Assembly: GCA_002385805.1 (NCBI GenBank)
Contig: DGEF01000124.1
Coordinates: forward strand, 1 to 55,942
DNA length: 55,942 nt
Direction of reading: 5' to 3'
From: Peptococcaceae bacterium UBA3933
GTDB taxonomy: Bacteria; Bacillota; Peptococcia; Peptococcales; BICA1-8
Part shown: piece by piece, positions 1 to 55,942 of the stretch
Numbering within the stretch: the first letter of the stretch is position 1
Layout: every line of letters begins with the position of its first letter
Made by a program: the position numbers and the translations under genes
The notes under the pieces: model-generated
What the model was told of the DNA's origin: nothing
Database searches by the model: none
The model's input: the letters and a program-made list of their open reading frames with translations, nothing else

Positions 1-57
1 CCTGCCTTTCTAAAAATATATGTTGGTAGGAGGAGAATATGACTTAATAATTAAATT

Positions 58-186
58 TTAGTCTTTTTTAAATGCTATTAGATAATATTTATCGCCCAAT
101 TGTTTTTCCGGTTCTTGAATGCTTTTTACCTCTTGTTCGGTAATATTCGCCAAGGGCACCTCATTTAAACGATTTTTTTGTTTCAT
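58..186 (-). CDS. possible small ORF, 42 aa (MKQKNRLNEVPLANITEQEVKSIQEPEKQLGDKYYLIAFKKD), function unknown
   Basis: Hand-translated from the minus strand: ATG at 186-184, TAA at 60-58. It is below the ORF-track size cutoff. The only SD-like element is a GGGGAG about 12 nt upstream. It is divergent from the LysR gene. Confidence 0.2.
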   Translation of the reverse strand: MKQKNRLNEVPLANITEQEVKSIQEPEKQLGDKYYLIAFKKD

Positions 187-404
187 ATTTCTAAATATCT
201 CCCCTTTACTAAGAATATTCATAGTATGTCCAAATTGGAGAGTTTTGTCAATTATTCCCGGTAGTTACACTATTCTTACTAGCTTTCTCCATCCGGAAAA
301 CCAAAACCTATTTTCAACATTGTCAAGTAATTAATTGATAAATTTTTTTAATTATATTAATATTTAAATTAAGTAACTAAATTCCGGAAGGAGGTGGCAA
401 AAAT

Positions 405-1355
405 ATGCGCATTTCGGTTTTAGAGTATTACATAAAAGCAATAGATTATGGATCAATAAATCGAGCAGCCAGAGAGCTGTTTATTGCTCAATCTTCTTTA
501 AGTGAAGCTTTATCAACTTTAGAGAAAGATTTAGGATGCACATTAATTAAACGGTCTAATAAGGGAATTGTACCAACAAAGATTGGCGAAGAAATCTATA
601 AAGATGCCCAAAAAATAATTCAAATAATGAAAAAATGGGAATCATTTTCTTCTGTAGAACCTGAGTATAATGGCGATTATCATATTTTGGCTACATATGC
701 AATGTGTAACTGTCTTTTAAAAGAAATGGTTATCGAAGTAAAAAAGATTTACCCCAAATTAAATCTAATTTTACATGAAACTAGAGCTGAGCGTTTATTA
801 AGTGATTTTGAAAAAGGGAGCTATCATATAGCATTTTGTTTCTTTTTGCCCTATGAAGAAAAGAAAACTGATGATTTTATAAGAAGACATCGTTGGAAAA
901 AGCAACTGCTGTATAATGACTACTTTCATATTGCATTAAGTAGCAAGAATAAGTTAGCACAAAAAAAATATTTAGAAAAAAAAGACCTTAAAAATCTCGC
1001 TTTAGCCCAATATGCAGAATCAGATTATGTTTCCAGAAAATATTATCAAAAATATTTTAATAATCAGACTATATTTCTATTAAATAATAAAGACAATATG
1101 CTTCAAATAGTCGCCGAAGACAAAGCCGCTACAATTGGTTCGGGGCTCCTAATGAAAAATAATTTTTATTATAAAATAAATTTAATAAATGTTTTGCCAA
1201 TAAAAGATAAGATGCTTCCTCTCACCTATTATGCCGTCTACAGACCCCATCGTTTATATGATAAAGTGGCAGAATTATTAATCAACGAGGTTAAGAAAGA
1301 AATAGATAAACTAAGAAGTAGAGATAATAAAAAAACTATACAATATACAAACTGA
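405..1355 (+). CDS. LysR-family transcriptional regulator
   Basis: N-terminal winged-HTH signature (INRAARELFIAQSSLSEALSTLEKDLG..LIKRSNKG) followed by a roughly 200-aa effector-binding-like domain. Strong RBS GGAAGGAGGTGG upstream of the ATG. Confidence 0.85.
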   Translation: MRISVLEYYIKAIDYGSINRAARELFIAQSSLSEALSTLEKDLGCTLIKRSNKGIVPTKIGEEIYKDAQKIIQIMKKWESFSSVEPEYNGDYHILATYAMCNCLLKEMVIEVKKIYPKLNLILHETRAERLLSDFEKGSYHIAFCFFLPYEEKKTDDFIRRHRWKKQLLYNDYFHIALSSKNKLAQKKYLEKKDLKNLALAQYAESDYVSRKYYQKYFNNQTIFLLNNKDNMLQIVAEDKAATIGSGLLMKNNFYYKINLINVLPIKDKMLPLTYYAVYRPHRLYDKVAELLINEVKKEIDKLRSRDNKKTIQYTN

Positions 1356-1370
1356 TAACATAAAATGCGG

Positions 1371-3282
1371 AATAAAAAGGGGCTGTTGCAAAACGAACTT
1401 AAATAGTTCGTTTGCAACAGTTCTTTTTTTGTGCCATAAAATAGTAACTGCGGGTCCCAAAGAACCCGCAGTTACTGTATAATTTAATTATGCAACTAAA
1501 TAAACTATACACTAAAAATTATACCGAATTTAATGCGACTTATCAATTAGTACTTCCACTAAATTATGAAGTACTAATACCAGAGGATGACTCAGTTCGA
1601 CTGCTAAGCCAAATATTGGAGGGATTAAATTACGAAAGATTATATCAGGCGTACTCTTCCACCGGAAGAAAACCTGCAGTCGAACCAAAAATCCTGTTTA
1701 AGATTTTGACATATGCTTACATGAATAATATTTATTCTAGCAGAAAGATTGAAACAGCATGCAAAAGAGATATTAATTTTATGTGGCTGTTGGAAGGCAG
1801 GCGAGCACCAGACCACAGTACCATCGCTAGATTTCGAAAAGAATATTTAGCAGATGCTATAGAAGACCTTTTCTATCAAATGGTGCAGTGTCTTCATAAT
1901 ATTGGTGAAGTAAATTTTGAAAACCTTTTTGTGGATGGCACAAAAATTGAAGCTAATGCCAATCGCTATACCTTTGTCTGGAAAAAAGCCGTAAATAAAA
2001 ATGAGGCTAAAATGTTCATTAAAATTCAGTCTTGCGTAGAAGAAATTAATCTAACCTATAAAAAGGATTTTACGGTTACCAAGGAAACTTTATTGGATGA
2101 CCTCAAAAGCATACTGTCTTACCTAGAAGAAAAACGACAGCAGGAGCAAATAGAATTTGTTCATGGTATTGAAAAAAGAAAATCCAACCTGCAGAAGTAT
2201 ATGGAGAAATTGCAGGAATTTTATGAACGCCAAGAAAAATACAACATTCACAACCAATTATTTGAAGGAAGAAATAGTTATTCAAAAACAGATTCAGATG
2301 CAACATTCATGCGTCTGAAAGATGACCATATGCGCAATGCTCAATTAAAGCCTGCTTATAATGTACAAATTGGAGTAGAGGGTGAATATATAACAGGGAT
2401 TGGAGTATTTCAAGATAGAAATGACACTACTACACTAATTCCGTTCCTAGAGAATATGGAATATTATTTAAAAGTCCGCTATGAGAAAATTATTGCGGAC
2501 TCTGGCTATGAAAGTGAAGAAAATTATGGGTATTTAGAGAATAAAGAGTACAAACCATACATAAAACCCCAGACCTATGATAAATGGAAGAAAAAAAGCT
2601 TTAAAAGAGATATTAGCAAAAGAGAGAACATGTCATATGATCCTGTTAAAGATGTATATACCTGTCATAATGGGAAAGAGCTTAAACCTACAGGAATTAT
2701 TCATAAAACTTCCGCCACTGGGTATGTGTCAGAAGTAACTGTATATGAATGTGAGGATTGTGGAGATTGTCCATATAAAACTAAATGTACTAGGGCAAAA
2801 GGAAACCGGAAAATGCAAGTCTCGAAAAAATTTCTGGAGAAACGTATGATTTCCTATGAAAATATTATGTCGGAAGAAGGGGTTTTGTTAAGAGTCAACC
2901 GTTCAATACAGGTAGAAGGAGCCTTTGGTGTTCTAAAAAATGACTATAATTTCAAGAGATTTTTGACACGTGGAAAGAACAGTGTAAAAACTGAATTTCT
3001 TTTATTATGTTTTGGCTATAATGTGAATAAACTCCATTCAAAAATACAAAATGACAGACTGGCAAAATCACTTCATCCATTAAAAATAGCCTAATATTTT
3101 TTAAAAACATTAAGCCCGTAAAATTTAGGGCTTATTTGTGGTGCAAAAAATTAATTACTTATCTGAAAAACTAATTGTTATTACGAAAAAGCCTAAAGGA
3201 AACCCCGAAAATTTTTCCATATCATAAAAAAGAGTGCCGCTAACTACTTCTAAAAAGTAGTTTTGCGACACTCCCTTTTATT
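1371..3282 (+). mobile_element. IS1182-type insertion sequence (about 1.9 kb) carrying a single transposase
   Basis: The transposase ORF is bracketed by imperfect terminal inverted repeats. The left end is AATAAAAAGGGGCTGTTGCAAAACGAACTT (1371-1400). The reverse complement of the right end (3255-3282) is AATAAAAGGGAGTGTCGCAAAACTACTT. Each end is itself a hairpin. No clear target-site duplication is seen, so the exact ends are uncertain. Confidence 0.6.
1490..3094 (+). CDS. IS1182/IS5-group DDE transposase
   Basis: 534 aa. The N-terminal region (VLIPEDDSVRLLSQILEGLNYERLY..GRKPAVEPKILFKILTYAYMN) and the C-terminal Cys-rich segment (CHNG..CEDCGDCPYKTKC) plus the DDE-type core resemble IS1182-family transposases as I recall them. 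Confidence 0.8.
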   Translation: MQLNKLYTKNYTEFNATYQLVLPLNYEVLIPEDDSVRLLSQILEGLNYERLYQAYSSTGRKPAVEPKILFKILTYAYMNNIYSSRKIETACKRDINFMWLLEGRRAPDHSTIARFRKEYLADAIEDLFYQMVQCLHNIGEVNFENLFVDGTKIEANANRYTFVWKKAVNKNEAKMFIKIQSCVEEINLTYKKDFTVTKETLLDDLKSILSYLEEKRQQEQIEFVHGIEKRKSNLQKYMEKLQEFYERQEKYNIHNQLFEGRNSYSKTDSDATFMRLKDDHMRNAQLKPAYNVQIGVEGEYITGIGVFQDRNDTTTLIPFLENMEYYLKVRYEKIIADSGYESEENYGYLENKEYKPYIKPQTYDKWKKKSFKRDISKRENMSYDPVKDVYTCHNGKELKPTGIIHKTSATGYVSEVTVYECEDCGDCPYKTKCTRAKGNRKMQVSKKFLEKRMISYENIMSEEGVLLRVNRSIQVEGAFGVLKNDYNFKRFLTRGKNSVKTEFLLLCFGYNVNKLHSKIQNDRLAKSLHPLKIA

Positions 3283-3432
3283 TTTTATTATAGGTTTTTC
3301 CGATAATACCGAATCAATAAGAAGTAATATGAGGATTCAAAGATACTCATTATAATAAAAGCTGAATATAAAAAAATATAATGGCATGCATAAGAAAATA
3401 TTTGTGCCGAAAATTAAGGAGGAGATTGCCAA

Positions 3433-5439
3433 ATGAAACCATTATACAAAGAAAAGTACCCTCATCTTTTTGAACCACTGGTAGTAGGCAAAAACAAAAA
3501 TATTATTTTCAAAAACCGCATTTTTCAGGCACCTGTTGGTGTTGGTGCAACCGGCGGTGGTGCCGATGACGGTCGTATGAATTTAATAGGTGTAGACTTC
3601 TGGACAGACATTGCCCGAAGTGGTTTTGCTGCCTTTTCCCTGCCCATGGAAATCCCCCATGACGGTAGCCACGAAGGAGTCTATAATCTTGACCCGGAAA
3701 AACATAATTATATAAACATGCACCTTATGCAACGTTCAATTCATGCCTATGACACCAAGAGCTTTGCCGAATTGATCCACGGCGGTCCTTGTATCATTAG
3801 GACTGACATTCCCTTACTTGGCGCCAGTGAACGTATATATAACGGTCGTCCGGTAAAAGCCATGGATTATAAAGACATGGAAGAAGTTATTGAACTATAT
3901 GTTAATGAATCTAAATTAGCCGTTAGAGGCGGATTTGATGGCATCATGCTACATTTTGCTCACGGTTGGTTGCCCCACGACTTTTTATCGCCACTGTCCA
4001 ATCATCGTAAAGATGAATTTGGCGGTTCTGTAGAAAACCGTTGCCGATTTCCGCTCATGATCTTAAAAGCCGTACGGGAAGCTGTCGGCGATGATATAGT
4101 AATTGAATTGCGCTTAAATGGAAGCGATGAAATGGAAGGTGGAATTACACCTGAAGACGCAGCGGAACAAGTTATGATCTTCCAAGATTATGCCGATTTA
4201 ATTCACATTACCTGTGGTACACGCATTGATGTTACCAGCAGAACAAGACAGATGGCAACTTGTTTTTATCCCGGTCCCCGGAATGCTTACGCAAGCGAAA
4301 TCGTAAAAAAACTGGCTAACCCAAAAATTCCCATTGGTACCGTTGGCGGAATTTACGATGCGGCTACCGCTGAAGAAGTTCTGGCAAAAGGACAAGCAGA
4401 CTATGTACTGACAGCCCGAAGTGCAATTGCTGATCCGGATTTCTTGATAAAAGTCAGAGAAGGTAGAGAAGAGGATATTCGTCCTTGTTTGAGATGCAAC
4501 TATTGTTTAGACCATGGACGCAGAAAATCTAAGATCGTTGGTAAAGAATTAGTAATGGCCAGCGATGCAAGTTTTGACCGTCGTTGTGCAGTAAACCCTC
4601 TGGCCATGCAAGGCGCAACCAAGAAAAGATTCCCGGCACCGACCCGCAAGAAAAAAATTGCCGTTATAGGCGGTGGTATCGCCGGTATGCAGGCAGCTTT
4701 GACTGCAGCAGACAGAGGACATTATGTTGTACTGTTTGAAAAAACTGACAGATTAGGCGGGCAAGCGTTACTTGCCGATGGAATGTGGTTCAAAAAAGAA
4801 ATGAAATTATTCCATGAATATCTGGAACGTCAGGTAAAGAAACATCCAAATATTTATATTCTAATGAATACTCGGGCCACAAGAGAACTAATCAAAAAAT
4901 CCGACCCGGATGCAGTAATTGTTGCCGTTGGCGCAAAACAGTGGGCACCGCCGATTCCCGGTATTGAAAAAGCAATCATGGCCTTTGATGTGTTTGGCAA
5001 CGAAAAACAATTAGGTAAGAAAGTGGTTATCATTGGCGGTGGTTCCATTGGCTGTGAACTATCCATCCATCTCTCCGGTTTAGGTCATGAATGTACTGTG
5101 ATAGAAAAAACCCATTTTCTCTGCGGCAATGTGGAATTGACAATGCGACTGTCAATTTTGCAGCACATAGAGAAAAATAATGTAACAACATTGGTCGACA
5201 CAAATGTAATTAGCATTGAAGACAATGGTGTCTACGTAGAAGATGAAAATGGTGTGAAAAGCTTTATTGAAGCAGATTCTGTCATTATCAGCACAGGCAC
5301 CAGACCCGATGAGGAAGAAAGGGATCAGTTCATTGATGTTGCCTTTGATGTTATTAATGTTGGTGACTGCAAACATCCGGAAAAAGCAGGTATTCCTCAT
5401 GCAGTAGAAACCGGTTATGATGCAGGTGCCATTCTCTAA
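3433..5439 (+). CDS. 2-enoate reductase / 2,4-dienoyl-CoA reductase-like flavoenzyme (OYE-type FMN barrel, 4Fe-4S motif, FAD/NAD(P)-binding domain), copy 1
   Basis: 668 aa. OYE-family block HFAHGWLPHDFLSPLSNHRKDEFGGSVENRCRFPLM. Cys motif CLRCNYC...C. Two Rossmann GxGxxG motifs (VIGGGIAGMQAA and IIGGGSIGCELS). RBS AAGGAGG upstream. Confidence 0.85.
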   Translation: MKPLYKEKYPHLFEPLVVGKNKNIIFKNRIFQAPVGVGATGGGADDGRMNLIGVDFWTDIARSGFAAFSLPMEIPHDGSHEGVYNLDPEKHNYINMHLMQRSIHAYDTKSFAELIHGGPCIIRTDIPLLGASERIYNGRPVKAMDYKDMEEVIELYVNESKLAVRGGFDGIMLHFAHGWLPHDFLSPLSNHRKDEFGGSVENRCRFPLMILKAVREAVGDDIVIELRLNGSDEMEGGITPEDAAEQVMIFQDYADLIHITCGTRIDVTSRTRQMATCFYPGPRNAYASEIVKKLANPKIPIGTVGGIYDAATAEEVLAKGQADYVLTARSAIADPDFLIKVREGREEDIRPCLRCNYCLDHGRRKSKIVGKELVMASDASFDRRCAVNPLAMQGATKKRFPAPTRKKKIAVIGGGIAGMQAALTAADRGHYVVLFEKTDRLGGQALLADGMWFKKEMKLFHEYLERQVKKHPNIYILMNTRATRELIKKSDPDAVIVAVGAKQWAPPIPGIEKAIMAFDVFGNEKQLGKKVVIIGGGSIGCELSIHLSGLGHECTVIEKTHFLCGNVELTMRLSILQHIEKNNVTTLVDTNVISIEDNGVYVEDENGVKSFIEADSVIISTGTRPDEEERDQFIDVAFDVINVGDCKHPEKAGIPHAVETGYDAGAIL

Positions 5440-5634
5440 AAGGGTTCCTAAATACTCCAAACAACTCCAAACATAAAGTAAATAAATTTCATTAATCCCA
5501 GTTTAAACAAATAAAATACCGGATTTATTACAAAGGGGGTGGATAATATTCACCATAACCTAATAACCGTTAGCTAAATTAAAAATATTTAAGATTAATT
5601 AAACTATTTTATTTAGAAGAGGGGAGAAAACAAA

Positions 5635-7623
5635 ATGAAACCTATTTATAAAGAAAAATACCCCCATCTATTTCAACCAATGGTTGTCGGTAAAAACAAG
5701 GTAGTCTTTAAAAACAGGGCTTTAGTAGCACCAATTGGCTCCATAGCCACCGGTGGCGGTGAAGACAGTGACGGACGAATCAATATTTTTGGCATTAATC
5801 ATTGTATGGAATATATTCGCGGCGGGTTTGCTTCTATATGTCTTCCCATGGAGGTTCCCATTGACGGCGGTCATGAACATATGTTTAATGTAAACCCTAA
5901 GACATGTAACCAGATGAATTTTCATTTACTACAGCGTTCCGTTCATGCCCATAGAGGTTTGACCTTTGCTGAATTGCTCCATTGCGGTCCCTATGTTTAT
6001 GATCGATTTAAGAAAATAGCGGCCAGTGACTGCGTTGTCAGCGGTAAAAAAGTAAAAGCTGCTACCCGGGAGGACATGGAAGAAGTTTGCCAGCTTTTTG
6101 CTGAATATGCCACATGGGTTAGAGCTGCAAAATTTGACGGAATATTAATCCATATGGGTCACGGCTGGTTGTTTAGCTTTTTCTTATCTCCACTCACTAA
6201 CCATAGAACAGATGAGTTCGGAGGCAGCATAGAAAACCGTTGCCGTTTTCCCCTAATGGTAATTAAAGCTATCCGGGAAGCTGTCGGTGACGACCTGCTT
6301 ATTGAATTGCGTTTGAATGGCAGCGATGAAGTGCCGGGCGGCATAACACCGGAAGAATGCGCTCAACAGTGTTTGATTTTCCAAGATTACGTAGATATGA
6401 TCCACATCACCTGTGGCCATCGTTTGGATGCTATGTCAAGACCGAAAATGCATCCCAGTAATTTCTATCCATTTGCCCATAACGCTTACGCCAGTGAAAT
6501 TGTCAAAAACACACCGGGTATTAAAATCCCGATCGGAGTTGTAGGCGGAATCCATACTCCTGAAATAGCTGAAGAAATATTAGCCAAAGGCCAAGCTGAC
6601 TATGTACTGATGGCCCGGGCTGCAATGGCTGACCCGGAAATCATCAAAAAAGCAAGAGAACTTCGTGAAGATGATATCCGGCCCTGTTTACGTTGTAACT
6701 TCTGTATGGATCACGGCAGAAGACAAGCCTTGACCAAGGAACTACATTTACTAAGTTTGCCTAGTTACGATCGTCACTGCGCAGTAAACCCGCTGGCTTT
6801 TCAAAGTGCTTCCAAGAAACTGTTTCCACCAGCAGACCGTAAGAAAAAAGTTGCAGTAATTGGTGGCGGAATTGCCGGTATGCAAGCTGCTATAAGTTGT
6901 GCTGATCGAGGTCATTCCGTAGTACTTTACGAGAAAACTGACCGGCTTGGCGGGCAAACATTACTATCCGATGTAATGCCATTTAAGAAAGAATTGAAGC
7001 TCTTCCGTGAGTACTTAGAACGTCAAGTTAGGAAACGTGAAAATATTATTGTTATGATGAACACTTTAGCCACACCGGAAATGATTGAAGATTTGGATCC
7101 GGATGCAGTTATCGTAGCCGTAGGAGCAGAACAAATTGTTCCTAATATTCCGGGTGTAGAAAAAGCTATGATGGCTTTTGATGTGTTTGGAAATGAAGAC
7201 AAAGTAGGCAAAAAAGTCCTGATCGTCGGTGGCGGCAGCATAGGTGTTGAGCTGGGTATTCATCTGAGTATTTTAGGTCGTGATTGTACCATTATAGAAA
7301 TGGAACATTACATAGCACCAAATGCCCAGTTGACAGAAAGAATGTCTTATCTTGATTGGCTAGAGAAGAAAAATGTAAAAACAATGGTTGACACAAAATG
7401 CGTAGAAATCACTGATAAGGGTGCTTATGTGGAAACTCCGGAAGGTAAAAAGTTTATTGAAGCGGACACTGTAATAATTGCTGTAGGTACAAAACCTCTG
7501 GAAGGAGAACGGGATAAATTTATTGATACTGCCTTTGATGTTATTAATGTCGGCGACTGTTTAAAGGCCTCTAATATTGTAAATGCGATTCATACTGGCT
7601 TTGATGCAGGTTTAACATTGTAG
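5635..7623 (+). CDS. 2-enoate reductase / 2,4-dienoyl-CoA reductase-like flavoenzyme, tandem paralogue (copy 2)
   Basis: 662 aa and collinear with copy 1 over its whole length. Shared blocks include KEKYPHLF, DEFGGS.ENRCRFPLM, ELRLNGSDE, DIRPCLRCN.C.DHGRR, VIGGGIAGMQAA, DPDAVIVAVGA and FDVINVGDC. Confidence 0.85.
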   Translation: MKPIYKEKYPHLFQPMVVGKNKVVFKNRALVAPIGSIATGGGEDSDGRINIFGINHCMEYIRGGFASICLPMEVPIDGGHEHMFNVNPKTCNQMNFHLLQRSVHAHRGLTFAELLHCGPYVYDRFKKIAASDCVVSGKKVKAATREDMEEVCQLFAEYATWVRAAKFDGILIHMGHGWLFSFFLSPLTNHRTDEFGGSIENRCRFPLMVIKAIREAVGDDLLIELRLNGSDEVPGGITPEECAQQCLIFQDYVDMIHITCGHRLDAMSRPKMHPSNFYPFAHNAYASEIVKNTPGIKIPIGVVGGIHTPEIAEEILAKGQADYVLMARAAMADPEIIKKARELREDDIRPCLRCNFCMDHGRRQALTKELHLLSLPSYDRHCAVNPLAFQSASKKLFPPADRKKKVAVIGGGIAGMQAAISCADRGHSVVLYEKTDRLGGQTLLSDVMPFKKELKLFREYLERQVRKRENIIVMMNTLATPEMIEDLDPDAVIVAVGAEQIVPNIPGVEKAMMAFDVFGNEDKVGKKVLIVGGGSIGVELGIHLSILGRDCTIIEMEHYIAPNAQLTERMSYLDWLEKKNVKTMVDTKCVEITDKGAYVETPEGKKFIEADTVIIAVGTKPLEGERDKFIDTAFDVINVGDCLKASNIVNAIHTGFDAGLTL

Positions 7624-7763
7624 CTCCACAGGGAAAATTACCTTACAAGGGCCAATTTCCCTTGGTCAATATAATTTTTTTAAATGCCCTTGTAAGGTGT
7701 CCCTTTTAAATTTTAAAAGATGATATAGTTAATAATATATTTTTACTTCGAGAGGTGAAAAAC

Positions 7764-9248
7764 ATGCAAACTAGCTCACCTACTATTAATGGGGGGAAAG
7801 TATTAAATACACGGGTCACTAATTTAACGCCATTTTACGTAATTAATAGTATAATTGCCATTGCGATTATGGTAGGTTTTAAGTATGTATTTACTCCTGT
7901 TGAGCCGTTGACTCCACTGGGTATGGAGATCTTAGGAGTTTTTCTCGGCGTAATGTATGGCTGGTTAATTGTCGGCGATATTTACTGGCCATCCTTATTA
8001 GGTTTAGTGTTTTTAGGTTTAAGTGAATGGACTACGGTTCCAAATGCATTTAGAACCGGGTTTGGCCATAATAATGTTATGTTAATGCTGTTTTTCTTCC
8101 TTTTTACTAATATTATCAACGCTGCTGGCATTACCGAATACATTGCACGCTGGATTACCTCCAGAAAATTTGCCATAGGAAAACCGTATGTAATTACTTT
8201 GCTAATCTTTATTGCCTCTATGGTTTTATACTTCATGGTGACTGCTACTGCAGCAGCCCTAATCATGTTTCCTTTGGTGATCGAAATCTCTAAAATCTAT
8301 GGTTTAAAACCGGGAAATAAATGGACATCAATGGTTCTTATAGGCTTAATCGTAACCAGTGGAACATCCTATATATTATTGCCTTATAAATCTTTGCCGT
8401 TGGTTGTGTTCTCTAGCTATGAAGCCCTAGGCGGTGAACCGATTAACATGGCTAAGTATATGTTCCTGGTTATAGTAGTAAGTTTATTAATGTTAATAAT
8501 GGTATTTTGTACGGTTAAATATATTGCAAAACCTGATGTTTCGGCAATTGCTTCCCATAAAGCCGGTTTTAAGGAATTACCGAAATTAACTACATATCAA
8601 AAATCAGTTTTAATCTTCTTTGTTATAACCATTACTCTGGTTATGATTCCCAATTTTGTCCCAACGTCATTTTGGCTTTCCAAGGCTTTGAAGACCCTCG
8701 GTACTCCCGGTATTATGGCTGTTGCGGTTATGATTTGGTATGGATTACGTTGGAAGGAAGGTAAATCCATTAACCAATTGTTTTCTACGGGTATTAACTG
8801 GGGTGTTATCTTCATCTTAGCCTTTGCTTTAACCGTTGCCGCCGCAGTATCCGATCCGGCTACCGGAATCCAAGATTGGTTAACTGTAAAGATAACTCCT
8901 TTAGTTGAAGGTAAAAGTCCCTTTATGATAACCTTTATCTTATGCATCATAGGATTGGTTTTAACCCAATTTTGCAATAACCAATCAATTGCCGCAATAG
9001 TCACCCCAATACTTTTATCTATCGCCATGGCCACGGATGCTAATATTCACGTCTTACTATCATGCTTACTTTTAAGTGTTAATGCGGGATTCTGCACTCC
9101 ACCGGCCTCAGCTACCGCTTCCATCCTTTTCGGTACTGTTGATTGGGTTCCCGGTAAACAGCCATATATTTACGGGCTAATTTATGCCGTATATACCGTT
9201 ATCTTATGCTTTGGTGTAATGTATCCTTTAGGAAATTTAATTTTCTAA
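7764..9248 (+). CDS. polytopic membrane permease, probably an anion/organic-acid transporter (ion-transporter-superfamily-like); exact family not resolved
   Basis: About 494 aa and hydrophobic throughout, with many predicted TM helices. The ORF track starts at GTG 7755, but ATG 7764 is 8 nt after GAGAGG. It directly follows the two reductase genes. Confidence 0.6.
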   Translation: MQTSSPTINGGKVLNTRVTNLTPFYVINSIIAIAIMVGFKYVFTPVEPLTPLGMEILGVFLGVMYGWLIVGDIYWPSLLGLVFLGLSEWTTVPNAFRTGFGHNNVMLMLFFFLFTNIINAAGITEYIARWITSRKFAIGKPYVITLLIFIASMVLYFMVTATAAALIMFPLVIEISKIYGLKPGNKWTSMVLIGLIVTSGTSYILLPYKSLPLVVFSSYEALGGEPINMAKYMFLVIVVSLLMLIMVFCTVKYIAKPDVSAIASHKAGFKELPKLTTYQKSVLIFFVITITLVMIPNFVPTSFWLSKALKTLGTPGIMAVAVMIWYGLRWKEGKSINQLFSTGINWGVIFILAFALTVAAAVSDPATGIQDWLTVKITPLVEGKSPFMITFILCIIGLVLTQFCNNQSIAAIVTPILLSIAMATDANIHVLLSCLLLSVNAGFCTPPASATASILFGTVDWVPGKQPYIYGLIYAVYTVILCFGVMYPLGNLIF

Positions 9249-9268
9249 AGGTTGGCCGGTAGATTTAA

Positions 9269-9305
9269 ATCTTGCTCAAGTAGCAATACTTGAGCAAGAT
9301 TTTTT
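9269..9305 (+). terminator. rho-independent terminator after the permease gene
   Basis: Perfect 14-bp stem ATCTTGCTCAAGTA / TACTTGAGCAAGAT with a GCAA loop, followed by TTTTT. Confidence 0.85.
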
Positions 9306-9476
9306 AATGATAGGCGATTACTTATAGTTAATTACTATATGATTTTATCTGCAGTTTTATTCTCTTTAAAGTATGCTTGTAAATTATCTACTTGGAAGTT
9401 TATTAATGTTGGATTAAGATTATTCATTGTATAAGGAGGAAGGGCAGCACAAATTTTGTCGATTGGGAGGAATGTC

Positions 9477-10694
9477 ATGAATATTACTTTAAAACGTTAT
9501 TTATATGTAGTTAATGGTTTTATTATCCTCTTGGTATTGGGCATAGGCTATGCCTGGTCGGTATTCGTTGGACCTCTGGAAAACCACTATGGCTGGGGAC
9601 GAGCCCAAACCTCCTTGGCATTTACAATTTTAATGATAAGCTTTGCTTTAGGCAACTTAATGACCGGCATATTGTCACGTAAAATTCCCCATAAAAGAAT
9701 TGTTCAGATCTCATCGGTGGCAATGGGTGGTGGGATGTTTTTAACTTCAATGGTAAGTAGCATTCAATTATTGTATTTTACATACAGCATTGCCGTTGGG
9801 TTATCTATTGGCATGGTTTATAATGCGGTTGTTTCAATTACTCCAAGATGGTTTCCGGAAAAGCAAGGTACTATTACCGGTGTTTTATTGATGGCCTATG
9901 CTTTATCGGCCAGTATTTTAGGACCTGTCTGTCAATTTATGTTGGCCCGGATAGGAGTACCTTTTACCTTTGTAACCTTAGCCATAATAGATTTCCTGGT
10001 TTTGTTTGTGGGCAGCTTTAACTTAGTAGCACCAACTACAAAGCAGAAAGAATTATTGCCGCAAGCAGCAGCACGTAAAAAAAATGAAGGAATAAAAACA
10101 GAAATAAATCACTGGCAAATGTTAAGAAGCAAAGAGTTTTATATCTATTTTATTTTAACGGTTTTTTTTATTAGTATAGCTTTAAGCTACCTTAATCATG
10201 TGGTACCGGCTTTGGAAAATGATTTATTGTTAAGTGCAGAAACGGCAGCCTTGGTAGTAAGTGCTATGAGTATTTCAAATGGATTGGCCCGTCCGGTTTT
10301 TGGTGTTTTCTACGATAAAACCGGTTTAACTTTAAGTCTCACTACCTTAAGTTTTATCTATATTTTTGCAACTTGGACCACATATTTTGGCCTGTGGAGT
10401 CGTACAACCAGTCTAATGATTATCGGAGCATGTGGAGTCTTGTTTGGTTTTGGTGGCCAAGGAGCCCTTATGCCGACTATTACTAGAAATCTTTTTGGGG
10501 AAAAAAACTTTTCGATGAATTTTTCTATTGTTAGCCTGGTAGGCATAGTTGGTTCAGTTGGCCCCAGCATTATTGGAATAATTCAAGCAGCCCACGGCAA
10601 CTATCAATTGGCCTATCTAATGCTGGCAATAGCTACGGTAATTCCTGCAATTTTAATACAATTACTGTTGTTTTTTATTAAGCGAAGAAAATAA
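9477..10694 (+). CDS. MFS transporter, oxalate:formate-antiporter (OFA)-like subfamily
   Basis: N-terminus GIGYAWSVFVGPLENHYGWGRAQTS is typical of OFA-type MFS proteins. About 12 TM helices. The track starts at TTG 9456, but ATG 9477 lies 6 nt after GGGAGG. Confidence 0.8.
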   Translation: MNITLKRYLYVVNGFIILLVLGIGYAWSVFVGPLENHYGWGRAQTSLAFTILMISFALGNLMTGILSRKIPHKRIVQISSVAMGGGMFLTSMVSSIQLLYFTYSIAVGLSIGMVYNAVVSITPRWFPEKQGTITGVLLMAYALSASILGPVCQFMLARIGVPFTFVTLAIIDFLVLFVGSFNLVAPTTKQKELLPQAAARKKNEGIKTEINHWQMLRSKEFYIYFILTVFFISIALSYLNHVVPALENDLLLSAETAALVVSAMSISNGLARPVFGVFYDKTGLTLSLTTLSFIYIFATWTTYFGLWSRTTSLMIIGACGVLFGFGGQGALMPTITRNLFGEKNFSMNFSIVSLVGIVGSVGPSIIGIIQAAHGNYQLAYLMLAIATVIPAILIQLLLFFIKRRK

Positions 10695-10715
10695 ACAATT
10701 AATAAATCCAACTTT

Positions 10716-10741
10716 TAAGCCCTTTAGGGCTTATTTTTTTC
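10716..10741 (+). terminator. rho-independent terminator after the MFS gene
   Basis: Stem TAAGCCC / GGGCTTA followed by a T-run. Confidence 0.7.
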
Positions 10742-10880
10742 GAATTTTAGGGAAAAGTTTTTGTATGTGGAAAATAAAAGGTCAGGTTGAATGTTATTAT
10801 TAACAATCGTCTATTTTTATTCTTTTTAACTTACCTCTTACATATATTTTATATTGTAAAAAAAATTGAGGAGGGATAGT

Positions 10881-11984
10881 GTGAGTGGTAAAGTTAGAGA
10901 GTTTTATCCTGGCGGTAATACCTCTTACGGTTTTTATTCTTTTTATGATTTTATTATTGATAAGGACGCAACCCGCATCTTCATTATTAAAGGAGGTCCG
11001 GGGGTCGGAAAATCTTCTTTTATGAAATCCATTGCCAAAACAATGCTGGAAAAGGGTTTTGACGTAGAATACCATAATTGTTCTTCTGATAACAACTCTA
11101 TTGACGGAATCGTTATTCCTGCCTTGAAAGTAGCCCTCATTGACGGTACCGCTCCTCATATTGTAGACCCTAAATTTCCTGGAGCCGTAGATGAAATCGT
11201 GAATTTAGGAGAATTTTGGAATGAAAAAGGTTTAATTGCCAATAAAGAAGAGATTTTACGAGCTACCCAAAAAGCAAGTAGGTTTTTTAAAATTGCTTAT
11301 TTCCATTTAAAAGAAGCTAAGGTAATACACGATGAGTGGGAAAGTTATATTACGGAAGCCATGGATTTTGCTCCTATTAATAAAATAACCAGGTATGTTG
11401 CTAATGAAGTCTTTGGAGATGTGGAACCTGATTTCAGTAGAGTAGCTAAAGCCAGACATTTATTCGGCAGTGCCATTACACCTCAAGGCCCGGTTAATAA
11501 TCTGGACAGCATCTTAATTGATGTAGAAAATGTCTACATTTTAAACGGAGAACCGGGAACAGGCAAATCTACTTTTATGGAAAAGATGCTCTCCCGGGCT
11601 CAGGAGATGGGTATTGATACAGAAGTTTACCATTGCCCCCTGGATCCGCAAAAACTGGACTTTTTAGTGATTCCCCGCCTAAAAGTAGCCTTTATTAATG
11701 GATCTGAGCCTCTGGACGCAGATTTATCCACCTTTCAGCGTACAGAAATTGATTTCGACCAGTATCTGGAATTAGAAATTTTAGACGAATATAAAAAAGA
11801 AATCGCCTCCTGTAAAGAAAGATTCTGGGCAGCATTTAAGCGAGCCGTCCATTACATAGGCGAAGCTAAAAGAGTCCATGATGAAGTAGAAGGTTACTAT
11901 ATCCCAAATATGGATTTTCCGGCTATTAATGCTAAAAGAGATGAAGTGTTAGAAAAAATTTTATCCTATGCCGAAAAGGTTTAG
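10881..11984 (+). CDS. tandem double P-loop NTPase of unknown function (internally duplicated)
   Basis: Two Walker A motifs (GGPGVGKSS and GEPGTGKST), each followed by a matching block (FDVEYHNCSSD..IDGIVIPALKVALIDGTAPH versus IDTEVYHCPLDP..LDFLVIPRLKVAFINGSEP). GTG 10881 lies after GAGGAGGG; the track start is TTG 10866. Confidence 0.7.
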   Translation: MSGKVREFYPGGNTSYGFYSFYDFIIDKDATRIFIIKGGPGVGKSSFMKSIAKTMLEKGFDVEYHNCSSDNNSIDGIVIPALKVALIDGTAPHIVDPKFPGAVDEIVNLGEFWNEKGLIANKEEILRATQKASRFFKIAYFHLKEAKVIHDEWESYITEAMDFAPINKITRYVANEVFGDVEPDFSRVAKARHLFGSAITPQGPVNNLDSILIDVENVYILNGEPGTGKSTFMEKMLSRAQEMGIDTEVYHCPLDPQKLDFLVIPRLKVAFINGSEPLDADLSTFQRTEIDFDQYLELEILDEYKKEIASCKERFWAAFKRAVHYIGEAKRVHDEVEGYYIPNMDFPAINAKRDEVLEKILSYAEKV

Positions 11985-11992
11985 CTTAACTT

Positions 11993-12019
11993 AAAAAACC
12001 TGCCACAAGCAGGTTTTTT
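11993..12019. terminator. bidirectional terminator between convergent genes
   Basis: AAAAAACCTGC-CACAA-GCAGGTTTTTT. Confidence 0.8.
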
Positions 12020-12027
12020 AAATTAAG

Positions 12028-12921
12028 CTATTTTCCTAGTAAATAAAATTTAATTAATCCAAAAGTTTCCCGTAAGGTATATTTAAACCTTAACCATTTG
12101 TTTGTATACAAGGGACTTTCTAAAGCCGGTACACCTTGCGCACTAATGTCCTGGGCAGCGGCAATTGCTAAAGCCCGCTTTAGATGAAAAGCATCAGTAA
12201 CGATTAAATAAGTATTAAAACCTTCTCTTTCCCCAATTATTTTGCTAAACTTCAAGTTTTCCTCTGTAGAGGAAGATTGTTTTTCCAAAAGAATATCCTC
12301 CCTGGGAACCCCTAATGAAACTGCCAAATCGGCCATTACCTCCGCTTCTGTAGGAGGGATTCTTCCCAGCCCGCCGGAAACTAGCAATTTTTTTACCAAA
12401 CCATTTTGATATAATTTAACACCTTCCTTTACCCGAGCATACATAGAAGGACTGGGAGTTGAACCCTCCCAAACCGCCGCCCCTAAAATTATAGCTGCAT
12501 CAGCTTTGGTTACCTGAGAAACTTGTCCGGATTTTTCTATTTCGTAATACAATGCGCCAATTAGCAAAATAAAAATTAAGGATGAGAGGATAAGGCCATT
12601 TAATGTTTTCCTAGGATTCAATTTACTGGCTACACCGCCAATAACAATAGATAAAATTAAACTTAAAACAAAAGAAAAAAATAAAGAAATAAAATTCAGT
12701 AAATTGGTAGGATAAATTTGATAAACTACCGGTATTAATAACCAAACAAAGCCGTTTAACTTTACCCCGGCCCATTTATCCTGGGATAGTCCTCCGACTA
12801 CAAAAGCCGCAGCACAGGTAACCAGTAGAAATAAAATACCGGGTGGATATAAACCATATCTAAAAATTATAGCGGCTGTTATCCAACCGCCTAAGCCTAA
12901 TATATATGCTAGGTATTGCAT
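12028..12921 (-). CDS. membrane protein with C-terminal DUF218 (YdcF/SanA/ElyC-like) domain
   Basis: About 4 N-terminal TM helices, then AAIILGAAVW..SPSMYARV..LLVSGG..TEAEVM..STEENL, typical of DUF218. Confidence 0.75.
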   Translation of the reverse strand: MQYLAYILGLGGWITAAIIFRYGLYPPGILFLLVTCAAAFVVGGLSQDKWAGVKLNGFVWLLIPVVYQIYPTNLLNFISLFFSFVLSLILSIVIGGVASKLNPRKTLNGLILSSLIFILLIGALYYEIEKSGQVSQVTKADAAIILGAAVWEGSTPSPSMYARVKEGVKLYQNGLVKKLLVSGGLGRIPPTEAEVMADLAVSLGVPREDILLEKQSSSTEENLKFSKIIGEREGFNTYLIVTDAFHLKRALAIAAAQDISAQGVPALESPLYTNKWLRFKYTLRETFGLIKFYLLGK

Positions 12922-12937
12922 TGTTTCACCTACTTTA

Positions 12938-13477
12938 TTAGTGGCTAATGGTTAGTGGCTGGTGGCTAGTATCACGACCTTCTGTCGTTTTCCCTATACA
13001 GGCAATCTGCATGTCGGTGGGCGAGTGAGCGAGTGGGCGAGTCAAATACTTTTCATCGCGAAAGAGAAAAGCAACTAAAGCGAACCCCTCATTTTACGCA
13101 CCGTTATAAATGGGGATATTTTACTTGAGCGGCTATACGGAGAATCGGCTAAATAATCTTAGCGTAGCCGAAGTAATAAAAGCTGGCTGGACGATAGGAC
13201 GTCGTCCAGAGTGCGAATTGGGCCATGGACGGCCCATTGAGCACGGTCAGCTTTTATTCTCTAGCAAGCTTAGATTATTCCGATTCGGAGTTTTTAGCCT
13301 AGCGAAAGTAAATATTTCCATGACATTGACTCGCTCAATGACCCAAAAAAATCTCAGTAGCCGTCATACCGCCCCCAAATATTCGCCCAAAAGCCATAAT
13401 GCCGTCCCAAAAACTAAACCCCAAAGCTGTAATGCTGACATGCAGTATAGCTCATTAGACGTAATGCCATCCTAAAG
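12938..13477. repeat. composite word-array intergenic element, copy A
   Basis: In order on the + strand: a GTGGCTAGT-type array (12938-12970), a CACGACC unit (12971-12990) and a GGGCGAGT array (13017-13043). Then comes a roughly 210-nt imperfect inverted repeat (13110-13321), followed by four units with a 32-33-nt period and a TAATGC core (cores at 13364, 13397, 13430, 13462). Confidence 0.9.
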
Positions 13478-15895
13478 TCAATGCTTATATTTCCATCTTT
13501 TTAGCCGCAGAGCGTTGCTCACTACCGACACAGAACTAAAAGCCATGGCACCTCCGGCAATAACCGGTGATAATAAACCTAAAGCAGCAATAGGAATGCC
13601 TAATGTGTTATAAATTAGAGCCCAGAATAGATTTTCCTTTATATTTCTAATAGTGGCTTTGCTAAGTTGGATAGCGGCCACTATTCCTTCTAAATCACCG
13701 CTAATTAAGGTAATATCGGCCGTTTCCATGGCTACATCAGTACCGGTGCCAATAGCAATACCTACATCAGCCGTAGCCAAAGCAGGGGCGTCATTAATTC
13801 CGTCACCCACCATAGCTACAACTTTACCTTCATTTTTTAGTTTTTGTACTTCTTCCGCTTTTTTCTCCGGTAATACTTCTGCTAAAACCTTTTCTATCCC
13901 TACCTGATTAGCTATAGCTTGAGCCGTTCGCCGGTTATCGCCGGTAATCATGACTACCTCAATTCCCATTTCTTTGAGTTTCTTTATGGCTCTGGCCGAA
14001 CTTTCCTTAACCGTATCACTTACAGCTAAAATACCCGCCAAATCAATATCTAAAGCCACTAACATGGCTGTTTTACCTTCGCCTTCTAACTTCTCCAGAT
14101 TAGGTAAAAAAGCATCTATATTTATCTGATTTTTTTCCATTAATTTACGGTTACCTAATAAAATTCTTTTTCCCTCAATTTGCCCTTGCACACCATGTCC
14201 TGGTATGGCCTGAAAATCTTTTACTTCTAAAAGCTTCAGACCTCGCTTCTGACTATATTGCACAATTGCCTGGGCTAAAGGATGTTCCGAATTTTTCTCG
14301 ACACTTGCCGCATAAACTAAAAGCTCTTCTTCAGTAATACCCTGGGCCACAAGAATATCCGTAACCTGAGGTTCCCCTTTAGTAACGGTACCCGTTTTGT
14401 CAAAAACTACTGTATTTATCTTGTGAGCATTTTCCAGATGCTCACCACCTTTAATCAATATGCCGTTTTCCGCTCCTTTACCTGTTCCCACCATAATTGA
14501 AGTAGGTGTGGCCAGTCCTAAGGCACAAGGACAGGCAATAACTAAGACGGCTATAGCCGGCAGTAAGGCTTCGGTAAATTGACCTGGAGCAGCAATAAAA
14601 TACCAAATGACAAAAGTAAGAAAAGATATAGCTATTACCACCGGTACAAAATAGGCAGAAATCACATCGGCCATCCTCTGAATAGGTGCCTTAGAACCTT
14701 GGGCTTCCTCTACCACTTTGATGATTTGGGCCAAAGCCGTGTCTTTGCCCACTTTGGTGGCCTTAAACTTAAAACCGCCGTGTTTATTGATAGTAGCGCC
14801 AATAACCTCACTACCTACATTTTTATCAACCGGTATACTTTCCCCGGTCAACATGGACTCATCTACACTGGAACTACCTTCAATTATTATGCCGTCCACC
14901 GGGATTTTTTCCCCTGGTCGGACAAAAATAATGTCACCTACTACCAGTTCTTCAACAGGAATATCCAATTCCCGGCCTTCACGAATAACCCGAGCGGTTT
15001 TCGGTTGTAACCCCATTAATTTTTTTATTGCTTCAGTGGTACGTCCTTTAGCTTTTGCTTCTAGATATTTTCCAAAGAGAACCAAAGTAATAATGATAGC
15101 CGCACTCTCATAATAAACATGACTTGTACCAATCCAATTACTGAAAAAGGTGGCACCAACACTGTAAAAGTAAGCAGCTGAGGTACCTAAGGCTACTAAA
15201 ACGGACATGTTGGCACTACCGCCTTTAATCGCCCTATAAGCATCCACATAGAAATAACGTCCTACACCAAACTGCACCGGTGTGGCTAAAACAAACTGAA
15301 AAAGTGGACTCATGAGAAAAGCTGGAACTATTTCATGCAAATTAAACCAATCTATAAACATCATGGCTAAAAGAGGTAAAGAAAGAAGAGCAGAAAGGAT
15401 AACGAGATTTTTCTGCTGCTTAATCTCCTTCTCCCTGGCTTCCCGCTCCCGATCCGTACTGCCTTCTTCATCTGCTTCAATTACTTCATAACCAATTTCG
15501 CGTATTTTCTTTTTTAAATCAGCTATGCCGACTATACTCGGTACATAATGAATATGAGCCTTTTCTAAAGCTAAATTAACATTTGCTTCCAAAACTCCCT
15601 CTGTCTTATTAAGTCCCCGCTCAACTCGACTGGAACAGGCGGCACAGGTCATGCCTTGAATTTTAATTTCCACTTTATCTGTGGGCACATCATAGCCGGT
15701 TTCCTTTATTTTCGCAATGATATCCTTTAATTTTATTTTGTCCCCATCATAAATAACACTGGCTTTTTCCGTACCTAAATTAACATTAATCTCCATAACT
15801 CCTTCTAATTTAGGTACTTTTTTCTCTATACGAGTTGCACAGGCAGCACAGGTCATACCTAAAACCTGAAATTGTATTTTTTTTAAATTGGCCAT
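13478..15895 (-). CDS. copA: copper-translocating P1B-type ATPase
   Basis: Two N-terminal HMA domains (GMTCAAC twice), a CPC transmembrane motif ([11 protein letters not shown]), DKTGT phosphorylation site, and GDGINDAP. Confidence 0.95.
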
Positions 15896-15936
15896 GATGA
15901 GTCCTCACCCCCAAAAAAAATTTAAGAACATTATAA

Positions 15937-15955
15937 CATATACCCCCAGGGTGTA
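15937..15955 (-). promoter_or_regulatory. candidate CsoR-type operator overlapping the copA promoter
   Basis: The minus strand reads ATACACCCTGGGGGTATAT, a pseudo-palindrome with a G-tract. It sits immediately upstream of a TATAAT box (15935-15930) and the copA RBS. Confidence 0.55.
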
Positions 15956-15967
15956 TCTAGAGAAATT

Positions 15968-16642
15968 TTAACCTTCTATCAGGTCCTGGAAAGCTTTCGT
16001 CCCTTTTATATTCATAAAATCCGGGTCTTTGGCAGCAAATTTCCTATTTTCCTCATTTAATTTAATGGCAATTTTTAAAGCACGTAAAGCTTTATCTTGA
16101 CGTCCCATTAAAGCATAAGTGCAAGCTAAATTGTACCAGCCATTGTCATAATAAGTATTTAGCCCCAAAGCTTTTTTATGACAACGGAGAGCTTGGTTAT
16201 ACTTGCCTAAATCAGCATATTCTACTCCCAAATTAGAATAGAGTACAAAAGAATTAGGATCAAAAAGTAACCCTTGTTTATAAGCTTTAATAGCCTCTTT
16301 CCTTTTCCCCAAGGAAGAAAGCTCTACACCAATATTCAGGTATGTTTCCACATCATAAGGATTAATATTAAGAGCTCGCTTATATTCTCTTAAAGCTTTT
16401 TTACTTTTTCTTAGCAGTGAATAAATTTGTCCTAAATTATAGCGAGCCTCAAAAAACTTTGGATCTATTTGGAGAGCTTTTTTAAAATAAAATTTAGCTG
16501 TAGATAATTGGTTCATCTCCCGGTAAATATTTCCCATTTGAAAGTAGATTTCGCAGGCTTCACCCGGGTTATTCTTCAAGAGCGTGCGCAACTTTTTCAA
16601 TGTTTTTTCATAATTAGAAAGGTCTATTTCTGTATTGTCCAT
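15968..16642 (-). CDS. TPR-repeat protein
   Basis: Repeated 34-aa units with the A..Y/F..AL..(D/N)P pattern throughout (for example AKFYFKKALQIDPKFFEARYNLGQIY). Confidence 0.85.
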   Translation of the reverse strand: MDNTEIDLSNYEKTLKKLRTLLKNNPGEACEIYFQMGNIYREMNQLSTAKFYFKKALQIDPKFFEARYNLGQIYSLLRKSKKALREYKRALNINPYDVETYLNIGVELSSLGKRKEAIKAYKQGLLFDPNSFVLYSNLGVEYADLGKYNQALRCHKKALGLNTYYDNGWYNLACTYALMGRQDKALRALKIAIKLNEENRKFAAKDPDFMNIKGTKAFQDLIEG

Positions 16643-16744
16643 GATTAACCCCCTTTGTATTCTAATCTGTTAACTTGTGTTGATAAGAATATGTTTTGGT
16701 TAATATCTTCTCCTTGTTAATCAATGTTCATCCTTAGTAAAACT

Positions 16745-16772
16745 AAACCCTTAGGTCTCCACCTAAGGGTTT
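16745..16772 (-). terminator. terminator at the end of the ahb operon
   Basis: Stem AAACCCTTAGG / CCTAAGGGTTT overlapping the stop codon; on the minus strand it is followed by TTTAGTTTT. Confidence 0.65.
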
Positions 16773-17244
16773 ATTCTTCTACAAAGTAACGCATACTTGT
16801 TTTTTTGAATTCTTTTTCACTAAAAAGTAACCGGTAATTTTCAATTCCCACTACTTGGGACATTTCTTTTGCCAGTTGGAAACACTGTTCTTCCGTCTCG
16901 GCATGAATCATAGTATAAATATTATAAGGTAGTTTAGGCAGCATAGGCCGCTCATAGCAATGAGTCACCTGAGGAAAAGAAGCCAGTTTCTGACCTACCT
17001 CTTCCACTTTTTCTGAAGGAACCTGCCAGATGATCATGGGGTTAGCTTTTAAACCCATTCGCCTGTGCCTTAAGGCTGCTCCCATACGGCGAATGTATCC
17101 TTTTTCTTTAAATTCTTTTACTTTCTTCAGCACCTGTTCTTCAGACATTCCCAATTGTTCTGCGATTATTTTAAAAGGTTGGGGGTGAACAGGTAAATCT
17201 TCCTGCAATTTTCTAATCAAGGCTTTATCCAGCTCACTTAACAA
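16771..17244 (-). CDS. AsnC/Lrp-fold siroheme decarboxylase subunit (AhbA/AhbB, NirD/L/G/H-like)
   Basis: 157 aa. HTH-like N-terminus (LDKALIRKLQEDLPVHPQPFKIIAEQLGMSEEQV) plus a C-terminal Lrp-like domain. Paired with a paralogue and a NirJ-like radical SAM gene. Confidence 0.75.
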   Translation of the reverse strand: MLSELDKALIRKLQEDLPVHPQPFKIIAEQLGMSEEQVLKKVKEFKEKGYIRRMGAALRHRRMGLKANPMIIWQVPSEKVEEVGQKLASFPQVTHCYERPMLPKLPYNIYTMIHAETEEQCFQLAKEMSQVVGIENYRLLFSEKEFKKTSMRYFVEE

Positions 17245-17713
17245 AATCTTTCTCCCCTTCTTCTAAACCGGGAACATAAAAGTTAACCTTGATTTTAAAT
17301 AATTTACGTGCCGGCAACTCATAAACTTTAAACCCGGTTTTTTCTTCTATTTCTTTAATGGTCTCCTTAAGTTTATTTTCCGAAGATGTAATCAGGGTAA
17401 ACCATAGGTTATAATCGTGTTGGCGTAAATAATTATGAGTAACTCCTGTATAACTATTGACAATGGAAACCACATCGGCTAATTTTTCTTCCGGAACTTC
17501 CATAGCACAAAGGGTGCTTTTGTACTTTAATTTCCGGGAATCAAAAACACCACCTATTCTACGGATAATTCCTTCATCTTTAAATTTGCTTACCCGCCGT
17601 ATAATCTCTTCCTCTGAAATCCCCAGCTTCTTGCCAATTTCCTTATAAGGGCGGGAACAAATGGGAAAATTGTCCTGGATTATGGTTAATAATTTTTTAT
17701 CAATATTATCCAT
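17234..17713 (-). CDS. AsnC/Lrp-fold siroheme decarboxylase subunit (AhbA/AhbB, NirD/L/G/H-like)
   Basis: Paralogue of the downstream gene (IDKKLLTIIQDNFPICSRPYKEIGKKLGISEEEI). ATG 17713 lies 9 nt after GGAGG and overlaps the upstream stop codon; the track start is TTG 17719. Confidence 0.75.
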   Translation of the reverse strand: MDNIDKKLLTIIQDNFPICSRPYKEIGKKLGISEEEIIRRVSKFKDEGIIRRIGGVFDSRKLKYKSTLCAMEVPEEKLADVVSIVNSYTGVTHNYLRQHDYNLWFTLITSSENKLKETIKEIEEKTGFKVYELPARKLFKIKVNFYVPGLEEGEKDFVK

Positions 17714-18899
17714 TAACAACTTCCTCCGTTAAACCAATTTCTTCATCCGTTAAGTAGCAGGCAGGGTCGGATTCCCAAAAATTACCTGTTACTGCTTCTG
17801 CTCTGGCCCTAAAATTACCGTTACAAATATCTAACCATTTACACTTAGCACAGCGACCCACTAACAGACCTTTCCGGTCTTTTAAACCTTTTAAAATAGG
17901 ATTGCTAAGATCTGTCCAGATTTCCCCGAATTTCCTTTCCCGCACATTCCCAAAGGTATGATTTTGTGTAAATTGGTCCGGATGTACATTCCCGTACCAA
18001 TCCACCTCACCGATGGCAATTCCGGAGCGGTTGCCTCCATTGTATTTTAGTAATTTTAAAACTTCTCCAGCCCGCTGAGGGTCTTCTTTCAAGAGGCGCA
18101 AGTATAAATAAACACCGTCTGCATGGTTATCTACCGTTAATACTTCTATATTTAAACCTTTTTTATGAAAATACTGTACTTTATCTATAATTAAATCTAG
18201 TGCCTGTCTGGTTTCTTCATGGCTAATATCTTCCTCAATCATTTTACTTCCTCGACCGGAGTAAACCAAATGGTAAAAACAGACCCTGGGGATTTTCTCT
18301 TCTTCTAATAAATCAAATATCCCATCTAACTCATGAAAATTATGTCTATTAATTGTAAAGCGCAATCCCACCTTTTGACCAACAGCCAAACAGTTGCGAA
18401 TACCTTCTAATGCCAGATCGAAAGCCCCTTTTTTTCCTCTAAACCGGTCATTATTCTCACCTAGACCATCTAAACTGATACCCACATAACCTACTCCAAT
18501 TTCCTTTAATTTTTTGGCGATTTTATAAGTTATTAAAGTACCATTGGTAGAAAAGGTAGTTCGTATACCCTTTTTAGCTGCATATTCGGCCAAATAGAGA
18601 ATATCCTCCCGCATAAAGGGCTCCCCGCCGGAAATCAAAAGAACTGGAACTTTAAACTCCTGTAAATCATCTATAAAGGTAAGAGCTTCTTCTGTAGTTA
18701 ACTCACCCTCATATTTTCGATTATCAGAACCGGCATAACAATGGATACACCGTAAATTACACGTTTTTGTACAATTCCAAACTACTACCGGCCCCCGACC
18801 GTGAGTTGTCCCATGACATGCTCCTTGGGAATTATGAGTATACCTAAGACTATCACCGAAATTATTAGTGTTTACCAAGAGCTTACTTATACCTATCAT
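17706..18899 (-). CDS. radical SAM/SPASM enzyme, NirJ/AhbC/AhbD-type (alternative haem biosynthesis)
   Basis: Canonical CNLRCIHCY (CxxxCxxC) motif and GGEPFMRED. C-terminal Cys cluster CAKCKWLDIC..ACY. Co-operonic with the two AhbA/B-like genes. Confidence 0.8.
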   Translation of the reverse strand: MIGISKLLVNTNNFGDSLRYTHNSQGACHGTTHGRGPVVVWNCTKTCNLRCIHCYAGSDNRKYEGELTTEEALTFIDDLQEFKVPVLLISGGEPFMREDILYLAEYAAKKGIRTTFSTNGTLITYKIAKKLKEIGVGYVGISLDGLGENNDRFRGKKGAFDLALEGIRNCLAVGQKVGLRFTINRHNFHELDGIFDLLEEEKIPRVCFYHLVYSGRGSKMIEEDISHEETRQALDLIIDKVQYFHKKGLNIEVLTVDNHADGVYLYLRLLKEDPQRAGEVLKLLKYNGGNRSGIAIGEVDWYGNVHPDQFTQNHTFGNVRERKFGEIWTDLSNPILKGLKDRKGLLVGRCAKCKWLDICNGNFRARAEAVTGNFWESDPACYLTDEEIGLTEEVVNG

Positions 18900-18990
18900 G
18901 AAACAACCTCCTAAAGGATTAAAGAGTTATAAATATTCATAATAATATCTTACCACATATCTTACCTTCTGTGTCCATTAATAATAACTA

Positions 18991-19458
18991 TTATAAATGC
19001 AAATGATTTTTTATTTCTACCGGTAGTGAACATATAAGATATGGTGCCACCCTAGCTATTCTACTGATGGCCCAAATTAATCCCTGGTGACACATGGGGT
19101 TAGCTAAAGAATTAGTTATCAGTAAAGAAGTAAAGTTACCAAATAAATGGGGCTGGCTACTTATGATGCTGGCCATAGCCTCCGGAGAACCCCAAGGCAC
19201 ATTACCGGACTCTTGATCCATGGACAAAACAAGGCGCTCCAAAAAGTTTTTATACACTTCCGGTTTTTGAGAACCGAATTCTTTAGCCAATCTACCTAAA
19301 GCTTCAATAGCATACCATCTCAATGGGTTATGATAACCATGATATAAATTCAAGCGAATATACCTTAAAACTTTTTTGTGATTTTTAGCCGCAATTTTAA
19401 TTAAAGCATCATATTTTTGCTCTGCTAACAATTGGACCACTAGCTGTTTGTTTACCAC
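18991..19458 (-). CDS. hypothetical helical-repeat (HEAT-like) protein, first gene of the ahb operon
   Basis: 155 aa and helical. Contains an RWYAIEALGRLA-type motif reminiscent of HEAT repeats. No catalytic motif recognised. Confidence 0.4.
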   Translation of the reverse strand: MVNKQLVVQLLAEQKYDALIKIAAKNHKKVLRYIRLNLYHGYHNPLRWYAIEALGRLAKEFGSQKPEVYKNFLERLVLSMDQESGNVPWGSPEAMASIISSQPHLFGNFTSLLITNSLANPMCHQGLIWAISRIARVAPYLICSLPVEIKNHLHL

Positions 19459-19522
19459 TTAAAACCCTCCGCTTTTATACCATCACTCCTATATAATTTA
19501 ACCTGTAAAAATTTTTTTATAA

Positions 19523-19544
19523 GATTTAAGAAGGATTTAAGAAG
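19523..19544 (+). repeat. perfect tandem direct repeat, 2 x 11 bp (GATTTAAGAAG)
   Basis: Read directly: 19523-19533 equals 19534-19544. It ends 15 nt upstream of a -35 box. Confidence 0.9.
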
Positions 19545-19559
19545 GAAAATTAACTCACT

Positions 19560-19588
19560 TTGACAAATATCATATTAAAAAGTAATAT
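19560..19588 (+). promoter_or_regulatory. near-consensus sigma-A-type promoter for the 19611 gene
   Basis: TTGACA (19560-19565), a 17-nt spacer, then TAATAT (19583-19588). The GGAGG RBS and ATG follow. Confidence 0.6.
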
Positions 19589-19610
19589 AAAGTTGCGGAG
19601 GTAAAGGCAA

Positions 19611-20720
19611 ATGGGTTTTATGAGTGTTTTAAAAAATATCCTGGGTCCCAAACCCCCTAAGAAAAAGAAACCTATTACCCAAATGCAGTTAGAAATTTCC
19701 CATTTATCACCTACGGAACCAGAGGAAAATAAGTTCATGGACAAAGAAGTGTTTTTAAGAATAGCTAACTTCTTTGACCAGGTAAAAGTAGTCAATTTCT
19801 CAGGTTGGGGAGATCCTCTGGAACATCCTGAAGCTTTGGAAATGTTCAGGATTGCCCGCGAAAAGGGAGGCCGAGTACATATTGTTACGGAAGGAAAACT
19901 CCTTACACCTTCTCTCTGCCAACAAATTGTTGAACTGGGAATCGAAAAACTTACTATTAAACTTTGCCCTCCCCACAATACACTGGACCAGGTAAGAGAA
20001 AGTCTGGAAAATATTTTAAGCCTACGGAAAAATGACCCTGAGATTATCCTGGATTATAAACTGACAGTTAATAATTTAAACCTGTTACCTCAAGTTTTGG
20101 AATCCGCATCCTCTTTAAATATTAACGAATTCAAAACCAGTAACCTTGATTTTATTTTCACGGAAGAATTAAATAATTCTAAAGTTTTTGAAGGTAAAGT
20201 ATCCGATGAAAACAGAGGTGATTTAATAAAGCAAGGTAAGGTAAAAGGAAAAGCGGAATATGAGGAGATCATTAGCCAGACAGAAAAAATCGCCAACAAG
20301 TTAGGTGTTTATTTCACCCCTCCCCAGACACTGGTCCCCAAAGAAGCTGTTGTTTGTGAGTATGAACCTTTAAAGAATGTCTTTATTACCTGGGAAGGAC
20401 GCCTTGCCCCTTGTCCTTTTCTATCCTTGAACAAAATTAGTTACTATTTTAATGAACAAAAATTAGAACAAACACCCTACATTGTAGGTGATTTAAAAAC
20501 AACTGACCTGGAAAATCTGTGGAATGAAAATAAATATGAAGAATTTCGGAATGTTTACCAAAAAAGAGTACAGTTATTTAATGCATACATGGAAGAAACT
20601 TTTGAAGGTGAACCTAATGCCCAATTACTAGCTAATAACTATGAAAAATTAGATAGGCAGTTACTAGAAAATAAGGTGCCTGACTGTTGCCGCAGTTGTT
20701 ATAAAGCTTATAGCATATAA
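19611..20720 (+). CDS. radical-SAM-fold/SPASM-like protein lacking the CxxxCxxC SAM-cluster motif
   Basis: Retains GWGDPLEHP (equivalent to GGEPLL.P), VTEGKLL (equivalent to TNG.LL) and a SPASM-like C-terminus (VVCEYEP..GRLAPCPF..VGDL..LW..CCRSCYKAY). The cluster-loop position reads LEISHLSPTEPEEN, with no Cys. Confidence 0.6.
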   Translation: MGFMSVLKNILGPKPPKKKKPITQMQLEISHLSPTEPEENKFMDKEVFLRIANFFDQVKVVNFSGWGDPLEHPEALEMFRIAREKGGRVHIVTEGKLLTPSLCQQIVELGIEKLTIKLCPPHNTLDQVRESLENILSLRKNDPEIILDYKLTVNNLNLLPQVLESASSLNINEFKTSNLDFIFTEELNNSKVFEGKVSDENRGDLIKQGKVKGKAEYEEIISQTEKIANKLGVYFTPPQTLVPKEAVVCEYEPLKNVFITWEGRLAPCPFLSLNKISYYFNEQKLEQTPYIVGDLKTTDLENLWNENKYEEFRNVYQKRVQLFNAYMEETFEGEPNAQLLANNYEKLDRQLLENKVPDCCRSCYKAYSI

Positions 20721-20746
20721 ATAAAGTCGCTTTAAAGCGACTTTAT
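20721..20746. terminator. bidirectional hairpin between convergent genes
   Basis: AAAGTCGCT-TTAA-AGCGACTTT, flanked by A/T runs. Confidence 0.7.
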
Positions 20747-20977
20747 TAGTTTTACTTTAATATTATTTAACATATCCTTTTTTAAAAAAATCTGATTATA
20801 TCCAACCTGGACTAACCATTCCATGGCTTCCACAGCTTGTTGTAAAACTATCACATACATACCTTTAGCAATTCCTAATTTTTCGTGTACATAAATTGTC
20901 TTCCCATTTTCTTTCATTTCAACTATTTCCCCAATCTGGCCAACTTTTAGTTTAGCCAAGCTAATTATCTCCGACAT
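20732..20977 (-). CDS. FeoA-domain (SH3-like) protein
   Basis: LAKLKVGQIGEIVEM...EKLGIAKGMYVIV fits the FeoA pattern. No feoB gene is adjacent. Confidence 0.6.
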   Translation of the reverse strand: MSEIISLAKLKVGQIGEIVEMKENGKTIYVHEKLGIAKGMYVIVLQQAVEAMEWLVQVGYNQIFLKKDMLNNIKVKLIKSL

Positions 20978-21003
20978 ATTTACCCCCTTCTGCCTCTGAT
21001 TTC

Positions 21004-21759
21004 TTATTCTTCTGCCTCTTCAGCCAACTTTTTTTGCTTTTTCCGATATATAATTATGGAAATAATAATACTAAATTCATATAAAACAATCATTGGTAAA
21101 GCTAAAAATAACTGGGTGAAAATATCAGGGCCTGGTGAAAGAACAGCAGCCAGCACAAAAATGAAAAATATTACGTAACGTCGATTTTTTCTTAAGAATT
21201 TTGGTGTAATTAAACCCATGCGGGTTAGAAAATAAGTAACCAAGGGAATCTCAAAAACCAACCCGAAAGGAAGTAAAAATGAAATAATGAAAGAAACATA
21301 TTTACTTACAGAAATCATGGGGGTGAGACCGCCACTAAAGGTAACCAAAAGTACTCGTAACCCTAAGTCTAAAACACAAACATAACCAAACACAATTCCG
21401 GTTGCAAAAAGTATAAGACCACTAAAAAAAACGGGTAAAAACACTTTTTTCTCATGGCTATATAAAGCCGGGAGAATAAACTTTAAAACTTGCCAGATCA
21501 CAATAGGACTGACTAAAATAGTTCCCCCAAAAAAAGAAACTTTTAATTGAGTAAAGAAACCTTCGGTAACGCCCAAGAAAACCAATTCTTCTCCTAACCG
21601 TTCCAAAGGATCAACAAGGATCGCCATTATTTGATCTAATAAAAAAACATAACTTACTACTGTTCCGGATAAAATAGCTAAAAAGGAGACAATGAGCACC
21701 CTTCGCAGCTCTTCTAAATGTTGGGTTAAAGGCACATTCTTCTCATCCATCTTCTTCAC
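21004..21759 (-). CDS. tatC: twin-arginine translocase subunit TatC
   Basis: 251 aa with 6 TM helices. Starts with the PLTQHLEELRRVLI motif typical of TatC. Confidence 0.9.
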   Translation of the reverse strand: MKKMDEKNVPLTQHLEELRRVLIVSFLAILSGTVVSYVFLLDQIMAILVDPLERLGEELVFLGVTEGFFTQLKVSFFGGTILVSPIVIWQVLKFILPALYSHEKKVFLPVFFSGLILFATGIVFGYVCVLDLGLRVLLVTFSGGLTPMISVSKYVSFIISFLLPFGLVFEIPLVTYFLTRMGLITPKFLRKNRRYVIFFIFVLAAVLSPGPDIFTQLFLALPMIVLYEFSIIISIIIYRKKQKKLAEEAEE

Positions 21760-21783
21760 CTAACAGTAATTGTTTTATGTTCA

Positions 21784-21972
21784 TTAGTTCTTTTTAACTT
21801 CTCCAGTATCGGGTTCCTTAACAGCACCTTTAAACTCTTTAATACTTTTTCCTAAGGCCTTGCCAACCTCCGGTAGCTTGCCGGGGCCAAAAATAATTAA
21901 AGCCAAAACTAGAATTAGAAAAATCTCAGGTAACCCTATATTAGGTAAAAATCCAAAACTCATTTTTCTCAC
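21784..21972 (-). CDS. tatA: twin-arginine translocase subunit TatA/E
   Basis: 62 aa. [28 protein letters not shown] is the canonical TatA hinge. Confidence 0.9.
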
Positions 21973-22187
21973 ATCCTTTTAGTTCTTATCTAAATAATAT
22001 CATAAATAGTAATCTAATAAAATAAAATTTCCTTTTTCAAGTGTATTTTCAAACTTTACCCTGATACTCAATAGTTTCTTACAAAATAACCATGAGATAG
22101 CAGGATTTTCATTTTTTTTGGCGTATAGAAGATGTGTCAAATTAATTCTAATTTTGTTAAAAATAATATAATATTGGAGGTTTAATT

Positions 22188-23042
22188 GTGGAAAAAATCG
22201 CTTTGGTTACTGACAGTTCCTGCGACCTACCTGAACAAATATTAGAAAAATACAACATTCATGTTATTCCTTTACATATTATTTTTAAAGACGGTGATTA
22301 TCGTGATGGTATAGACATTACTCCCAGGGAATTCTATGAAAAATTAAATATTGAAGAAATTCCCTCCACATCCATGCCTTCACCAGGAGAGATCTGGAAA
22401 CTTTTTTTAAAATTAAAAGAAGAAGGCTATACCCATATCTTAGCAATTCATCTTTCCAGTGGACTAAGCGGTACTTTCTCTTTAGTAGAAAGTTTAAAAG
22501 ATAAAGTAAATGAACTAGGCATGTCCCTGACAGTAATTAATTCGAAAGCATTATCTATGGGTTTAGGTTTTTTAGTCATACACGCCGGAGAGCTTATCCG
22601 CAAAAAAATACCTTTTCAACAAATAATTGAAAAAATAGAAGACCTTGTAAAAGAAACTAAAGTTTTTTTTGTTTTAAAAACTCTGGAATATTTACGTAAA
22701 GGTGGACGAATCGGATTAGTGGAAGGTACCATTGGTGATATTTTAGATATAAAACCCATAATCTCCATTAATAAGGATGGAATCTATTATTCAGTAGCTA
22801 AAGTTCGTGGACGAGCCAGGTCATTAAACAAGCTAATAGAAGTTGCCCGAGAAGCTATAGGAGAAAGAGGAGTTTACCTTGCTGTTATGCATGGTGCTGC
22901 TTTAGATGAAGCCCAGGCTGTTATGGAAAAAATAAAAAAAGAAGTAAACGCTGTCCAGTCATTCATCGGCGAAATAACCCCTTCCTTAGGTGCCCATACA
23001 GGCCATGGGTTGATTGGTATAACTTTTTGCCCGGCTCCATAA
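22188..23042 (+). CDS. DegV-family fatty-acid-binding protein
   Basis: IALVTDSSCDLP N-terminus, STSMPSPGE, and LEYLRKGGRIG motifs. Confidence 0.9.
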   Translation: MEKIALVTDSSCDLPEQILEKYNIHVIPLHIIFKDGDYRDGIDITPREFYEKLNIEEIPSTSMPSPGEIWKLFLKLKEEGYTHILAIHLSSGLSGTFSLVESLKDKVNELGMSLTVINSKALSMGLGFLVIHAGELIRKKIPFQQIIEKIEDLVKETKVFFVLKTLEYLRKGGRIGLVEGTIGDILDIKPIISINKDGIYYSVAKVRGRARSLNKLIEVAREAIGERGVYLAVMHGAALDEAQAVMEKIKKEVNAVQSFIGEITPSLGAHTGHGLIGITFCPAP

Positions 23043-23059
23043 TTATTAAAACTATAGAT

Positions 23060-23100
23060 AAAGGGATATAATTTCCTGCGAAATTATATCCCTTTATTTT
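23060..23100. terminator. bidirectional terminator
   Basis: 16-bp stem AAAGGGATATAATTTC / GAAATTATATCCCTTT followed by a T-run. Confidence 0.85.
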
Positions 23101-24768
23101 TTAACGTTCCCCAAGCACATACTCGGCAATATTAACCGCATGGTCACCTATTCGTTCCAAATTACTTAAAATGCCTAAAAAAACCGTACTGGCATTTCCG
23201 CTACAGGCTCCCTCATTTAATCTTATGATATGGCTTCTCCTTAAGTCTTTTTCCATTTGGTCAATTAAATCGTCATTGGCTACTACCTCTTGGGCTAATT
23301 GTTTATTCTCAGTTTTTAAAGCCTCTAGGGATTTAGCTAAAATCCCTTTTACTTCTTTGATCATTTTTTTCAAATCTTCCTGGGCAATTTCCGAGAACTT
23401 AACATTATTTTCTATAGCATATTCTGTTAATTCTAAAAGATTATCAGAATGATCCCCCACCCGTTCCAAATCACCTACAACTTGCAAAATTACATAACTG
23501 CGCCGGGACAGCTCATCACTAAGTTTCTTACTTCCTGTAGCTTTTAGAGTATAATTTGTAATCTCTGTTTCCAGCCTGTCCACAGCGTCTTCAAACTGTC
23601 TGGCCATCTGTAAACTTTCTTGATTTTGGGTAAATAAAAAATCAACAGCATAATTAAAAGTCTCGCTAGCTATACGGCCCATGCGTAATAGCTCTCTACT
23701 GGCATTGGCAATAGCTACAGGTGCATTTCCAAGTAAACGTGGTTCTAAGTATTGAGGTTTAGTATCTATAGTACTTTCTTCACCCGGCACTAACTTGGAA
23801 ACAATAGCAGCCAGTAAGCCAACAAAAGGTAGTTGGATTATAGTATTACTTATATTGAAAAAACCGTGAGTTTGGGCTATTTGCATTTTTATATTTAAAG
23901 TTTCCCAGGTGCCATCAAAACCGGGAAGCAAAACATAAATAAAATCGGTAAACAGCCTTACTAATTCTGTAAAAATGCCTAGATAAAAAAGAGGTAAAAA
24001 GATACAAGTACCTATCACATTAAATAAAAGGTGAGTTAAAGCGGTCCTTCTGGCTGCTACTGATGCACCCAAACTGGCCAATATTGCGGTAATAGTAGTA
24101 CCGATGTTATCACCGAAAAGAATCGGTACTGCCTGAAAATAGGTAACAACCCCCTGATTAGCCAATTCCTGCAGAACACCGATAGTAGCACTACTACTTT
24201 GCACTACAGCGGTAAAAATTGTTCCTATAAATACACCTAAAAAAGCATTGTGTTCAACATTGCTCATTAAACCGATAAAGAAAGATGAATTCCGAAGAGG
24301 CCTCATGCCTTCACCCATAACATCCATTCCATAAAACAAAAGACCAAAACCAAATAAAATCTGGCCAAGGTAGTTTACCCGTTTATTCTTAAAGAAAAAA
24401 AGCAGTAATACCCCTAATGCAATCACAGGTAGAGCATAGTCACTTAATTTAAACCCGATTAAATAAGCGGTGATGGTTGTCCCAATATTAGCTCCCATGA
24501 TAACACCGATAGCTTGTCTCAAACGTAAAAGTCCAGCATTAACCAAACCGACAGTTAAAACGGTTGTTCCACTACTGCTTTGAATTAAAGCAGTCACCAA
24601 TGTTCCGGTGATAACCCCTCTGAAAGGAGTCCTTGTTCCTTTCTCCAAAATCAGTCTCAAACGGTCACCGGCCGTAGCTTGTAAACCTTCGGACATTGAT
24701 TTAATTCCAAAAAGAAATAAACCAAGCCCACCTAAAAAACTAAATAGCATAGGTGCTATGCCCGCCAT
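23101..24768 (-). CDS. Na+/phosphate cotransporter family protein (NptA-like) with C-terminal PhoU-like repeats
   Basis: Duplicated QSSSGTT / QSSSATI membrane motifs. The C-terminal helical repeats contain VGDHSDN and IGDHAVNIAE. Confidence 0.85.
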   Translation of the reverse strand: MAGIAPMLFSFLGGLGLFLFGIKSMSEGLQATAGDRLRLILEKGTRTPFRGVITGTLVTALIQSSSGTTVLTVGLVNAGLLRLRQAIGVIMGANIGTTITAYLIGFKLSDYALPVIALGVLLLFFFKNKRVNYLGQILFGFGLLFYGMDVMGEGMRPLRNSSFFIGLMSNVEHNAFLGVFIGTIFTAVVQSSSATIGVLQELANQGVVTYFQAVPILFGDNIGTTITAILASLGASVAARRTALTHLLFNVIGTCIFLPLFYLGIFTELVRLFTDFIYVLLPGFDGTWETLNIKMQIAQTHGFFNISNTIIQLPFVGLLAAIVSKLVPGEESTIDTKPQYLEPRLLGNAPVAIANASRELLRMGRIASETFNYAVDFLFTQNQESLQMARQFEDAVDRLETEITNYTLKATGSKKLSDELSRRSYVILQVVGDLERVGDHSDNLLELTEYAIENNVKFSEIAQEDLKKMIKEVKGILAKSLEALKTENKQLAQEVVANDDLIDQMEKDLRRSHIIRLNEGACSGNASTVFLGILSNLERIGDHAVNIAEYVLGER

Positions 24769-24953
24769 TTATCACACCCTCCAATAGTTATATAATATCT
24801 AAATACCCGTTAAAATTTAGCCTGTCATTCCTTTAGCATGCAGAAATATTAATTTTCGCACGAATTTAATATTACCATAATTCGTGTATTTAATAAAGCT
24901 TATTATACTTAGACAAAAAGATTGGAATATCCTTTTATTAATCGTTATTTTGC

Positions 24954-24988
24954 TAAAAAAACCTGGATTATACGGAATCCAGGTTTTA
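24954..24988 (-). terminator. terminator after rodA
   Basis: AACCTGGATT-loop-AATCCAGGTT, with a T-run on the minus strand. Confidence 0.8.
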
Positions 24989-25026
24989 TAAAATAGCGAC
25001 TATTAGGTTTTTTTATAAATAATTTG

Positions 25027-26154
25027 CTAAAAAAGTATTTTCTGCCTTCGCACATAAATATTACAAAGTAAAGCTAAACCGGACATATTGGTTAACATGG
25101 AACTACCGCCATAGCTTACAAACGGCAGGGGAATGCCTGTAATAGGCATAATCCCCATGGCCATGCCAACATTTTCAATAATGTGAAATAAATACATGGA
25201 AACTATACCTACCGCAATTAGGCTGCCGTATAAATCCTTGGAAAGTAAACTTATCCTTAAGCCCCTATAAATTAAAATTAAGTACAATAATAAAAGTAAC
25301 CCCGCTCCTATAAAGCCTAATTCTTCTGCTAATACGGAAAAAATAAAGTCTGTCCATTGTTCTGGTAAAAACTGTCCCATGCTTTGGGTACCCCCACCTA
25401 AACCTTTACCAAAAAAACCTCCGTTACCAATAGCAATTTTAGACTGCCACATATTCCAACCAGCTCCCCGCGGGTCTATACTCGAGTCAAAGACCACTAA
25501 AATACGGTTAAGCTGATAGGTTTTTAAAGGCAGCCACCAACCGAATTTTAAATGACCGTAAATATAAAATAGAGCACCGATTGTTCCACCGCCGAAAAGA
25601 GTAACCAGAATTACGGGATTAGCACCGGCTACAAATAACATTCCCACCATAACTGCAATAAATACTAAACCGGTTCCTAAATCCGGCTGTTTCAGGATTA
25701 GTAATAAAGGAATGGCTACAAAAACAAATGCAGGAATCAAATCTTTAAAAGTATTTAATTCTCCTTGCTTTTTTACCAAAAAGTGAGCAAAAGTTAAGAT
25801 TAAAAATATCTTTGAAAATTCTGCCGGCTGAATGCTTCCCAACCCGCCTGGTAACTGAATCCAGGATTTAGCTCCTTTTATTTCACTACCAAAAATTAAC
25901 ACTGAAATTAATAAAAGAAGATTAAAAAGATATAAATAGCGAGTATACTTAGTAAAAATAGTATAATCTATTCGTAAAATAATTAAAAAAACACCTATAC
26001 TTACAAAAATCCACATTATCTGTTTTATTAGATTGGATGAGGAAAGATGGGCAGTAGCACTGTTTAAAACAAACAAGCTCATCACGAGGATGAGCGCCAC
26101 AGCACCTAATAAAGTATGGTCAAGTTTTGGTAATATTTTTTTATAAAAATCCAT
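25027..26154 (-). CDS. rodA: SEDS-family peptidoglycan polymerase RodA (FtsW/RodA/SpoVE family)
   Basis: 375 aa and polytopic. Contains the PLPFVSYGGSS motif. Located just downstream of minCDE and pbp2. Confidence 0.85.
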   Translation of the reverse strand: MDFYKKILPKLDHTLLGAVALILVMSLFVLNSATAHLSSSNLIKQIMWIFVSIGVFLIILRIDYTIFTKYTRYLYLFNLLLLISVLIFGSEIKGAKSWIQLPGGLGSIQPAEFSKIFLILTFAHFLVKKQGELNTFKDLIPAFVFVAIPLLLILKQPDLGTGLVFIAVMVGMLFVAGANPVILVTLFGGGTIGALFYIYGHLKFGWWLPLKTYQLNRILVVFDSSIDPRGAGWNMWQSKIAIGNGGFFGKGLGGGTQSMGQFLPEQWTDFIFSVLAEELGFIGAGLLLLLYLILIYRGLRISLLSKDLYGSLIAVGIVSMYLFHIIENVGMAMGIMPITGIPLPFVSYGGSSMLTNMSGLALLCNIYVRRQKILF

Positions 26155-26177
26155 GTTTATTAACCTCCGGTTAATAT

Positions 26178-26478
26178 GTGGCTAGTTTTTAGTGGCTAGT
26201 GGCTAGATTTATGAACCACGGATAAACCTTGCAGAGTATCCCAAAATCAGTTACTGACCAAAGCATTAGCCCCAGAGACGTAATGCCGCCCCGAAAGCTA
26301 GGCCCGGAGGCCGTAATGCCGTCATGCAGGTTAGCTCGTGAGCAGTCATGCCGTCCCAAAATATTCGCCCAAAAGCCGTAATGCTTACATGCAATATATC
26401 TTAATTATATATGTTGCTGGGGGTAAGTTCCACCGGGAAAAAATTACTAAACCTTAACCTCTACTTTGACCTTATAGA
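26178..26478. repeat. composite word-array intergenic element, copy B
   Basis: In order: a GTGGCTAGT array (26178-26206) and ATTTATGAACCACGGATAAACC (26207-26228). Then four units with a 32-33-nt period (TAATGC/TCATGC cores at 26281, 26314, 26346, 26379), followed by AACCTTAACC words (26448-26478). Confidence 0.9.
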
Positions 26479-26481
26479 CCT

Positions 26482-26766
26482 TTAATTCGCACGAGCATCC
26501 TGGTAAGTACGCTTCATTTTGATAACGGGAATATTAGCCACAAGAGCAACAGAATCGTTATCACTGCTTAATTGCACATCTAACGCCTTTTCATCTATTT
26601 CCATATAGTTGGAAATAACTTGTATTAAATCTACTTTTAAACTTTCTAATAAATGAGGGGAAACACTCGCCCGGTCATGAACCAATACTAAACGCAATCT
26701 TTCCTTAGCCAGATTTTTACTCCCGGTTTTTTCTTTTCCCAATACACTTTTCAGGAAGTCGATCAT
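26482..26766 (-). CDS. minE: cell division topological specificity factor MinE
   Basis: 94 aa. Contains AKERLRLVLVHDR, and lies downstream of minD. Confidence 0.9.
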   Translation of the reverse strand: MIDFLKSVLGKEKTGSKNLAKERLRLVLVHDRASVSPHLLESLKVDLIQVISNYMEIDEKALDVQLSSDNDSVALVANIPVIKMKRTYQDARAN

Positions 26767-26779
26767 TTTTTTAACCCCC

Positions 26780-27580
26780 TTATTCCTTAAAGCCTAAAAA
26801 GCGCTTCAATTTATTTACCAGACCTTCTTCATATCTTTCCAGATTTATTAAGGGCACTTCCTCACCTAAAAGCCTTTTGGCTATGTTTCGGAAAGCTTGT
26901 CCTGCCCGAGACTGTATATCTAATACCACCGGTTCACCCCGGTTAGTAGAAACTACTATTTGTTCATCTTCCGGAACCACACCCAGTAATTCAATAGCCA
27001 AAATATCAATCATATCTTCAATATTCATCATATCTCCCCGTTTGACCATATCAGGGCGAATTCTGTTAATAATAAGTTTAGGGTCTCTCAGGTTGTTGGC
27101 CTCCAATAAACCTATAATTCTATCTGCATCCCGTACTGCGGATACCTCCGGAGTAGTAACCACTAAGGCTTTATGAGCTCCGGCAATGGCATTTTTAAAC
27201 CCTTGCTCGATTCCCGCAGGACAATCAATAATCACAAAATCAAATTCTTCTTGCAGAGACTCACATAAATTTTGCATTTCCGAAGCATTAACAGCAGTTT
27301 TATCTTTTGTTTGTGCAGCCGGTAGAAGAAACAAACCATCAAACCTTTTATCCTTAATCAAAGCCTGTCTCAAGCGACAATTTCCCTTAGTCACATCAAC
27401 TAAATCATAAACAATTCTGTTTTCCAAACCCATGACTACGTCTAAATTTCTTAAACCGATATCAGTGTCAACTAAGACAACTTTTTTCCCCAAAGCAGCT
27501 AGTCCCGTTCCAATATTAGCTGTAGTTGTGGTTTTTCCCACTCCACCTTTTCCAGATGTAACAACAACAACCTCTCCCAT
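26780..27580 (-). CDS. minD: septum site-determining ATPase MinD
   Basis: Deviant Walker A SGKGGVGKTT. Full-length MinD-like sequence. Confidence 0.95.
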   Translation of the reverse strand: MGEVVVVTSGKGGVGKTTTTANIGTGLAALGKKVVLVDTDIGLRNLDVVMGLENRIVYDLVDVTKGNCRLRQALIKDKRFDGLFLLPAAQTKDKTAVNASEMQNLCESLQEEFDFVIIDCPAGIEQGFKNAIAGAHKALVVTTPEVSAVRDADRIIGLLEANNLRDPKLIINRIRPDMVKRGDMMNIEDMIDILAIELLGVVPEDEQIVVSTNRGEPVVLDIQSRAGQAFRNIAKRLLGEEVPLINLERYEEGLVNKLKRFLGFKE

Positions 27581-27591
27581 GTTTTTCCTCC

Positions 27592-28257
27592 TTATTTTTT
27601 TTGTAAATATTTTTCTATAATTACCATATCATTTTTGATGTAAGCAATTTCCGGCTCCACAGGAACTACCTCTTCGTTATCAGGGGCCCTGGAAATAAAG
27701 CTACCGATCCTTAATTGGGTAGGTTGTAATCTGTTTGCAAAAACTATTGCTCCCGGATCCCCTTTAGCTCCCGCATGAGCTATCCCCCTTAAAGTACCTA
27801 TCACTAAAATATGCCCTGTAGCTATTACTTCCGCTCCCGGGTTAACATCACCTAAAATTATGATACTACCTTCATGAAAAATCCTTTGTCCGGAACGTAG
27901 GTTTTTTCTGATTATTAAAGTAGGCCCTGCGGCTAAAAATTGATCACTATTAATCATATCCAACATTTCAGCAGTTTCTTGCGTAGCAGAAAAGACATTT
28001 TCCTTTTTATCAATTTCAGAGATAATTTTTCTAACCTCCACTCCTAATGATGAAAAGACATTTTTTAAATATTGAGCTTGTCCTTCATCTAAAACTACAT
28101 CCCCGGTATTAATAACTACCTTTCTCTCGCTACCTAAAAATGCCTCAGCAGCTGTAAATTTTTCAATAATCTTTTCTGCCAAAACTTGTAAATCCAAATT
28201 ACAATCTAAATGAACTACGATACCTTCACGATTTCCTTTTAAGATCACTGGTTCCAT
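27592..28257 (-). CDS. minC: septum site-determining protein MinC
   Basis: 221 aa. C-terminal beta-helix repeat (GDVNPGAEVIATGHILVIGTLRGIAHAG). Lies upstream of minD. Confidence 0.9.
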   Translation of the reverse strand: MEPVILKGNREGIVVHLDCNLDLQVLAEKIIEKFTAAEAFLGSERKVVINTGDVVLDEGQAQYLKNVFSSLGVEVRKIISEIDKKENVFSATQETAEMLDMINSDQFLAAGPTLIIRKNLRSGQRIFHEGSIIILGDVNPGAEVIATGHILVIGTLRGIAHAGAKGDPGAIVFANRLQPTQLRIGSFISRAPDNEEVVPVEPEIAYIKNDMVIIEKYLQKK

Positions 28258-28351
28258 CTTTCTGCCCCTATTCTAAGTTATAATCAATTTACACCTTAAA
28301 TCTTTTGTTAAATTCTACAAAATCCTTATTAATCCCTGCTATCTGCAAGTA

Positions 28352-28379
28352 AAAAACGGGGATTTTTTTCCCCGTTTTT
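28352..28379. terminator. hairpin terminator between pbp2 and minC
   Basis: AAAAACGGGGA-TTTTTT-TCCCCGTTTTT. Confidence 0.75.
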
Positions 28380-28446
28380 CAAGCATTTCTAGACATTATG
28401 GTGAAAATAATCCCTTTTTTTTCCATATTTCCTGAAAACATTACAT

Positions 28447-30408
28447 TCATTCTTTTAACCCAAAATACTCCTCAAAAACTGCTTTAGCAATTTTACCTGC
28501 GGAACCGGAACCACTATAACCGTATTCAACTACACCTGCAAAAGCTATTTCCGGATCATCTACCGGTGCGAAAGCAACGAATACTCCGTCATAATATTGT
28601 TTACCATTCTCACGATAACCGGCTTGACCAGGTTGAGCGGTTCCCGTTTTAGCGGCCACTTGAATATCCGGTGGAAAATTCCTGAATAAGGAATAAGCAG
28701 TGCCTCCCGGTTTGGTAACACCTGCCATGGCTTCTTTAATTATATTAATGGTTTCTTGAGAAACATTTGCTTTTCCTAATATTTGGGGATTAAACTCTTT
28801 CACTACATTACCTTTACTGTCCACGATTTTTTCCACAACATAAGGTTTATAACGAACCCCGTTATTAGCAATACCTGCCACATAATTAGCCAGTTGCAAG
28901 GGAGTATAATTCTGACGACCTTGGCCAATGGAAATATTAAAGGTATCCACATCATGCCAGCTGGTGTTCCAGTTCAAATCAACTTTCCATTGGGCTTTTA
29001 TCTGATTGATAGCATTAATTTTTCTTTTTTCTATTTTTTCCCTTTCCTTCTCATCGGTAGTCTGGGCTAATAATTGGTCATATTCTTCTTCTACTTTTTT
29101 GAGCCTGTTTTCATAACGCTGATTGACAAGGGCTTCTGCCCAATCAAAATACTGCAGCCTTTTTTCAGGAGTAGGTAACCCCTGTAAGGGGGAAACACCG
29201 GCATTCTCATAGGGAAGATCAATTCCCGTAGGCTTATCTAAACCAAATTCCGCACCTATTTTAGCAATATTATCTATACCTGCACGACGCCCCACTTCCT
29301 GAAAGTAAACATTATCCGATTTAGAAATAGCTGTATAAATATTCATGGGTCCAATGGGTGCCACTGATTTAATATAGGGAGGATACCAATACCGCCCCGG
29401 ATTATAGATGGTTTCTTTCGCCGTTACTTTGCCTGCTTCCAAAGCAGCCATACCCGTAATCATTTTAAAAGTAGAGCCCGGGATATATCTCCCTTGAATT
29501 GCTTTATTTTGAACGGTAACCCTATTATCAGGTCTGGTAGACATGGCCAGAATTTTACCTGTTTTTACGTCTATTAATACTGCTGCCCCACCGTTAGCTT
29601 TGTCAGATCTAGGATCTTGTTGTAATTCTTCTAATAATTGATCAAAAGCTTCATCCATAGTTTTCTGCAATTCAAAATCTATGGTTAAAATAATATCATG
29701 CCCGGGTTTAGGCGGAACGGTATCAATTTCTCTAATTGGCCTATTAACCGCATTTACTTCTACCTGCCGGAAACCGTCTTCACCCCTTAAAAATTGGTCA
29801 TATTGTTTTTCCACACCGACTTTACCAATTAAATCACCTAATTTATAATCTTCATATCCTTCTTTACCTAATTCTTCATTAATCTCACTCAAATACCCTA
29901 ATAAATGGCCTGCAAGATTACCATATGGGTACTGCCGTTGTGGCACAGATTGTATAGTTACCCCAGGTAGTTCGGACCTTCTTGATTCAATAGCTGTTAC
30001 TGTCTCAATGGAAATATCCTTCTTTACAACTATCGGTTCATACAAACGATACCTGTTTTCTTTAATTAAATTATTTATAAATTCAGGAGTTATTTCCGGG
30101 TCATCCAGAATTTCAGCTAATTTATTCACCACCTGTTCTTGATTTTTTAGCCCCAGATAGGTTATGGATACCTGAAAGGTTGGAAGATCAGTAGCTACTA
30201 CGACCCCGTCGGAAGTTATAATATTTCCCCGTGTATGGGGAATAGTAACCAAACGCATCCTGTTGTCTTCAGCCCTGGTTTGATAAATATCTGCTTCAAT
30301 TATTTGGAGCCAGCCTAAACGCATAAAAAGGATTATAAAAATAATGGCCACAATTTTTCTATATATTTTTAAGGTTTTTTCCAAAGCCTTGCGCCGTTTA
30401 TTATTCAA
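28447..30408 (-). CDS. mrdA: penicillin-binding protein 2 (elongasome transpeptidase)
   Basis: STFK, SDN and KTGTA motifs with an N-terminal TM anchor. TTG start after AGGGGGG. Lies downstream of mreBCD. Confidence 0.9.
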   Translation of the reverse strand: MNNKRRKALEKTLKIYRKIVAIIFIILFMRLGWLQIIEADIYQTRAEDNRMRLVTIPHTRGNIITSDGVVVATDLPTFQVSITYLGLKNQEQVVNKLAEILDDPEITPEFINNLIKENRYRLYEPIVVKKDISIETVTAIESRRSELPGVTIQSVPQRQYPYGNLAGHLLGYLSEINEELGKEGYEDYKLGDLIGKVGVEKQYDQFLRGEDGFRQVEVNAVNRPIREIDTVPPKPGHDIILTIDFELQKTMDEAFDQLLEELQQDPRSDKANGGAAVLIDVKTGKILAMSTRPDNRVTVQNKAIQGRYIPGSTFKMITGMAALEAGKVTAKETIYNPGRYWYPPYIKSVAPIGPMNIYTAISKSDNVYFQEVGRRAGIDNIAKIGAEFGLDKPTGIDLPYENAGVSPLQGLPTPEKRLQYFDWAEALVNQRYENRLKKVEEEYDQLLAQTTDEKEREKIEKRKINAINQIKAQWKVDLNWNTSWHDVDTFNISIGQGRQNYTPLQLANYVAGIANNGVRYKPYVVEKIVDSKGNVVKEFNPQILGKANVSQETINIIKEAMAGVTKPGGTAYSLFRNFPPDIQVAAKTGTAQPGQAGYRENGKQYYDGVFVAFAPVDDPEIAFAGVVEYGYSGSGSAGKIAKAVFEEYFGLKE

Positions 30409-30486
30409 TAAGCCGGCCCCCCTTTCCGGTAAAAACTGTTTAATAAGTCATGGTTTATGGTAAAATGTTCATAGCAATATTCCATG

Positions 30487-30966
30487 TTAATTTTTATAAG
30501 TGCAGGCTTTGTAAAACAGCCCGTAAATAAAAGGAGTTAAACAGGTGTTGTAAAGAGCAAAAGGCAAAATTATCTTTGCCAGAAAAACAATAGGTATGGG
30601 GTATCCTACAAAGTTTGAGAAAACAAAGTAAAGAAAGGTATGTAGTAACGAAGCAACAAATAATGCCATCATGGGCACGAAAAAGTTTTCTTTATATAAT
30701 CTCTTTTCTAAAAAACCCACCAGTATACCAATAATAAGCTTACATAAAGCGTTTAATCCAATGTATTTTGCCGAATATAAATCCTCGATTAAACCTAATA
30801 AAAACCCTGCTCCTGCCCCTTCCCCGGGACCTTTTATTAAAGCAAAATAAACAGTAAAAATTAAAAGCAAATCTGGTTTCACACCGGCAATTGTGAATTC
30901 ATTGAGAATTGTCGACTGCAAAATCAAGGCAAAAAACCCCAGGAGACTTAGAACTAAATATCTCAT
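30487..30966 (-). CDS. mreD: rod shape-determining protein MreD
   Basis: 159-aa polytopic membrane protein that overlaps the mreC stop codon. Confidence 0.85.
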   Translation of the reverse strand: MRYLVLSLLGFFALILQSTILNEFTIAGVKPDLLLIFTVYFALIKGPGEGAGAGFLLGLIEDLYSAKYIGLNALCKLIIGILVGFLEKRLYKENFFVPMMALFVASLLHTFLYFVFSNFVGYPIPIVFLAKIILPFALYNTCLTPFIYGLFYKACTYKN

Positions 30967-31865
30967 TGTTCTAACGCCTCCTCACTTTGTTGGCTTAGTT
31001 CTTGTTGAAGAAGATAAGCTTCATTTACATCTAAAATTATTAAGACTTCTTCTAACCGGGAAAAATCAACAAAAGGTTCAACAGTAGCCCGTTTCATTAA
31101 TCCCGACGACTCTTCATAAACTTCTGTAACTTTACCTATCCTGATACCTGGTGGAAATATTCCCCCTAACCCTGAAGTCACTATAGTATGTCCTTCTCTT
31201 ATCAAAGCATCATGGGGCAGATGAATCATAGTTAAGGTATCAGTACCGTCTCCCTTACCTTCAACTACACCGGGTGTTTCTCTGGTTTCCCAGACCTGCC
31301 CCCCTACAGCACCTTCCTGATCGATAATCAGCAAAACTTCACTGGCCCGAGAGGTTACATTGATAATTCTTCCTACTAACCCCTCATGAGTAACTACAGC
31401 CATATCCTTTCTAACCCCATCCGCCAAACCGCGATTAATAATGACTGTTTTGTGCCAGTTGCCAGGATCTCTGGCCACAATCTGGGCAGAGAGTAAATTA
31501 AAATCACCACTGTGAACACTTTTATATTCTAGAAGATCCCGCAAACGAATATTTTCCAAGGCAAAATCTTTATAAAGATCTATTTCATGCTTTAACTCAC
31601 TGATTTGCTTTTTCAAGGCAATGTTTTCTTCCCGTAATGTTTTCACTTCCGTAAAAACTCCGATGAAATCCTTGAACTTCTGCACAACAGCAGTAGCCCC
31701 GCTTTGTAACGGAGCTACTATAGTTCTAATTCCATTTTCCCCTGGACTTAGATTTGGCCTTTCCATGCCGGTAAAATTGGCCATTGTTATGAGTAAGAAA
31801 AAAATACCGGCGGCTAAAATTATATTTCTTATAATCTTAAATTTGGTCATTTTGACGACCACCAA
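30963..31865 (-). CDS. mreC: rod shape-determining protein MreC
   Basis: TM anchor, a coiled coil (LREENIALKKQISELKHE) and beta domains (GLVGRI, GG.FPPG..IG.V). The start could instead be ATG 31850. Confidence 0.9.
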   Translation of the reverse strand: MVVVKMTKFKIIRNIILAAGIFFLLITMANFTGMERPNLSPGENGIRTIVAPLQSGATAVVQKFKDFIGVFTEVKTLREENIALKKQISELKHEIDLYKDFALENIRLRDLLEYKSVHSGDFNLLSAQIVARDPGNWHKTVIINRGLADGVRKDMAVVTHEGLVGRIINVTSRASEVLLIIDQEGAVGGQVWETRETPGVVEGKGDGTDTLTMIHLPHDALIREGHTIVTSGLGGIFPPGIRIGKVTEVYEESSGLMKRATVEPFVDFSRLEEVLIILDVNEAYLLQQELSQQSEEALEQ

Positions 31866-31867
31866 TC

Positions 31868-32887
31868 CTATCCAATCCTTTTATTAGCAACACCCAGTTT
31901 CCTTAAGGTATTGATATTCTCTAAAATTTTCCCGGTTCCTATAGCTACACAGGATAAAGCCTCCTCCGTAACGTGAACAGGCATCCCTGTCTGATGGGCA
32001 ACCAACTTATCAAAACCTTTTAAGAGAGCTCCTCCCCCGGCCATTACTATACCACGATCCATTATATCAGCAGCTAACTCCGGCGGAGTTTTTTCTAAAC
32101 AAATTTTAATCGCATCTAAAATACTATTAACAGGGTCTTGTAAGGCTTCATAAACCTCTCTTTCGGAAATGGTTATATTTTTAGGCAGTCCGGTAACCAA
32201 ATCGCGACCTCTCACTTGATAGGTTTCTTCAGTATCTTCTAAATAGGCGGAGCCTATGTTTATCTTTATCTCTTCAGCGGTCCGGTCACCGATCATGAGG
32301 TTATAGGTCCGTTTAATGTAATTGATGATCGCCTCATCCATTTCGTCACCACCGACACGAATGGAACGGCTGGTAACTATACCTCCTAATGAAATAATGG
32401 CCACATCGGTAGTACCGCCCCCAATATCTACAATCATATTCCCCGTAGGTTCATGGACAGGCAATCCTGCTCCAATGGCTGCAGCCATTGGTTCTTCCAC
32501 TAAATGGGCTTCTTTTGCACCGGCCTGGAGAGCGGCTTCTTTTACCGCTCTTTCTTCTACAGAAGTTACTCCTGCTGGTACACAGACAACTACTCTAGGC
32601 TTCATAAAAATATTTTTGGTTTTCAAAGCTTTATTGATAAAATATTTTAACATGCTATGGGTTACTTCAAAATCAGCAATAACTCCGTCTTTCATGGGAC
32701 GGATAGCGATTATATTGCCGGGAGTACGGCCAATCATCCTTTTTGCCTCCTCACCGACAGCCAATATACTTCCTGTGTCCCGTTGTATAGCAACTACTGA
32801 AGGTTCATTTAAAACTATACCTTTTCCCCGTAAATAAACTAAACAATTTGCAGTACCCAAGTCAATGCCGATATCTTTAGCAAACAT
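31868..32887 (-). CDS. mreB: rod shape-determining actin homologue MreB
   Basis: [18 protein letters not shown] and MAGGGALL motifs. Confidence 0.95.
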
Positions 32888-32924
32888 TCTAGCTCTCCTT
32901 CCCCTGACAAAAAATTATATAAAT

Positions 32925-33620
32925 CTAGATAAGTGCCTTTTCTTTCATACTAATAAAAATTTTATCACCAATAATTATATGGTCCAATACCTCAATACCT
33001 AATAACTTACCGGCTTCAATAATACGTTTAGTAATTTGAATATCCTCATGGCTCGGTGTGGGATCACCGCTGGGATGATTATGAACTAAAATTAGGGAAG
33101 CTGCACTCTTTTTAATGGCAATTTTAAAAAGTTCCCGGGGATGGACCAATGAACTATTTAAATTACCAATGGAAATAGTCTCACAGCTTATCACCTGGTT
33201 TTTAGTATTTAACAAAAAAACCCGGAAATGTTCCCGGTCCAAATGCCTCATTTCCTCCATCACTAAGTTACTAGCATCTTCCGGTGAACGAATAAACGGT
33301 TTAAAATTCATCTCTACCATACTTATTCTCTTACCGATTTCTACAGCGGCTAAAATGCGGGCTGCTTTTGCTTGCCCTACACCGTTAAATTCGGAAAGTT
33401 CTTGTAAAGTAAGGTTAACCAGACCTTTTAGTCCACCGCTTTGGGAAAGAATTTGTTCTGCCAGTTCTAAAGCAGTGGCCTCTCTATTACCGGTAGCTAA
33501 CAGAATGGCTATTAATTCCTGTTCATTTAAAGCCTGGACACCTAAGTTACACAACCTCTCTCTAGGTTTTAGTTCAACTGGATAATCCTTTAGAGTTAAA
33601 CGATACTCAGGATTATTCAC
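32925..33620 (-). CDS. radC: RadC-family JAB/MPN-domain protein
   Basis: HhH region, then the HNHPSGDPTPS JAMM motif. Confidence 0.9.
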   Translation of the reverse strand: MNNPEYRLTLKDYPVELKPRERLCNLGVQALNEQELIAILLATGNREATALELAEQILSQSGGLKGLVNLTLQELSEFNGVGQAKAARILAAVEIGKRISMVEMNFKPFIRSPEDASNLVMEEMRHLDREHFRVFLLNTKNQVISCETISIGNLNSSLVHPRELFKIAIKKSAASLILVHNHPSGDPTPSHEDIQITKRIIEAGKLLGIEVLDHIIIGDKIFISMKEKALI

Positions 33621-34195
33621 TTCAAAACCTCCACACCGAATCTTTTTAAGCCTTGAGCCAGCTTTTGTAAAGGTAGGCCTACTACATTAAAATAACAGCC
33701 TGTGATACTTTCCACTAAAAGAGCACCTAAACCCTGTATCCCATATGCACCGGCTTTATCAAAAGGTTCACCGGTGGCTATATATGCATTGATCTCTTGT
33801 TCGGTAAGTTGGCGAAATTTAACCCTGGTTATTTCGGAATCAATATAAGACTCTCCGGACATTGCATCAATTATGGCAATACCTGTTAAAACTTGATGTT
33901 CAGCACCGGAAAGAAATGAAAGCATATCATAAGCTTCACATTCACTTTTAGGTTTTCCGAGAATTTTTCCGTCTTTAAAAACTACCGTATCAGCACCAAT
34001 AACCAAACCCTGTTTTAATGAACTCGCCACAGAACTTGCCTTATCCTTAGCTAACTGTTCCACCCATTTTTGAGGATTATCACCCTTAAACTCATTTTCC
34101 TCTACATTACTAACCTGAACAGTAAAAGATAAACCTATTTGTTTTAATAATTCCCAACGTCGTGGTGAAGCAGAAGCCAAAATAATTTCCACCAA
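33617..34195 (-). CDS. maf: Maf-family nucleoside triphosphate pyrophosphatase
   Basis: ILASASPRR N-terminus, GADTVV, and KAGAYGIQG. Confidence 0.9.
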   Translation of the reverse strand: MVEIILASASPRRWELLKQIGLSFTVQVSNVEENEFKGDNPQKWVEQLAKDKASSVASSLKQGLVIGADTVVFKDGKILGKPKSECEAYDMLSFLSGAEHQVLTGIAIIDAMSGESYIDSEITRVKFRQLTEQEINAYIATGEPFDKAGAYGIQGLGALLVESITGCYFNVVGLPLQKLAQGLKRFGVEVLK

Positions 34196-34204
34196 AAAAT
34201 CCTC

Positions 34205-34456
34205 CTACAGACGAAAATAGACAAAAAGAGCAACTAAAAAACCAACTAAACTGGCCACATTTAATTGAATTATTAAACCAAAAGTGAGGGAAAAGACTAC
34301 TAGATCAATAGTGGTAGGTTGTAAGCCGATAGGTTGAAAACCAGTTTTTAAAATTGGCCAATATTGACCGAGGGTCTCGCCGAGTAGTGTGCCAATAAGC
34401 CCTCCAATTATTAGTAATATTACCAAAATCCATGGACTTTTAACACCATGTCGCAA
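34205..34456 (-). CDS. small membrane protein (DUF4321-like)
   Basis: 83 aa with two TM helices. Its position next to maf matches what I recall for DUF4321 proteins in Clostridia. Confidence 0.6.
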   Translation of the reverse strand: MRHGVKSPWILVILLIIGGLIGTLLGETLGQYWPILKTGFQPIGLQPTTIDLVVFSLTFGLIIQLNVASLVGFLVALFVYFRL

Positions 34457-34563
34457 AAAAAAACCTCCTTAATTAGCAAAATACGACTTTTGCCTAAAGT
34501 AAGTTTATCATTCTGATAATTGATAGACAAGTAATTACTTTTTGTAATTGTTGCCAGGTAAAT

Positions 34564-35115
34564 TTATGCAGGTGGATTTTTCACCTTTTCAATGTTTTCT
34601 TGTAAAAACCCTCTTATCCAGTCTAAAATAAGAGGATTGGTTATTGGGATATCATCTAACTTCTCCCTAATTGTTTCGACATCAAAAATAAATTCTCGAC
34701 CGTTAAAATTGTATTTAAATAACAAATTTAGGTCAGGTTTACTAACTATTATACTAATCAACGTAGAAACCAAATCACCCAAAGGAACCCGATCTATATG
34801 GCTGTGTTGAAAAGAAGCATAAATTTTTGTACCGATACCTTTATTTGAAGTAATTTTAAACTCTCCGTTACATGATAAAGCATTGGCTTTAAAAAGAGGA
34901 ATACCTAAACCCACCTTCCGTGTAGTACGGGTTGTAAAAAAAGGATCTTCTACCTTTTCTATTTCCTCGGGTGTCATACCTTTACCGTTATCCCTGACAG
35001 TAATCTCCAAGATATCTTTCCGGGTATCCTCGATAATTTCAATCTCCAAACAAGTAGCTCCGGCCGCCAGTGAATTTTCGCTGATATCTAAAATATGTAA
35101 AGAAAGCTCACGCAT
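34564..35115 (-). CDS. stand-alone GHKL (histidine-kinase-like) ATPase domain protein
   Basis: N-box HILDISENS, G1 DNGKGM and G2 GLGIP, with no DHp/His domain. ATG 35115 lies 7 nt after GGGGGA; the track start is 35151. Confidence 0.75.
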   Translation of the reverse strand: MRELSLHILDISENSLAAGATCLEIEIIEDTRKDILEITVRDNGKGMTPEEIEKVEDPFFTTRTTRKVGLGIPLFKANALSCNGEFKITSNKGIGTKIYASFQHSHIDRVPLGDLVSTLISIIVSKPDLNLLFKYNFNGREFIFDVETIREKLDDIPITNPLILDWIRGFLQENIEKVKNPPA

Positions 35116-35158
35116 AGACGAATCCCCCTTTCGGGTTAACCTTCCGATCATTTAAAAA

Positions 35159-35198
35159 GTGAGCGAATAGGCCCGTTAATATTAAGACTCGCTCACTA
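35159..35198. repeat. mini-copy of the GTGAGCGAGT word as a hairpin
   Basis: AGTGAGCGA-22 nt-TCGCTCACT, using the same word found in copies A and D. Confidence 0.5.
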
Positions 35199-35257
35199 AC
35201 TCACATAAGCATATTTTTTTTAGATACAAGATTTATGCCGTCTTCAAAACCAGACCT

Positions 35258-36025
35258 TTAAACAAGTAAAAACGGATCCTTTCCGGATGCATAAGCTAAA
35301 TACCTGCCCTCTTCCCTTTTTAAAGCCATTTGCAATTCTTTAACGGAAAACTCCTCAATATATGCCCAGGTATAGGGACCTCCGATTTGTGACAAATAAT
35401 GGGCATCAGAAGACAAAACTACACCCAAACCTCTTTTTTTCAAAAATTCAATTTGTTCCTTTACTCTGGGTAAATGGGGAGTAAGTTCCACCCCGGCAAA
35501 TTCCAGGTTATCAGGGATGAACCCTAAGTTAGTCCACAAACTGAAAGCCGGTCTATCAATATGAGCTGGAAGAGCCAACCCCCCTATTTTTTTTATCTCC
35601 GCAACGAGCATATCAACAGTAATGTTAGTAGACGCCAACAGAAGTCTTTTATTTTCCCTTATTAAATTTCCCTGAGCATCTACAATTTTTTGCGGACCGA
35701 ATATTTCCTCTTTATTTTCTACATTGGGTAATCCGGCATAAACAATTTCCTGACAAGCCAGACTCTGTTCTAATGTATCAAAGACACAGAGAATATGAAC
35801 GTCCTCCCTAGTTTGAACCTCTATGCCCGGCAAATAGCTTATACCGGCACTTCGGGCACATTCCCAAAAAGCTTCCTGGTTCTCACAAGAATTATGATCA
35901 GCTATCACCAAAGCCTGTAAGCCTATCTCTTTGGCCTTTCTAATTATATTAGGAGGTGTCATTTCATCAGCACCACAAGGTGATAAAACAGAATGAATAT
36001 GCAGGTCTATAGAAAAAAATTGCAT
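35258..36025 (-). CDS. PHP-domain (polymerase/histidinol-phosphatase-like) metal-dependent phosphoesterase
   Basis: IDLHIHSVLSPCG..IADHNS..PAHIDR..SSDAH, which are the His/Asp PHP motifs. Confidence 0.8.
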   Translation of the reverse strand: MQFFSIDLHIHSVLSPCGADEMTPPNIIRKAKEIGLQALVIADHNSCENQEAFWECARSAGISYLPGIEVQTREDVHILCVFDTLEQSLACQEIVYAGLPNVENKEEIFGPQKIVDAQGNLIRENKRLLLASTNITVDMLVAEIKKIGGLALPAHIDRPAFSLWTNLGFIPDNLEFAGVELTPHLPRVKEQIEFLKKRGLGVVLSSDAHYLSQIGGPYTWAYIEEFSVKELQMALKREEGRYLAYASGKDPFLLV

Positions 36026-36029
36026 TTTA

Positions 36030-36380
36030 CTATCCTCTTTCCCCTCTTAAACCCAGCTCATAAAGTTGCCCGGCCAGAGTAAAAGCAGTTTGGGAGGATT
36101 TTAAGAGTATTATATTTTCTTTTTCTGCCTTCATTAAAGTTTCCCGATCCGGGTTTAAATTTTCCGGTAAAAGAATAGCCGAAAAATTTAAAAGAGAAGC
36201 AACCGCTAGTATATTTTGATGTGTTTGGATAGTAATCCAAAGATCATTTTCCCGCCCATGAGCCATAACATTACTTAAAAGATCACATACATATACCCCT
36301 TCAACTATTTGTTGGTCAAAGGTATTACTTTTAACCAATACTTCTAAACCTAAATTTTTAACTATTTCTTGCAATTTCAT
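36030..36380 (-). CDS. DRTGG-domain protein
   Basis: 116 aa. Contains CDLLSNVMAHG..LWITIQTHQNILAVASL, and is a paralogue of 37255..37617. Confidence 0.65.
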   Translation of the reverse strand: MKLQEIVKNLGLEVLVKSNTFDQQIVEGVYVCDLLSNVMAHGRENDLWITIQTHQNILAVASLLNFSAILLPENLNPDRETLMKAEKENIILLKSSQTAFTLAGQLYELGLRGERG

Positions 36381-36392
36381 ATTTACCGCCCC

Positions 36393-37262
36393 TTAAAAGT
36401 TTATTTCTATATATAAATCAGTGCCTTTTCCCGGGAGAGAATCAATTTTAAAGTAGTCACTGGATTTTTTAATGTTAGGTAAACCCATTCCTGCCCCAAA
36501 CCCCATTTCCCTAATTTTATCGGGAGCTGTAGAAAAGCCTACCTGCATGGCCTCCTCAATATTGGCGATACCAGGGCCACGATCATTAACACTTATCTTT
36601 AATTTGTCAGCGGTTATTACTGCTTTTAAAATACCTTCATCTGCATGTATTACAACATTCATCTCCGCTTCATAGGTGGCAATGGTAGCCTTACGAATTA
36701 TCTCAGGTCTTATGCCTATTTCCTGCAAAGTCTTTTTTAAAGTGCTGGCAGCGATTCCCGCCTGATCAAAATTACCTCCCTGAAGGTGAAATTCTAAAGT
36801 TCTATTTATTTCAGAACCTGATTTTGTCCCTAAATCCCCTTCATTTATCTCTTCCAATTTTAAGAAAGCCGCCAACCCTGCAATTACCTCCTTTGGAGTA
36901 ATCAGACCAACCAAAGTATTACCATCATCCACCACCGGCAAACGTCCAAATTGATACCTTCTAAATAAGGAAAGAGCCACGCTAATGGAATCTTCAGGTT
37001 TAACGGAATGAACTTTTACGGTCATTCTCTCTCTGATAGGAGCATCTAACTTGTGTTCATCCAAAGCTTGAAAAACATCAGCGATACTTACAACACCGAT
37101 TACTTTTCTATTTTTGTCTATTACCGGCATACCGGTAATATTTTTCAACCGCATTATTTCTTTAGCTTCGCCCATAGTCATTTCCGGAAAAACGGTAACC
37201 ACGGAAGTAATCATTATTTCTTTAACGGTTAAACTTGGTAAATCATGTTTATCATTATTCAT
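36393..37262 (-). CDS. CBS-pair + RsbW/SpoIIAB-like GHKL Ser/Thr kinase (anti-sigma-factor-like) protein
   Basis: Two CBS motifs (MPVIDKNRKVIGVVS and LPVVDDGNTLVGLIT), followed by HADEG..DRGPGI..GFGAGMGLPN. Confidence 0.8.
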   Translation of the reverse strand: MNNDKHDLPSLTVKEIMITSVVTVFPEMTMGEAKEIMRLKNITGMPVIDKNRKVIGVVSIADVFQALDEHKLDAPIRERMTVKVHSVKPEDSISVALSLFRRYQFGRLPVVDDGNTLVGLITPKEVIAGLAAFLKLEEINEGDLGTKSGSEINRTLEFHLQGGNFDQAGIAASTLKKTLQEIGIRPEIIRKATIATYEAEMNVVIHADEGILKAVITADKLKISVNDRGPGIANIEEAMQVGFSTAPDKIREMGFGAGMGLPNIKKSSDYFKIDSLPGKGTDLYIEINF

Positions 37263-37617
37263 AATTTTCTATCTCCTTAGCACCTAATCCTCCCTTATAT
37301 AAACTTCCACAGGATTCATACATAGGTAAAGAAGTAGCCAATAAGGGGAGTTTTTGCTGTGTTGCCATTTCAATAATAGTTTGTGGTGGAATTTTACCGC
37401 GAACAAACACTATGGCTTTAATATCCAGTATCTCACAAGTCCTAATAACCTGGGGGTAGACTAAACCGGTTAACAGCAAGCTTTTAGGTTTGGCAAAAGC
37501 TAACACATCGCTCATCAAATCAGCACCACAAGCTGTTAGTACTTCTACATCCTCCCAGTCAAGCTCAGTTGTTAAAATTCTTGCGTTTAGTAGCTCTTGT
37601 ACCCGTTTTAATTTCAT
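37255..37617 (-). CDS. DRTGG-domain protein
   Basis: 120 aa. Contains ADLMSDVLAFAKPKSLLLTGL..IKAIVFVRG. Confidence 0.65.
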   Translation of the reverse strand: MKLKRVQELLNARILTTELDWEDVEVLTACGADLMSDVLAFAKPKSLLLTGLVYPQVIRTCEILDIKAIVFVRGKIPPQTIIEMATQQKLPLLATSLPMYESCGSLYKGGLGAKEIENYE

Positions 37618-37663
37618 AATCGTTCCTCACTTTTACCAAAGAAATGAGTTTATTTTTAAATCC

Positions 37664-37690
37664 GAAAAAAGACGTCCCTACAAGACGCCT
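37664..37690 (-). terminator. terminator after rex
   Basis: On the minus strand, GGCGTC-TTGTAGG-GACGTC (one G-U pair) followed by TTTTTT. Confidence 0.55.
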
Positions 37691-37706
37691 TTCTACGCTC
37701 AACAAA

Positions 37707-38354
37707 TCAGTCATAATTCTTTTTTAAGGCTAAATTAAAGGTTAGTATTTCCAAATTAACAGCTAAATCTACATTTCGCAATTCCACATTTTCAGGTACG
37801 GAGATAACACTAGGAGCAAAATTAAGGATAGCTTTTACACCACTTTCAACCAGGTGATCGGCTACATCTTGGGCATATTTACTGGGAACAGCTATAATAC
37901 CGATTCGTGCCTCCTGTTCTTTCACAACTTCCCGTAGTTTAGTAATAGGAAAAATAGGAACACCGTTTAAAGTTAACCCGATTTTATTGACATCATTGTC
38001 AAAAACAGCAACAACCTCAAAGCCTCTTTCCCTAAACCCTTTATACTGGGTTAGAGCAGAGCCTAGATTACCGGCGCCTACAATTACTACTTTCCAACCT
38101 TTATTTAAACCTAAAATTCTGATAATATGCTGATTTAAGTCACGAACATTGTACCCTACACCACGGGTTCCGAATTCACCAAAATAAGCCAGGTCTTTTC
38201 TGACCTGAGCAGGACTACCCCCAACTCCTTCCGCAATTTCTCCGGATGAAATATTAACTATTCCCTTTTTATCTAATTGGGTTAAGTATCTCGAATATAC
38301 TGAAAGCCTTATTATGGTTGCTTCCGGAATCTTTAGGGTTTTCAAAACCATCAC
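37707..38354 (-). CDS. rex: redox-sensing transcriptional repressor Rex
   Basis: KIPEATIIRLSVYSRYL winged helix plus a Rossmann fold (VVIVGAGNLGSAL). The exact start codon is ambiguous (GTG 38354, ATG 38351 or TTG 38342). Confidence 0.9.
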   Translation of the reverse strand: MMVLKTLKIPEATIIRLSVYSRYLTQLDKKGIVNISSGEIAEGVGGSPAQVRKDLAYFGEFGTRGVGYNVRDLNQHIIRILGLNKGWKVVIVGAGNLGSALTQYKGFRERGFEVVAVFDNDVNKIGLTLNGVPIFPITKLREVVKEQEARIGIIAVPSKYAQDVADHLVESGVKAILNFAPSVISVPENVELRNVDLAVNLEILTFNLALKKNYD

Positions 38355-38361
38355 CCTCCTT

Positions 38362-38379
38362 TTGTGACAATTATAACAT
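38362..38379 (-). promoter_or_regulatory. candidate Rex operator overlapping the rex -10 box
   Basis: The minus strand reads ATGTTATAATTGTCACAA. This matches 11 of the 14 specified positions of the Rex consensus TTGTGAA-N4-TTCACAA, and contains TATAAT. Confidence 0.45.
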
Positions 38380-38420
38380 ATGCAAGAAGACTTCTACAAT
38401 AATCTACAAAATTTAAACAA

Positions 38421-39242
38421 TCAATTAATTAATACCTTGTTAGTAACCTTTTCTATTGTTTCATGGTAACAATCAATTAATTCTAAAAGATACCCTTGAC
38501 ATAGTAAAACAGCCTCATCCCGCTTTGTTTCTCTGATTTTATCCAAAACTTGCCCATATATAATAGCTTTTTCTTTTAACATTGACAATTCTTGATAATA
38601 GTTTTTACTTTCATCCATTTGTAAAATTTGATCAGTTTTAGAAATCGCCCTATTTACTTCCTCTTGGATTTTATTAATCATTTCCGACCAAACTTGTTCT
38701 TTATAAACGGAATAATGAGGTGAGACAAACATTTTTAAAGAATGATTTAAAACTAGATTATACTCTCCCAAAAGAGGAGCAAATTTTCCAGCCATAAAAC
38801 TATTGTCGGACGGGAATTTCAAAGCCCGGTCATTAATTAAACCTTCACCGATAAATATTTCAAAACCTTTTTTCTCTAAATTTTCTTTGAGGACAATTCC
38901 ATTATTTTTTTCACTAAAACAACCTACCCAAATTTTATAAGGTGGCCCGGAAGAAACGAAAGGCCTTAAACCTATTTCTATAAGCCGATCTATATTAGCT
39001 TGAGCCGCTTTCACTTCCGAATATATACCTATCTGTAATGTATAGAATTTTACAGAATCCAAACGCAACACTTTTAATTTTTCTACCGGAGCAGGATTTG
39101 AAAGAGTTTCGCTTACAGGGTTGTCCTCTGACAATATATTATAAATATAATAACTACCTAAAAACTGGCCAAACAAAATACAGATTACCACAATATTTAT
39201 AGAAACAAGAACTATTACAAAAATTTTGCGGAAATTGATCAT
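38421..39242 (-). CDS. membrane-anchored SPOR-domain protein
   Basis: N-terminal TM helix. SPOR-like segment YTLQIGIYSEVKAAQANIDRLIEIGLRPFV..YKIWVGCFSEKNNG. Confidence 0.7.
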   Translation of the reverse strand: MINFRKIFVIVLVSINIVVICILFGQFLGSYYIYNILSEDNPVSETLSNPAPVEKLKVLRLDSVKFYTLQIGIYSEVKAAQANIDRLIEIGLRPFVSSGPPYKIWVGCFSEKNNGIVLKENLEKKGFEIFIGEGLINDRALKFPSDNSFMAGKFAPLLGEYNLVLNHSLKMFVSPHYSVYKEQVWSEMINKIQEEVNRAISKTDQILQMDESKNYYQELSMLKEKAIIYGQVLDKIRETKRDEAVLLCQGYLLELIDCYHETIEKVTNKVLIN

Positions 39243-39260
39243 ACCTTCACCCCAAGATTT

Positions 39261-39380
39261 GTGGCTAGTTGATAGTGGCTAGTGGCTGAAATTATTAAAC
39301 CACGGATAAACACGGATGGACACACATAAACACGACCGAAGGTTGTAATACTAGCCACTAGCCTCTAGCCACTAACCACT
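39261..39380. repeat. composite word-array intergenic element, copy C (long hairpin)
   Basis: The left arm GTGGCTAGTTGATAGTGGCTAGTGGCT (39261-39287) is complementary to the right arm (39351-39379) at 23 of 27 positions. The loop carries 10-nt periodic CACGGATAAA-type units. Confidence 0.9.
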
Positions 39381-39392
39381 ATGTTTTATATC

Positions 39393-40694
39393 TTATTCAG
39401 TGATGAAGGTTTTTAGAACATATTCTCTACTTTCACCTACTAAATAAAAGGACCCGCAAATACAGACCAGGTCATTACTATGGGCAATATTTAAGGCACA
39501 CTCTATGGCCCGGCGATAATCTTCCTCAACTAAAACATTATCGGTGTATTTATGGGCAATTTCGGCTAAACTTTGCCAATTACCGGCCCTAGGACTAAGG
39601 GGTTTAGTTATTATTAAGGTATGAGCTAAAGGTGCAAGATAGGCCAGCATTTTCTCCTGTTCCTTATCACTTAAAATACCTAAAACCATAACCAATTTTT
39701 CATAATTAAAATATTTTGGCAATGACTGCGATAAACGAAAAGCCCCATCAGGGTTATGGGCTCCATCCAGAACAATTTGCGGTTTTGTGTCATAATACTC
39801 CAGTCTCCCAGGCCATTTGACTTTTTCCAAACCTTTTTTAAGATCGGCTGGCGGGATTATCCAACCCTTTTCTTTTAATACTTCAACGGTAGCAATTGCC
39901 GTTACTGCATTTTCCAGTTGATGGTCACCTAATAAAGGCAAGAAAAACTCACCATAATCATTCTGGCCAGTCTTTACTTTAAAAAACTGCCCATAGCTGG
40001 AAAAACTTATTTGTTCATAAATATAATCACTGGCCCGGTAAAAGGGAGCTTGTTTTTCTTGAGCTTTTTGGGCTAATACTTTTTCCACCTGATCATCCTG
40101 CCGGGAAATGACTACTGGAACTCCTTTTTTAATAATTCCCGCTTTTTCCTGGGCAATTTGGAATAAATCAGACCCTAAATAATCTGTATGATCCATGCTA
40201 ATACTGGTAATTACCGCAACTTCCGGCATAACCACATTGGTAGAATCCAAGCGCCCCCCCATACCTACTTCAAAGATAGCAATATCCACCTTCTCTTTTG
40301 CAAAGTAGTTTAAGGCTAAAGCGGTAAGCACCTCAAATTCGGTGGGGTTTTCCCCCACCTTTTTTAACACTTGAGGTATCAATCTTCTTAAATACTCCAT
40401 TTCTTTGCTAAAATCCGCTTCAGAAATCTCCTGTCCGTTGATTTTAATCCTTTCCCGGTAATCATGAAGATGAGGGGAAGTAAAAACACCTGTTTTATAT
40501 CCACTGGATTCCAGTATACTGGCCAGCATGGCTGTTGTAGAACCTTTGCCGTTGGTCCCTCCCACATGAATAGTCTTTATTTTAAAGTGAGGATTATCTA
40601 ACAAATTTAAAAGATTAGTAATCCGCTCCAAACCCAAATTAATACCAAATTTACATAATTCATGAAGGTAGGCCAGAGCTTCGGAGTAGTTCAT
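39393..40694 (-). CDS. folC: folylpolyglutamate synthase / dihydrofolate synthase
   Basis: GTNGKGST P-loop in a Mur-ligase fold. Lies downstream of valS as in Bacillus. ATG 40694 lies after GGAAG; the track start is 40718. Confidence 0.9.
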   Translation of the reverse strand: MNYSEALAYLHELCKFGINLGLERITNLLNLLDNPHFKIKTIHVGGTNGKGSTTAMLASILESSGYKTGVFTSPHLHDYRERIKINGQEISEADFSKEMEYLRRLIPQVLKKVGENPTEFEVLTALALNYFAKEKVDIAIFEVGMGGRLDSTNVVMPEVAVITSISMDHTDYLGSDLFQIAQEKAGIIKKGVPVVISRQDDQVEKVLAQKAQEKQAPFYRASDYIYEQISFSSYGQFFKVKTGQNDYGEFFLPLLGDHQLENAVTAIATVEVLKEKGWIIPPADLKKGLEKVKWPGRLEYYDTKPQIVLDGAHNPDGAFRLSQSLPKYFNYEKLVMVLGILSDKEQEKMLAYLAPLAHTLIITKPLSPRAGNWQSLAEIAHKYTDNVLVEEDYRRAIECALNIAHSNDLVCICGSFYLVGESREYVLKTFITE

Positions 40695-40745
40695 TTGTTC
40701 ACTTCCTTTTAGTGGCACCGGTTTTCCGCACCCACTGCACTAGGG

Positions 40746-43388
40746 TTATTTTAGGCTGTCCAACCTGGTTAACAAGGCCTCTTTATTGGCCTGGTATTTA
40801 TTAAGTTTATCTTTTTCTTTATCAATTACTTCCTGGGGAGCCTTGGCCAAGAACCCTTGGTTACTTAATTTTTTCTCAAGCCTACTGATCTCCTGTTCCA
40901 TTTTATCTACTTCTTTTTCTAAACGGGCAATCTCTTTTTCAATATCAACTAGGCCTTTCAAAGGTAAAAATATTTCAATCCCCTGTACAACTGCGGTAAC
41001 CGCCTGTTGAGGTTTTTGGGCTAATTTTAATTCCAATTTCAAATTGCTGACAGTAGCCAGCTGCTTAATAAATCCTTCCCCATTACTAATAACCGTTAAA
41101 TAGTCCTCCCTGTTGGCTCCAATAATAATTTCCGCCTCTATACCCGGAGGAATATTCATTTCACTACGCAAGTTTCTAATAGCCCTGATGATTTCCATAA
41201 CTAAGGCCATTTCTTCCTCAATCTTCTTATCTACAAATTGCTCCTCAACCTGAGGCCAGGTTGTTAACATAATTGTTTGGCCTTCATGAGGCAGATGCTG
41301 CCAAATTTCCTCTGTAATAAAAGGCATAAAGGGATGTAACAATTCCATGGTTCCCCGTAAAACATTAGCCAGAACACTTTGGGCAGTAGCCTTGCTTACC
41401 TCATTTTCTTTACCGTATAGACGTGGTTTCACCAGTTCAATGTACCAATCACAAAACTCACTCCAGATAAAATCATAAAGCAATCGTGCAGCTTCCCCTA
41501 ACTCATACTTTTCTAAAAGTTTTGTTACTTGATCTACGGTAGAATTAAAACGACTTAAAATCCAGCGATCCGCTAGATTATACTGGGGAGCATATTTTCC
41601 TTCTTCATAATCTTTTAGATTCATTAAAACAAAGCGAGCTGCATTCCAAATCTTGTTGGCAAAATTACGGGTAGCTTCTAATCTTTCAAAATGAAATCTT
41701 AAGTCGTTCCCAGGGGTGTTACCGGTTATCAGCATAAACCTTAAAGTATCTGCTCCATACTCTTCAATTACCTCTAAAGGATCTACCCCATTACCCAAGG
41801 ACTTACTCATTTTTCGCCCTTGAGCATCCAGAACTAAACCGTGGATAAACACTTCTTTAAAAGGTATTTCCTCCATGGCATATAAAGCTGTAAAAATCAT
41901 CCTGGCTACCCAGAAGAAAATGATATCTCTTCCCGTCACCAACACACTGGTAGGATAATACTTGGCTAAATCCTTTGTCTGCTCCGGCCAGCCTAAAGTT
42001 GAAAAGGGCCATAAACCTGAACTAAACCAGGTATCTAAAACATCCGGATCCTGCTCTAAATTATGAGAGTTACATTTAGGACAAGTTGAAGGATTTTCTT
42101 TACTACAAATCACTTCCCCACAGTCCTGGCAGTACCAGACGGGTATCCTATGCCCCCACCATAACTGGCGAGAGATGCACCAGTCTCTAATGTTCTCCAT
42201 CCAGTCCAGATATATTTTGGTAAACCTTTCCGGAACAAAACGGGTTTTACCTTCTTTAACTACTTGAATAGCCGGTTGGGCTAAGGGCTTCATTCTTACA
42301 AACCATTGTTTAGAAACTAAAGGTTCGATAACTGTATCACAGCGGTAACAATGACCTACTGCATGATCATGGTCCGTTATTTTAACCAGGTAACCTTGCT
42401 TTTCCAAATCCTCAACAATTCTCTTACGGCATTCATATCTATCCAACCCTTGATAAGGTCCCGCATTTTCATTCATACGAGCATCTTTGCCCATTACAAC
42501 CACCTCAGGCAAGTTATGTCTTCTTGCCACCTCAAAATCATTAGGGTCATGGGCAGGTGTAATCTTAACGGCTCCGGTACCAAACTCTCTATCAACATAT
42601 TCATCGGCTATTACCGGAATCACTCTGTTGACAATGGGTAAAACAAGGTTGGTACCTATTAAATGAGCATAACGTTTATCTTCCGGATGAACTGCCACTG
42701 CTGTATCTCCCAGCATGGTTTCCGGTCGTGTAGTAGCTATTTCGATATAATCAGTGCCGTCTTCAGTAGGATAGCGCAAATGATACAGCTTGCCTTTTTC
42801 TTCGGCATGTTCTACCTCAATATCGGAAATGGTGGTCTGGCAATGAGGGCACCAGTTAATAATATAATTATCCTGATAGATCAAACCATCGTTATACAAG
42901 CGGACAAATATTTCTCTTACTGCCTTGGAACAACCTTCATCCATAGTAAAACGTTCCCGGTCCCAATCACAAGAGGTTCCCAGTTTTCTTAACTGTTGAG
43001 TAATCCGGTTACCGTACTGTTCTTTCCAGGCCCAGGCCCTTTCCAAAAACTTTTCCCGACCCAATTCATGCTTATTTGTTCCCTCTTCAGCTAATTGGGC
43101 TTCAACTTTGGCCTGGGTAGCTATCCCGGCATGGTCAGTACCGGGGAGCCATAAGGTATTATACCCCTGCATCCTCCGCCAGCGGGTCAAAATATCCTGT
43201 AAAGTATTGTCCAAAGCATGACCTAAATGTAAAGAACCGGTCACATTAGGGGGAGGCATAACAATGGAAAAATGAGGCTTGTCCTCATCCACATCGGCAT
43301 GGAAGAATTTATTATTTTCCCAATAAGTATACCATTTTTCCTCTACCTGCTTAGGATCATAAACTTTCGATAAGTTATTCTCAGTCAT
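40746..43388 (-). CDS. valS: valine--tRNA ligase
   Basis: HIGH-type motif (SLHLGHAL), KMSKS, and a C-terminal coiled coil. ATG 43388 lies after AAAGGAG; the track extension to 43439 runs into the T-box terminator. Confidence 0.95.
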
Positions 43389-43877
43389 TAACTTTTCTCC
43401 TTTCCAATTTGCTGACAATATTATAAAAGCCTCTCTCATCCCTAAGGACGAAAGAGGCTACTTCCGCGGTACCACCTTAATTTCACAATAAATGTGACTC
43501 TTTACAAGCTATAACGGGCTTTCCCGAAGAAACCTACTGAGTTAGTGACTAGTGACTGGTGACTAGTCACTAGTTGGTAGTGGCTAGATTTAGTGATTAG
43601 TGACTGGTGACTAGTAATGTCTTAGTCTTAACCTCAACCTTAACCTTACGACCGTAGGGAGTTTAAATCTCGCCCACTCGCCCACTGACATCTTGAGTGT
43701 CCCGTGAGTGTTAGACTCGCTCACTTCTTTTTCCGTTCAGTTTCCTGCCTCCGGGGCTACCTTCAGGTTGGAGCATCCAGGGAATTTTTCAGCCAAGAAT
43801 TCCCCTCTCTTTAGGAGCCGGAACAACCCTACTCCTCCCCTTCAACGGCTGTTATATTATAAATACACTTTCACATT
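43389..43877 (-). promoter_or_regulatory. T-box leader of valS, unusually long
   Basis: On the minus strand: the T-box sequence AATTAAGGTGGTACCGCG (core at 43476-43465) and a terminator stem (43459-43428) followed by a U-rich run. Stem I has an AGAGA element (about 43850-43730). There is a UUCG-capped stem III (about 43537-43518). Confidence 0.8.
43541..43726. repeat. composite word-array element, copy D, inside the valS T-box leader
   Basis: GTGACTAGT/GTGGCTAGT words include a 19-nt direct repeat TAGTGACTGGTGACTAGT[CA], present twice, and the 12-bp palindrome GTGACTAGTCAC. AACCTTAACC words lie at 43621-43650. CGCCCACTCGCCCAC and GACTCGCTCAC words lie at 43669-43724. Confidence 0.9.
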
Positions 43878-43883
43878 TTCTAT

Positions 43884-43911
43884 ATTATACAATGAAATTC
43901 ACCTCTGTCAA
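43884..43911 (-). promoter_or_regulatory. consensus sigma-A-type promoter for the valS leader
   Basis: On the minus strand: TTGACA (43911-43906), a 16-nt spacer, then TATAAT (43889-43884). Confidence 0.6.
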
Positions 43912-44402
43912 GTTCCGAAAAATTTTTGCTTTTTCGCTTCTTTAAAGCTGTAGCCCAGGCGTGCTTTTTTGGCCTGTAATGCTTTTAATCCCACTATTCC
44001 GCCGGAAGTTCCCAGCATTACTGAGGCTGCCCATTGAAAAAGCACATGTTCCCAGCCGACTAAAGTAGGGACAACTTCTAATAAGAAGATGGCTGAGAGA
44101 AATCCTAAAAATACCCCTGTCCACAAACCATGCTGCCATCCTTTAAATCCTGCCCGATAAGCTGCCAAAAATCCTCCTAAGAAAAATACACTCCAGGTTA
44201 CTAATTTCAATAAACCTTCCATGACATAAATTGTTTCATCAGTGAAAATAACCAGACCCATAGTGCCCATCCCTACTAAAAGTATCCAGAGAAACAGGGA
44301 CATTAAAATACCATACCATAATGCGGCAAAACTAACCCCCAATTCTTTGCTGTCCGTAAATTTTTTTATGCTTCCACTGATTTTCCTTAAATCTTTTTTC
44401 AC
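43908..44402 (-). CDS. hypothetical integral membrane protein (about 4 TM helices)
   Basis: 164 aa with hydrophobic helices. Resembles small Firmicute membrane proteins of unknown function. Confidence 0.6.
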   Translation of the reverse strand: MKKDLRKISGSIKKFTDSKELGVSFAALWYGILMSLFLWILLVGMGTMGLVIFTDETIYVMEGLLKLVTWSVFFLGGFLAAYRAGFKGWQHGLWTGVFLGFLSAIFLLEVVPTLVGWEHVLFQWAASVMLGTSGGIVGLKALQAKKARLGYSFKEAKKQKFFGT

Positions 44403-44545
44403 CTCAGTCCTCCCCCTTTATTTACTAAACTCAGTAAATTTCTATGTAAAAAATATAAAATTATTCAAATTAATAGAAATTATTACTACTGAACTCTAAT
44501 TTTTTGAATATACATAGATTGAGTTTTTCGGGAGGTGAAAATCCG

Positions 44546-45583
44546 GTGAACCGGAAAAAATGGAGCATTTTATTAATATTTCTATTTTCAGTAATATTAA
44601 TTACCGCCTGTCATCTGCTAAAAAAAGATTCACCTTCTCTTACCACTATTCACTTACAGGAGTTTTCTCACAGCATTTACCATGCACCTCAATATGTGGC
44701 CGTAAACAAGGGTTTTTGGGCAGAAGAAGGCCTCATAATCCGAATAGAACAAGCTAAAAGTAATCCTCAGGAAATAATAGAGGGACTGCTTACAGAAAAT
44801 ACAGAAATTTTGTTAATTGACGGGCAATTAATACTACCTTTACTTAAATCATCGGCGAGAGAAAATATAATCGGTTTTGCTCAAATAACTCAGAATGAAG
44901 GCTCTTTTTTAGTCCACCGGGAAGAAAAACATGATTTTCAATGGGAAGACCTAAAAAAGGAAATAATTATTAGTAGCCCCTCGGAAACCTTATCCCAAGC
45001 TCTTTTAGAATATGTTCTTAGAGAGAATAAAATCAGACCTTATCGCGAGGTGGATGTGGTTGAAAATATTCCTTCAAAGGAACTGGCGGTAGGTGTATTT
45101 AAAAGCGGTAGCGGAAATTTAATTCAACTTTCCGAACCCCTTGTTTCTCTAGTAGAACAAGAAAAAGAAGGCTATGTTGTCACTTCTTTGGCCGGGCAAA
45201 TTGGCAACATCACTAACGGTGTATATGTAGCTCCAAGAGATTATCTGGAAACAAAACAGGAAATCATTCAAAAGTTTACCAATGGCTTATATAAAGCTCA
45301 AATCTGGTGTGCTACCCACGATGCAAAAGAAATTGCCCAGGTAATAAAACCTTTTTTTCCTGAAGTAAAAATGGAAATTCTCGAAACAGCAGTAAACCGG
45401 TACAAAGACCTGGAAGTCTGGAATACTAACCCTGTTATTCAAAAAGAAAGTGTAGCCAGACTCCAGGAAATTCTGACAAATGTAGGAAAAATGGGGGCAG
45501 AAATTTTTGAAAATGATTTTATAGACAATTCCTTTGCCCAAAATGCCATAGAAAATATCCCCTGGCCGGAAGAAAGCAAGTAA
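44546..45583 (+). CDS. ABC-type substrate-binding protein, NMT1/THI5 (SsuA/TauA-like) family, orphan
   Basis: Signal/anchor with a Cys (ILITAC), then FSHSIYHAPQYVAVNKGFWAEEGL, typical of the NMT1/THI5-like fold. GTG 44546 lies after GGGAGGTG; the track start is 44504. Confidence 0.65.
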   Translation: MNRKKWSILLIFLFSVILITACHLLKKDSPSLTTIHLQEFSHSIYHAPQYVAVNKGFWAEEGLIIRIEQAKSNPQEIIEGLLTENTEILLIDGQLILPLLKSSARENIIGFAQITQNEGSFLVHREEKHDFQWEDLKKEIIISSPSETLSQALLEYVLRENKIRPYREVDVVENIPSKELAVGVFKSGSGNLIQLSEPLVSLVEQEKEGYVVTSLAGQIGNITNGVYVAPRDYLETKQEIIQKFTNGLYKAQIWCATHDAKEIAQVIKPFFPEVKMEILETAVNRYKDLEVWNTNPVIQKESVARLQEILTNVGKMGAEIFENDFIDNSFAQNAIENIPWPEESK

Positions 45584-45986
45584 CTAGTGACTGGAATTAT
45601 GAACCACTAATGCACACAGATTAACACAGATAAACACTAATGGTTCGCCTAACGGCGAAAAATATTGATATCTTTTGAATGAGCATCTGCTTTAAAGCTC
45701 TTTATTAGGGATGCATCTGCTCACGGGTTAAAATTTAGGGATGCATCGTCTTTAAAGTAATCTTTCAGGATGCATCAAAAAATGAATCCTAAAAGCAGAT
45801 GCATCATGCAGCATAACCCTAAAGCAGATGCTCATATAGAATTGCAATAATTATTTTTTCGCTTACTCGCCACATGCCCACTACAAACTAGTCACTAGTC
45901 ACTAATCACTAAATCTAGCCACCAGCCACTAAAAACTAGCCACTAAACTATTTGTATTCATCCGTGTTTATCCGTGGTTAATAATT
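45582..45986. repeat. composite word-array element, copy E (about 400-nt imperfect palindrome between convergent genes)
   Basis: The terminal inverted repeat is AATTATGAACCAC (45595-45607) against GTGGTTAATAATT (45974-45986). An internal perfect 16-bp inverted repeat is ATGAGCATCTGCTTTA (45679-45694) against its complement (45820-45835). Five GCATC cores are spaced 29-30 nt apart. A GTGACTAGT/GTGGCTAGT array lies at 45887-45946. Confidence 0.9.
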
Positions 45987-45989
45987 CTA

Positions 45990-46589
45990 TTACCATCTAG
46001 TGTATTCTTTAAAACAAGCCAAACACACCGGCTTACCATTCTGTAGCCTGCCCCGGGGCTCCATAAAATACTCCCCACATTCCGCACAAGGAATCGAATT
46101 AAAGATCCTGGCTTTACTAGGTAACTGAATATCTACAAATTCCACTTTACAGATTTTTTCAAAGGGTAAATGCAAAATGTCCTGTATACGCTGTTGCTGT
46201 TGAGATTGAAATAATTCTTTTTCTTCACTGCTGGCTTTGCCGCTGAATACTTTTTCTCTGAGAGCTTTCTGTTCTTCACTGGGTTTACTTCCATAAAAAG
46301 CAACTCTTACAGCTTTGTTTCCATCCCTACGGGCAATGGTGTACACCTGTTTACCATAATCTCTGAAAAATAGATTGCCTTTACCCAAGGTACAACCGGC
46401 AATGACCTGAACCCCGTCCACTCCACAGGCATCCGTTTCTACAATGGCTACTAATTCTTCATCTTCCGCCCTTTCCACTCCTAATTTTTCTAAAGCGATT
46501 AGACTTGCCCGTACTCCTAAAGCCAGGCCGGGGCAAGCATGACCGTGAAATTTAACGGCTTCTTGCCATTTTGTTGTTATATCCATCAT
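45990..46589 (-). CDS. FmdE/FwdE-family protein with C-terminal zinc ribbon
   Basis: FHGHACPGLALGVRA motif plus a C-terminal CAECGE...CLAC. Confidence 0.8.
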   Translation of the reverse strand: MMDITTKWQEAVKFHGHACPGLALGVRASLIALEKLGVERAEDEELVAIVETDACGVDGVQVIAGCTLGKGNLFFRDYGKQVYTIARRDGNKAVRVAFYGSKPSEEQKALREKVFSGKASSEEKELFQSQQQQRIQDILHLPFEKICKVEFVDIQLPSKARIFNSIPCAECGEYFMEPRGRLQNGKPVCLACFKEYTRW

Positions 46590-47032
46590 TCATTCTCCTT
46601 TCGCCATTTTTCAAAGAGTCCCAGACCTTTTGCATTTAAAACCACATCAATTTGGGAATTATACGGTTTTATGTCCAGGACCGGGCTTTTATCTAAAGCG
46701 TCCATTCCTTTTACTTTTAGCAGATTTCCTTTTCTCTCCAGTAAATCCACTACATTAAAAGCTATGGGATTAGGCCGGTGAGGTGATCTGGTTGCAAATA
46801 CACCGTGAAGTTTTGTATCCCAAGGTGTGGTAACCTGGAGCAAATCCCGTTGGGCCCGGTCACACCAGTACAAAACGATTAAATGGGATACCATCTCCAA
46901 ATCTTTTAATCCGGCAGAATACTTCTCGAATATTTCTATTGTAAAAACATCCATTTTCATTCTTCCTTGAGGTGGCGCATCCTTCGTTTCCCGATAGGGT
47001 GAATGAATTATGCCAATCGGTACTAAATTCAT
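46586..47032 (-). CDS. TsaA/TrmO (YaeB)-family SAM-dependent methyltransferase-like protein
   Basis: PIGIIHSPYRETKDAPPQG, GVFATRSPHRPNPIAF, and SPVLDIKPY. Confidence 0.8.
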   Translation of the reverse strand: MNLVPIGIIHSPYRETKDAPPQGRMKMDVFTIEIFEKYSAGLKDLEMVSHLIVLYWCDRAQRDLLQVTTPWDTKLHGVFATRSPHRPNPIAFNVVDLLERKGNLLKVKGMDALDKSPVLDIKPYNSQIDVVLNAKGLGLFEKWRKENE

Positions 47033-47047
47033 AAATATATAGCCTCC

Positions 47048-48706
47048 TTAAAAATCCGAAAAATTTGCGGTGGCTTGTAATAATTTTCGGGTATAGGGAT
47101 GTTGAGGTAGGCTGAAAATCTGGGTGCTTAAACCCCTTTCCACCACTTGGCCGTCTTTTAAGACAAAAACCCGATCACTTACCTTACGAGCCAAAGCTAG
47201 GTCATGGGTGATGAAAAGAATGCTTAAACCCCTTTTTTCCTGTAAATCCATGATCAACCTCATGATTTTGGCCTGGATACTGGCATCCAGAGCTGAAGTA
47301 GGTTCATCGGCAATTAATAGTTTGGGTTCTAAGACTAACGCCCTTGCAATGGCCAGCCGCTGCAGTTCTCCGCCACTTAAATGGTGGGCATACCGGTTTA
47401 AAAATTCATCCTCATCGGGTAGCTCCACATCTCGTAAAGCTTTCTTTGCCTTGTGGATTCTTTCCTCAGGAGTGCCTAGCTTTTGAATAACCAGGGGCTC
47501 ACACACCGTCTCCAAAACATTGAGTCGGTGACTGATACAGTCCTGGGGGTTTTGGAAAATCATCTGGACTTTTTGATAAAATTCCTTATTCCATTTAACT
47601 ATTTTTTCCCCTTGAAAGTAAATACTGCCCTGATTAGCCTTTTCCAAGCCCATTAAACACAGGGCTAAAGTGGTTTTACCGGAACCGCTCTCCCCCACTA
47701 CCGCTACCGTTTCCCCTTCCTCAATATCCAAAGAAACTCCTTTTAAAGCCGTTACTCCCGAATAGACCTTAGTAAGGTCTTCCACTTTTAAAAGGTTGAC
47801 CACTCCTCCCCGCAAACAGGCGATTTCCCTTTCTCCCCTTTTTTCTAGCTTAGGGATTATTTTAGTACAGTCAGCTATCCGCTGGGTACATCTGTTGGCA
47901 AAAACGCACCCTTCCTGCTTCTCTATACCGAAACCGGGTATCCCCTGTAAATCCTTGGTGGCATCAAGAGTAGGAAAAGAACGAACTAACCCCCTCGTAT
48001 AAGGATGGCGGGGATTTTTGAGTATATCCTTAGTTAAACCCAACTCCATAATTCTCCCTTGATAGAGAACAGCTACCCTATTAGCCAGTTGATAAGCGGT
48101 GCTTAAATCATGGGTAACTAAAACCACTGTTTTTTCTGAAAAGACCTCCTTTAATAATTCACAAATCTTTGCTTTAGTCAATCCGTCCAGGGCTGCCGTT
48201 GGTTCATCCAGGATTAATACTTCCGGGTCATTGGTTAAAGCCATGGCTATCAGGGCCCTTTGTTTTTCTCCCCCACTAAGCTGGTGAGGGTACATCTGTC
48301 CCTTTACAGGTGCAAGACCTACTTTGTTTAACAAGTAATAAGCTTTTTTCTGGGCCTCTTTCCTGCTCAAAAGCTCATGTTCCAACATAGGCTCCATTAT
48401 CTGTTCAAGAACGGTCATTACCGGGTTGAAAGACCTATTTAAATCCTGAAAAACCATACTTACTTTATTCCATCTCAATAATCTCCTTTGGGGCTCAGGT
48501 AAAGATAAAAAATCCACCCCTTGGTAGATGATCTGGCCCTCCACATTGCCCGGACATAAGCCCATGAGACTTAAAGCCAGAGTTGTTTTACCTGCACCTG
48601 ATTCACCGATAACGGCTAATACATCCCCTTTGGGTACGGTAAGATTCAATTCTTTGATAACCGTGTTCCTTCCATAAGTAATTGTTAAGTCTTTAATCTC
48701 CAGCAT
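47048..48706 (-). CDS. fused double-NBD ABC transporter ATPase (Opp/Dpp/Nik D+F type)
   Basis: Two Walker A motifs (GESGAGKTT, GESGSGKTT), two signature motifs (LSGGEKQR, LSGGELQR) and two Walker B motifs (ILDEPT, IADEPT). Confidence 0.9.
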   Translation of the reverse strand: MLEIKDLTITYGRNTVIKELNLTVPKGDVLAVIGESGAGKTTLALSLMGLCPGNVEGQIIYQGVDFLSLPEPQRRLLRWNKVSMVFQDLNRSFNPVMTVLEQIMEPMLEHELLSRKEAQKKAYYLLNKVGLAPVKGQMYPHQLSGGEKQRALIAMALTNDPEVLILDEPTAALDGLTKAKICELLKEVFSEKTVVLVTHDLSTAYQLANRVAVLYQGRIMELGLTKDILKNPRHPYTRGLVRSFPTLDATKDLQGIPGFGIEKQEGCVFANRCTQRIADCTKIIPKLEKRGEREIACLRGGVVNLLKVEDLTKVYSGVTALKGVSLDIEEGETVAVVGESGSGKTTLALCLMGLEKANQGSIYFQGEKIVKWNKEFYQKVQMIFQNPQDCISHRLNVLETVCEPLVIQKLGTPEERIHKAKKALRDVELPDEDEFLNRYAHHLSGGELQRLAIARALVLEPKLLIADEPTSALDASIQAKIMRLIMDLQEKRGLSILFITHDLALARKVSDRVFVLKDGQVVERGLSTQIFSLPQHPYTRKLLQATANFSDF

Positions 48707-49541
48707 TTTTTCCCACCTTTAGCCGCGGATTTAAGATTTCCTCCAGGGTGTACCCTAAGAAAGAGAAAGCCATTACCGTCAATGATAAACCTAGAGCCGG
48801 AGGAAGCAGCCAGTACCAATTATTTAAATAAGAATACTGTAAAGCCCGGTTGATAATCGTACCCCAGCTAATTAAAAGAGGGTCGCTAATACCCAAAAAG
48901 GCCAACCCGGCTTCCATAAATACGGCCCTTCGGGCATGAGCAATAAAGGAAGAAGCCAAAATGGGCCCCAAATCGGGAATAATGTGTTTGACCAGAATAT
49001 AGAAAGTACCGGCCCCAAAGGTTTTGGCGGCCTTAATATGACTTTTCTCTTGTAAAGTAAGGGTCTGGGCCCGAATGATTCGAGCACACCCGGGCCAGTT
49101 AAAGATTGAAAGGACAATAACCATCGTCACCGGTCCCGGTCTTAAATAGGCAGCGGTTAACAGCAACAATAAAATATTAGGGATAATCAAAAAAATATCA
49201 ATCAACCTCAAAACAAACCTTTCGTAAATCCCCCTCAATAAAGCTGCACTGCAACCGATAAAGACAGCTAAAGTCACTGTAAGTATCCCCACCGATAAAG
49301 CAGTAATAAAAGAGGTCCTGGCCCCGAAAATCACCCTGCTCCAAATATCCTGGCCCAAATCATTGGTACCCAGCCAGTGTTTTTGGGAAGGGGGTTGAAA
49401 AATATTTTCCGATACCTGGCGGGGAGAGTATGCCGTTAAAACAGGTGCCAGAAAGGCAATACTTAAGATTAAAGCTAAAAAGATTATCCCTAACCTGCCC
49501 AACCTGTTTTCTTTAAACCCGCGAACATAATTAATATGCAT
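48693..49541 (-). CDS. ABC transporter permease (DppC/OppC/NikC-like)
   Basis: 6 TM helices, a BPD-transporter EAA-like loop (AAKTFGAG), and a conserved LGTNDLGQD. Confidence 0.85.
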   Translation of the reverse strand: MHINYVRGFKENRLGRLGIIFLALILSIAFLAPVLTAYSPRQVSENIFQPPSQKHWLGTNDLGQDIWSRVIFGARTSFITALSVGILTVTLAVFIGCSAALLRGIYERFVLRLIDIFLIIPNILLLLLTAAYLRPGPVTMVIVLSIFNWPGCARIIRAQTLTLQEKSHIKAAKTFGAGTFYILVKHIIPDLGPILASSFIAHARRAVFMEAGLAFLGISDPLLISWGTIINRALQYSYLNNWYWLLPPALGLSLTVMAFSFLGYTLEEILNPRLKVGKNAGD

Positions 49542-50502
49542 TGTTCTTCACCCTTGGATCAATTCGGGGATAAATTAACTCCACGAAAAAATTAATCAAT
49601 AAAATTACTACCGCCACTAAGAAAAAAACTCCTTGAATTAAAGGAAAATCCCGACCTAAAATAGCCCGGTAGATCAATAAACCCATCCCCGGATAAGCAA
49701 AAATCGTTTCAATAAACAGTGCTCCCGTAAATAACCGGCCCAATCTTACCCCTGTACGGGTAACAATGGGCAAAAGTGAATTCCTTCCCACATGCCGGTA
49801 TCTGATATTTTTGGGCTTAATCCCTTTAGCCCTCGCCGTAAGAATAAAAGGCTCCTCTAAAAGAGTAACCACCGTTGTTCGTGTTAACAAATAACAGGAA
49901 GCAATCTCCGTCAACACTAAAGCCGATAAAGGTAAAAACAAGTGATGGAGAACATCTAATAATAGGCTCACTCCTGTTAATTGACTATAAGGGGTCATTG
50001 CCCCTCCTAAAGGAAACAGACCTAAAACCACCCCAAATAATAAGAGGAGAAAAAGGCCAATTACCAGATCCGGGAAACCGTTAAGGAACATAAAACCCGT
50101 CAGCAACCCTTGGTCCGCTAACCTGCCTTTACGCCACCCGGACTCTACACCTAGAATAAATCCTATCAGAGTAGAAATAATCAGGGCCAAACCTGTTAAC
50201 AATAGAGTCCACGGCAAAGCACCTAAAAGGAGGTCAAGAACAGGTCCCTGAAAGTAATAAGAGTAACCCAGGTCACCTTTTACAATTCCACTTAAATAAT
50301 TAAAAAACTGTTCCCATAGGGGTTTATCTAAGCCCATCCTCCGAGTTAATTCAACTTTCGCCTCCGGAGTCATGGTAATTAAGGCATCCTCACCGTAAAT
50401 GGATAGCAAAGGGTCACCGGGCAATAGCCGGGGAAGAAAAAAGTTTAAGGATATTACTATTACCAGAGCCATCAGATAATCAATTATTCTTTTTCTTCCC
50501 AT
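49531..50502 (-). CDS. ABC transporter permease (DppB/OppB/NikB-like)
   Basis: LPGDP N-terminal motif and the EAA loop TARAKGIK. Confidence 0.85.
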   Translation of the reverse strand: MGRKRIIDYLMALVIVISLNFFLPRLLPGDPLLSIYGEDALITMTPEAKVELTRRMGLDKPLWEQFFNYLSGIVKGDLGYSYYFQGPVLDLLLGALPWTLLLTGLALIISTLIGFILGVESGWRKGRLADQGLLTGFMFLNGFPDLVIGLFLLLLFGVVLGLFPLGGAMTPYSQLTGVSLLLDVLHHLFLPLSALVLTEIASCYLLTRTTVVTLLEEPFILTARAKGIKPKNIRYRHVGRNSLLPIVTRTGVRLGRLFTGALFIETIFAYPGMGLLIYRAILGRDFPLIQGVFFLVAVVILLINFFVELIYPRIDPRVKNNAY

Positions 50503-50522
50503 AACTAAAGCCCCCTCTCTTT

Positions 50523-52079
50523 TTATTCAATGAAAGACAGTTTATTTAAAGGTACAGGTATGCCGGAAGCTAATCCTCCCAGAGTATAATACAGATTCAC
50601 CTGATTGTCTCGCACCTGATAAGAATTGGGATAGTATAAAGTTAAAGCAGGTAAATCTTCCGCATATAATTTCTGGATTTGGGCCAGTACTTCCTTTCTC
50701 TCTGAAACATCAATGATTGTTAACTGTTTTTCCAAAAGCTCCTTCAATTCCTGGTTTGAATGATAACGGGCACTATGAAAACTATCTCCTAAAACCATAT
50801 TGTTCACAAACTGAGGGTCCCCTCCTAACCCCCCATGGCCGCTTAAAACCATTTGAAAAGCCCATTCTTGGGTACGGGCATCCACGGTTTTATCATCCAG
50901 GACCCTTATTTCCAAGGATATACCTATCTTTTCCAGGTCATTTTTAATAAGTTCCGCATCACTGCTGAATCTGGCGGAAGTAAGCAGCTCCAGTTTAAGG
51001 GTTTCTCCACCGTAACCCATTTCCTTTAAAAGCTCCCGAGCTTTCTCAGGATTATATTCATATTGCTCTACTTCAGGATAATACCAGGGACTGTCCGGGG
51101 GGATAAAGCCCGGGTTACCCTCTAAACCATGACCCCTTTGGGAGATATTGACCAACTTTTCCCTATCAATTCCGTAAGCAATAGCCTGACGGAACCTTAG
51201 GTCACTAAAGGGTTCCTGGCGGAGATTAAACTTAAGCTTGGCGTTCCAGTTGTAATCAGAGATTAAAACGGTATAACCCTTTTCTTTAAAGGTATCTATC
51301 ATCTCCGGAGGTACGGGACCCGCATTAACCTCACCTCTTAGGATTGCCTGGGGAATCATCTGCTCATTAAGCTTAATGAACCGCAACCTTTCAACTTTAG
51401 GTTGACCCAAATAGTAGTTGTCATTTCGCTCATAAAGATAAGTACCCTGCTCTTTATTATAATCCACTAATTTAAAAGGGCCGGTGCCGATAAGGGCATC
51501 CTCCTCTGTATATTCCAGAGGATTATCAATGTTTTGGTAAATGTGCTCCGGTAAAATAGGCATTGTTCCTGCCACATTAACTATAAAAGGAGCATAGTCC
51601 TTTTCCAAATATACCTTAACCTCTTCATCGTTAAGAGCAACCACTTCTTTTACTACGCCTGTATCCACCCAGGAATAAGGATGCTTTTTTAGATAAGAAA
51701 AAGTAAAGACTACATCACTGGCGGTAAAATATTCTCCATCATGCCACTTTACCCCAGGTCTCAGTTGAAAAATAAAAGCCTTTTCCTCCTCTATATACTC
51801 CCAATCTTTAGCTAAAGCACCTACCAAATTTCCGGTTTCGTCCTTCCAGAGAAGAGTATCAAAAATTAAACTCATTCGAACATAACCGGGACCCCGGTTA
51901 TAATGAGTAAAAGGTGCCGGAAATCCCCAATCCCCGGTAGTATCAGCAATTGTGTAGACCTGGGGATTGCTGTTACATGCCGAAAAAATGAATAAAGAAA
52001 AAATCAAAATTAACAAAAACGTAGTTAATCTATTTCGCACAAAAGCTCCCCTCCCAATTAAGAAAAATAAAAAAGCCAT
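50523..52079 (-). CDS. family-5 solute-binding lipoprotein (DppA/OppA/NikA-like)
   Basis: Lipobox FIFSAC, in a periplasmic-binding-protein family 5-like sequence of about 500 aa. The start is ATG 52079 or TTG 52082. Confidence 0.85.
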   Translation of the reverse strand: MAFLFFLIGRGAFVRNRLTTFLLILIFSLFIFSACNSNPQVYTIADTTGDWGFPAPFTHYNRGPGYVRMSLIFDTLLWKDETGNLVGALAKDWEYIEEEKAFIFQLRPGVKWHDGEYFTASDVVFTFSYLKKHPYSWVDTGVVKEVVALNDEEVKVYLEKDYAPFIVNVAGTMPILPEHIYQNIDNPLEYTEEDALIGTGPFKLVDYNKEQGTYLYERNDNYYLGQPKVERLRFIKLNEQMIPQAILRGEVNAGPVPPEMIDTFKEKGYTVLISDYNWNAKLKFNLRQEPFSDLRFRQAIAYGIDREKLVNISQRGHGLEGNPGFIPPDSPWYYPEVEQYEYNPEKARELLKEMGYGGETLKLELLTSARFSSDAELIKNDLEKIGISLEIRVLDDKTVDARTQEWAFQMVLSGHGGLGGDPQFVNNMVLGDSFHSARYHSNQELKELLEKQLTIIDVSERKEVLAQIQKLYAEDLPALTLYYPNSYQVRDNQVNLYYTLGGLASGIPVPLNKLSFIE

Positions 52080-52395
52080 CAAGACCTACCTCCGTTATTA
52101 GGTAGACCTTCATGGCTTCTATGCTTCCTTCTAGGCCAGCATTGACAGAAAATTTAATCCCAAAAATAATCTCAGTAGTACTATTTCATAAGTACAGTTT
52201 CGCATGATGAATAAATCTATTATTATTACTTCTACTTCTTGAAACCTTTAAAAATTCCTCCTTAGCCTGATAATATTTTTTTATAGCAAACTTATTAAAA
52301 TAAAATCAGCAATTGGTTCATCTAGTGCAAAAATTCCTTCTGTGTTAAAATTTATATTATGCGCTCACCAAGGATTTACATTAGGAGGGTTTACT

Positions 52396-53241
52396 TTGCA
52401 TCCGTTAATTGCTGATCTACTGCTTTTACTTGTAGCCCTTGTCTGGGGGCTAACCTTCCCAGCCATTAAAGGAGCTTTGGAAGGTATTGGCCCTTATGCT
52501 TTTTTAGCTATCAGATTCAGTCTAGCCAGTATCTTTTTAATAATAGTTTATTTAAGGAAAATACGTACTATTAATAAGTATTGCATGCAAGCCGGTTTCT
52601 TCATCGGCTTTGTTCTTTTTGGGGCCTATGCTTTGCAAACAATAGGTATCCAATATACCACTGCCTCTAATGCTGCATTTATTTCCGGACTGACGGTGGT
52701 TTTAGTACCTTTACTTAATATTCCCTTTTCTAAACAGCTGCCCAATTTTTATGCTTTATTAGGGGCTATATCTGCTACTTTTGGTTTAGGTTTATTATCT
52801 TTAAACTCTAGTTTCAGCATTAACTTTGGTGACTTTCTAGTATTATTATGTGCTTTTTGTTTTGCTTTGCAAATTATATTAGTTGGTAGGTTTGCTCCAA
52901 ATACAGACTCGGAATTACTGACAATAATCCAAATTACAATAGTTGCGTTTTTCAGTGGCCTTTTTACTTTGAACTTAGAAACATTACCGGAAAAATTCAC
53001 AAGTGAAGTTTGGCTGGGCTTAGCCATAACGGCAATCCCCGCCACATCTTTGGCCTATTTAATTCAAAATAAAGTTCAGCAGTTTACTTCACCGGCTCGA
53101 ACAGCTATCGCCTTTTCCATGGAGCCGGTCTTTGGAGCAATCTTTTCTTATTTCTGGCTTCAGGAAACTCTGACTACTCAGGGGCTGATAGGCTGTGGTT
53201 TTGTTCTTTTAGGAATGTTAATTGCGGAACTTAAAAGTTAA
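52396..53241 (+). CDS. EamA/DMT-family transporter
   Basis: 10 TM helices in two EamA-like repeats (ALVWGLTFPAIK...). TTG 52396 lies after AGGAGGG; the track start is 52342. Confidence 0.8.
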   Translation: MHPLIADLLLLLVALVWGLTFPAIKGALEGIGPYAFLAIRFSLASIFLIIVYLRKIRTINKYCMQAGFFIGFVLFGAYALQTIGIQYTTASNAAFISGLTVVLVPLLNIPFSKQLPNFYALLGAISATFGLGLLSLNSSFSINFGDFLVLLCAFCFALQIILVGRFAPNTDSELLTIIQITIVAFFSGLFTLNLETLPEKFTSEVWLGLAITAIPATSLAYLIQNKVQQFTSPARTAIAFSMEPVFGAIFSYFWLQETLTTQGLIGCGFVLLGMLIAELKS

Positions 53242-53268
53242 AAAGGAGACTCACAGGAGTCTCCTTTT
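53241..53268. terminator. bidirectional terminator
   Basis: AAAAGGAGACTC-ACAG-GAGTCTCCTTTT. Confidence 0.85.
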
Positions 53269-53275
53269 CAGAGGG

Positions 53276-53863
53276 CTAGCTTTTAACAAATTTTTCGATC
53301 CATTCCTGTACTTCTTCTACACCCTGCCCTGTTTCCGCAGAGAAAATAACCAAAGGTTGAGAAGAAGGGAGCTTCAATTTTTCCTTTATTTGTTTGGTAT
53401 GTTTCTGCCACTGCCCGCGGGAAATTTTATCCGCTTTAGTGGCTACAATCAGTGTGGGCAACTGATAGAATTGTAACCATTCATACATAGTTAAATCATC
53501 ATTAGTAGGCTCATGACGGATATCAACAACTTGGATTACTCCCCGAAGTTCTTTTCTCCCTTTAAGATACTCTTCGATAAATTTAGCCCATTGTTCTTTA
53601 ATCTTTTGAGATACTTTGGCAAAACCATAACCGGGCAAATCCACAAAGAAAAATTCTTCATTGATCCGATAAAAATTTAAGGCTTGAGTTTTACCGGGTC
53701 GCCCGCTGGTACGGGCCAGGTTTTTACGGTTAATCACCTTATTTATTAAAGAAGATTTTCCTACATTAGACCTACCCGCTAAGGCTATCTCCGGTAAACC
53801 CTCATTAGGATACTGTTTTTTACTTACGGCACTGATCACAAATTGAGAACTTTTAATAATCAC
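53276..53863 (-). CDS. engB: ribosome biogenesis GTPase YsxC/EngB
   Basis: GRSNVGKSSLIN G1 motif, DLPGYG, and TKADK. Lies directly downstream of lon, as in Bacillus. Confidence 0.95.
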   Translation of the reverse strand: MIIKSSQFVISAVSKKQYPNEGLPEIALAGRSNVGKSSLINKVINRKNLARTSGRPGKTQALNFYRINEEFFFVDLPGYGFAKVSQKIKEQWAKFIEEYLKGRKELRGVIQVVDIRHEPTNDDLTMYEWLQFYQLPTLIVATKADKISRGQWQKHTKQIKEKLKLPSSQPLVIFSAETGQGVEEVQEWIEKFVKS

Positions 53864-55923
53864 TATTCTTCCTCCACTAATGCTTTTTCCAATACCTGAT
53901 CCATGTTTTCCACCAAGAAAAACTCCAGTTTTCTCTTAATATTAGCAGGTATATCTTCTAAGTCTTTTTTGTTTTCTGCAGGTAATATTATCAACTTACT
54001 ACCGGCACGGTGAGCTGCTAAAACCTTTTCTTTAATTCCACCTACAGGAAGAACCCTGCCTCTGAGAGTGATTTCACCGGTCATCGCCACGTCTTTTCTA
54101 ATTTTTCTTTTAGATAAAGCCGAGGCTAAAGCGGTAGCCATTGTTATTCCCGCAGAGGGACCGTCTTTAGGGATAGCCCCTTCCGGCACATGTATATGTA
54201 TATCATAGTTTTCATAAAAATCCGGTTCTATGTTTAATTCTTTAGCTTTACTCCTCACATAGCTAAAACCGGCTTGAGCTGATTCTTTCATGACTTCACC
54301 TAGCTTACCGGTTAAAAGCAGTTTCCCTTTACCAGGCAATAAGGAAACTTCTATCTGTAAGATGTCTCCGCCTGCTTCAGTCCAAGCTAAACCGGTTGCC
54401 ACCCCAATTTCATTTTCGTTTTCTGTTGTTCCGTACCTGTAACGGGGAATGCCTAAGAATTTATCTAAATTTTGGGTGGTAACTCTTACTTTCTTTCCTG
54501 GGTTTTTTACAATTTCCTTAGCTGCTTTACGGCAGATGCCGGCAATTTCCCTTTCCAGATTCCGTACACCGGCTTCCCGGGTATAATGCCTGATAATTTT
54601 CAAAACAGTATTCTCTGAAATTTGCAGGTCTTCCTCATTTAAACCGTGTTCTTTGCGCTGTTTGGGCAGTAAGTACCTTAAAGCAATCTGCAGTTTTTCC
54701 TCTTCCGTATAACTGGAAATCTCGATAACTTCCATTCTATCTAAAAGAGGCCTAGGGATATTATAAATAACATTAGCTGTAGTTATAAACATTACATTGG
54801 AAAGATCAAAAGGAACCTCGAGAAAATGGTCACTGAAACTGTTGTTCTGTTCCGGATCCAAAACCTCCAATAAGGCAGCAGAAGGGTCTCCCCGAAAGTC
54901 CATACTCATTTTGTCAATTTCATCAAGGAGAAAAACGGGATTATTAGAACCTGCATTGCGCATTCCCTGAATTATTCTGCCGGGAAGAGCTCCTACATAA
55001 GTCCGGCGGTGTCCTCTGATTTCTGCCTCATCTCTAACCCCACCTAAAGAAATCCTAACAAATTTTCTTTCCATTGCCCGTGCAATGGATTTCGCCAAAG
55101 AAGTTTTTCCCACTCCCGGTGGGCCAACAAAACAAATAATGGGGCCTTTCATTTTTTTAGTCAACTGCCTAACCGCCAAATACTCTAAAATCCGTTCCTT
55201 AGCCTTTTTTAAACCATAATGGTCTGCATCTAATATTTCCCGGGCCACATCTATGTCCAACCGGTCCTCAGTCTGTATACTCCAAGGTAAAGATACTAGC
55301 CAGTCTAAATAATTTCTTATCACCGCGGACTCAGCAACCATGGGAGGCATTTTTTCAAAACGTTCTACTTCTTTTAAGGCCTTCTCTTCTACCTCAGGAG
55401 GCAAATTAGCTTCAGCGATCCTTTCCCTTAATTCATCCGCTTCCGCTAACCGCTCGTCTTTTTCTCCCAGTTCTTTTTGAATTGCTTTTAACTGTTCCCT
55501 TAAATAATATTCTTTTTGAGTTTTTTCCATTTGTTTACGGACACGGGAACTAATTTTGCGTTCTAATTCTAAAATCTCCAACTCCCGGTTTAAAATGGCG
55601 TATAACTTTTCTAAACGTTCTTTAATATCTATTGCTTCCAAAATTTGTTGCTTATCAGAGACCTTAAGAGTGAGATGAGAAGCGATTACATCCACTAAAC
55701 GGCCAGGTTCTTCCAAAGTAACTACAGCAATAACCGTTTCTGAAGGAATTCTTTTACTAATCTTCACATACTGTTCAAATTGAAAAATAACACTTCGCAT
55801 TAATGCTTCCGTTTCCGCACTTTTTTCCGCCTCTACTGCTTCTTCTTCCTTATATTCTTCTAATTCTACTTCCATATACGGATCAAAAGAAGTAAAACGT
55901 AAAGTTTTTGCCCTATGTAATCC
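53863..55923 (-). CDS. lon: ATP-dependent Lon protease, 5'-truncated by the contig end
   Basis: GPPGVGKTS Walker A and the protease-domain motif [15 protein letters not shown]. The N-terminal roughly 100 aa are missing. The apparent start (GTG 55938, MYKRQ) lies in adapter sequence. Confidence 0.95.
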
Positions 55924-55942
55924 CTGTCTCTTATACACATCT
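55924..55942. other. Nextera/Tn5 mosaic-end adapter sequence (non-biological)
   Basis: Exact 19-nt string CTGTCTCTTATACACATCT at the very end of the window. Confidence 0.9.

Follow-up and report, generated by a model that had tools for sequence, protein, structure and literature searches.

A probable family of mosaic foldback-type repeats in the gene spacers of an uncultured Peptococcales-like Firmicute, with one tract inside the valS T-box leader

The window analysed here, a stretch of 55,942 nt, belongs to an uncultured Peptococcales-like Firmicute of anaerobic digesters. Five of its gene spacers, A to E, carry a common kit of short tandem repeats and palindromes, comprising tandem units of 6, 7, 8 and 10 nt, two small GC hairpins, conserved junction words, and a unit of ~30-33 nt capable of forming nested palindromes. 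The main word (GTGGCTA/TAGTGAC/ACTAGCC) is a 7-nt tandem repeat according to TRF, and not one of period ~9 as given in the preliminary description of this DNA; TRF periods of the other short words are 8 for GTGGGCGA, 10 for TAAACACGGA and 6 for CTTAAC. The 32-33-nt GTAATGCC units and 29-30-nt GATGCATC units, formerly placed in two classes, align as one family with intermediate forms present. The preferred order runs from ~30-nt units through an AACCAC junction with decamers, a hairpin, hexamers, a second hairpin and heptamers to octamers, and arrays are frequently arranged as inverted arms. Coordinates below are followed by the strand, where one is assigned, and by the basis of the call.

Tract A starts with ~4.5 heptamers of TAGTGGC type (12938-12970, +; words, TRF), which read CTAGCCA on the sense (minus) strand and end 16 nt before the DUF218 start codon (12921). 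They are adjoined by a small hairpin, ACGAC-CTTCT-GTCGT (12974-12988; words, shared block), and this heptamer-hairpin junction recurs in tract C (39332-39346) and in genome L291 (CGACCGAAGGTCG). An octamer array, GTGGGCGA/GTGAGCGA, of 3.2 units follows (13017-13043, +; TRF), and ~4 tandem 32-33-nt units, of GGCATTAC type in minus-strand reading (13359-13483, +; alignment), extend to the stop codon of the Cu-ATPase gene. Between them lies a TwoAYGGAY RNA (RF01731; 13135-13293, +; 57.2 bits, gathering threshold 43), which the preliminary description had not recognised; it is antisense to both flanking genes and has the octamer array on one side and an inverted remnant of octamers (13328-13337) on the other. 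A truncated TwoAYGGAY copy adjoins ~30-nt units in genome L297, and thus, in this lineage, this RNA behaves like a further module, or passenger, of the mosaic.

Tract B contains 4.1 GTGGCTA heptamers (26178-26206, +; TRF, shared block), ending 23 nt before the rodA start (26154), a ATTTATGAACCAC junction with a single CACGGATAAA-type decamer (26207-26228, +; words, shared block), and 4-5 tandem 32-33-nt units, GGCATTAC/GGCATGAC on the minus strand (26230-26400, +; alignment), which occur in a single orientation only and whose folding is not unusual (z = -1.9). The AACCTTAACC word reported for this tract is present, but as one weak copy, and in strain L006 the proximal part of the tract has been replaced. 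The proposed 'mini' copy (35159-35198; words) does hold one octamer, GTGAGCGA, which forms a hairpin with its inverse, TCGCTCAC, across a spacing of 22 nt, but it is a weak member and reached no significance in the all-versus-all BLAST of spacers. In tract C, 3.9 GTGGCTA heptamers (39261-39287, +; TRF) end 18 nt before the start (39242) of a 273-aa gene, so that arrays do end shortly before three start codons, as had been noted. A AAATTATTAAACCAC junction, 3.8 decamers (TAAACACGGA) and a hairpin, ACGACC-GAA-GGTTGT, follow (39288-39346, +; TRF, words), and then 4.6 ACTAGCC heptamers (39350-39381, +; TRF, shared block) in the opposite orientation to the left array; the spacer as a whole forms one long hairpin (z = -3.2).

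Tract D lies within the valS T-box leader (43441-43854, -; 107.8 bits, gathering threshold 93). It had been described as ending before Stem III; more exactly, the apical loop of Stem II contains it as an insertion of ~195 nt (43535-43727, -; T-box model match), filled by heptamers (43541-43616, 10.6 units), CTTAAC hexamers (43621-43650) and octamers (43669-43724), and the insert folds no better than shuffles. The same loop is short in L187 and L190, and that of L188 and L189 carries (TAAGGY)n arrays. The T-box hosting tract D is apparently intact, and a tract inside such a riboswitch is the main point of note of this family.

Tract E has, on its left, a heptamer stub AACTAGTGACTGG, then AATTATGAACCAC, decamers ACACAGATAA and a GC hairpin, TTCGCC-TAAC-GGCGAA (45582-45659, +; words, TRF), a composite also found in L291. 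Its core is a 164-nt nested palindrome of ~29-30-nt GATGCATC units with the termini GAGCATCTGCTTTA...TAAAGCAGATGCTC (45672-45835; folding, homologues); it folds equally well on both strands (z = -6.9 and -7.8), which together with tract C gives the family its foldback character, and it has homologues in L188 (three), L114 (two) and ~13 metagenome loci. To the right lie degenerate inverted octamers, CGCTTACT CGCCACAT GCCCACTA (45860-45883, +; words), heptamer arrays ACTAGTC and CTAGCCA (45887-45946, +; TRF, block shared with D), and inverted decamers (ATCCGTGTTT ATCCGTG) with GTTAATAATT (45950-45986, +; words, TRF), the last being the inverse of the AACCAC junction and adjoining the FmdE stop codon.

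In an all-versus-all BLAST of 29 spacers, each of at least 40 nt, exactly these five were linked, with E-values down to 1e-15. They form a single similarity cluster in which 9 of 10 possible pairs have a significant segment in common, compared to a mean of 0.2 linked pairs for shuffled spacers. Among the common blocks, D and E share 57 nt at 86% (a stretch of the arrays at 45887-45946 being complementary to 43559-43615), A and C share 53 nt at 83%, and 34 nt of B (26178-26211) match the complement of 45910-45943 of E at 97%. TGRCTAG/CTAGYCA had 18 of its 20 matches inside the five tracts, all eight octamer matches fell in A, D and 'mini' (~0.8 expected), and all four occurrences of GATGCATC were in E (0.4 expected). 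Every word listed in the preliminary description was found where it had been placed, clustered far above chance and, as claimed, with modules in both orientations; its periods, unit classes, 'mini' copy and placement of D are what had to be revised.

The vocabulary and its relative order recur, at different sites, in genomes of sister species (~80% ValS identity), and both there and in digester metagenomes single tracts bear all modules in a fixed order at non-orthologous loci, which reinforces the earlier reading of a modular, mosaic, BIME/BOX-like family. L188 alone has three copies of the arrangement GTGGGCGA octamers, GATGCATC core and heptamers within 15 kb; these are ~90% identical to one another, whereas their identity to the L114 copies and to those of the window is only 66-70%, a pattern that points to spread or homogenisation within genomes. 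The valS-folC spacer measures 17-27 nt in L187 and the window, and 240-259 nt, filled with modules, in L188 and L189. In sister species, spacers orthologous to those of the tracts are empty or carry differing modules. Every copy lies between genes, and all types of spacer are represented, one of them downstream of an rRNA operon. The tracts are weakly constrained, with ~7.6 substitutions per kb among strains against 2.3 per kb in coding DNA (~3-fold) and a covariation term of ~0. No change in unit number was seen within the population in the 6-10 assemblies per tract, the replacement in L006 being the sole length change, so that these assemblies offer no direct indication that mobility or slippage is ongoing.

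The preliminary description held that four of the five large copies are transcribed. This is certain for tract D because of its location in the T-box leader, and plausible for A-C, since their flanking genes point the same way and a simple scan of A, 'mini' and E predicted neither promoter nor terminator in A. Co-transcription of the elements with neighbouring genes adds hairpins to the mRNAs. Of eight heptamer arrays inspected beside start codons, ~7 have CYAGYCA as their sense-strand reading, a hint of polarity that is not separable from replication direction.

That the tracts are products of repeat-induced misassembly is hardly conceivable: scaffold L003 does have an N-gap exactly at array B, and many arrays of other genomes sit at contig ends, but each tract is spanned by 6-10 independent assemblies, from differing samples and assemblers, that agree at 98-100% identity. 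It is also very improbable that they are undispersed repeats, each grown by local slippage, whose common words reflect a genome-wide mutational preference. Heptameric simple repeats are over-represented in many bacteria, and this has been ascribed to polymerase slippage (PMC4692102); (AGTGRCT)n occurs in many phyla, and in a viral collection composition-matched control heptamers were similarly common (18, 74 and 8 stretches, compared to 34 for the target). Independent slippage would not, however, give distant spacers common blocks in which variant units follow one another in the same order; we regard the tracts as a real dispersed family. Non-repetitive junction words shared between spacers and non-repetitive cores of ~165-200 nt, 90% identical within a genome, already largely refute the local origin, and different modules keep their relative order between loci and species.

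Two further readings assign the tracts a function, and we consider each of them unlikely. The arrays might be DNA-level binding sites for one or more sequence-specific proteins with a cellular or element-encoded role, such as a nucleoid-associated or ribbon-helix-helix-type protein on the 7-8-bp tandem units or a dimeric protein on the palindrome GATGCATC, serving chromosome organisation, recognition of ends by a recombinase, or as operator arrays. The five GATGCATC palindromes of each core are invariant in three species at 29-30-nt spacing while the sequence between them diverges, and the 6-, 7-, 8- and 10-mers persist between species despite turnover of sites; such conservation could reflect sequence-specific recognition with a cellular function, although invariant palindromes in hairpin arms are equally expected of transposase-recognised ends. 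CTAG is avoided in this genome (observed/expected 0.52) yet concentrated in the arrays, and units occur in direct and inverted orientation, like heptad operators. One unit, AATCACT, within the run ...CTAATCACTAAAT..., fits WATCACW, the heptad consensus of the omega repressor, but most heptamers deviate from it. At least five different words would require several binders, no candidate protein was identified, and arrays occur in spacers of any type, with none in the orthologous spacers of L187. Selection as cis-acting RNA is of similarly low probability. Here the tracts would stabilise mRNA or provide RNase processing sites, as proposed for REP/BIME, modulate the T-box, or insulate translation by stops in six frames immediately upstream of the next ribosome-binding site. 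Transcription of D, the co-directional genes around A-C, the absence of a predicted promoter or terminator from A (the only one of A-C scanned), and the strong hairpin potential of the E core and tract C are in favour, as are heptamers ending 16-23 nt before three starts and the stop codons that their CTAG-containing units place in 34 of 36 array-by-frame combinations, nearly all six frames. On the other side, orthologous spacers of sister species lack the elements or hold other modules, the E core folds equally on both strands, and the B units and D insert fold no better than shuffles. The preliminary description had suggested examining orientation and covariation: copies were co-directional with transcription in 10 cases, opposite in 4 and ambiguous in 3, which is not significant, and covariation was absent. 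Substitutions, too, exceed the level of coding DNA. The suggestion of that description that the tracts may be structured RNA or DNA elements with a particular regulatory function thus lacks support, whereas its mosaic family stands.

We believe that the tracts are probably lineage-specific, non-coding mosaic repeats of foldback type (BIME/REPIN/MITE-like), tolerated in transcribed spacers. Either gene conversion or a transposition or recombination activity acting in trans would copy composite pieces between spacers, after which replication slippage may locally expand, contract and degrade the arrays. Insertions would persist only at sites where little harm results, be it between genes, in 5' or 3' UTRs, or in the structurally tolerant Stem II loop of a T-box; the added hairpins and stop codons would then be by-products of selfish or neutral DNA, or features that limit its harm, rather than dedicated regulation. 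A search for a trans-acting mobilising gene found none, nor was a link of the tracts to an IS, plasmid or phage found, and it was not possible to define either a target-site duplication or exact element borders. The window has a single transposase, IS1182/IS5-like (1490-3094); the ends of this element, like those of an IS in strain L182, are unrelated to the tracts.

The family as such is unnamed, but mosaic repeats of this kind have long been known in bacteria, and the earlier statement that no named family applies is only partly true. The heptamers belong to a documented, generally over-represented class of intergenic simple repeats with inverted pairs and fast turnover, including the STRR of heterocystous cyanobacteria (Calothrix/Nostoc), GGGAATC of Xanthomonas and GGGGA(C/T)T of Nostoc (PMC4692102). 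They share with it degenerate tandem 7-nt units in 2 to ~10 copies, many dispersed intergenic arrays with frequent hairpin-capable inverted pairs, extensive variation among related species, and the lack of a demonstrated function. Unlike those repeats, the unit here (GTGGCTA/GTGACTA) contains CTAG and is not G4-forming, the host is a Firmicute, and the heptamers are just one module in a larger mosaic, where fixed junctions tie them to further arrays and to cores. Part of tract A is TwoAYGGAY RNA, fitting the full model with both AYGGAY hairpin loops (PMC2864571), but this explains only 159 nt and none of the word arrays. Like the REP/BIME/REPIN repeats of proteobacteria (PMC3116915), the tracts are extragenic mosaics of short units and specific linkers in both orientations, with inverted doublets that form hairpins in ssDNA or mRNA, an often intercistronic or 3'-end, co-transcribed location, and a within-genome homogeneity that suggests selfish replication. 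They differ in phylum, in units that are mostly non-palindromic tandem 6-10-mers plus the ~30-nt unit, and in lacking the REP head motif and a defined BIME linker grammar; no RAYT (IS200-like Y1 transposase) was seen in the 56 kb. Further comparators are MITE-like repeats, namely ERIC, Correia/NEMIS, pneumococcal RUP and BOX, and cyanobacterial Nezha and small dispersed repeats. BOX is itself modular, with boxA, boxB and boxC and a variable number of boxB. With these the tracts share a length of 100-250 nt, either terminal inverted repeats or the potential to form a long hairpin (the E core), several copies per genome, presence or absence at orthologous sites, and insertion into transcribed spacers. 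They stand apart in having neither the target-site duplication nor a cognate IS with matching ends found, and their arms consist of tandem short units instead of simple terminal inverted repeats, in which they resemble eukaryotic foldback elements more than classical bacterial MITEs.

The repeat family of the window is real, well delimited and richly modular, and it is not a new kind of system. Its spacers had been delimited in a preliminary description as tracts A (12938-13477), B (26178-26478), C (39261-39380), D (43541-43726) and E (45582-45986) and a 'mini' copy (35159-35198), and all of the words listed for them were recovered in place. TGRCTAG/CTAGYCA matched 20 times in all, 18 of them inside five spacers, while all 8 matches to GTG[AG]GCGA/TCGC[CT]CAC were found in A, D and 'mini' (about 0.8 expected) and all 4 occurrences of GATGCATC in the window fell in E (0.4 expected). 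In an all-against-all BLAST comparison of the window's 29 spacers with a length of 40 nt or more, the spacers linked were precisely A to E, in 9 of 10 pairs and with E-values down to 1e-15, compared to 0.2 linked pairs in the shuffled-spacer control; the sole additional pair consisted of both ends of an insertion sequence. The 'mini' copy does contain an octamer and its inverse that can form a hairpin, but its membership by alignment was not significant. The suspicion that the tracts are assembly artefacts was dispelled, as 6-10 independent assemblies span each tract with 98-100% identity. One scaffold was interrupted by Ns exactly at array B, an example of how such arrays break short-read assemblies. 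They also produce spurious ORF calls, and a 121-aa ORF at 13110-13475 (+), which spans the TwoAYGGAY RNA and ~32-nt units of tract A, lacks a Pfam match and is a called gene in one assembly (L176), is almost certainly spurious.

The vocabulary itself had to be revised in two respects. The main word, to which a period of about 9 had been attributed, has a TRF period of 7 (GTGGCTA, TAGTGAC, ACTAGCC, ACTAGTC), and the periods of the other short words are 8 (GTGGGCGA), 10 (TAAACACGGA) and 6 (CTTAAC). Formerly treated as separate modules, the GTAATGCC units in A and B (32-33 nt) and the GATGCATC units in E (29-30 nt) align as one family with the consensus G.C.GCAT(TA)CGGCTTT.GGG.TAA..; intermediate forms (GTCAGCAT-CTGCTTTTGGG...) exist, and in the metagenome locus L294 a single array grades between the two types. 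Rfam has no model for the words. The view that they belong to no named family is only partly true, as the heptamers fall in a known SSR class and a part of A is a TwoAYGGAY RNA. At gathering score the whole window gave only the T-box and TwoAYGGAY; at permissive E-values, the other matches of tracts A, B, D and E were to miRNA and snoRNA models, scored far under the threshold and were taken as noise, and the word strings were not found in the literature searched.

The host is an uncultured, Peptococcales-like Firmicute, and the window is chromosomal DNA of about 38% GC, with most genes on the minus strand. Its gene map of 49 ORFs includes a conserved block of valS (with a T-box), folC, further genes, mreBCD, minCDE and rodA. 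By exact-protein look-ups, identical genes were found in many anaerobic-digester and bioreactor assemblies (Foulum biogas reactor and several ENA, JGI and Logan samples), and the window's genes are also present in two NCBI MAGs, GCA_012728695.1 and GCA_029782065.1, in the latter on contig JAKOVN010000158.1. The closest ValS relatives were from MAGs labelled Clostridia or Peptococcaceae (BICA1-8, BRH_c20a; 81-83% identity), with Desulfonispora and Thermanaerosceptrum next (73%). The longest ORF of valS, 40746-43439 (-), has 897 aa, and a protein of 880 aa starting at 43388 is called in most assemblies; because the latter aligns with the full length of its homologues, the ORF list understates the distance from the T-box terminator to the start codon by about 50 nt. 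Elsewhere in the window, 3433-5439 and 5635-7623 (+) are tandem paralogues with Oxidored_FMN and Pyr_redox_2 domains, 2,4-dienoyl-CoA-reductase-like, with 71-79% DNA identity along their length.

Distant spacers of the window share common blocks in which variant units follow each other in the same order and continue into non-repetitive junctions. Such blocks link D 43559-43615 with E 45887-45943 (57 nt, 86%), B 26178-26211 with E 45910-45943 (34 nt, 97%), and A 12939-12991 with C 39329-39381 (53 nt, 83%), the last of which takes in the small hairpin ACGACC..GGTYGT. We compared the syntenic loci of four sister species (L187-L190), whose ValS proteins are 80-83% identical. The valS leader measures 336, 918, 557 and 560 nt in L187, L188, L189 and L190, respectively, and 519 nt in the window, and the valS-folC spacer measures 17, 259, 240, 89 and 27 nt in the same order. 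The same vocabulary fills the long spacers of the sister species at other positions; by TRF, L188, L189, L291, L294, L297, L114 and L087 have the same 6-, 7-, 8- and 10-mers at sites that are not orthologous, and the 15.6 kb of L187 has none of them. L188 carries three composites of GTGGGCGA octamers, a GATGCATC core of ~170 nt and heptamers within 15 kb, which are about 90% identical to one another and 66-70% identical to the core of window tract E (45672-45835) and to two copies in L114, a digester MAG.

A search with a two-block core signature yielded about 13 more genuine core copies in bioreactor and digester metagenomes. In L291/L295 a single tract holds all of the modules, in the order ~32-nt units, GATGCATC units, ...AACCAC junction and decamers, hairpin TCGCC..GGCGA, hexamers, inverted hexamers, hairpin CGACCGAAGGTCG, heptamers CCAGCCA and octamers, and window tracts C and E are recognisable subsets of this order. 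With shared blocks within the genome and with sister-species and metagenome copies in a common order, the comparison to BIME/BOX-type mosaics made in the preliminary description is apt.

All core copies are intergenic, and they lie in 5′ regions, between cistrons, at 3′ ends, between convergent or divergent genes, and directly 3′ of an rRNA operon. A six-unit GATGCATC element on a metagenome contig (L301 8721-8899) is placed directly 3′ of a 23S-5S-tRNA operon. An orientation rule seemed promising from L188 (3/3) and L114 (2/2), but with more copies the tally was about 10 co-directional to 4 opposite, with 3 ambiguous, which is not significant, and the near-palindromic core leaves orientation ill-defined and makes each call fragile; the rule was thus rejected. 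Among near-clonal strains, with 6-10 assemblies per tract, no change in unit number was observed, so that a hypermutable SSR of the phase-variation type was also rejected. The only length change or structural polymorphism in these assemblies was in a strain, L006, where 3525-3640 of contig SRR17386481 is orthologous to window 26155-26260; here the part of tract B next to the start codon is exchanged for heptamers of another sequence (CTAGTCA/CCAGTCA) and for a decamer-like segment that also differs, with the flanks unchanged. Presence/absence at orthologous sites was therefore seen between species and in this one strain, and was absent among the other strain assemblies. Pooling the per-tract counts gave a substitution density of about 7.6 per kb for the tracts, compared to 2.3 per kb in coding DNA.

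The biologically most interesting point is the valS T-box leader (43441-43854, minus strand), whose Stem II loop amounts to a natural experiment. Tract D had been placed beside this T-box, which is correct as to neighbourhood; more exactly, it is a 195-nt insertion inside the apical loop of Stem II. The T-box covariance model (RF00230) skips these 195 nt of mixed arrays between the two Stem II strands, and the remaining leader, upstream of valS, gives a score of 107.8 bits against a gathering threshold of 93. The loop holds ~40 nt in L187 and 195 nt in the window, is short in L190, and extends to ~330 nt in L188 and, with (TAAGGY)n arrays, to ~170 nt in L189. It is thus a recurrent landing site of arrays across the sister species. 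The rest of the leader fits the T-box model in every species scanned (not L187), above gathering in the window, L189 and L190. Since the leader still fits the model despite unrelated arrays of 40 to ~330 nt, we suggest that the Stem II apical loop is a permissive insertion site. In L188 the insert splits the Rfam match into two pieces, and the T-box is sub-threshold for this reason, which shows that repeat arrays can mask or split RNA-family matches.

A full-length TwoAYGGAY RNA (RF01731) is found at 13135-13293 (+) inside tract A, with 57.2 bits against a threshold of 43 over model positions 1-168, and is antisense to the genes on either side. An octamer array (13017-13043) and an inverted octamer remnant (13328-13337) bracket it, and a simple scan found no promoter-like site upstream of it. 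In the metagenome locus L297, some 200-300 nt downstream of where the core matches, a truncated TwoAYGGAY 3′ half adjoins ~30-nt units, and it has the same flank, GCGAAAGTAAATATTT[C/T]CATGAC, as the window copy. Taken together, the bracketing octamers in A and the truncated L297 copy indicate that this orphan motif behaves like a dispersed module in this lineage.

Folding was pronounced in only some of the tracts. The E core, 45672-45835, is a nested palindrome of 164 nt with the termini GAGCATCTGCTTTA / TAAAGCAGATGCTC, and its two strands reached -63.5 and -66.8 kcal/mol (z = -6.9 and -7.8); spacer C forms one long hairpin through inverted heptamer arrays (z = -3.2). The one-orientation unit array of B (z = -1.9) and the insert of D (z = -0.9) folded no better than shuffles. 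Across six core copies the strongest conservation was in five invariant GATGCATC palindromes, 29-30 nt apart. A conserved RNA structure of the core was rejected, since most of the helix pairing is between these invariant palindromes and covariation over the six copies (term +0.51) lends no support. In a simple scan, the A, 'mini' and E spacers had no internal promoter-like or intrinsic-terminator-like site; two weak promoter-like matches straddle the ends of adjoining genes and are no more than occurred in shuffles. Because their period is 7, the heptamer arrays have stop codons in 34 of the 36 combinations of array and reading frame. CTAG, a part of the heptamers, has 22 of its 88 sites within the tracts, which make up 3.7% of the DNA; outside them it occurs 66 times against 126 expected (obs/exp 0.52) and is the second most avoided tetranucleotide, next to CGCG (0.49). 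ACTAGT occurs 6 times inside the tracts and 0 times outside, where 3.2 were expected.

The heptamers of the window form seven arrays within 56 kb, all in spacers, with more in the sister loci. TRF reported period 7 at 26178, 39261, 39350, 43543, 45887 and 45915 with 3.6-10.6 copies, and period 14, that is, two heptamers, at 12939. When 185,579 species genomes were scanned for AGTGRCT x3, at least 120 stretches matched; among the matches listed were Dialister, Brevundimonas, Planctomycetes, Acidobacteriota, Chamaesiphon, Shewanella, Geobacter and sister Clostridia MAGs, host genomes of 36-72% GC from many groups, in which the arrays were intergenic, often in inverted pairs and often grading into other heptamers. 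In the viral collection, where the target gave 34 stretches, three control heptamers of matched composition gave 18, 74 and 8. Tandem heptamers are thus common whatever their sequence, and we dropped the idea of a special conserved heptamer, as this breadth is a general heptamer-SSR phenomenon. Many bacterial genomes have an excess of heptameric SSRs; three families of heptanucleotides have been described in Calothrix, and the repeats GGGAATC of Xanthomonas and GGGGA(C/T)T of Nostoc lie in intergenic DNA, frequently as inverted pairs, and differ between close relatives, with no function established (PMC4692102). Similar families of heptanucleotide and octanucleotide arrays were described for the Geobacter metallireducens genome (PMC2700814). 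The heptamer module falls within this known class of intergenic heptameric SSRs/STRR, whose defining features it shows. It does not belong to the named cyanobacterial STRR families, as its host is a Peptococcales-like Firmicute and its unit is GTGRCTA; the STRR units of Calothrix are CCCCAGT, TTGGTCA and CAACAGT.

In Dialister spp. (L063, L100, L124, L126), (AGTGACT)n arrays flank a conserved core of ~55 nt (TTGAATACCACTTTCGGGCATCGCC...GCGGCGAAGCCGCCACC), after which there is a second, different heptamer array, (AACCCTG)n. The junction resembles ATTTATGAACCAC of the window, and the core had no Rfam match. Since the same architecture is seen there, the arrangement of heptamer array, conserved core and second heptamer array might be widespread.

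These observations are consistent with mosaic repeats that are selfish or neutral and form a lineage-specific family. Its composite pieces are dispersed, it is homogeneous within the genome, it is present or absent at orthologous sites, it is restricted to spacers, and it is under weak constraint. It probably spread by transposition, recombination or gene conversion together with local slippage, and effects at the RNA level, such as hairpins and stops in six frames, are probably side-effects or features that limit harm. As a family of this kind it would add an unnamed mosaic intergenic repeat, from an uncultured digester Firmicute, to REP/BIME, MITEs and STRR. The main rivals are two models that we consider improbable, to about the same degree. 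One has the words recognised by a protein, either a DNA-binding protein of the cell or an enzyme of the elements that binds their ends, for which short words and invariant, regularly spaced palindromes conserved across species can be cited. The other takes the tracts as functional cis-acting RNA; the structured or regulatory role inferred in the preliminary description, which was otherwise right in the main, gained no backing from the covariation and orientation checks.

An actively propagating modular system is also unlikely, if somewhat less so, in which the arrays of 6-10-nt words and the GATGCATC palindromes at 29-30-nt spacing would be recognition arms of foldback non-autonomous elements, moved by a putative trans-acting enzyme, with cargo cores that vary (the palindromic array in E, TwoAYGGAY in A). 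If so, the family would point to a mobilisation mechanism not yet known, and orphan TwoAYGGAY would be placed in context, as part of a mobile element. No mobilising gene was found in the window. The main points of interest are the T-box Stem II insertions, the context of TwoAYGGAY and what propagates the shared vocabulary.

Several links to known mobile or repetitive DNA were rejected. Tracts A and E had no plasmid match and tract E had no phage match, and the ~30-33-nt units are contiguous without spacers, with no cas domains in the window, unlike a CRISPR array. A link to IS607 was dismissed because 'STRR' in that literature stands for Str^R (streptomycin resistance). The only transposase gene of the window, 1490-3094 (+), is IS1182/IS5-like with a DDE domain (DDE_Tnp_1_6, DUF772), and its flanks at ~1357-1429 and 3226-3296 are 67% complementary over 73 nt. 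In strain L182 a UPF0236-family transposase gene (contig ERZ27245369, 5714-6837) directly follows a DUF3792 gene and occupies the place of the valS T-box promoter region of other strains. The ends of both insertion sequences are unlike any module, and a MITE-IS link was thus rejected.

In comparison with MITEs, the family has terminal inverted repeats, a size in the range of ~50-500 nt (E core 164 nt) and presence/absence polymorphism at orthologous sites, but no cognate autonomous IS with matching ends was found, and filled and empty valS-folC spacers (L188 versus L187 and the window) showed no clear target-site duplication or boundary. With REP/BIME/REPIN it shares inverted, hairpin-forming doublets in extragenic positions (z = -6.9/-7.8 for the E core, -3.2 for C). 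It differs from them in that most modules are non-palindromic tandem 6-10-mers instead of an imperfect palindromic unit of 20-60 nt with a head motif; the ~30-nt unit carries GATGCATC in one variant only. The 50 ORFs scanned for domains, covering 56 kb of the genome, contained no RAYT/Y1-transposase domain. Arms of tandem short units are, in general, also a feature of eukaryotic foldback elements, which the family resembles in this respect. As a whole, being extragenic, mosaic, hairpin-forming, multi-copy and polymorphic in presence/absence, the system works like those of the BIME/REPIN or MITE type.

Follow-up and report, generated by a model that had tools for sequence, protein, structure and literature searches.

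A valS T-box leader RNA with a 194-nt mosaic of short tandem repeats in the apical loop of stem II

The window, by which we mean the whole stretch of 55,942 nt analysed here, carries on its minus strand a valS gene whose ribosome-binding site (GGAAAGGAG, 43405-43397) and coding sequence, stop codon included, occupy positions 40746-43405. Translation from the ATG at 43388 gives a product of 880 aa with the Pfam domains tRNA-synt_1, Anticodon_1 and Val_tRNA-synt_C, and in relatives the gene is named valine--tRNA ligase. On the same strand, at 43884-43911, lies a sigma-70-type promoter that agrees with the consensus at 12 of 12 positions (TTGACA at 43911-43906, a 16-nt spacer and TATAAT at 43889-43884) and is unchanged in all six assemblies of the species. 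Transcription is predicted to start at about 43877, some 490 nt from the valS ATG. An earlier interpretation made from the letters alone (hereafter, the sequence-only reading) had named this promoter and a leader of this length with valS next to it, and both hold. It had also allowed for a true promoter downstream of the insert described below; no promoter-like site was found there on the sense strand, and the insert itself holds neither a promoter nor a terminator in that orientation.

The leader is a T-box RNA. The Rfam covariance model RF00230 matches it end to end at 43441-43854 on the minus strand, covering model positions 1-219 of 219 in 414 nt that include the insert, and it does so with 107.8 bits, above the gathering threshold of 93, and E=6.5e-23, which places the assignment far from chance. 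A model of the clade, R1, matches the valS leader as two pieces, a 5' half at 43744-43854 and a 3' half at 43441-43599. Stem I, as delimited by the covariance-model alignment, lies at 43748-43848 (-) and comprises a GA/K-turn region, a specifier loop (AGUA ... GAA), the AG bulge AGAGA at 43810-43806 and the distal loop GGCUGAAA; AGGAGUA is found at 43836-43830, and the specifier side reads GAA-G-GUA-G-CCCC. Helices 1-5 are 75-100% paired in an alignment of leaders from seven species. The specifier codon is GUA (Val) at 43758-43760 (-), followed by the purine G and the closing helix CCCC, in agreement with the regulated gene downstream, and the sequence-only reading had pointed to this triplet and to AGAGA correctly. 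All seven clade leaders and the outgroup leader L214 have GUAG immediately 5' of the closing helix, whereas the bases that lie from GAA to GUA are variable. A reading of the specifier as GGU (Gly) was considered and discarded, as the relative L091 has GAA-GUA-G and GUAG is invariant beside the closing helix. The window contains no tRNA-Val gene, nor any other tRNA gene with which anticodon and discriminator could be compared.

The sequence-only reading held that the insert had displaced stem II and the IIA/B pseudoknot, but the basal helix, the GAA/AGUA S-turn and the IIA hairpin are all in place. The 5' side of stem II (43735-43745, minus strand as for all leader features) consists of GGAAACU at 43745-43739, the S-turn GAA at 43738-43736 and a C; its 3' side (43528-43540) consists of UC, the S-turn AGUA at 43538-43535 and GGUUUCU at 43534-43528. 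Stem IIA/B follows at 43506-43526, with the IIA hairpin CGG-GAAAGC-CCG (43526-43515; helix 7, invariant across the seven species), an F-box-like CCGUUA and GCUU at 43509-43506, which can form a IIB pseudoknot with AAGC of the IIA loop, a pairing proposed from complementarity without support from covariation. What had been taken for a UUCG-capped stem III proves to be the 3' strand of stem II running into IIA; the true stem III lies at 43483-43497 (UCACA-UUUAU-UGUGA), and its helix 8 is 94% paired across the seven species. The antiterminator at 43444-43478 (AAGG / bulge UGGUACC / GCGGA ... UUCGU / CCUU) has invariant helices 9 and 10 and contains the T-box sequence GGTGGTACCGCG at 43476-43465, within AAGGUGGUACCGCG at 43478-43465; the UGGU of its bulge complements a tRNA 3' ACCA (discriminator A73). 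An intrinsic terminator at 43428-43459, with a 14-bp stem, a 4-nt loop and then UUUUAUAAU, shares UUCGUCCUU with the 3' strand of the antiterminator, and because it overlaps the 3' half of that element the two structures are mutually exclusive. Both the T-box sequence and the terminator lie exactly where they had been placed before.

Above the S-turn, the apical loop of stem II holds an insertion of 194 nt at 43541-43734 (-). Its boundaries were set by comparison with the minimal relative L092, whose stem II cap is GAAAUAUUAGUA, and with L214. The covariance model leaves 195 nt unaligned in this loop, where the model itself has 5 nt; the segment 43541-43726, which might have turned out to be a normal stem II region, is thus not aligned as one. 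The long insertion of the sequence-only reading is real, but the extent given there, about 185 nt (43541-43726), falls short of the 194 nt found within this loop. Hexamer, heptamer and octamer arrays, whose words recur in other intergenic regions, are combined in the insert as a mosaic. Read in the sense direction, the insert begins with an A-rich tract and the hairpin GUGAGCGAGUCUAACACUCAC, continues with (GUGGGCGA)x2 and hexamers of the (AAGGUU) type, and ends with heptamers of the UAGUCAC/UAGCCAC type, which hold an internal 11-bp palindrome. As DNA, these are the octamer array (GTGGGCGA)x2 at 43670-43685, a hexamer array (AAGGTT AAGGTT GAGGTT AAGACT) at 43624-43647 and heptamer arrays of the TAGTCAC/TAGCCAC type at 43545-43615, about ten units long (period 7, 10.6 copies), all on the minus strand. 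The octamer word appears again at 13017-13040 of the window and in L088 (at 5664 and 12657), and the stem II inserts of L088 and L089 consist largely of the hexamer word, which L091 has as well. The insert folds at -52.2 kcal/mol (z = -1.82) with its ends paired to each other, a modest gain over shuffled sequence, as 10 of 200 shuffles equal it. On the antisense strand of the insert, a terminator-like hairpin with a T-tract is seen at 43704-43724 (+).

Comparison with related valS leaders, which had been proposed as a check, shows an insert length that differs in every related species. Among syntenic relatives whose ValS is 78-83% identical, the same stem II loop carries 2 extra nt in L092, 31 in L087, 51 in L090, 74 in L091, 167 in L089 and 284 in L088, next to the 194 of the window. 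The loop of the outgroup L214 is minimal, as in L092, and with the ValS tree this makes the minimal loop the probable ancestral state. When the seven clade leaders are aligned with their inserts excised, 91% of pair cells are standard pairs, a value reached by 0 of 500 shuffles. In the basal helix of stem II (helix 6), 98% of cells are paired and four of the seven pairs have changed on both sides, so that the helix stays paired through compensatory change in species with inserts of 31-284 nt. The inserts are self-complementary, with a foldback architecture, and a 10-nt inverted repeat bounds that of L090; those of L088 and L089 have, by eye, similar ends, each with a small hairpin (CTGGCATAGCCAG ... 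GTTGGCTTTGCCAAC), and short YGTA junction repeats. Canonical class I (transcriptional) T-boxes of RF00230, such as those of Bacillus subtilis tyrS and valS, have the same domains in the same order and a cognate aminoacyl-tRNA synthetase gene, but here the stem II domain measures about 218 nt and the whole T-box 414 nt, whereas among 52 valS T-boxes from outside the clade, drawn from a genome-contig search with ValS (80 loci listed, best identity 69%), the median length of the stem II domain is 27 nt (88 at most) and that of the whole T-box about 232 nt, with none above 311 nt. In Desulfonispora (L215) only the 3' half of a T-box is present, which is uninformative on stem II, and a search of metagenome contigs with GAAGGTAGCCCNKGAGG listed 120 stretches, all of them chance matches with no downstream T-box sequence.

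The words of the insert belong to a wider population. The source lineage is a Peptococcia-like biogas-reactor bacterium, and word arrays populate the intergenic DNA both there and in its relatives. Word arrays containing G+C occur at five intergenic sites in the 56 kb of the window, with words of 6, 7 and 8 nt, and words of the insert recur at non-orthologous positions in species with about 80% ValS identity. Counted per 22 kb, arrays of period 5-12 number 15-18 in L088 and L089; most of the outgroup loci that were examined have 1-4, and Halonatronum (L012) has 9. Dispersed tandem arrays of 6-8 nt, built from several words and spread over many intergenic regions, are what defines an STRR-like system, and the lineage has them. 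Full-text literature searches on related topics yielded no description of its repeats, and we suggest that the dispersed arrays form an STRR-like repeat system, apparently not described before, in a lineage of anaerobic Firmicutes.

We suggest that the locus encodes a functional, transcription-attenuating valS T-box whose stem II has undergone a lineage-specific, fast-evolving and probably near-neutral expansion, an account to which we give a fairly good chance of being correct. Following established T-box knowledge, uncharged tRNA-Val(UAC) would pair with the GUA specifier of stem I and, through its 3' ACCA, with UGGU in the antiterminator bulge; the 14-bp terminator would then be kept from forming, and RNA polymerase could read on into valS. 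What sets this leader apart is that the loop at the apex of stem II is enlarged by 194 nt of 6-, 7- and 8-nt word arrays, often arranged as foldbacks. The S-turn of stem II contacts the codon-anticodon duplex. Since the point of insertion lies above the S-turn, the extra RNA would be expected to fold on its own and point away from the tRNA, in the manner of an expansion segment. In all likelihood the insert is tolerated rather than needed, and selectively near-neutral, given that closure of the loop is restored, that the sense strand carries no terminator there and that the basal helix, the S-turn, IIA/B, stem III and the discriminator are untouched. It is also possible that tRNA capture would gain a longer time window, as the polymerase has roughly 200 nt more to transcribe on its way from specifier to terminator. 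The sequence-only reading had left a choice between a tolerated self-contained domain, an added regulatory layer and impaired regulation. The tolerated domain fits best, because the base of stem II shows compensatory change, the fold of the insert closes on itself and still lets the basal helix form, and its length varies by species; with the core motifs unaltered, impaired regulation is unlikely.

Other explanations concern where the insert came from. Tandem repeats do break assemblies, and in BICA1-8 (P0004), a close relative of L089, the contig stops 359 nt upstream of valS and shows no T-box, so a repeat-induced chimeric join might be thought to have put unrelated repeat DNA into the leader. 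We give this practically no credence: six independent assemblies (JGI, NCBI, ENA, Logan), made from different samples with different pipelines, agree in every letter of a 612-nt upstream sequence, the leader included, which means that the insert is no assembly artefact, and both flanks of the insert complete one co-varying helix. The same exact insert in all six assemblies of the species likewise gives no evidence for ongoing copy-number drift within it. A single transposition of a discrete mobile element (MITE) into the leader would account for the best paralogue of the insert in the window, a stretch of 57 nt at 86% identity (45887-45943, in inverted genomic orientation) that includes 36 nt at 97% (45887-45922) and is matched by the heptamer arrays of the insert, as well as for the hairpin-bearing ends and YGTA junction repeats shared by the L088 and L089 inserts and for the inverted repeat around that of L090. 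However, no site in the window or in the relatives matches more than about 57 of the 194 nt, and the order and orientation of word blocks vary from site to site. The insert of the window also lacks clear terminal inverted repeats or a target duplication (AAC stands on both sides, but 3 nt are uninformative), and stepwise accretion of modules with slippage fits the pattern better than one transposition, which leaves the mobile element an unlikely origin. The sequence-only reading had called the insert "copy D"; a blastn search with the insert over the window and the relatives speaks against a whole copy of a dispersed element, and the paralogy goes no further than the 57 nt just described.

Explanations of a different kind concern what the insert does, and one is that it has disabled the riboswitch: stem II would fail to close during transcription, valS would be constitutively terminated or read through, and the T-box would be decaying. 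The 5' strand of stem II has to wait about 200 nt for its partner, and when the stem II domain is folded to minimum energy without constraints its 3' strand GGUUUCUU pairs, by a slight preference, with AAGAAGU of the insert and not with GGAAACU, so that misfolding of stem II is possible. Forcing the basal helix costs 1 kcal/mol, and its pair probability in the ensemble is about 0.62-0.65. Against this, none of the conserved T-box motifs is damaged and the Rfam score, gap penalty included, still passes the threshold; the compensatory change in the basal helix is not expected of a useless helix; valS is intact; and with a strong terminator, loss of antitermination would probably deprive the cell of ValRS. 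We therefore hold a disabled riboswitch to be very improbable. The insert may, on the other hand, add a layer of regulation, whereby its words, especially sense (UAGYCAC)n with a spacing like UAG-N4, would be bound by an oligomeric RNA-binding protein or cut by a double-strand RNase, and attenuation of valS or stability of the leader would be co-controlled. Where flanking genes are co-directional, heptamer arrays are sense in 12 cases and antisense in one, a small sample of about eight independent sites in which gene orientation is confounded with the direction of replication; two further arrays turn sense once spurious ORF calls are corrected. As a rule these arrays stop 24-38 nt short of a start codon (12955, 26192 and 39275 in the window, and also in relatives), in L090 and L091 they lie between the T-box terminator and the valS ribosome-binding site, and the same words stand at non-orthologous sites across species. 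Strand bias and position upstream of start codons hint that the arrays may not be functionally inert, and precedents exist in the TAACTGA repeats of Beggiatoaceae (PMC4679880) and in the RNase III cut of the S. aureus met leader (PMC7913692). However, at the orthologous stem II loop no two species have arrays of the same content and length, and L092 and L214 have none; other word types have a weaker strand bias or none, and we have no candidate for the binding protein. A regulatory layer thus seems to us rather unlikely. Its most specific form, in which (UAGYCAC)n, where UAG recurs every 7 nt, would act in cis as RNA elements for a dedicated multimeric RNA-binding regulator of the lineage, placing the valS T-box under dual control with tRNA-Val charging, is quite unlikely; if true, heptamers read by a regulator in the stem II apex would constitute a natural composite riboswitch made by repeat invasion.

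Returning to the tolerated expansion of stem II, we know of T-box positions that accept large additions only from a few staphylococcal cases. The met leader T-box of S. aureus metICFE-mdh has a 150-nt L I-III insertion, its authors propose that extra transcription time may help tRNA positioning, and the long leader is cleaved by RNase III (PMC7913692). That leader shares with ours a large lineage-specific insertion and a similar kinetic idea, but here the insertion lies within the apex of stem II, leaves the S-turn in place and consists of tandem-repeat DNA that differs among sister species. A review of T-boxes mentions "curious insertions in every domain" and identifies the S-turn as the functional part of stem II (PMC7583486). 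Stem Sa of the staphylococcal glyS T-box, a conserved 42-nt part of the antiterminator/terminator domain, was found experimentally to affect tRNA selectivity (PMC9177973); like the present insert it is a lineage-specific addition to a T-box, whereas the present insert lies in stem II, is unconserved and has no shown function. Nothing comparable came out of literature searches on stem II variants of valS leaders and on MITEs within T-boxes. We note that the clade amounts to a natural deletion/insertion series at one site (2, 31, 51, 74, 167, 194 and 284 nt), with the flanking helix kept by compensatory change. Such a series could show how much RNA the stem II apex carries, whether the transcription delay from specifier to terminator tunes sensitivity, and how genome-wide tandem repeats enter structured RNAs.

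For the repeats themselves, intergenic TAACTGA heptamer direct repeats have been described in Beggiatoaceae, where they stand upstream of start codons, and in cyanobacteria, with regulatory roles proposed (PMC4679880). As in the present lineage, those of Beggiatoaceae are intergenic heptamers near start codons, and function is putative in both; the words and the phylum differ. To our knowledge, repeats of the TAACTGA type have not been reported within a riboswitch. The sole close precedent that we know of for tandem repeats invading a structured RNA is the STRR of cyanobacterial RNase P RNA, where heptamer arrays in the RNase P RNA gene of heterocyst-forming species reportedly lengthen a peripheral helix while the core is kept. 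This is the closest analogue in kind, namely short tandem repeats of genome-wide occurrence within an essential structured RNA, but the host of the repeats here is a riboswitch and not a ribozyme, the phylum and the words are others, and word lengths of 6, 7 and 8 nt are combined.

On the minus strand ahead of valS, the Rfam T-box covariance model RF00230 aligns from end to end (model positions 1-219) to 43854-43441, scoring 107.8 bits against a threshold of 93 bits (E=6.5e-23), and on every computable criterion the leader is a member of the T-box family. A perfect consensus sigma-70 promoter (TTGACA, 16-nt spacer, TATAAT; 43911-43884) precedes it. In stem I the alignment shows AGGAGUA, an AG bulge, AGAGA (43810-43806), and a distal loop, GGCUGAAA; after these come the 3' side of the specifier loop, GAA-G-GUA-G, and the closing helix CCCC. 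In stem II the basal helix pairs GGAAACU (43745-43739) with GGUUUCU (43534-43528), the S-turn strands GAA (43738-43736) and AGUA (43538-43535) forming its inner flanks; beyond lie the IIA hairpin CGG-GAAAGC-CCG (43526-43515) with CCGUUA, stem III (UCACA-UUUAU-UGUGA, 43497-43483), the antiterminator AAGG-UGGUACC-GCGGA...UUCGU-CCUU (43478-43444) and a terminator with a 14-bp stem that overlaps it (43459-43428), and finally the RBS GGAAAGGAG and the ATG at 43388 of an 880-aa ValS. Together with the analysis of promoter and terminator, this alignment bears out the parts listed in the sequence-only reading save two: its UUCG-capped stem III is really the 3' strand of stem II continuing into stem IIA, and the insert, which it had placed instead of stem II and the IIA/B pseudoknot, is found in the apical loop of stem II. 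That this segment might align as a normal stem II region, as that reading had also allowed, is contradicted by a loop of 195 nt, against 5 in the model.

The insert-bearing leader is no assembly artefact: an identical ValS protein is encoded on 16 contigs, and at the six places fetched (JGI, NCBI, ENA and Logan assemblies; biogas reactors and others) the 612 nt 5' of valS match base for base, starting some 20 nt ahead of the -35 box. In one sample of the same species (L086, 5825-7213) a UPF0236-family transposase gene stands about 20 nt upstream of that box, with promoter and leader intact. Two readings of the specifier were open at the outset, GAA-GGU-A and GAA-G-GUA-G. Across seven related leaders and that of the relative L214, the GUAG directly 5' of the closing helix is invariant and the nucleotides separating GAA from GUA differ, L091 having GAA-GUA-G. 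T-box specifiers follow the rule 'codon, purine, helix', which GUA (Val) fits, as it does the valS gene downstream. The antiterminator bulge UGGU would pair with ACCA, hence with a discriminator A73, the base expected in tRNA-Val; no tRNA gene was found in the window.

The nearest ValS proteins (78-83% identity) are encoded at loci that share this gene order with the window (DUF3792 - valS - folC-like), and all of these loci have a T-box detected by Rfam or by R1, the model built here from leaders of this clade. The comparison of related valS leaders that the sequence-only reading had proposed reveals a stem II loop of very different sizes: counted against the minimal form CUGAAAUAUUAGUAGG of L092, the extra nucleotides number 2 in L092 itself, 31 in L087, 51 in L090, 74 in L091, 167 in L089, 194 in the window (43541-43734) and 284 in L088, while L214, outside this measured series, has a minimal loop. 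In a neighbour-joining tree of ValS, L092 and L214 form the base of the clade, and L088 and L089, which carry homologous inserts, cluster together and apart from the window lineage. The ancestor thus probably had a minimal loop, and there were probably two or more separate large expansions. The contig of a further relative (L213 1-359, Peptococcaceae BICA1-8) ends 359 nt upstream of valS, and most of this stretch bears no relation to the L089 leader, the exception being some 60 nt adjoining the RBS; the reason is either another insertion or an assembly that broke off at repeats. Desulfonispora thiosulfatigenes (L215, 2822-2952), with a DUF3792-valS gap of 146 nt, has a T-box detectable in its 3' half only (T-box sequence and terminator), and seems to lack stem I.

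Among 52 further valS T-boxes found by R1 in the loci of the genome scan, the stem II domain measures 27 nt at the median and never more than 88, and the longest whole T-box is at most 311 nt. Against this set the window (stem II domain about 218 nt, T-box 414 nt), L089 (about 191 and 390 nt) and L088 (about 308 and 511 nt) are clear outliers, so large that R1 returns each as two separate half matches. Two Pelotomaculum valS T-boxes (L003 9647-9957; L065 9658-9957) owe their 300-311 nt to a stem III of 86-94 nt, stem II being minimal; this is another lineage-specific expansion site, distinct from stem II.

We consider it fairly probable that the leader is an ordinary working valS T-box and the insert a tolerated appendage. 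In an alignment of seven leaders with inserts excised (mean column identity 80%), standard pairs fill 91.3% of the pair cells of the T-box structure (0/500 shuffles as high; slid controls, 37-65%), and nine pairs have changed on both sides (1/500 shuffles as high). Support is strongest for the helix bracketing the insertion site, with 98% paired and 4/7 pairs compensatory, which argues that selection has kept stem II closed regardless of the load it carries. The functional element of stem II is the S-turn in its middle, which latches the codon-anticodon duplex (PMC7583486), and the insert joins the stem distal to this element. Folded alone, the insert closes on itself by its ends (AGUG/CACU) and reaches -52.2 kcal/mol, at a z-score against shuffles of only -1.82. 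A stem II domain constrained to form the basal helix, with the S-turn unpaired, is 1 kcal/mol less stable than the unconstrained optimum (-59.2 vs -60.2), although, since nearest-neighbour models leave the S-turn unscored, this is a compatibility check only. In the ensemble the basal helix pairs with a probability of about 0.62-0.65, and a competing helix joins GGUUUCUU to AAGAAGU inside the insert. Large insertions confined to particular lineages are known at other T-box sites and are compatible with function, namely in the S. aureus met leader (150 nt; PMC7913692) and as stem Sa (42 nt; PMC9177973). Unlike these staphylococcal cases, the present insert lies at the stem II apex, derives from genome-wide tandem repeats and is hypervariable between sister species. 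As a side effect it would lengthen the interval from transcription of the specifier to transcription of the terminator, an idea already raised for the S. aureus met leader (PMC7913692).

In the sense direction the insert begins with GGAAAAAGAA and the hairpin GUGAGCGAGUCUAACACUCAC, followed by a small hairpin, an octamer array (GUGGGCGA)x2, four hexamers of AAGGUU type and about ten heptamers of the UAGUCAC/UAGCCAC kind, which contain an 11-bp palindrome. Its words recur in the window at 12937-13045, 26174-26225, 39257-39381 and 45870-45980, and at other, non-orthologous intergenic sites of relatives. The best paralogue covers 36 nt at 97%, inside 57 nt at 86% (45887-45943), and the remaining matches are 15-34 nt long, so that the insert is a mosaic of words rather than a copy of one element. 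In L088 and L089 the insert is a foldback in which (AAGGYT)n faces (AACCTT)n, with ends that are alike and carry hairpins, and in L090 it is closed by a 10-nt inverted repeat. Read antisense to the leader (43704-43724, plus strand), the 5' end is a terminator-like hairpin GTGAGTGTTAGACTCGCTCAC followed by the T-tract TTCTTTTTCC; in the sense direction, as an A-tract and then a hairpin, it should be harmless. Because it would terminate antisense only, insert orientation may have been filtered by selection.

It is also conceivable that the heptamers do more. Arrays of TAGYCAC occupy the sense strand in 12/13 cases where both neighbouring genes are co-directional, in a small sample of about eight independent sites with gene orientation confounded with replication direction, and the lone antisense array is the inverted partner of a sense one. 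Those preceding genes usually end 24-38 nt before the start codon, a pattern recalling the TAACTGA repeats of Beggiatoaceae. Such arrays lie in the window at 12955-12968, 26192-26205 and 39275-39288 (minus-strand sense), and in L088 (12858-12885), L089 (12853-12866), L090 (9913-9926) and L091 (9959-9972, 12665-12707); in L090 and L091 heptamer arrays also stand between the valS terminator and the RBS. The bias is weaker for hexamers (10 to 5), and octamers have none that is clear. The heptamers may thus act at the RNA level, for instance as an array of binding sites, in which case the insert could couple valS to another regulator. However, array content is not conserved at orthologous positions, which speaks against an essential role.

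Vioque is said to have described, in 1997, STRR heptamers (the short tandem repeats of heterocyst-forming cyanobacteria) invading a peripheral helix of those organisms' RNase P RNA, the nearest analogue in kind; in the literature searched we found no repeat-expanded T-box stem II. The clade offers a natural insertion series at one defined T-box site, and points to an STRR-like repeat system, apparently undescribed, in one lineage of anaerobic Firmicutes. Per 22 kb, L088 and L089 hold 15-18 tandem arrays with a period of 5-12, against 1-8 in L087 and L090-L092 and 1-4 in most outgroup loci examined (9 in Halonatronum, L012). The spacer that separates the folC-like gene from the next one (39257-39381) is itself a foldback, with a decamer array (TAAACACGGA)n set between (GTGGCTA)n and the reverse complement of that heptamer array; the decamer recurs at 45614-45637 and 45958-45980. 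At 45670-45830, a convergent intergenic region is taken up by a different dispersed repeat based on GATGCATC(TGCT) motifs, which reappears downstream of the valS terminator in L088 (9720-9870). Between two minus-strand genes lies a TwoAYGGAY RNA (RF01731, 57.2 bits; 13135-13293, plus strand), flanked at 12937-13045 and 13359-13452 by word arrays and 33/44-nt units (AGCCGTAATGCCGTCCCAAAA...), which return upstream of another gene at 26276-26401; a second TwoAYGGAY is found in L092 (7451-7614).
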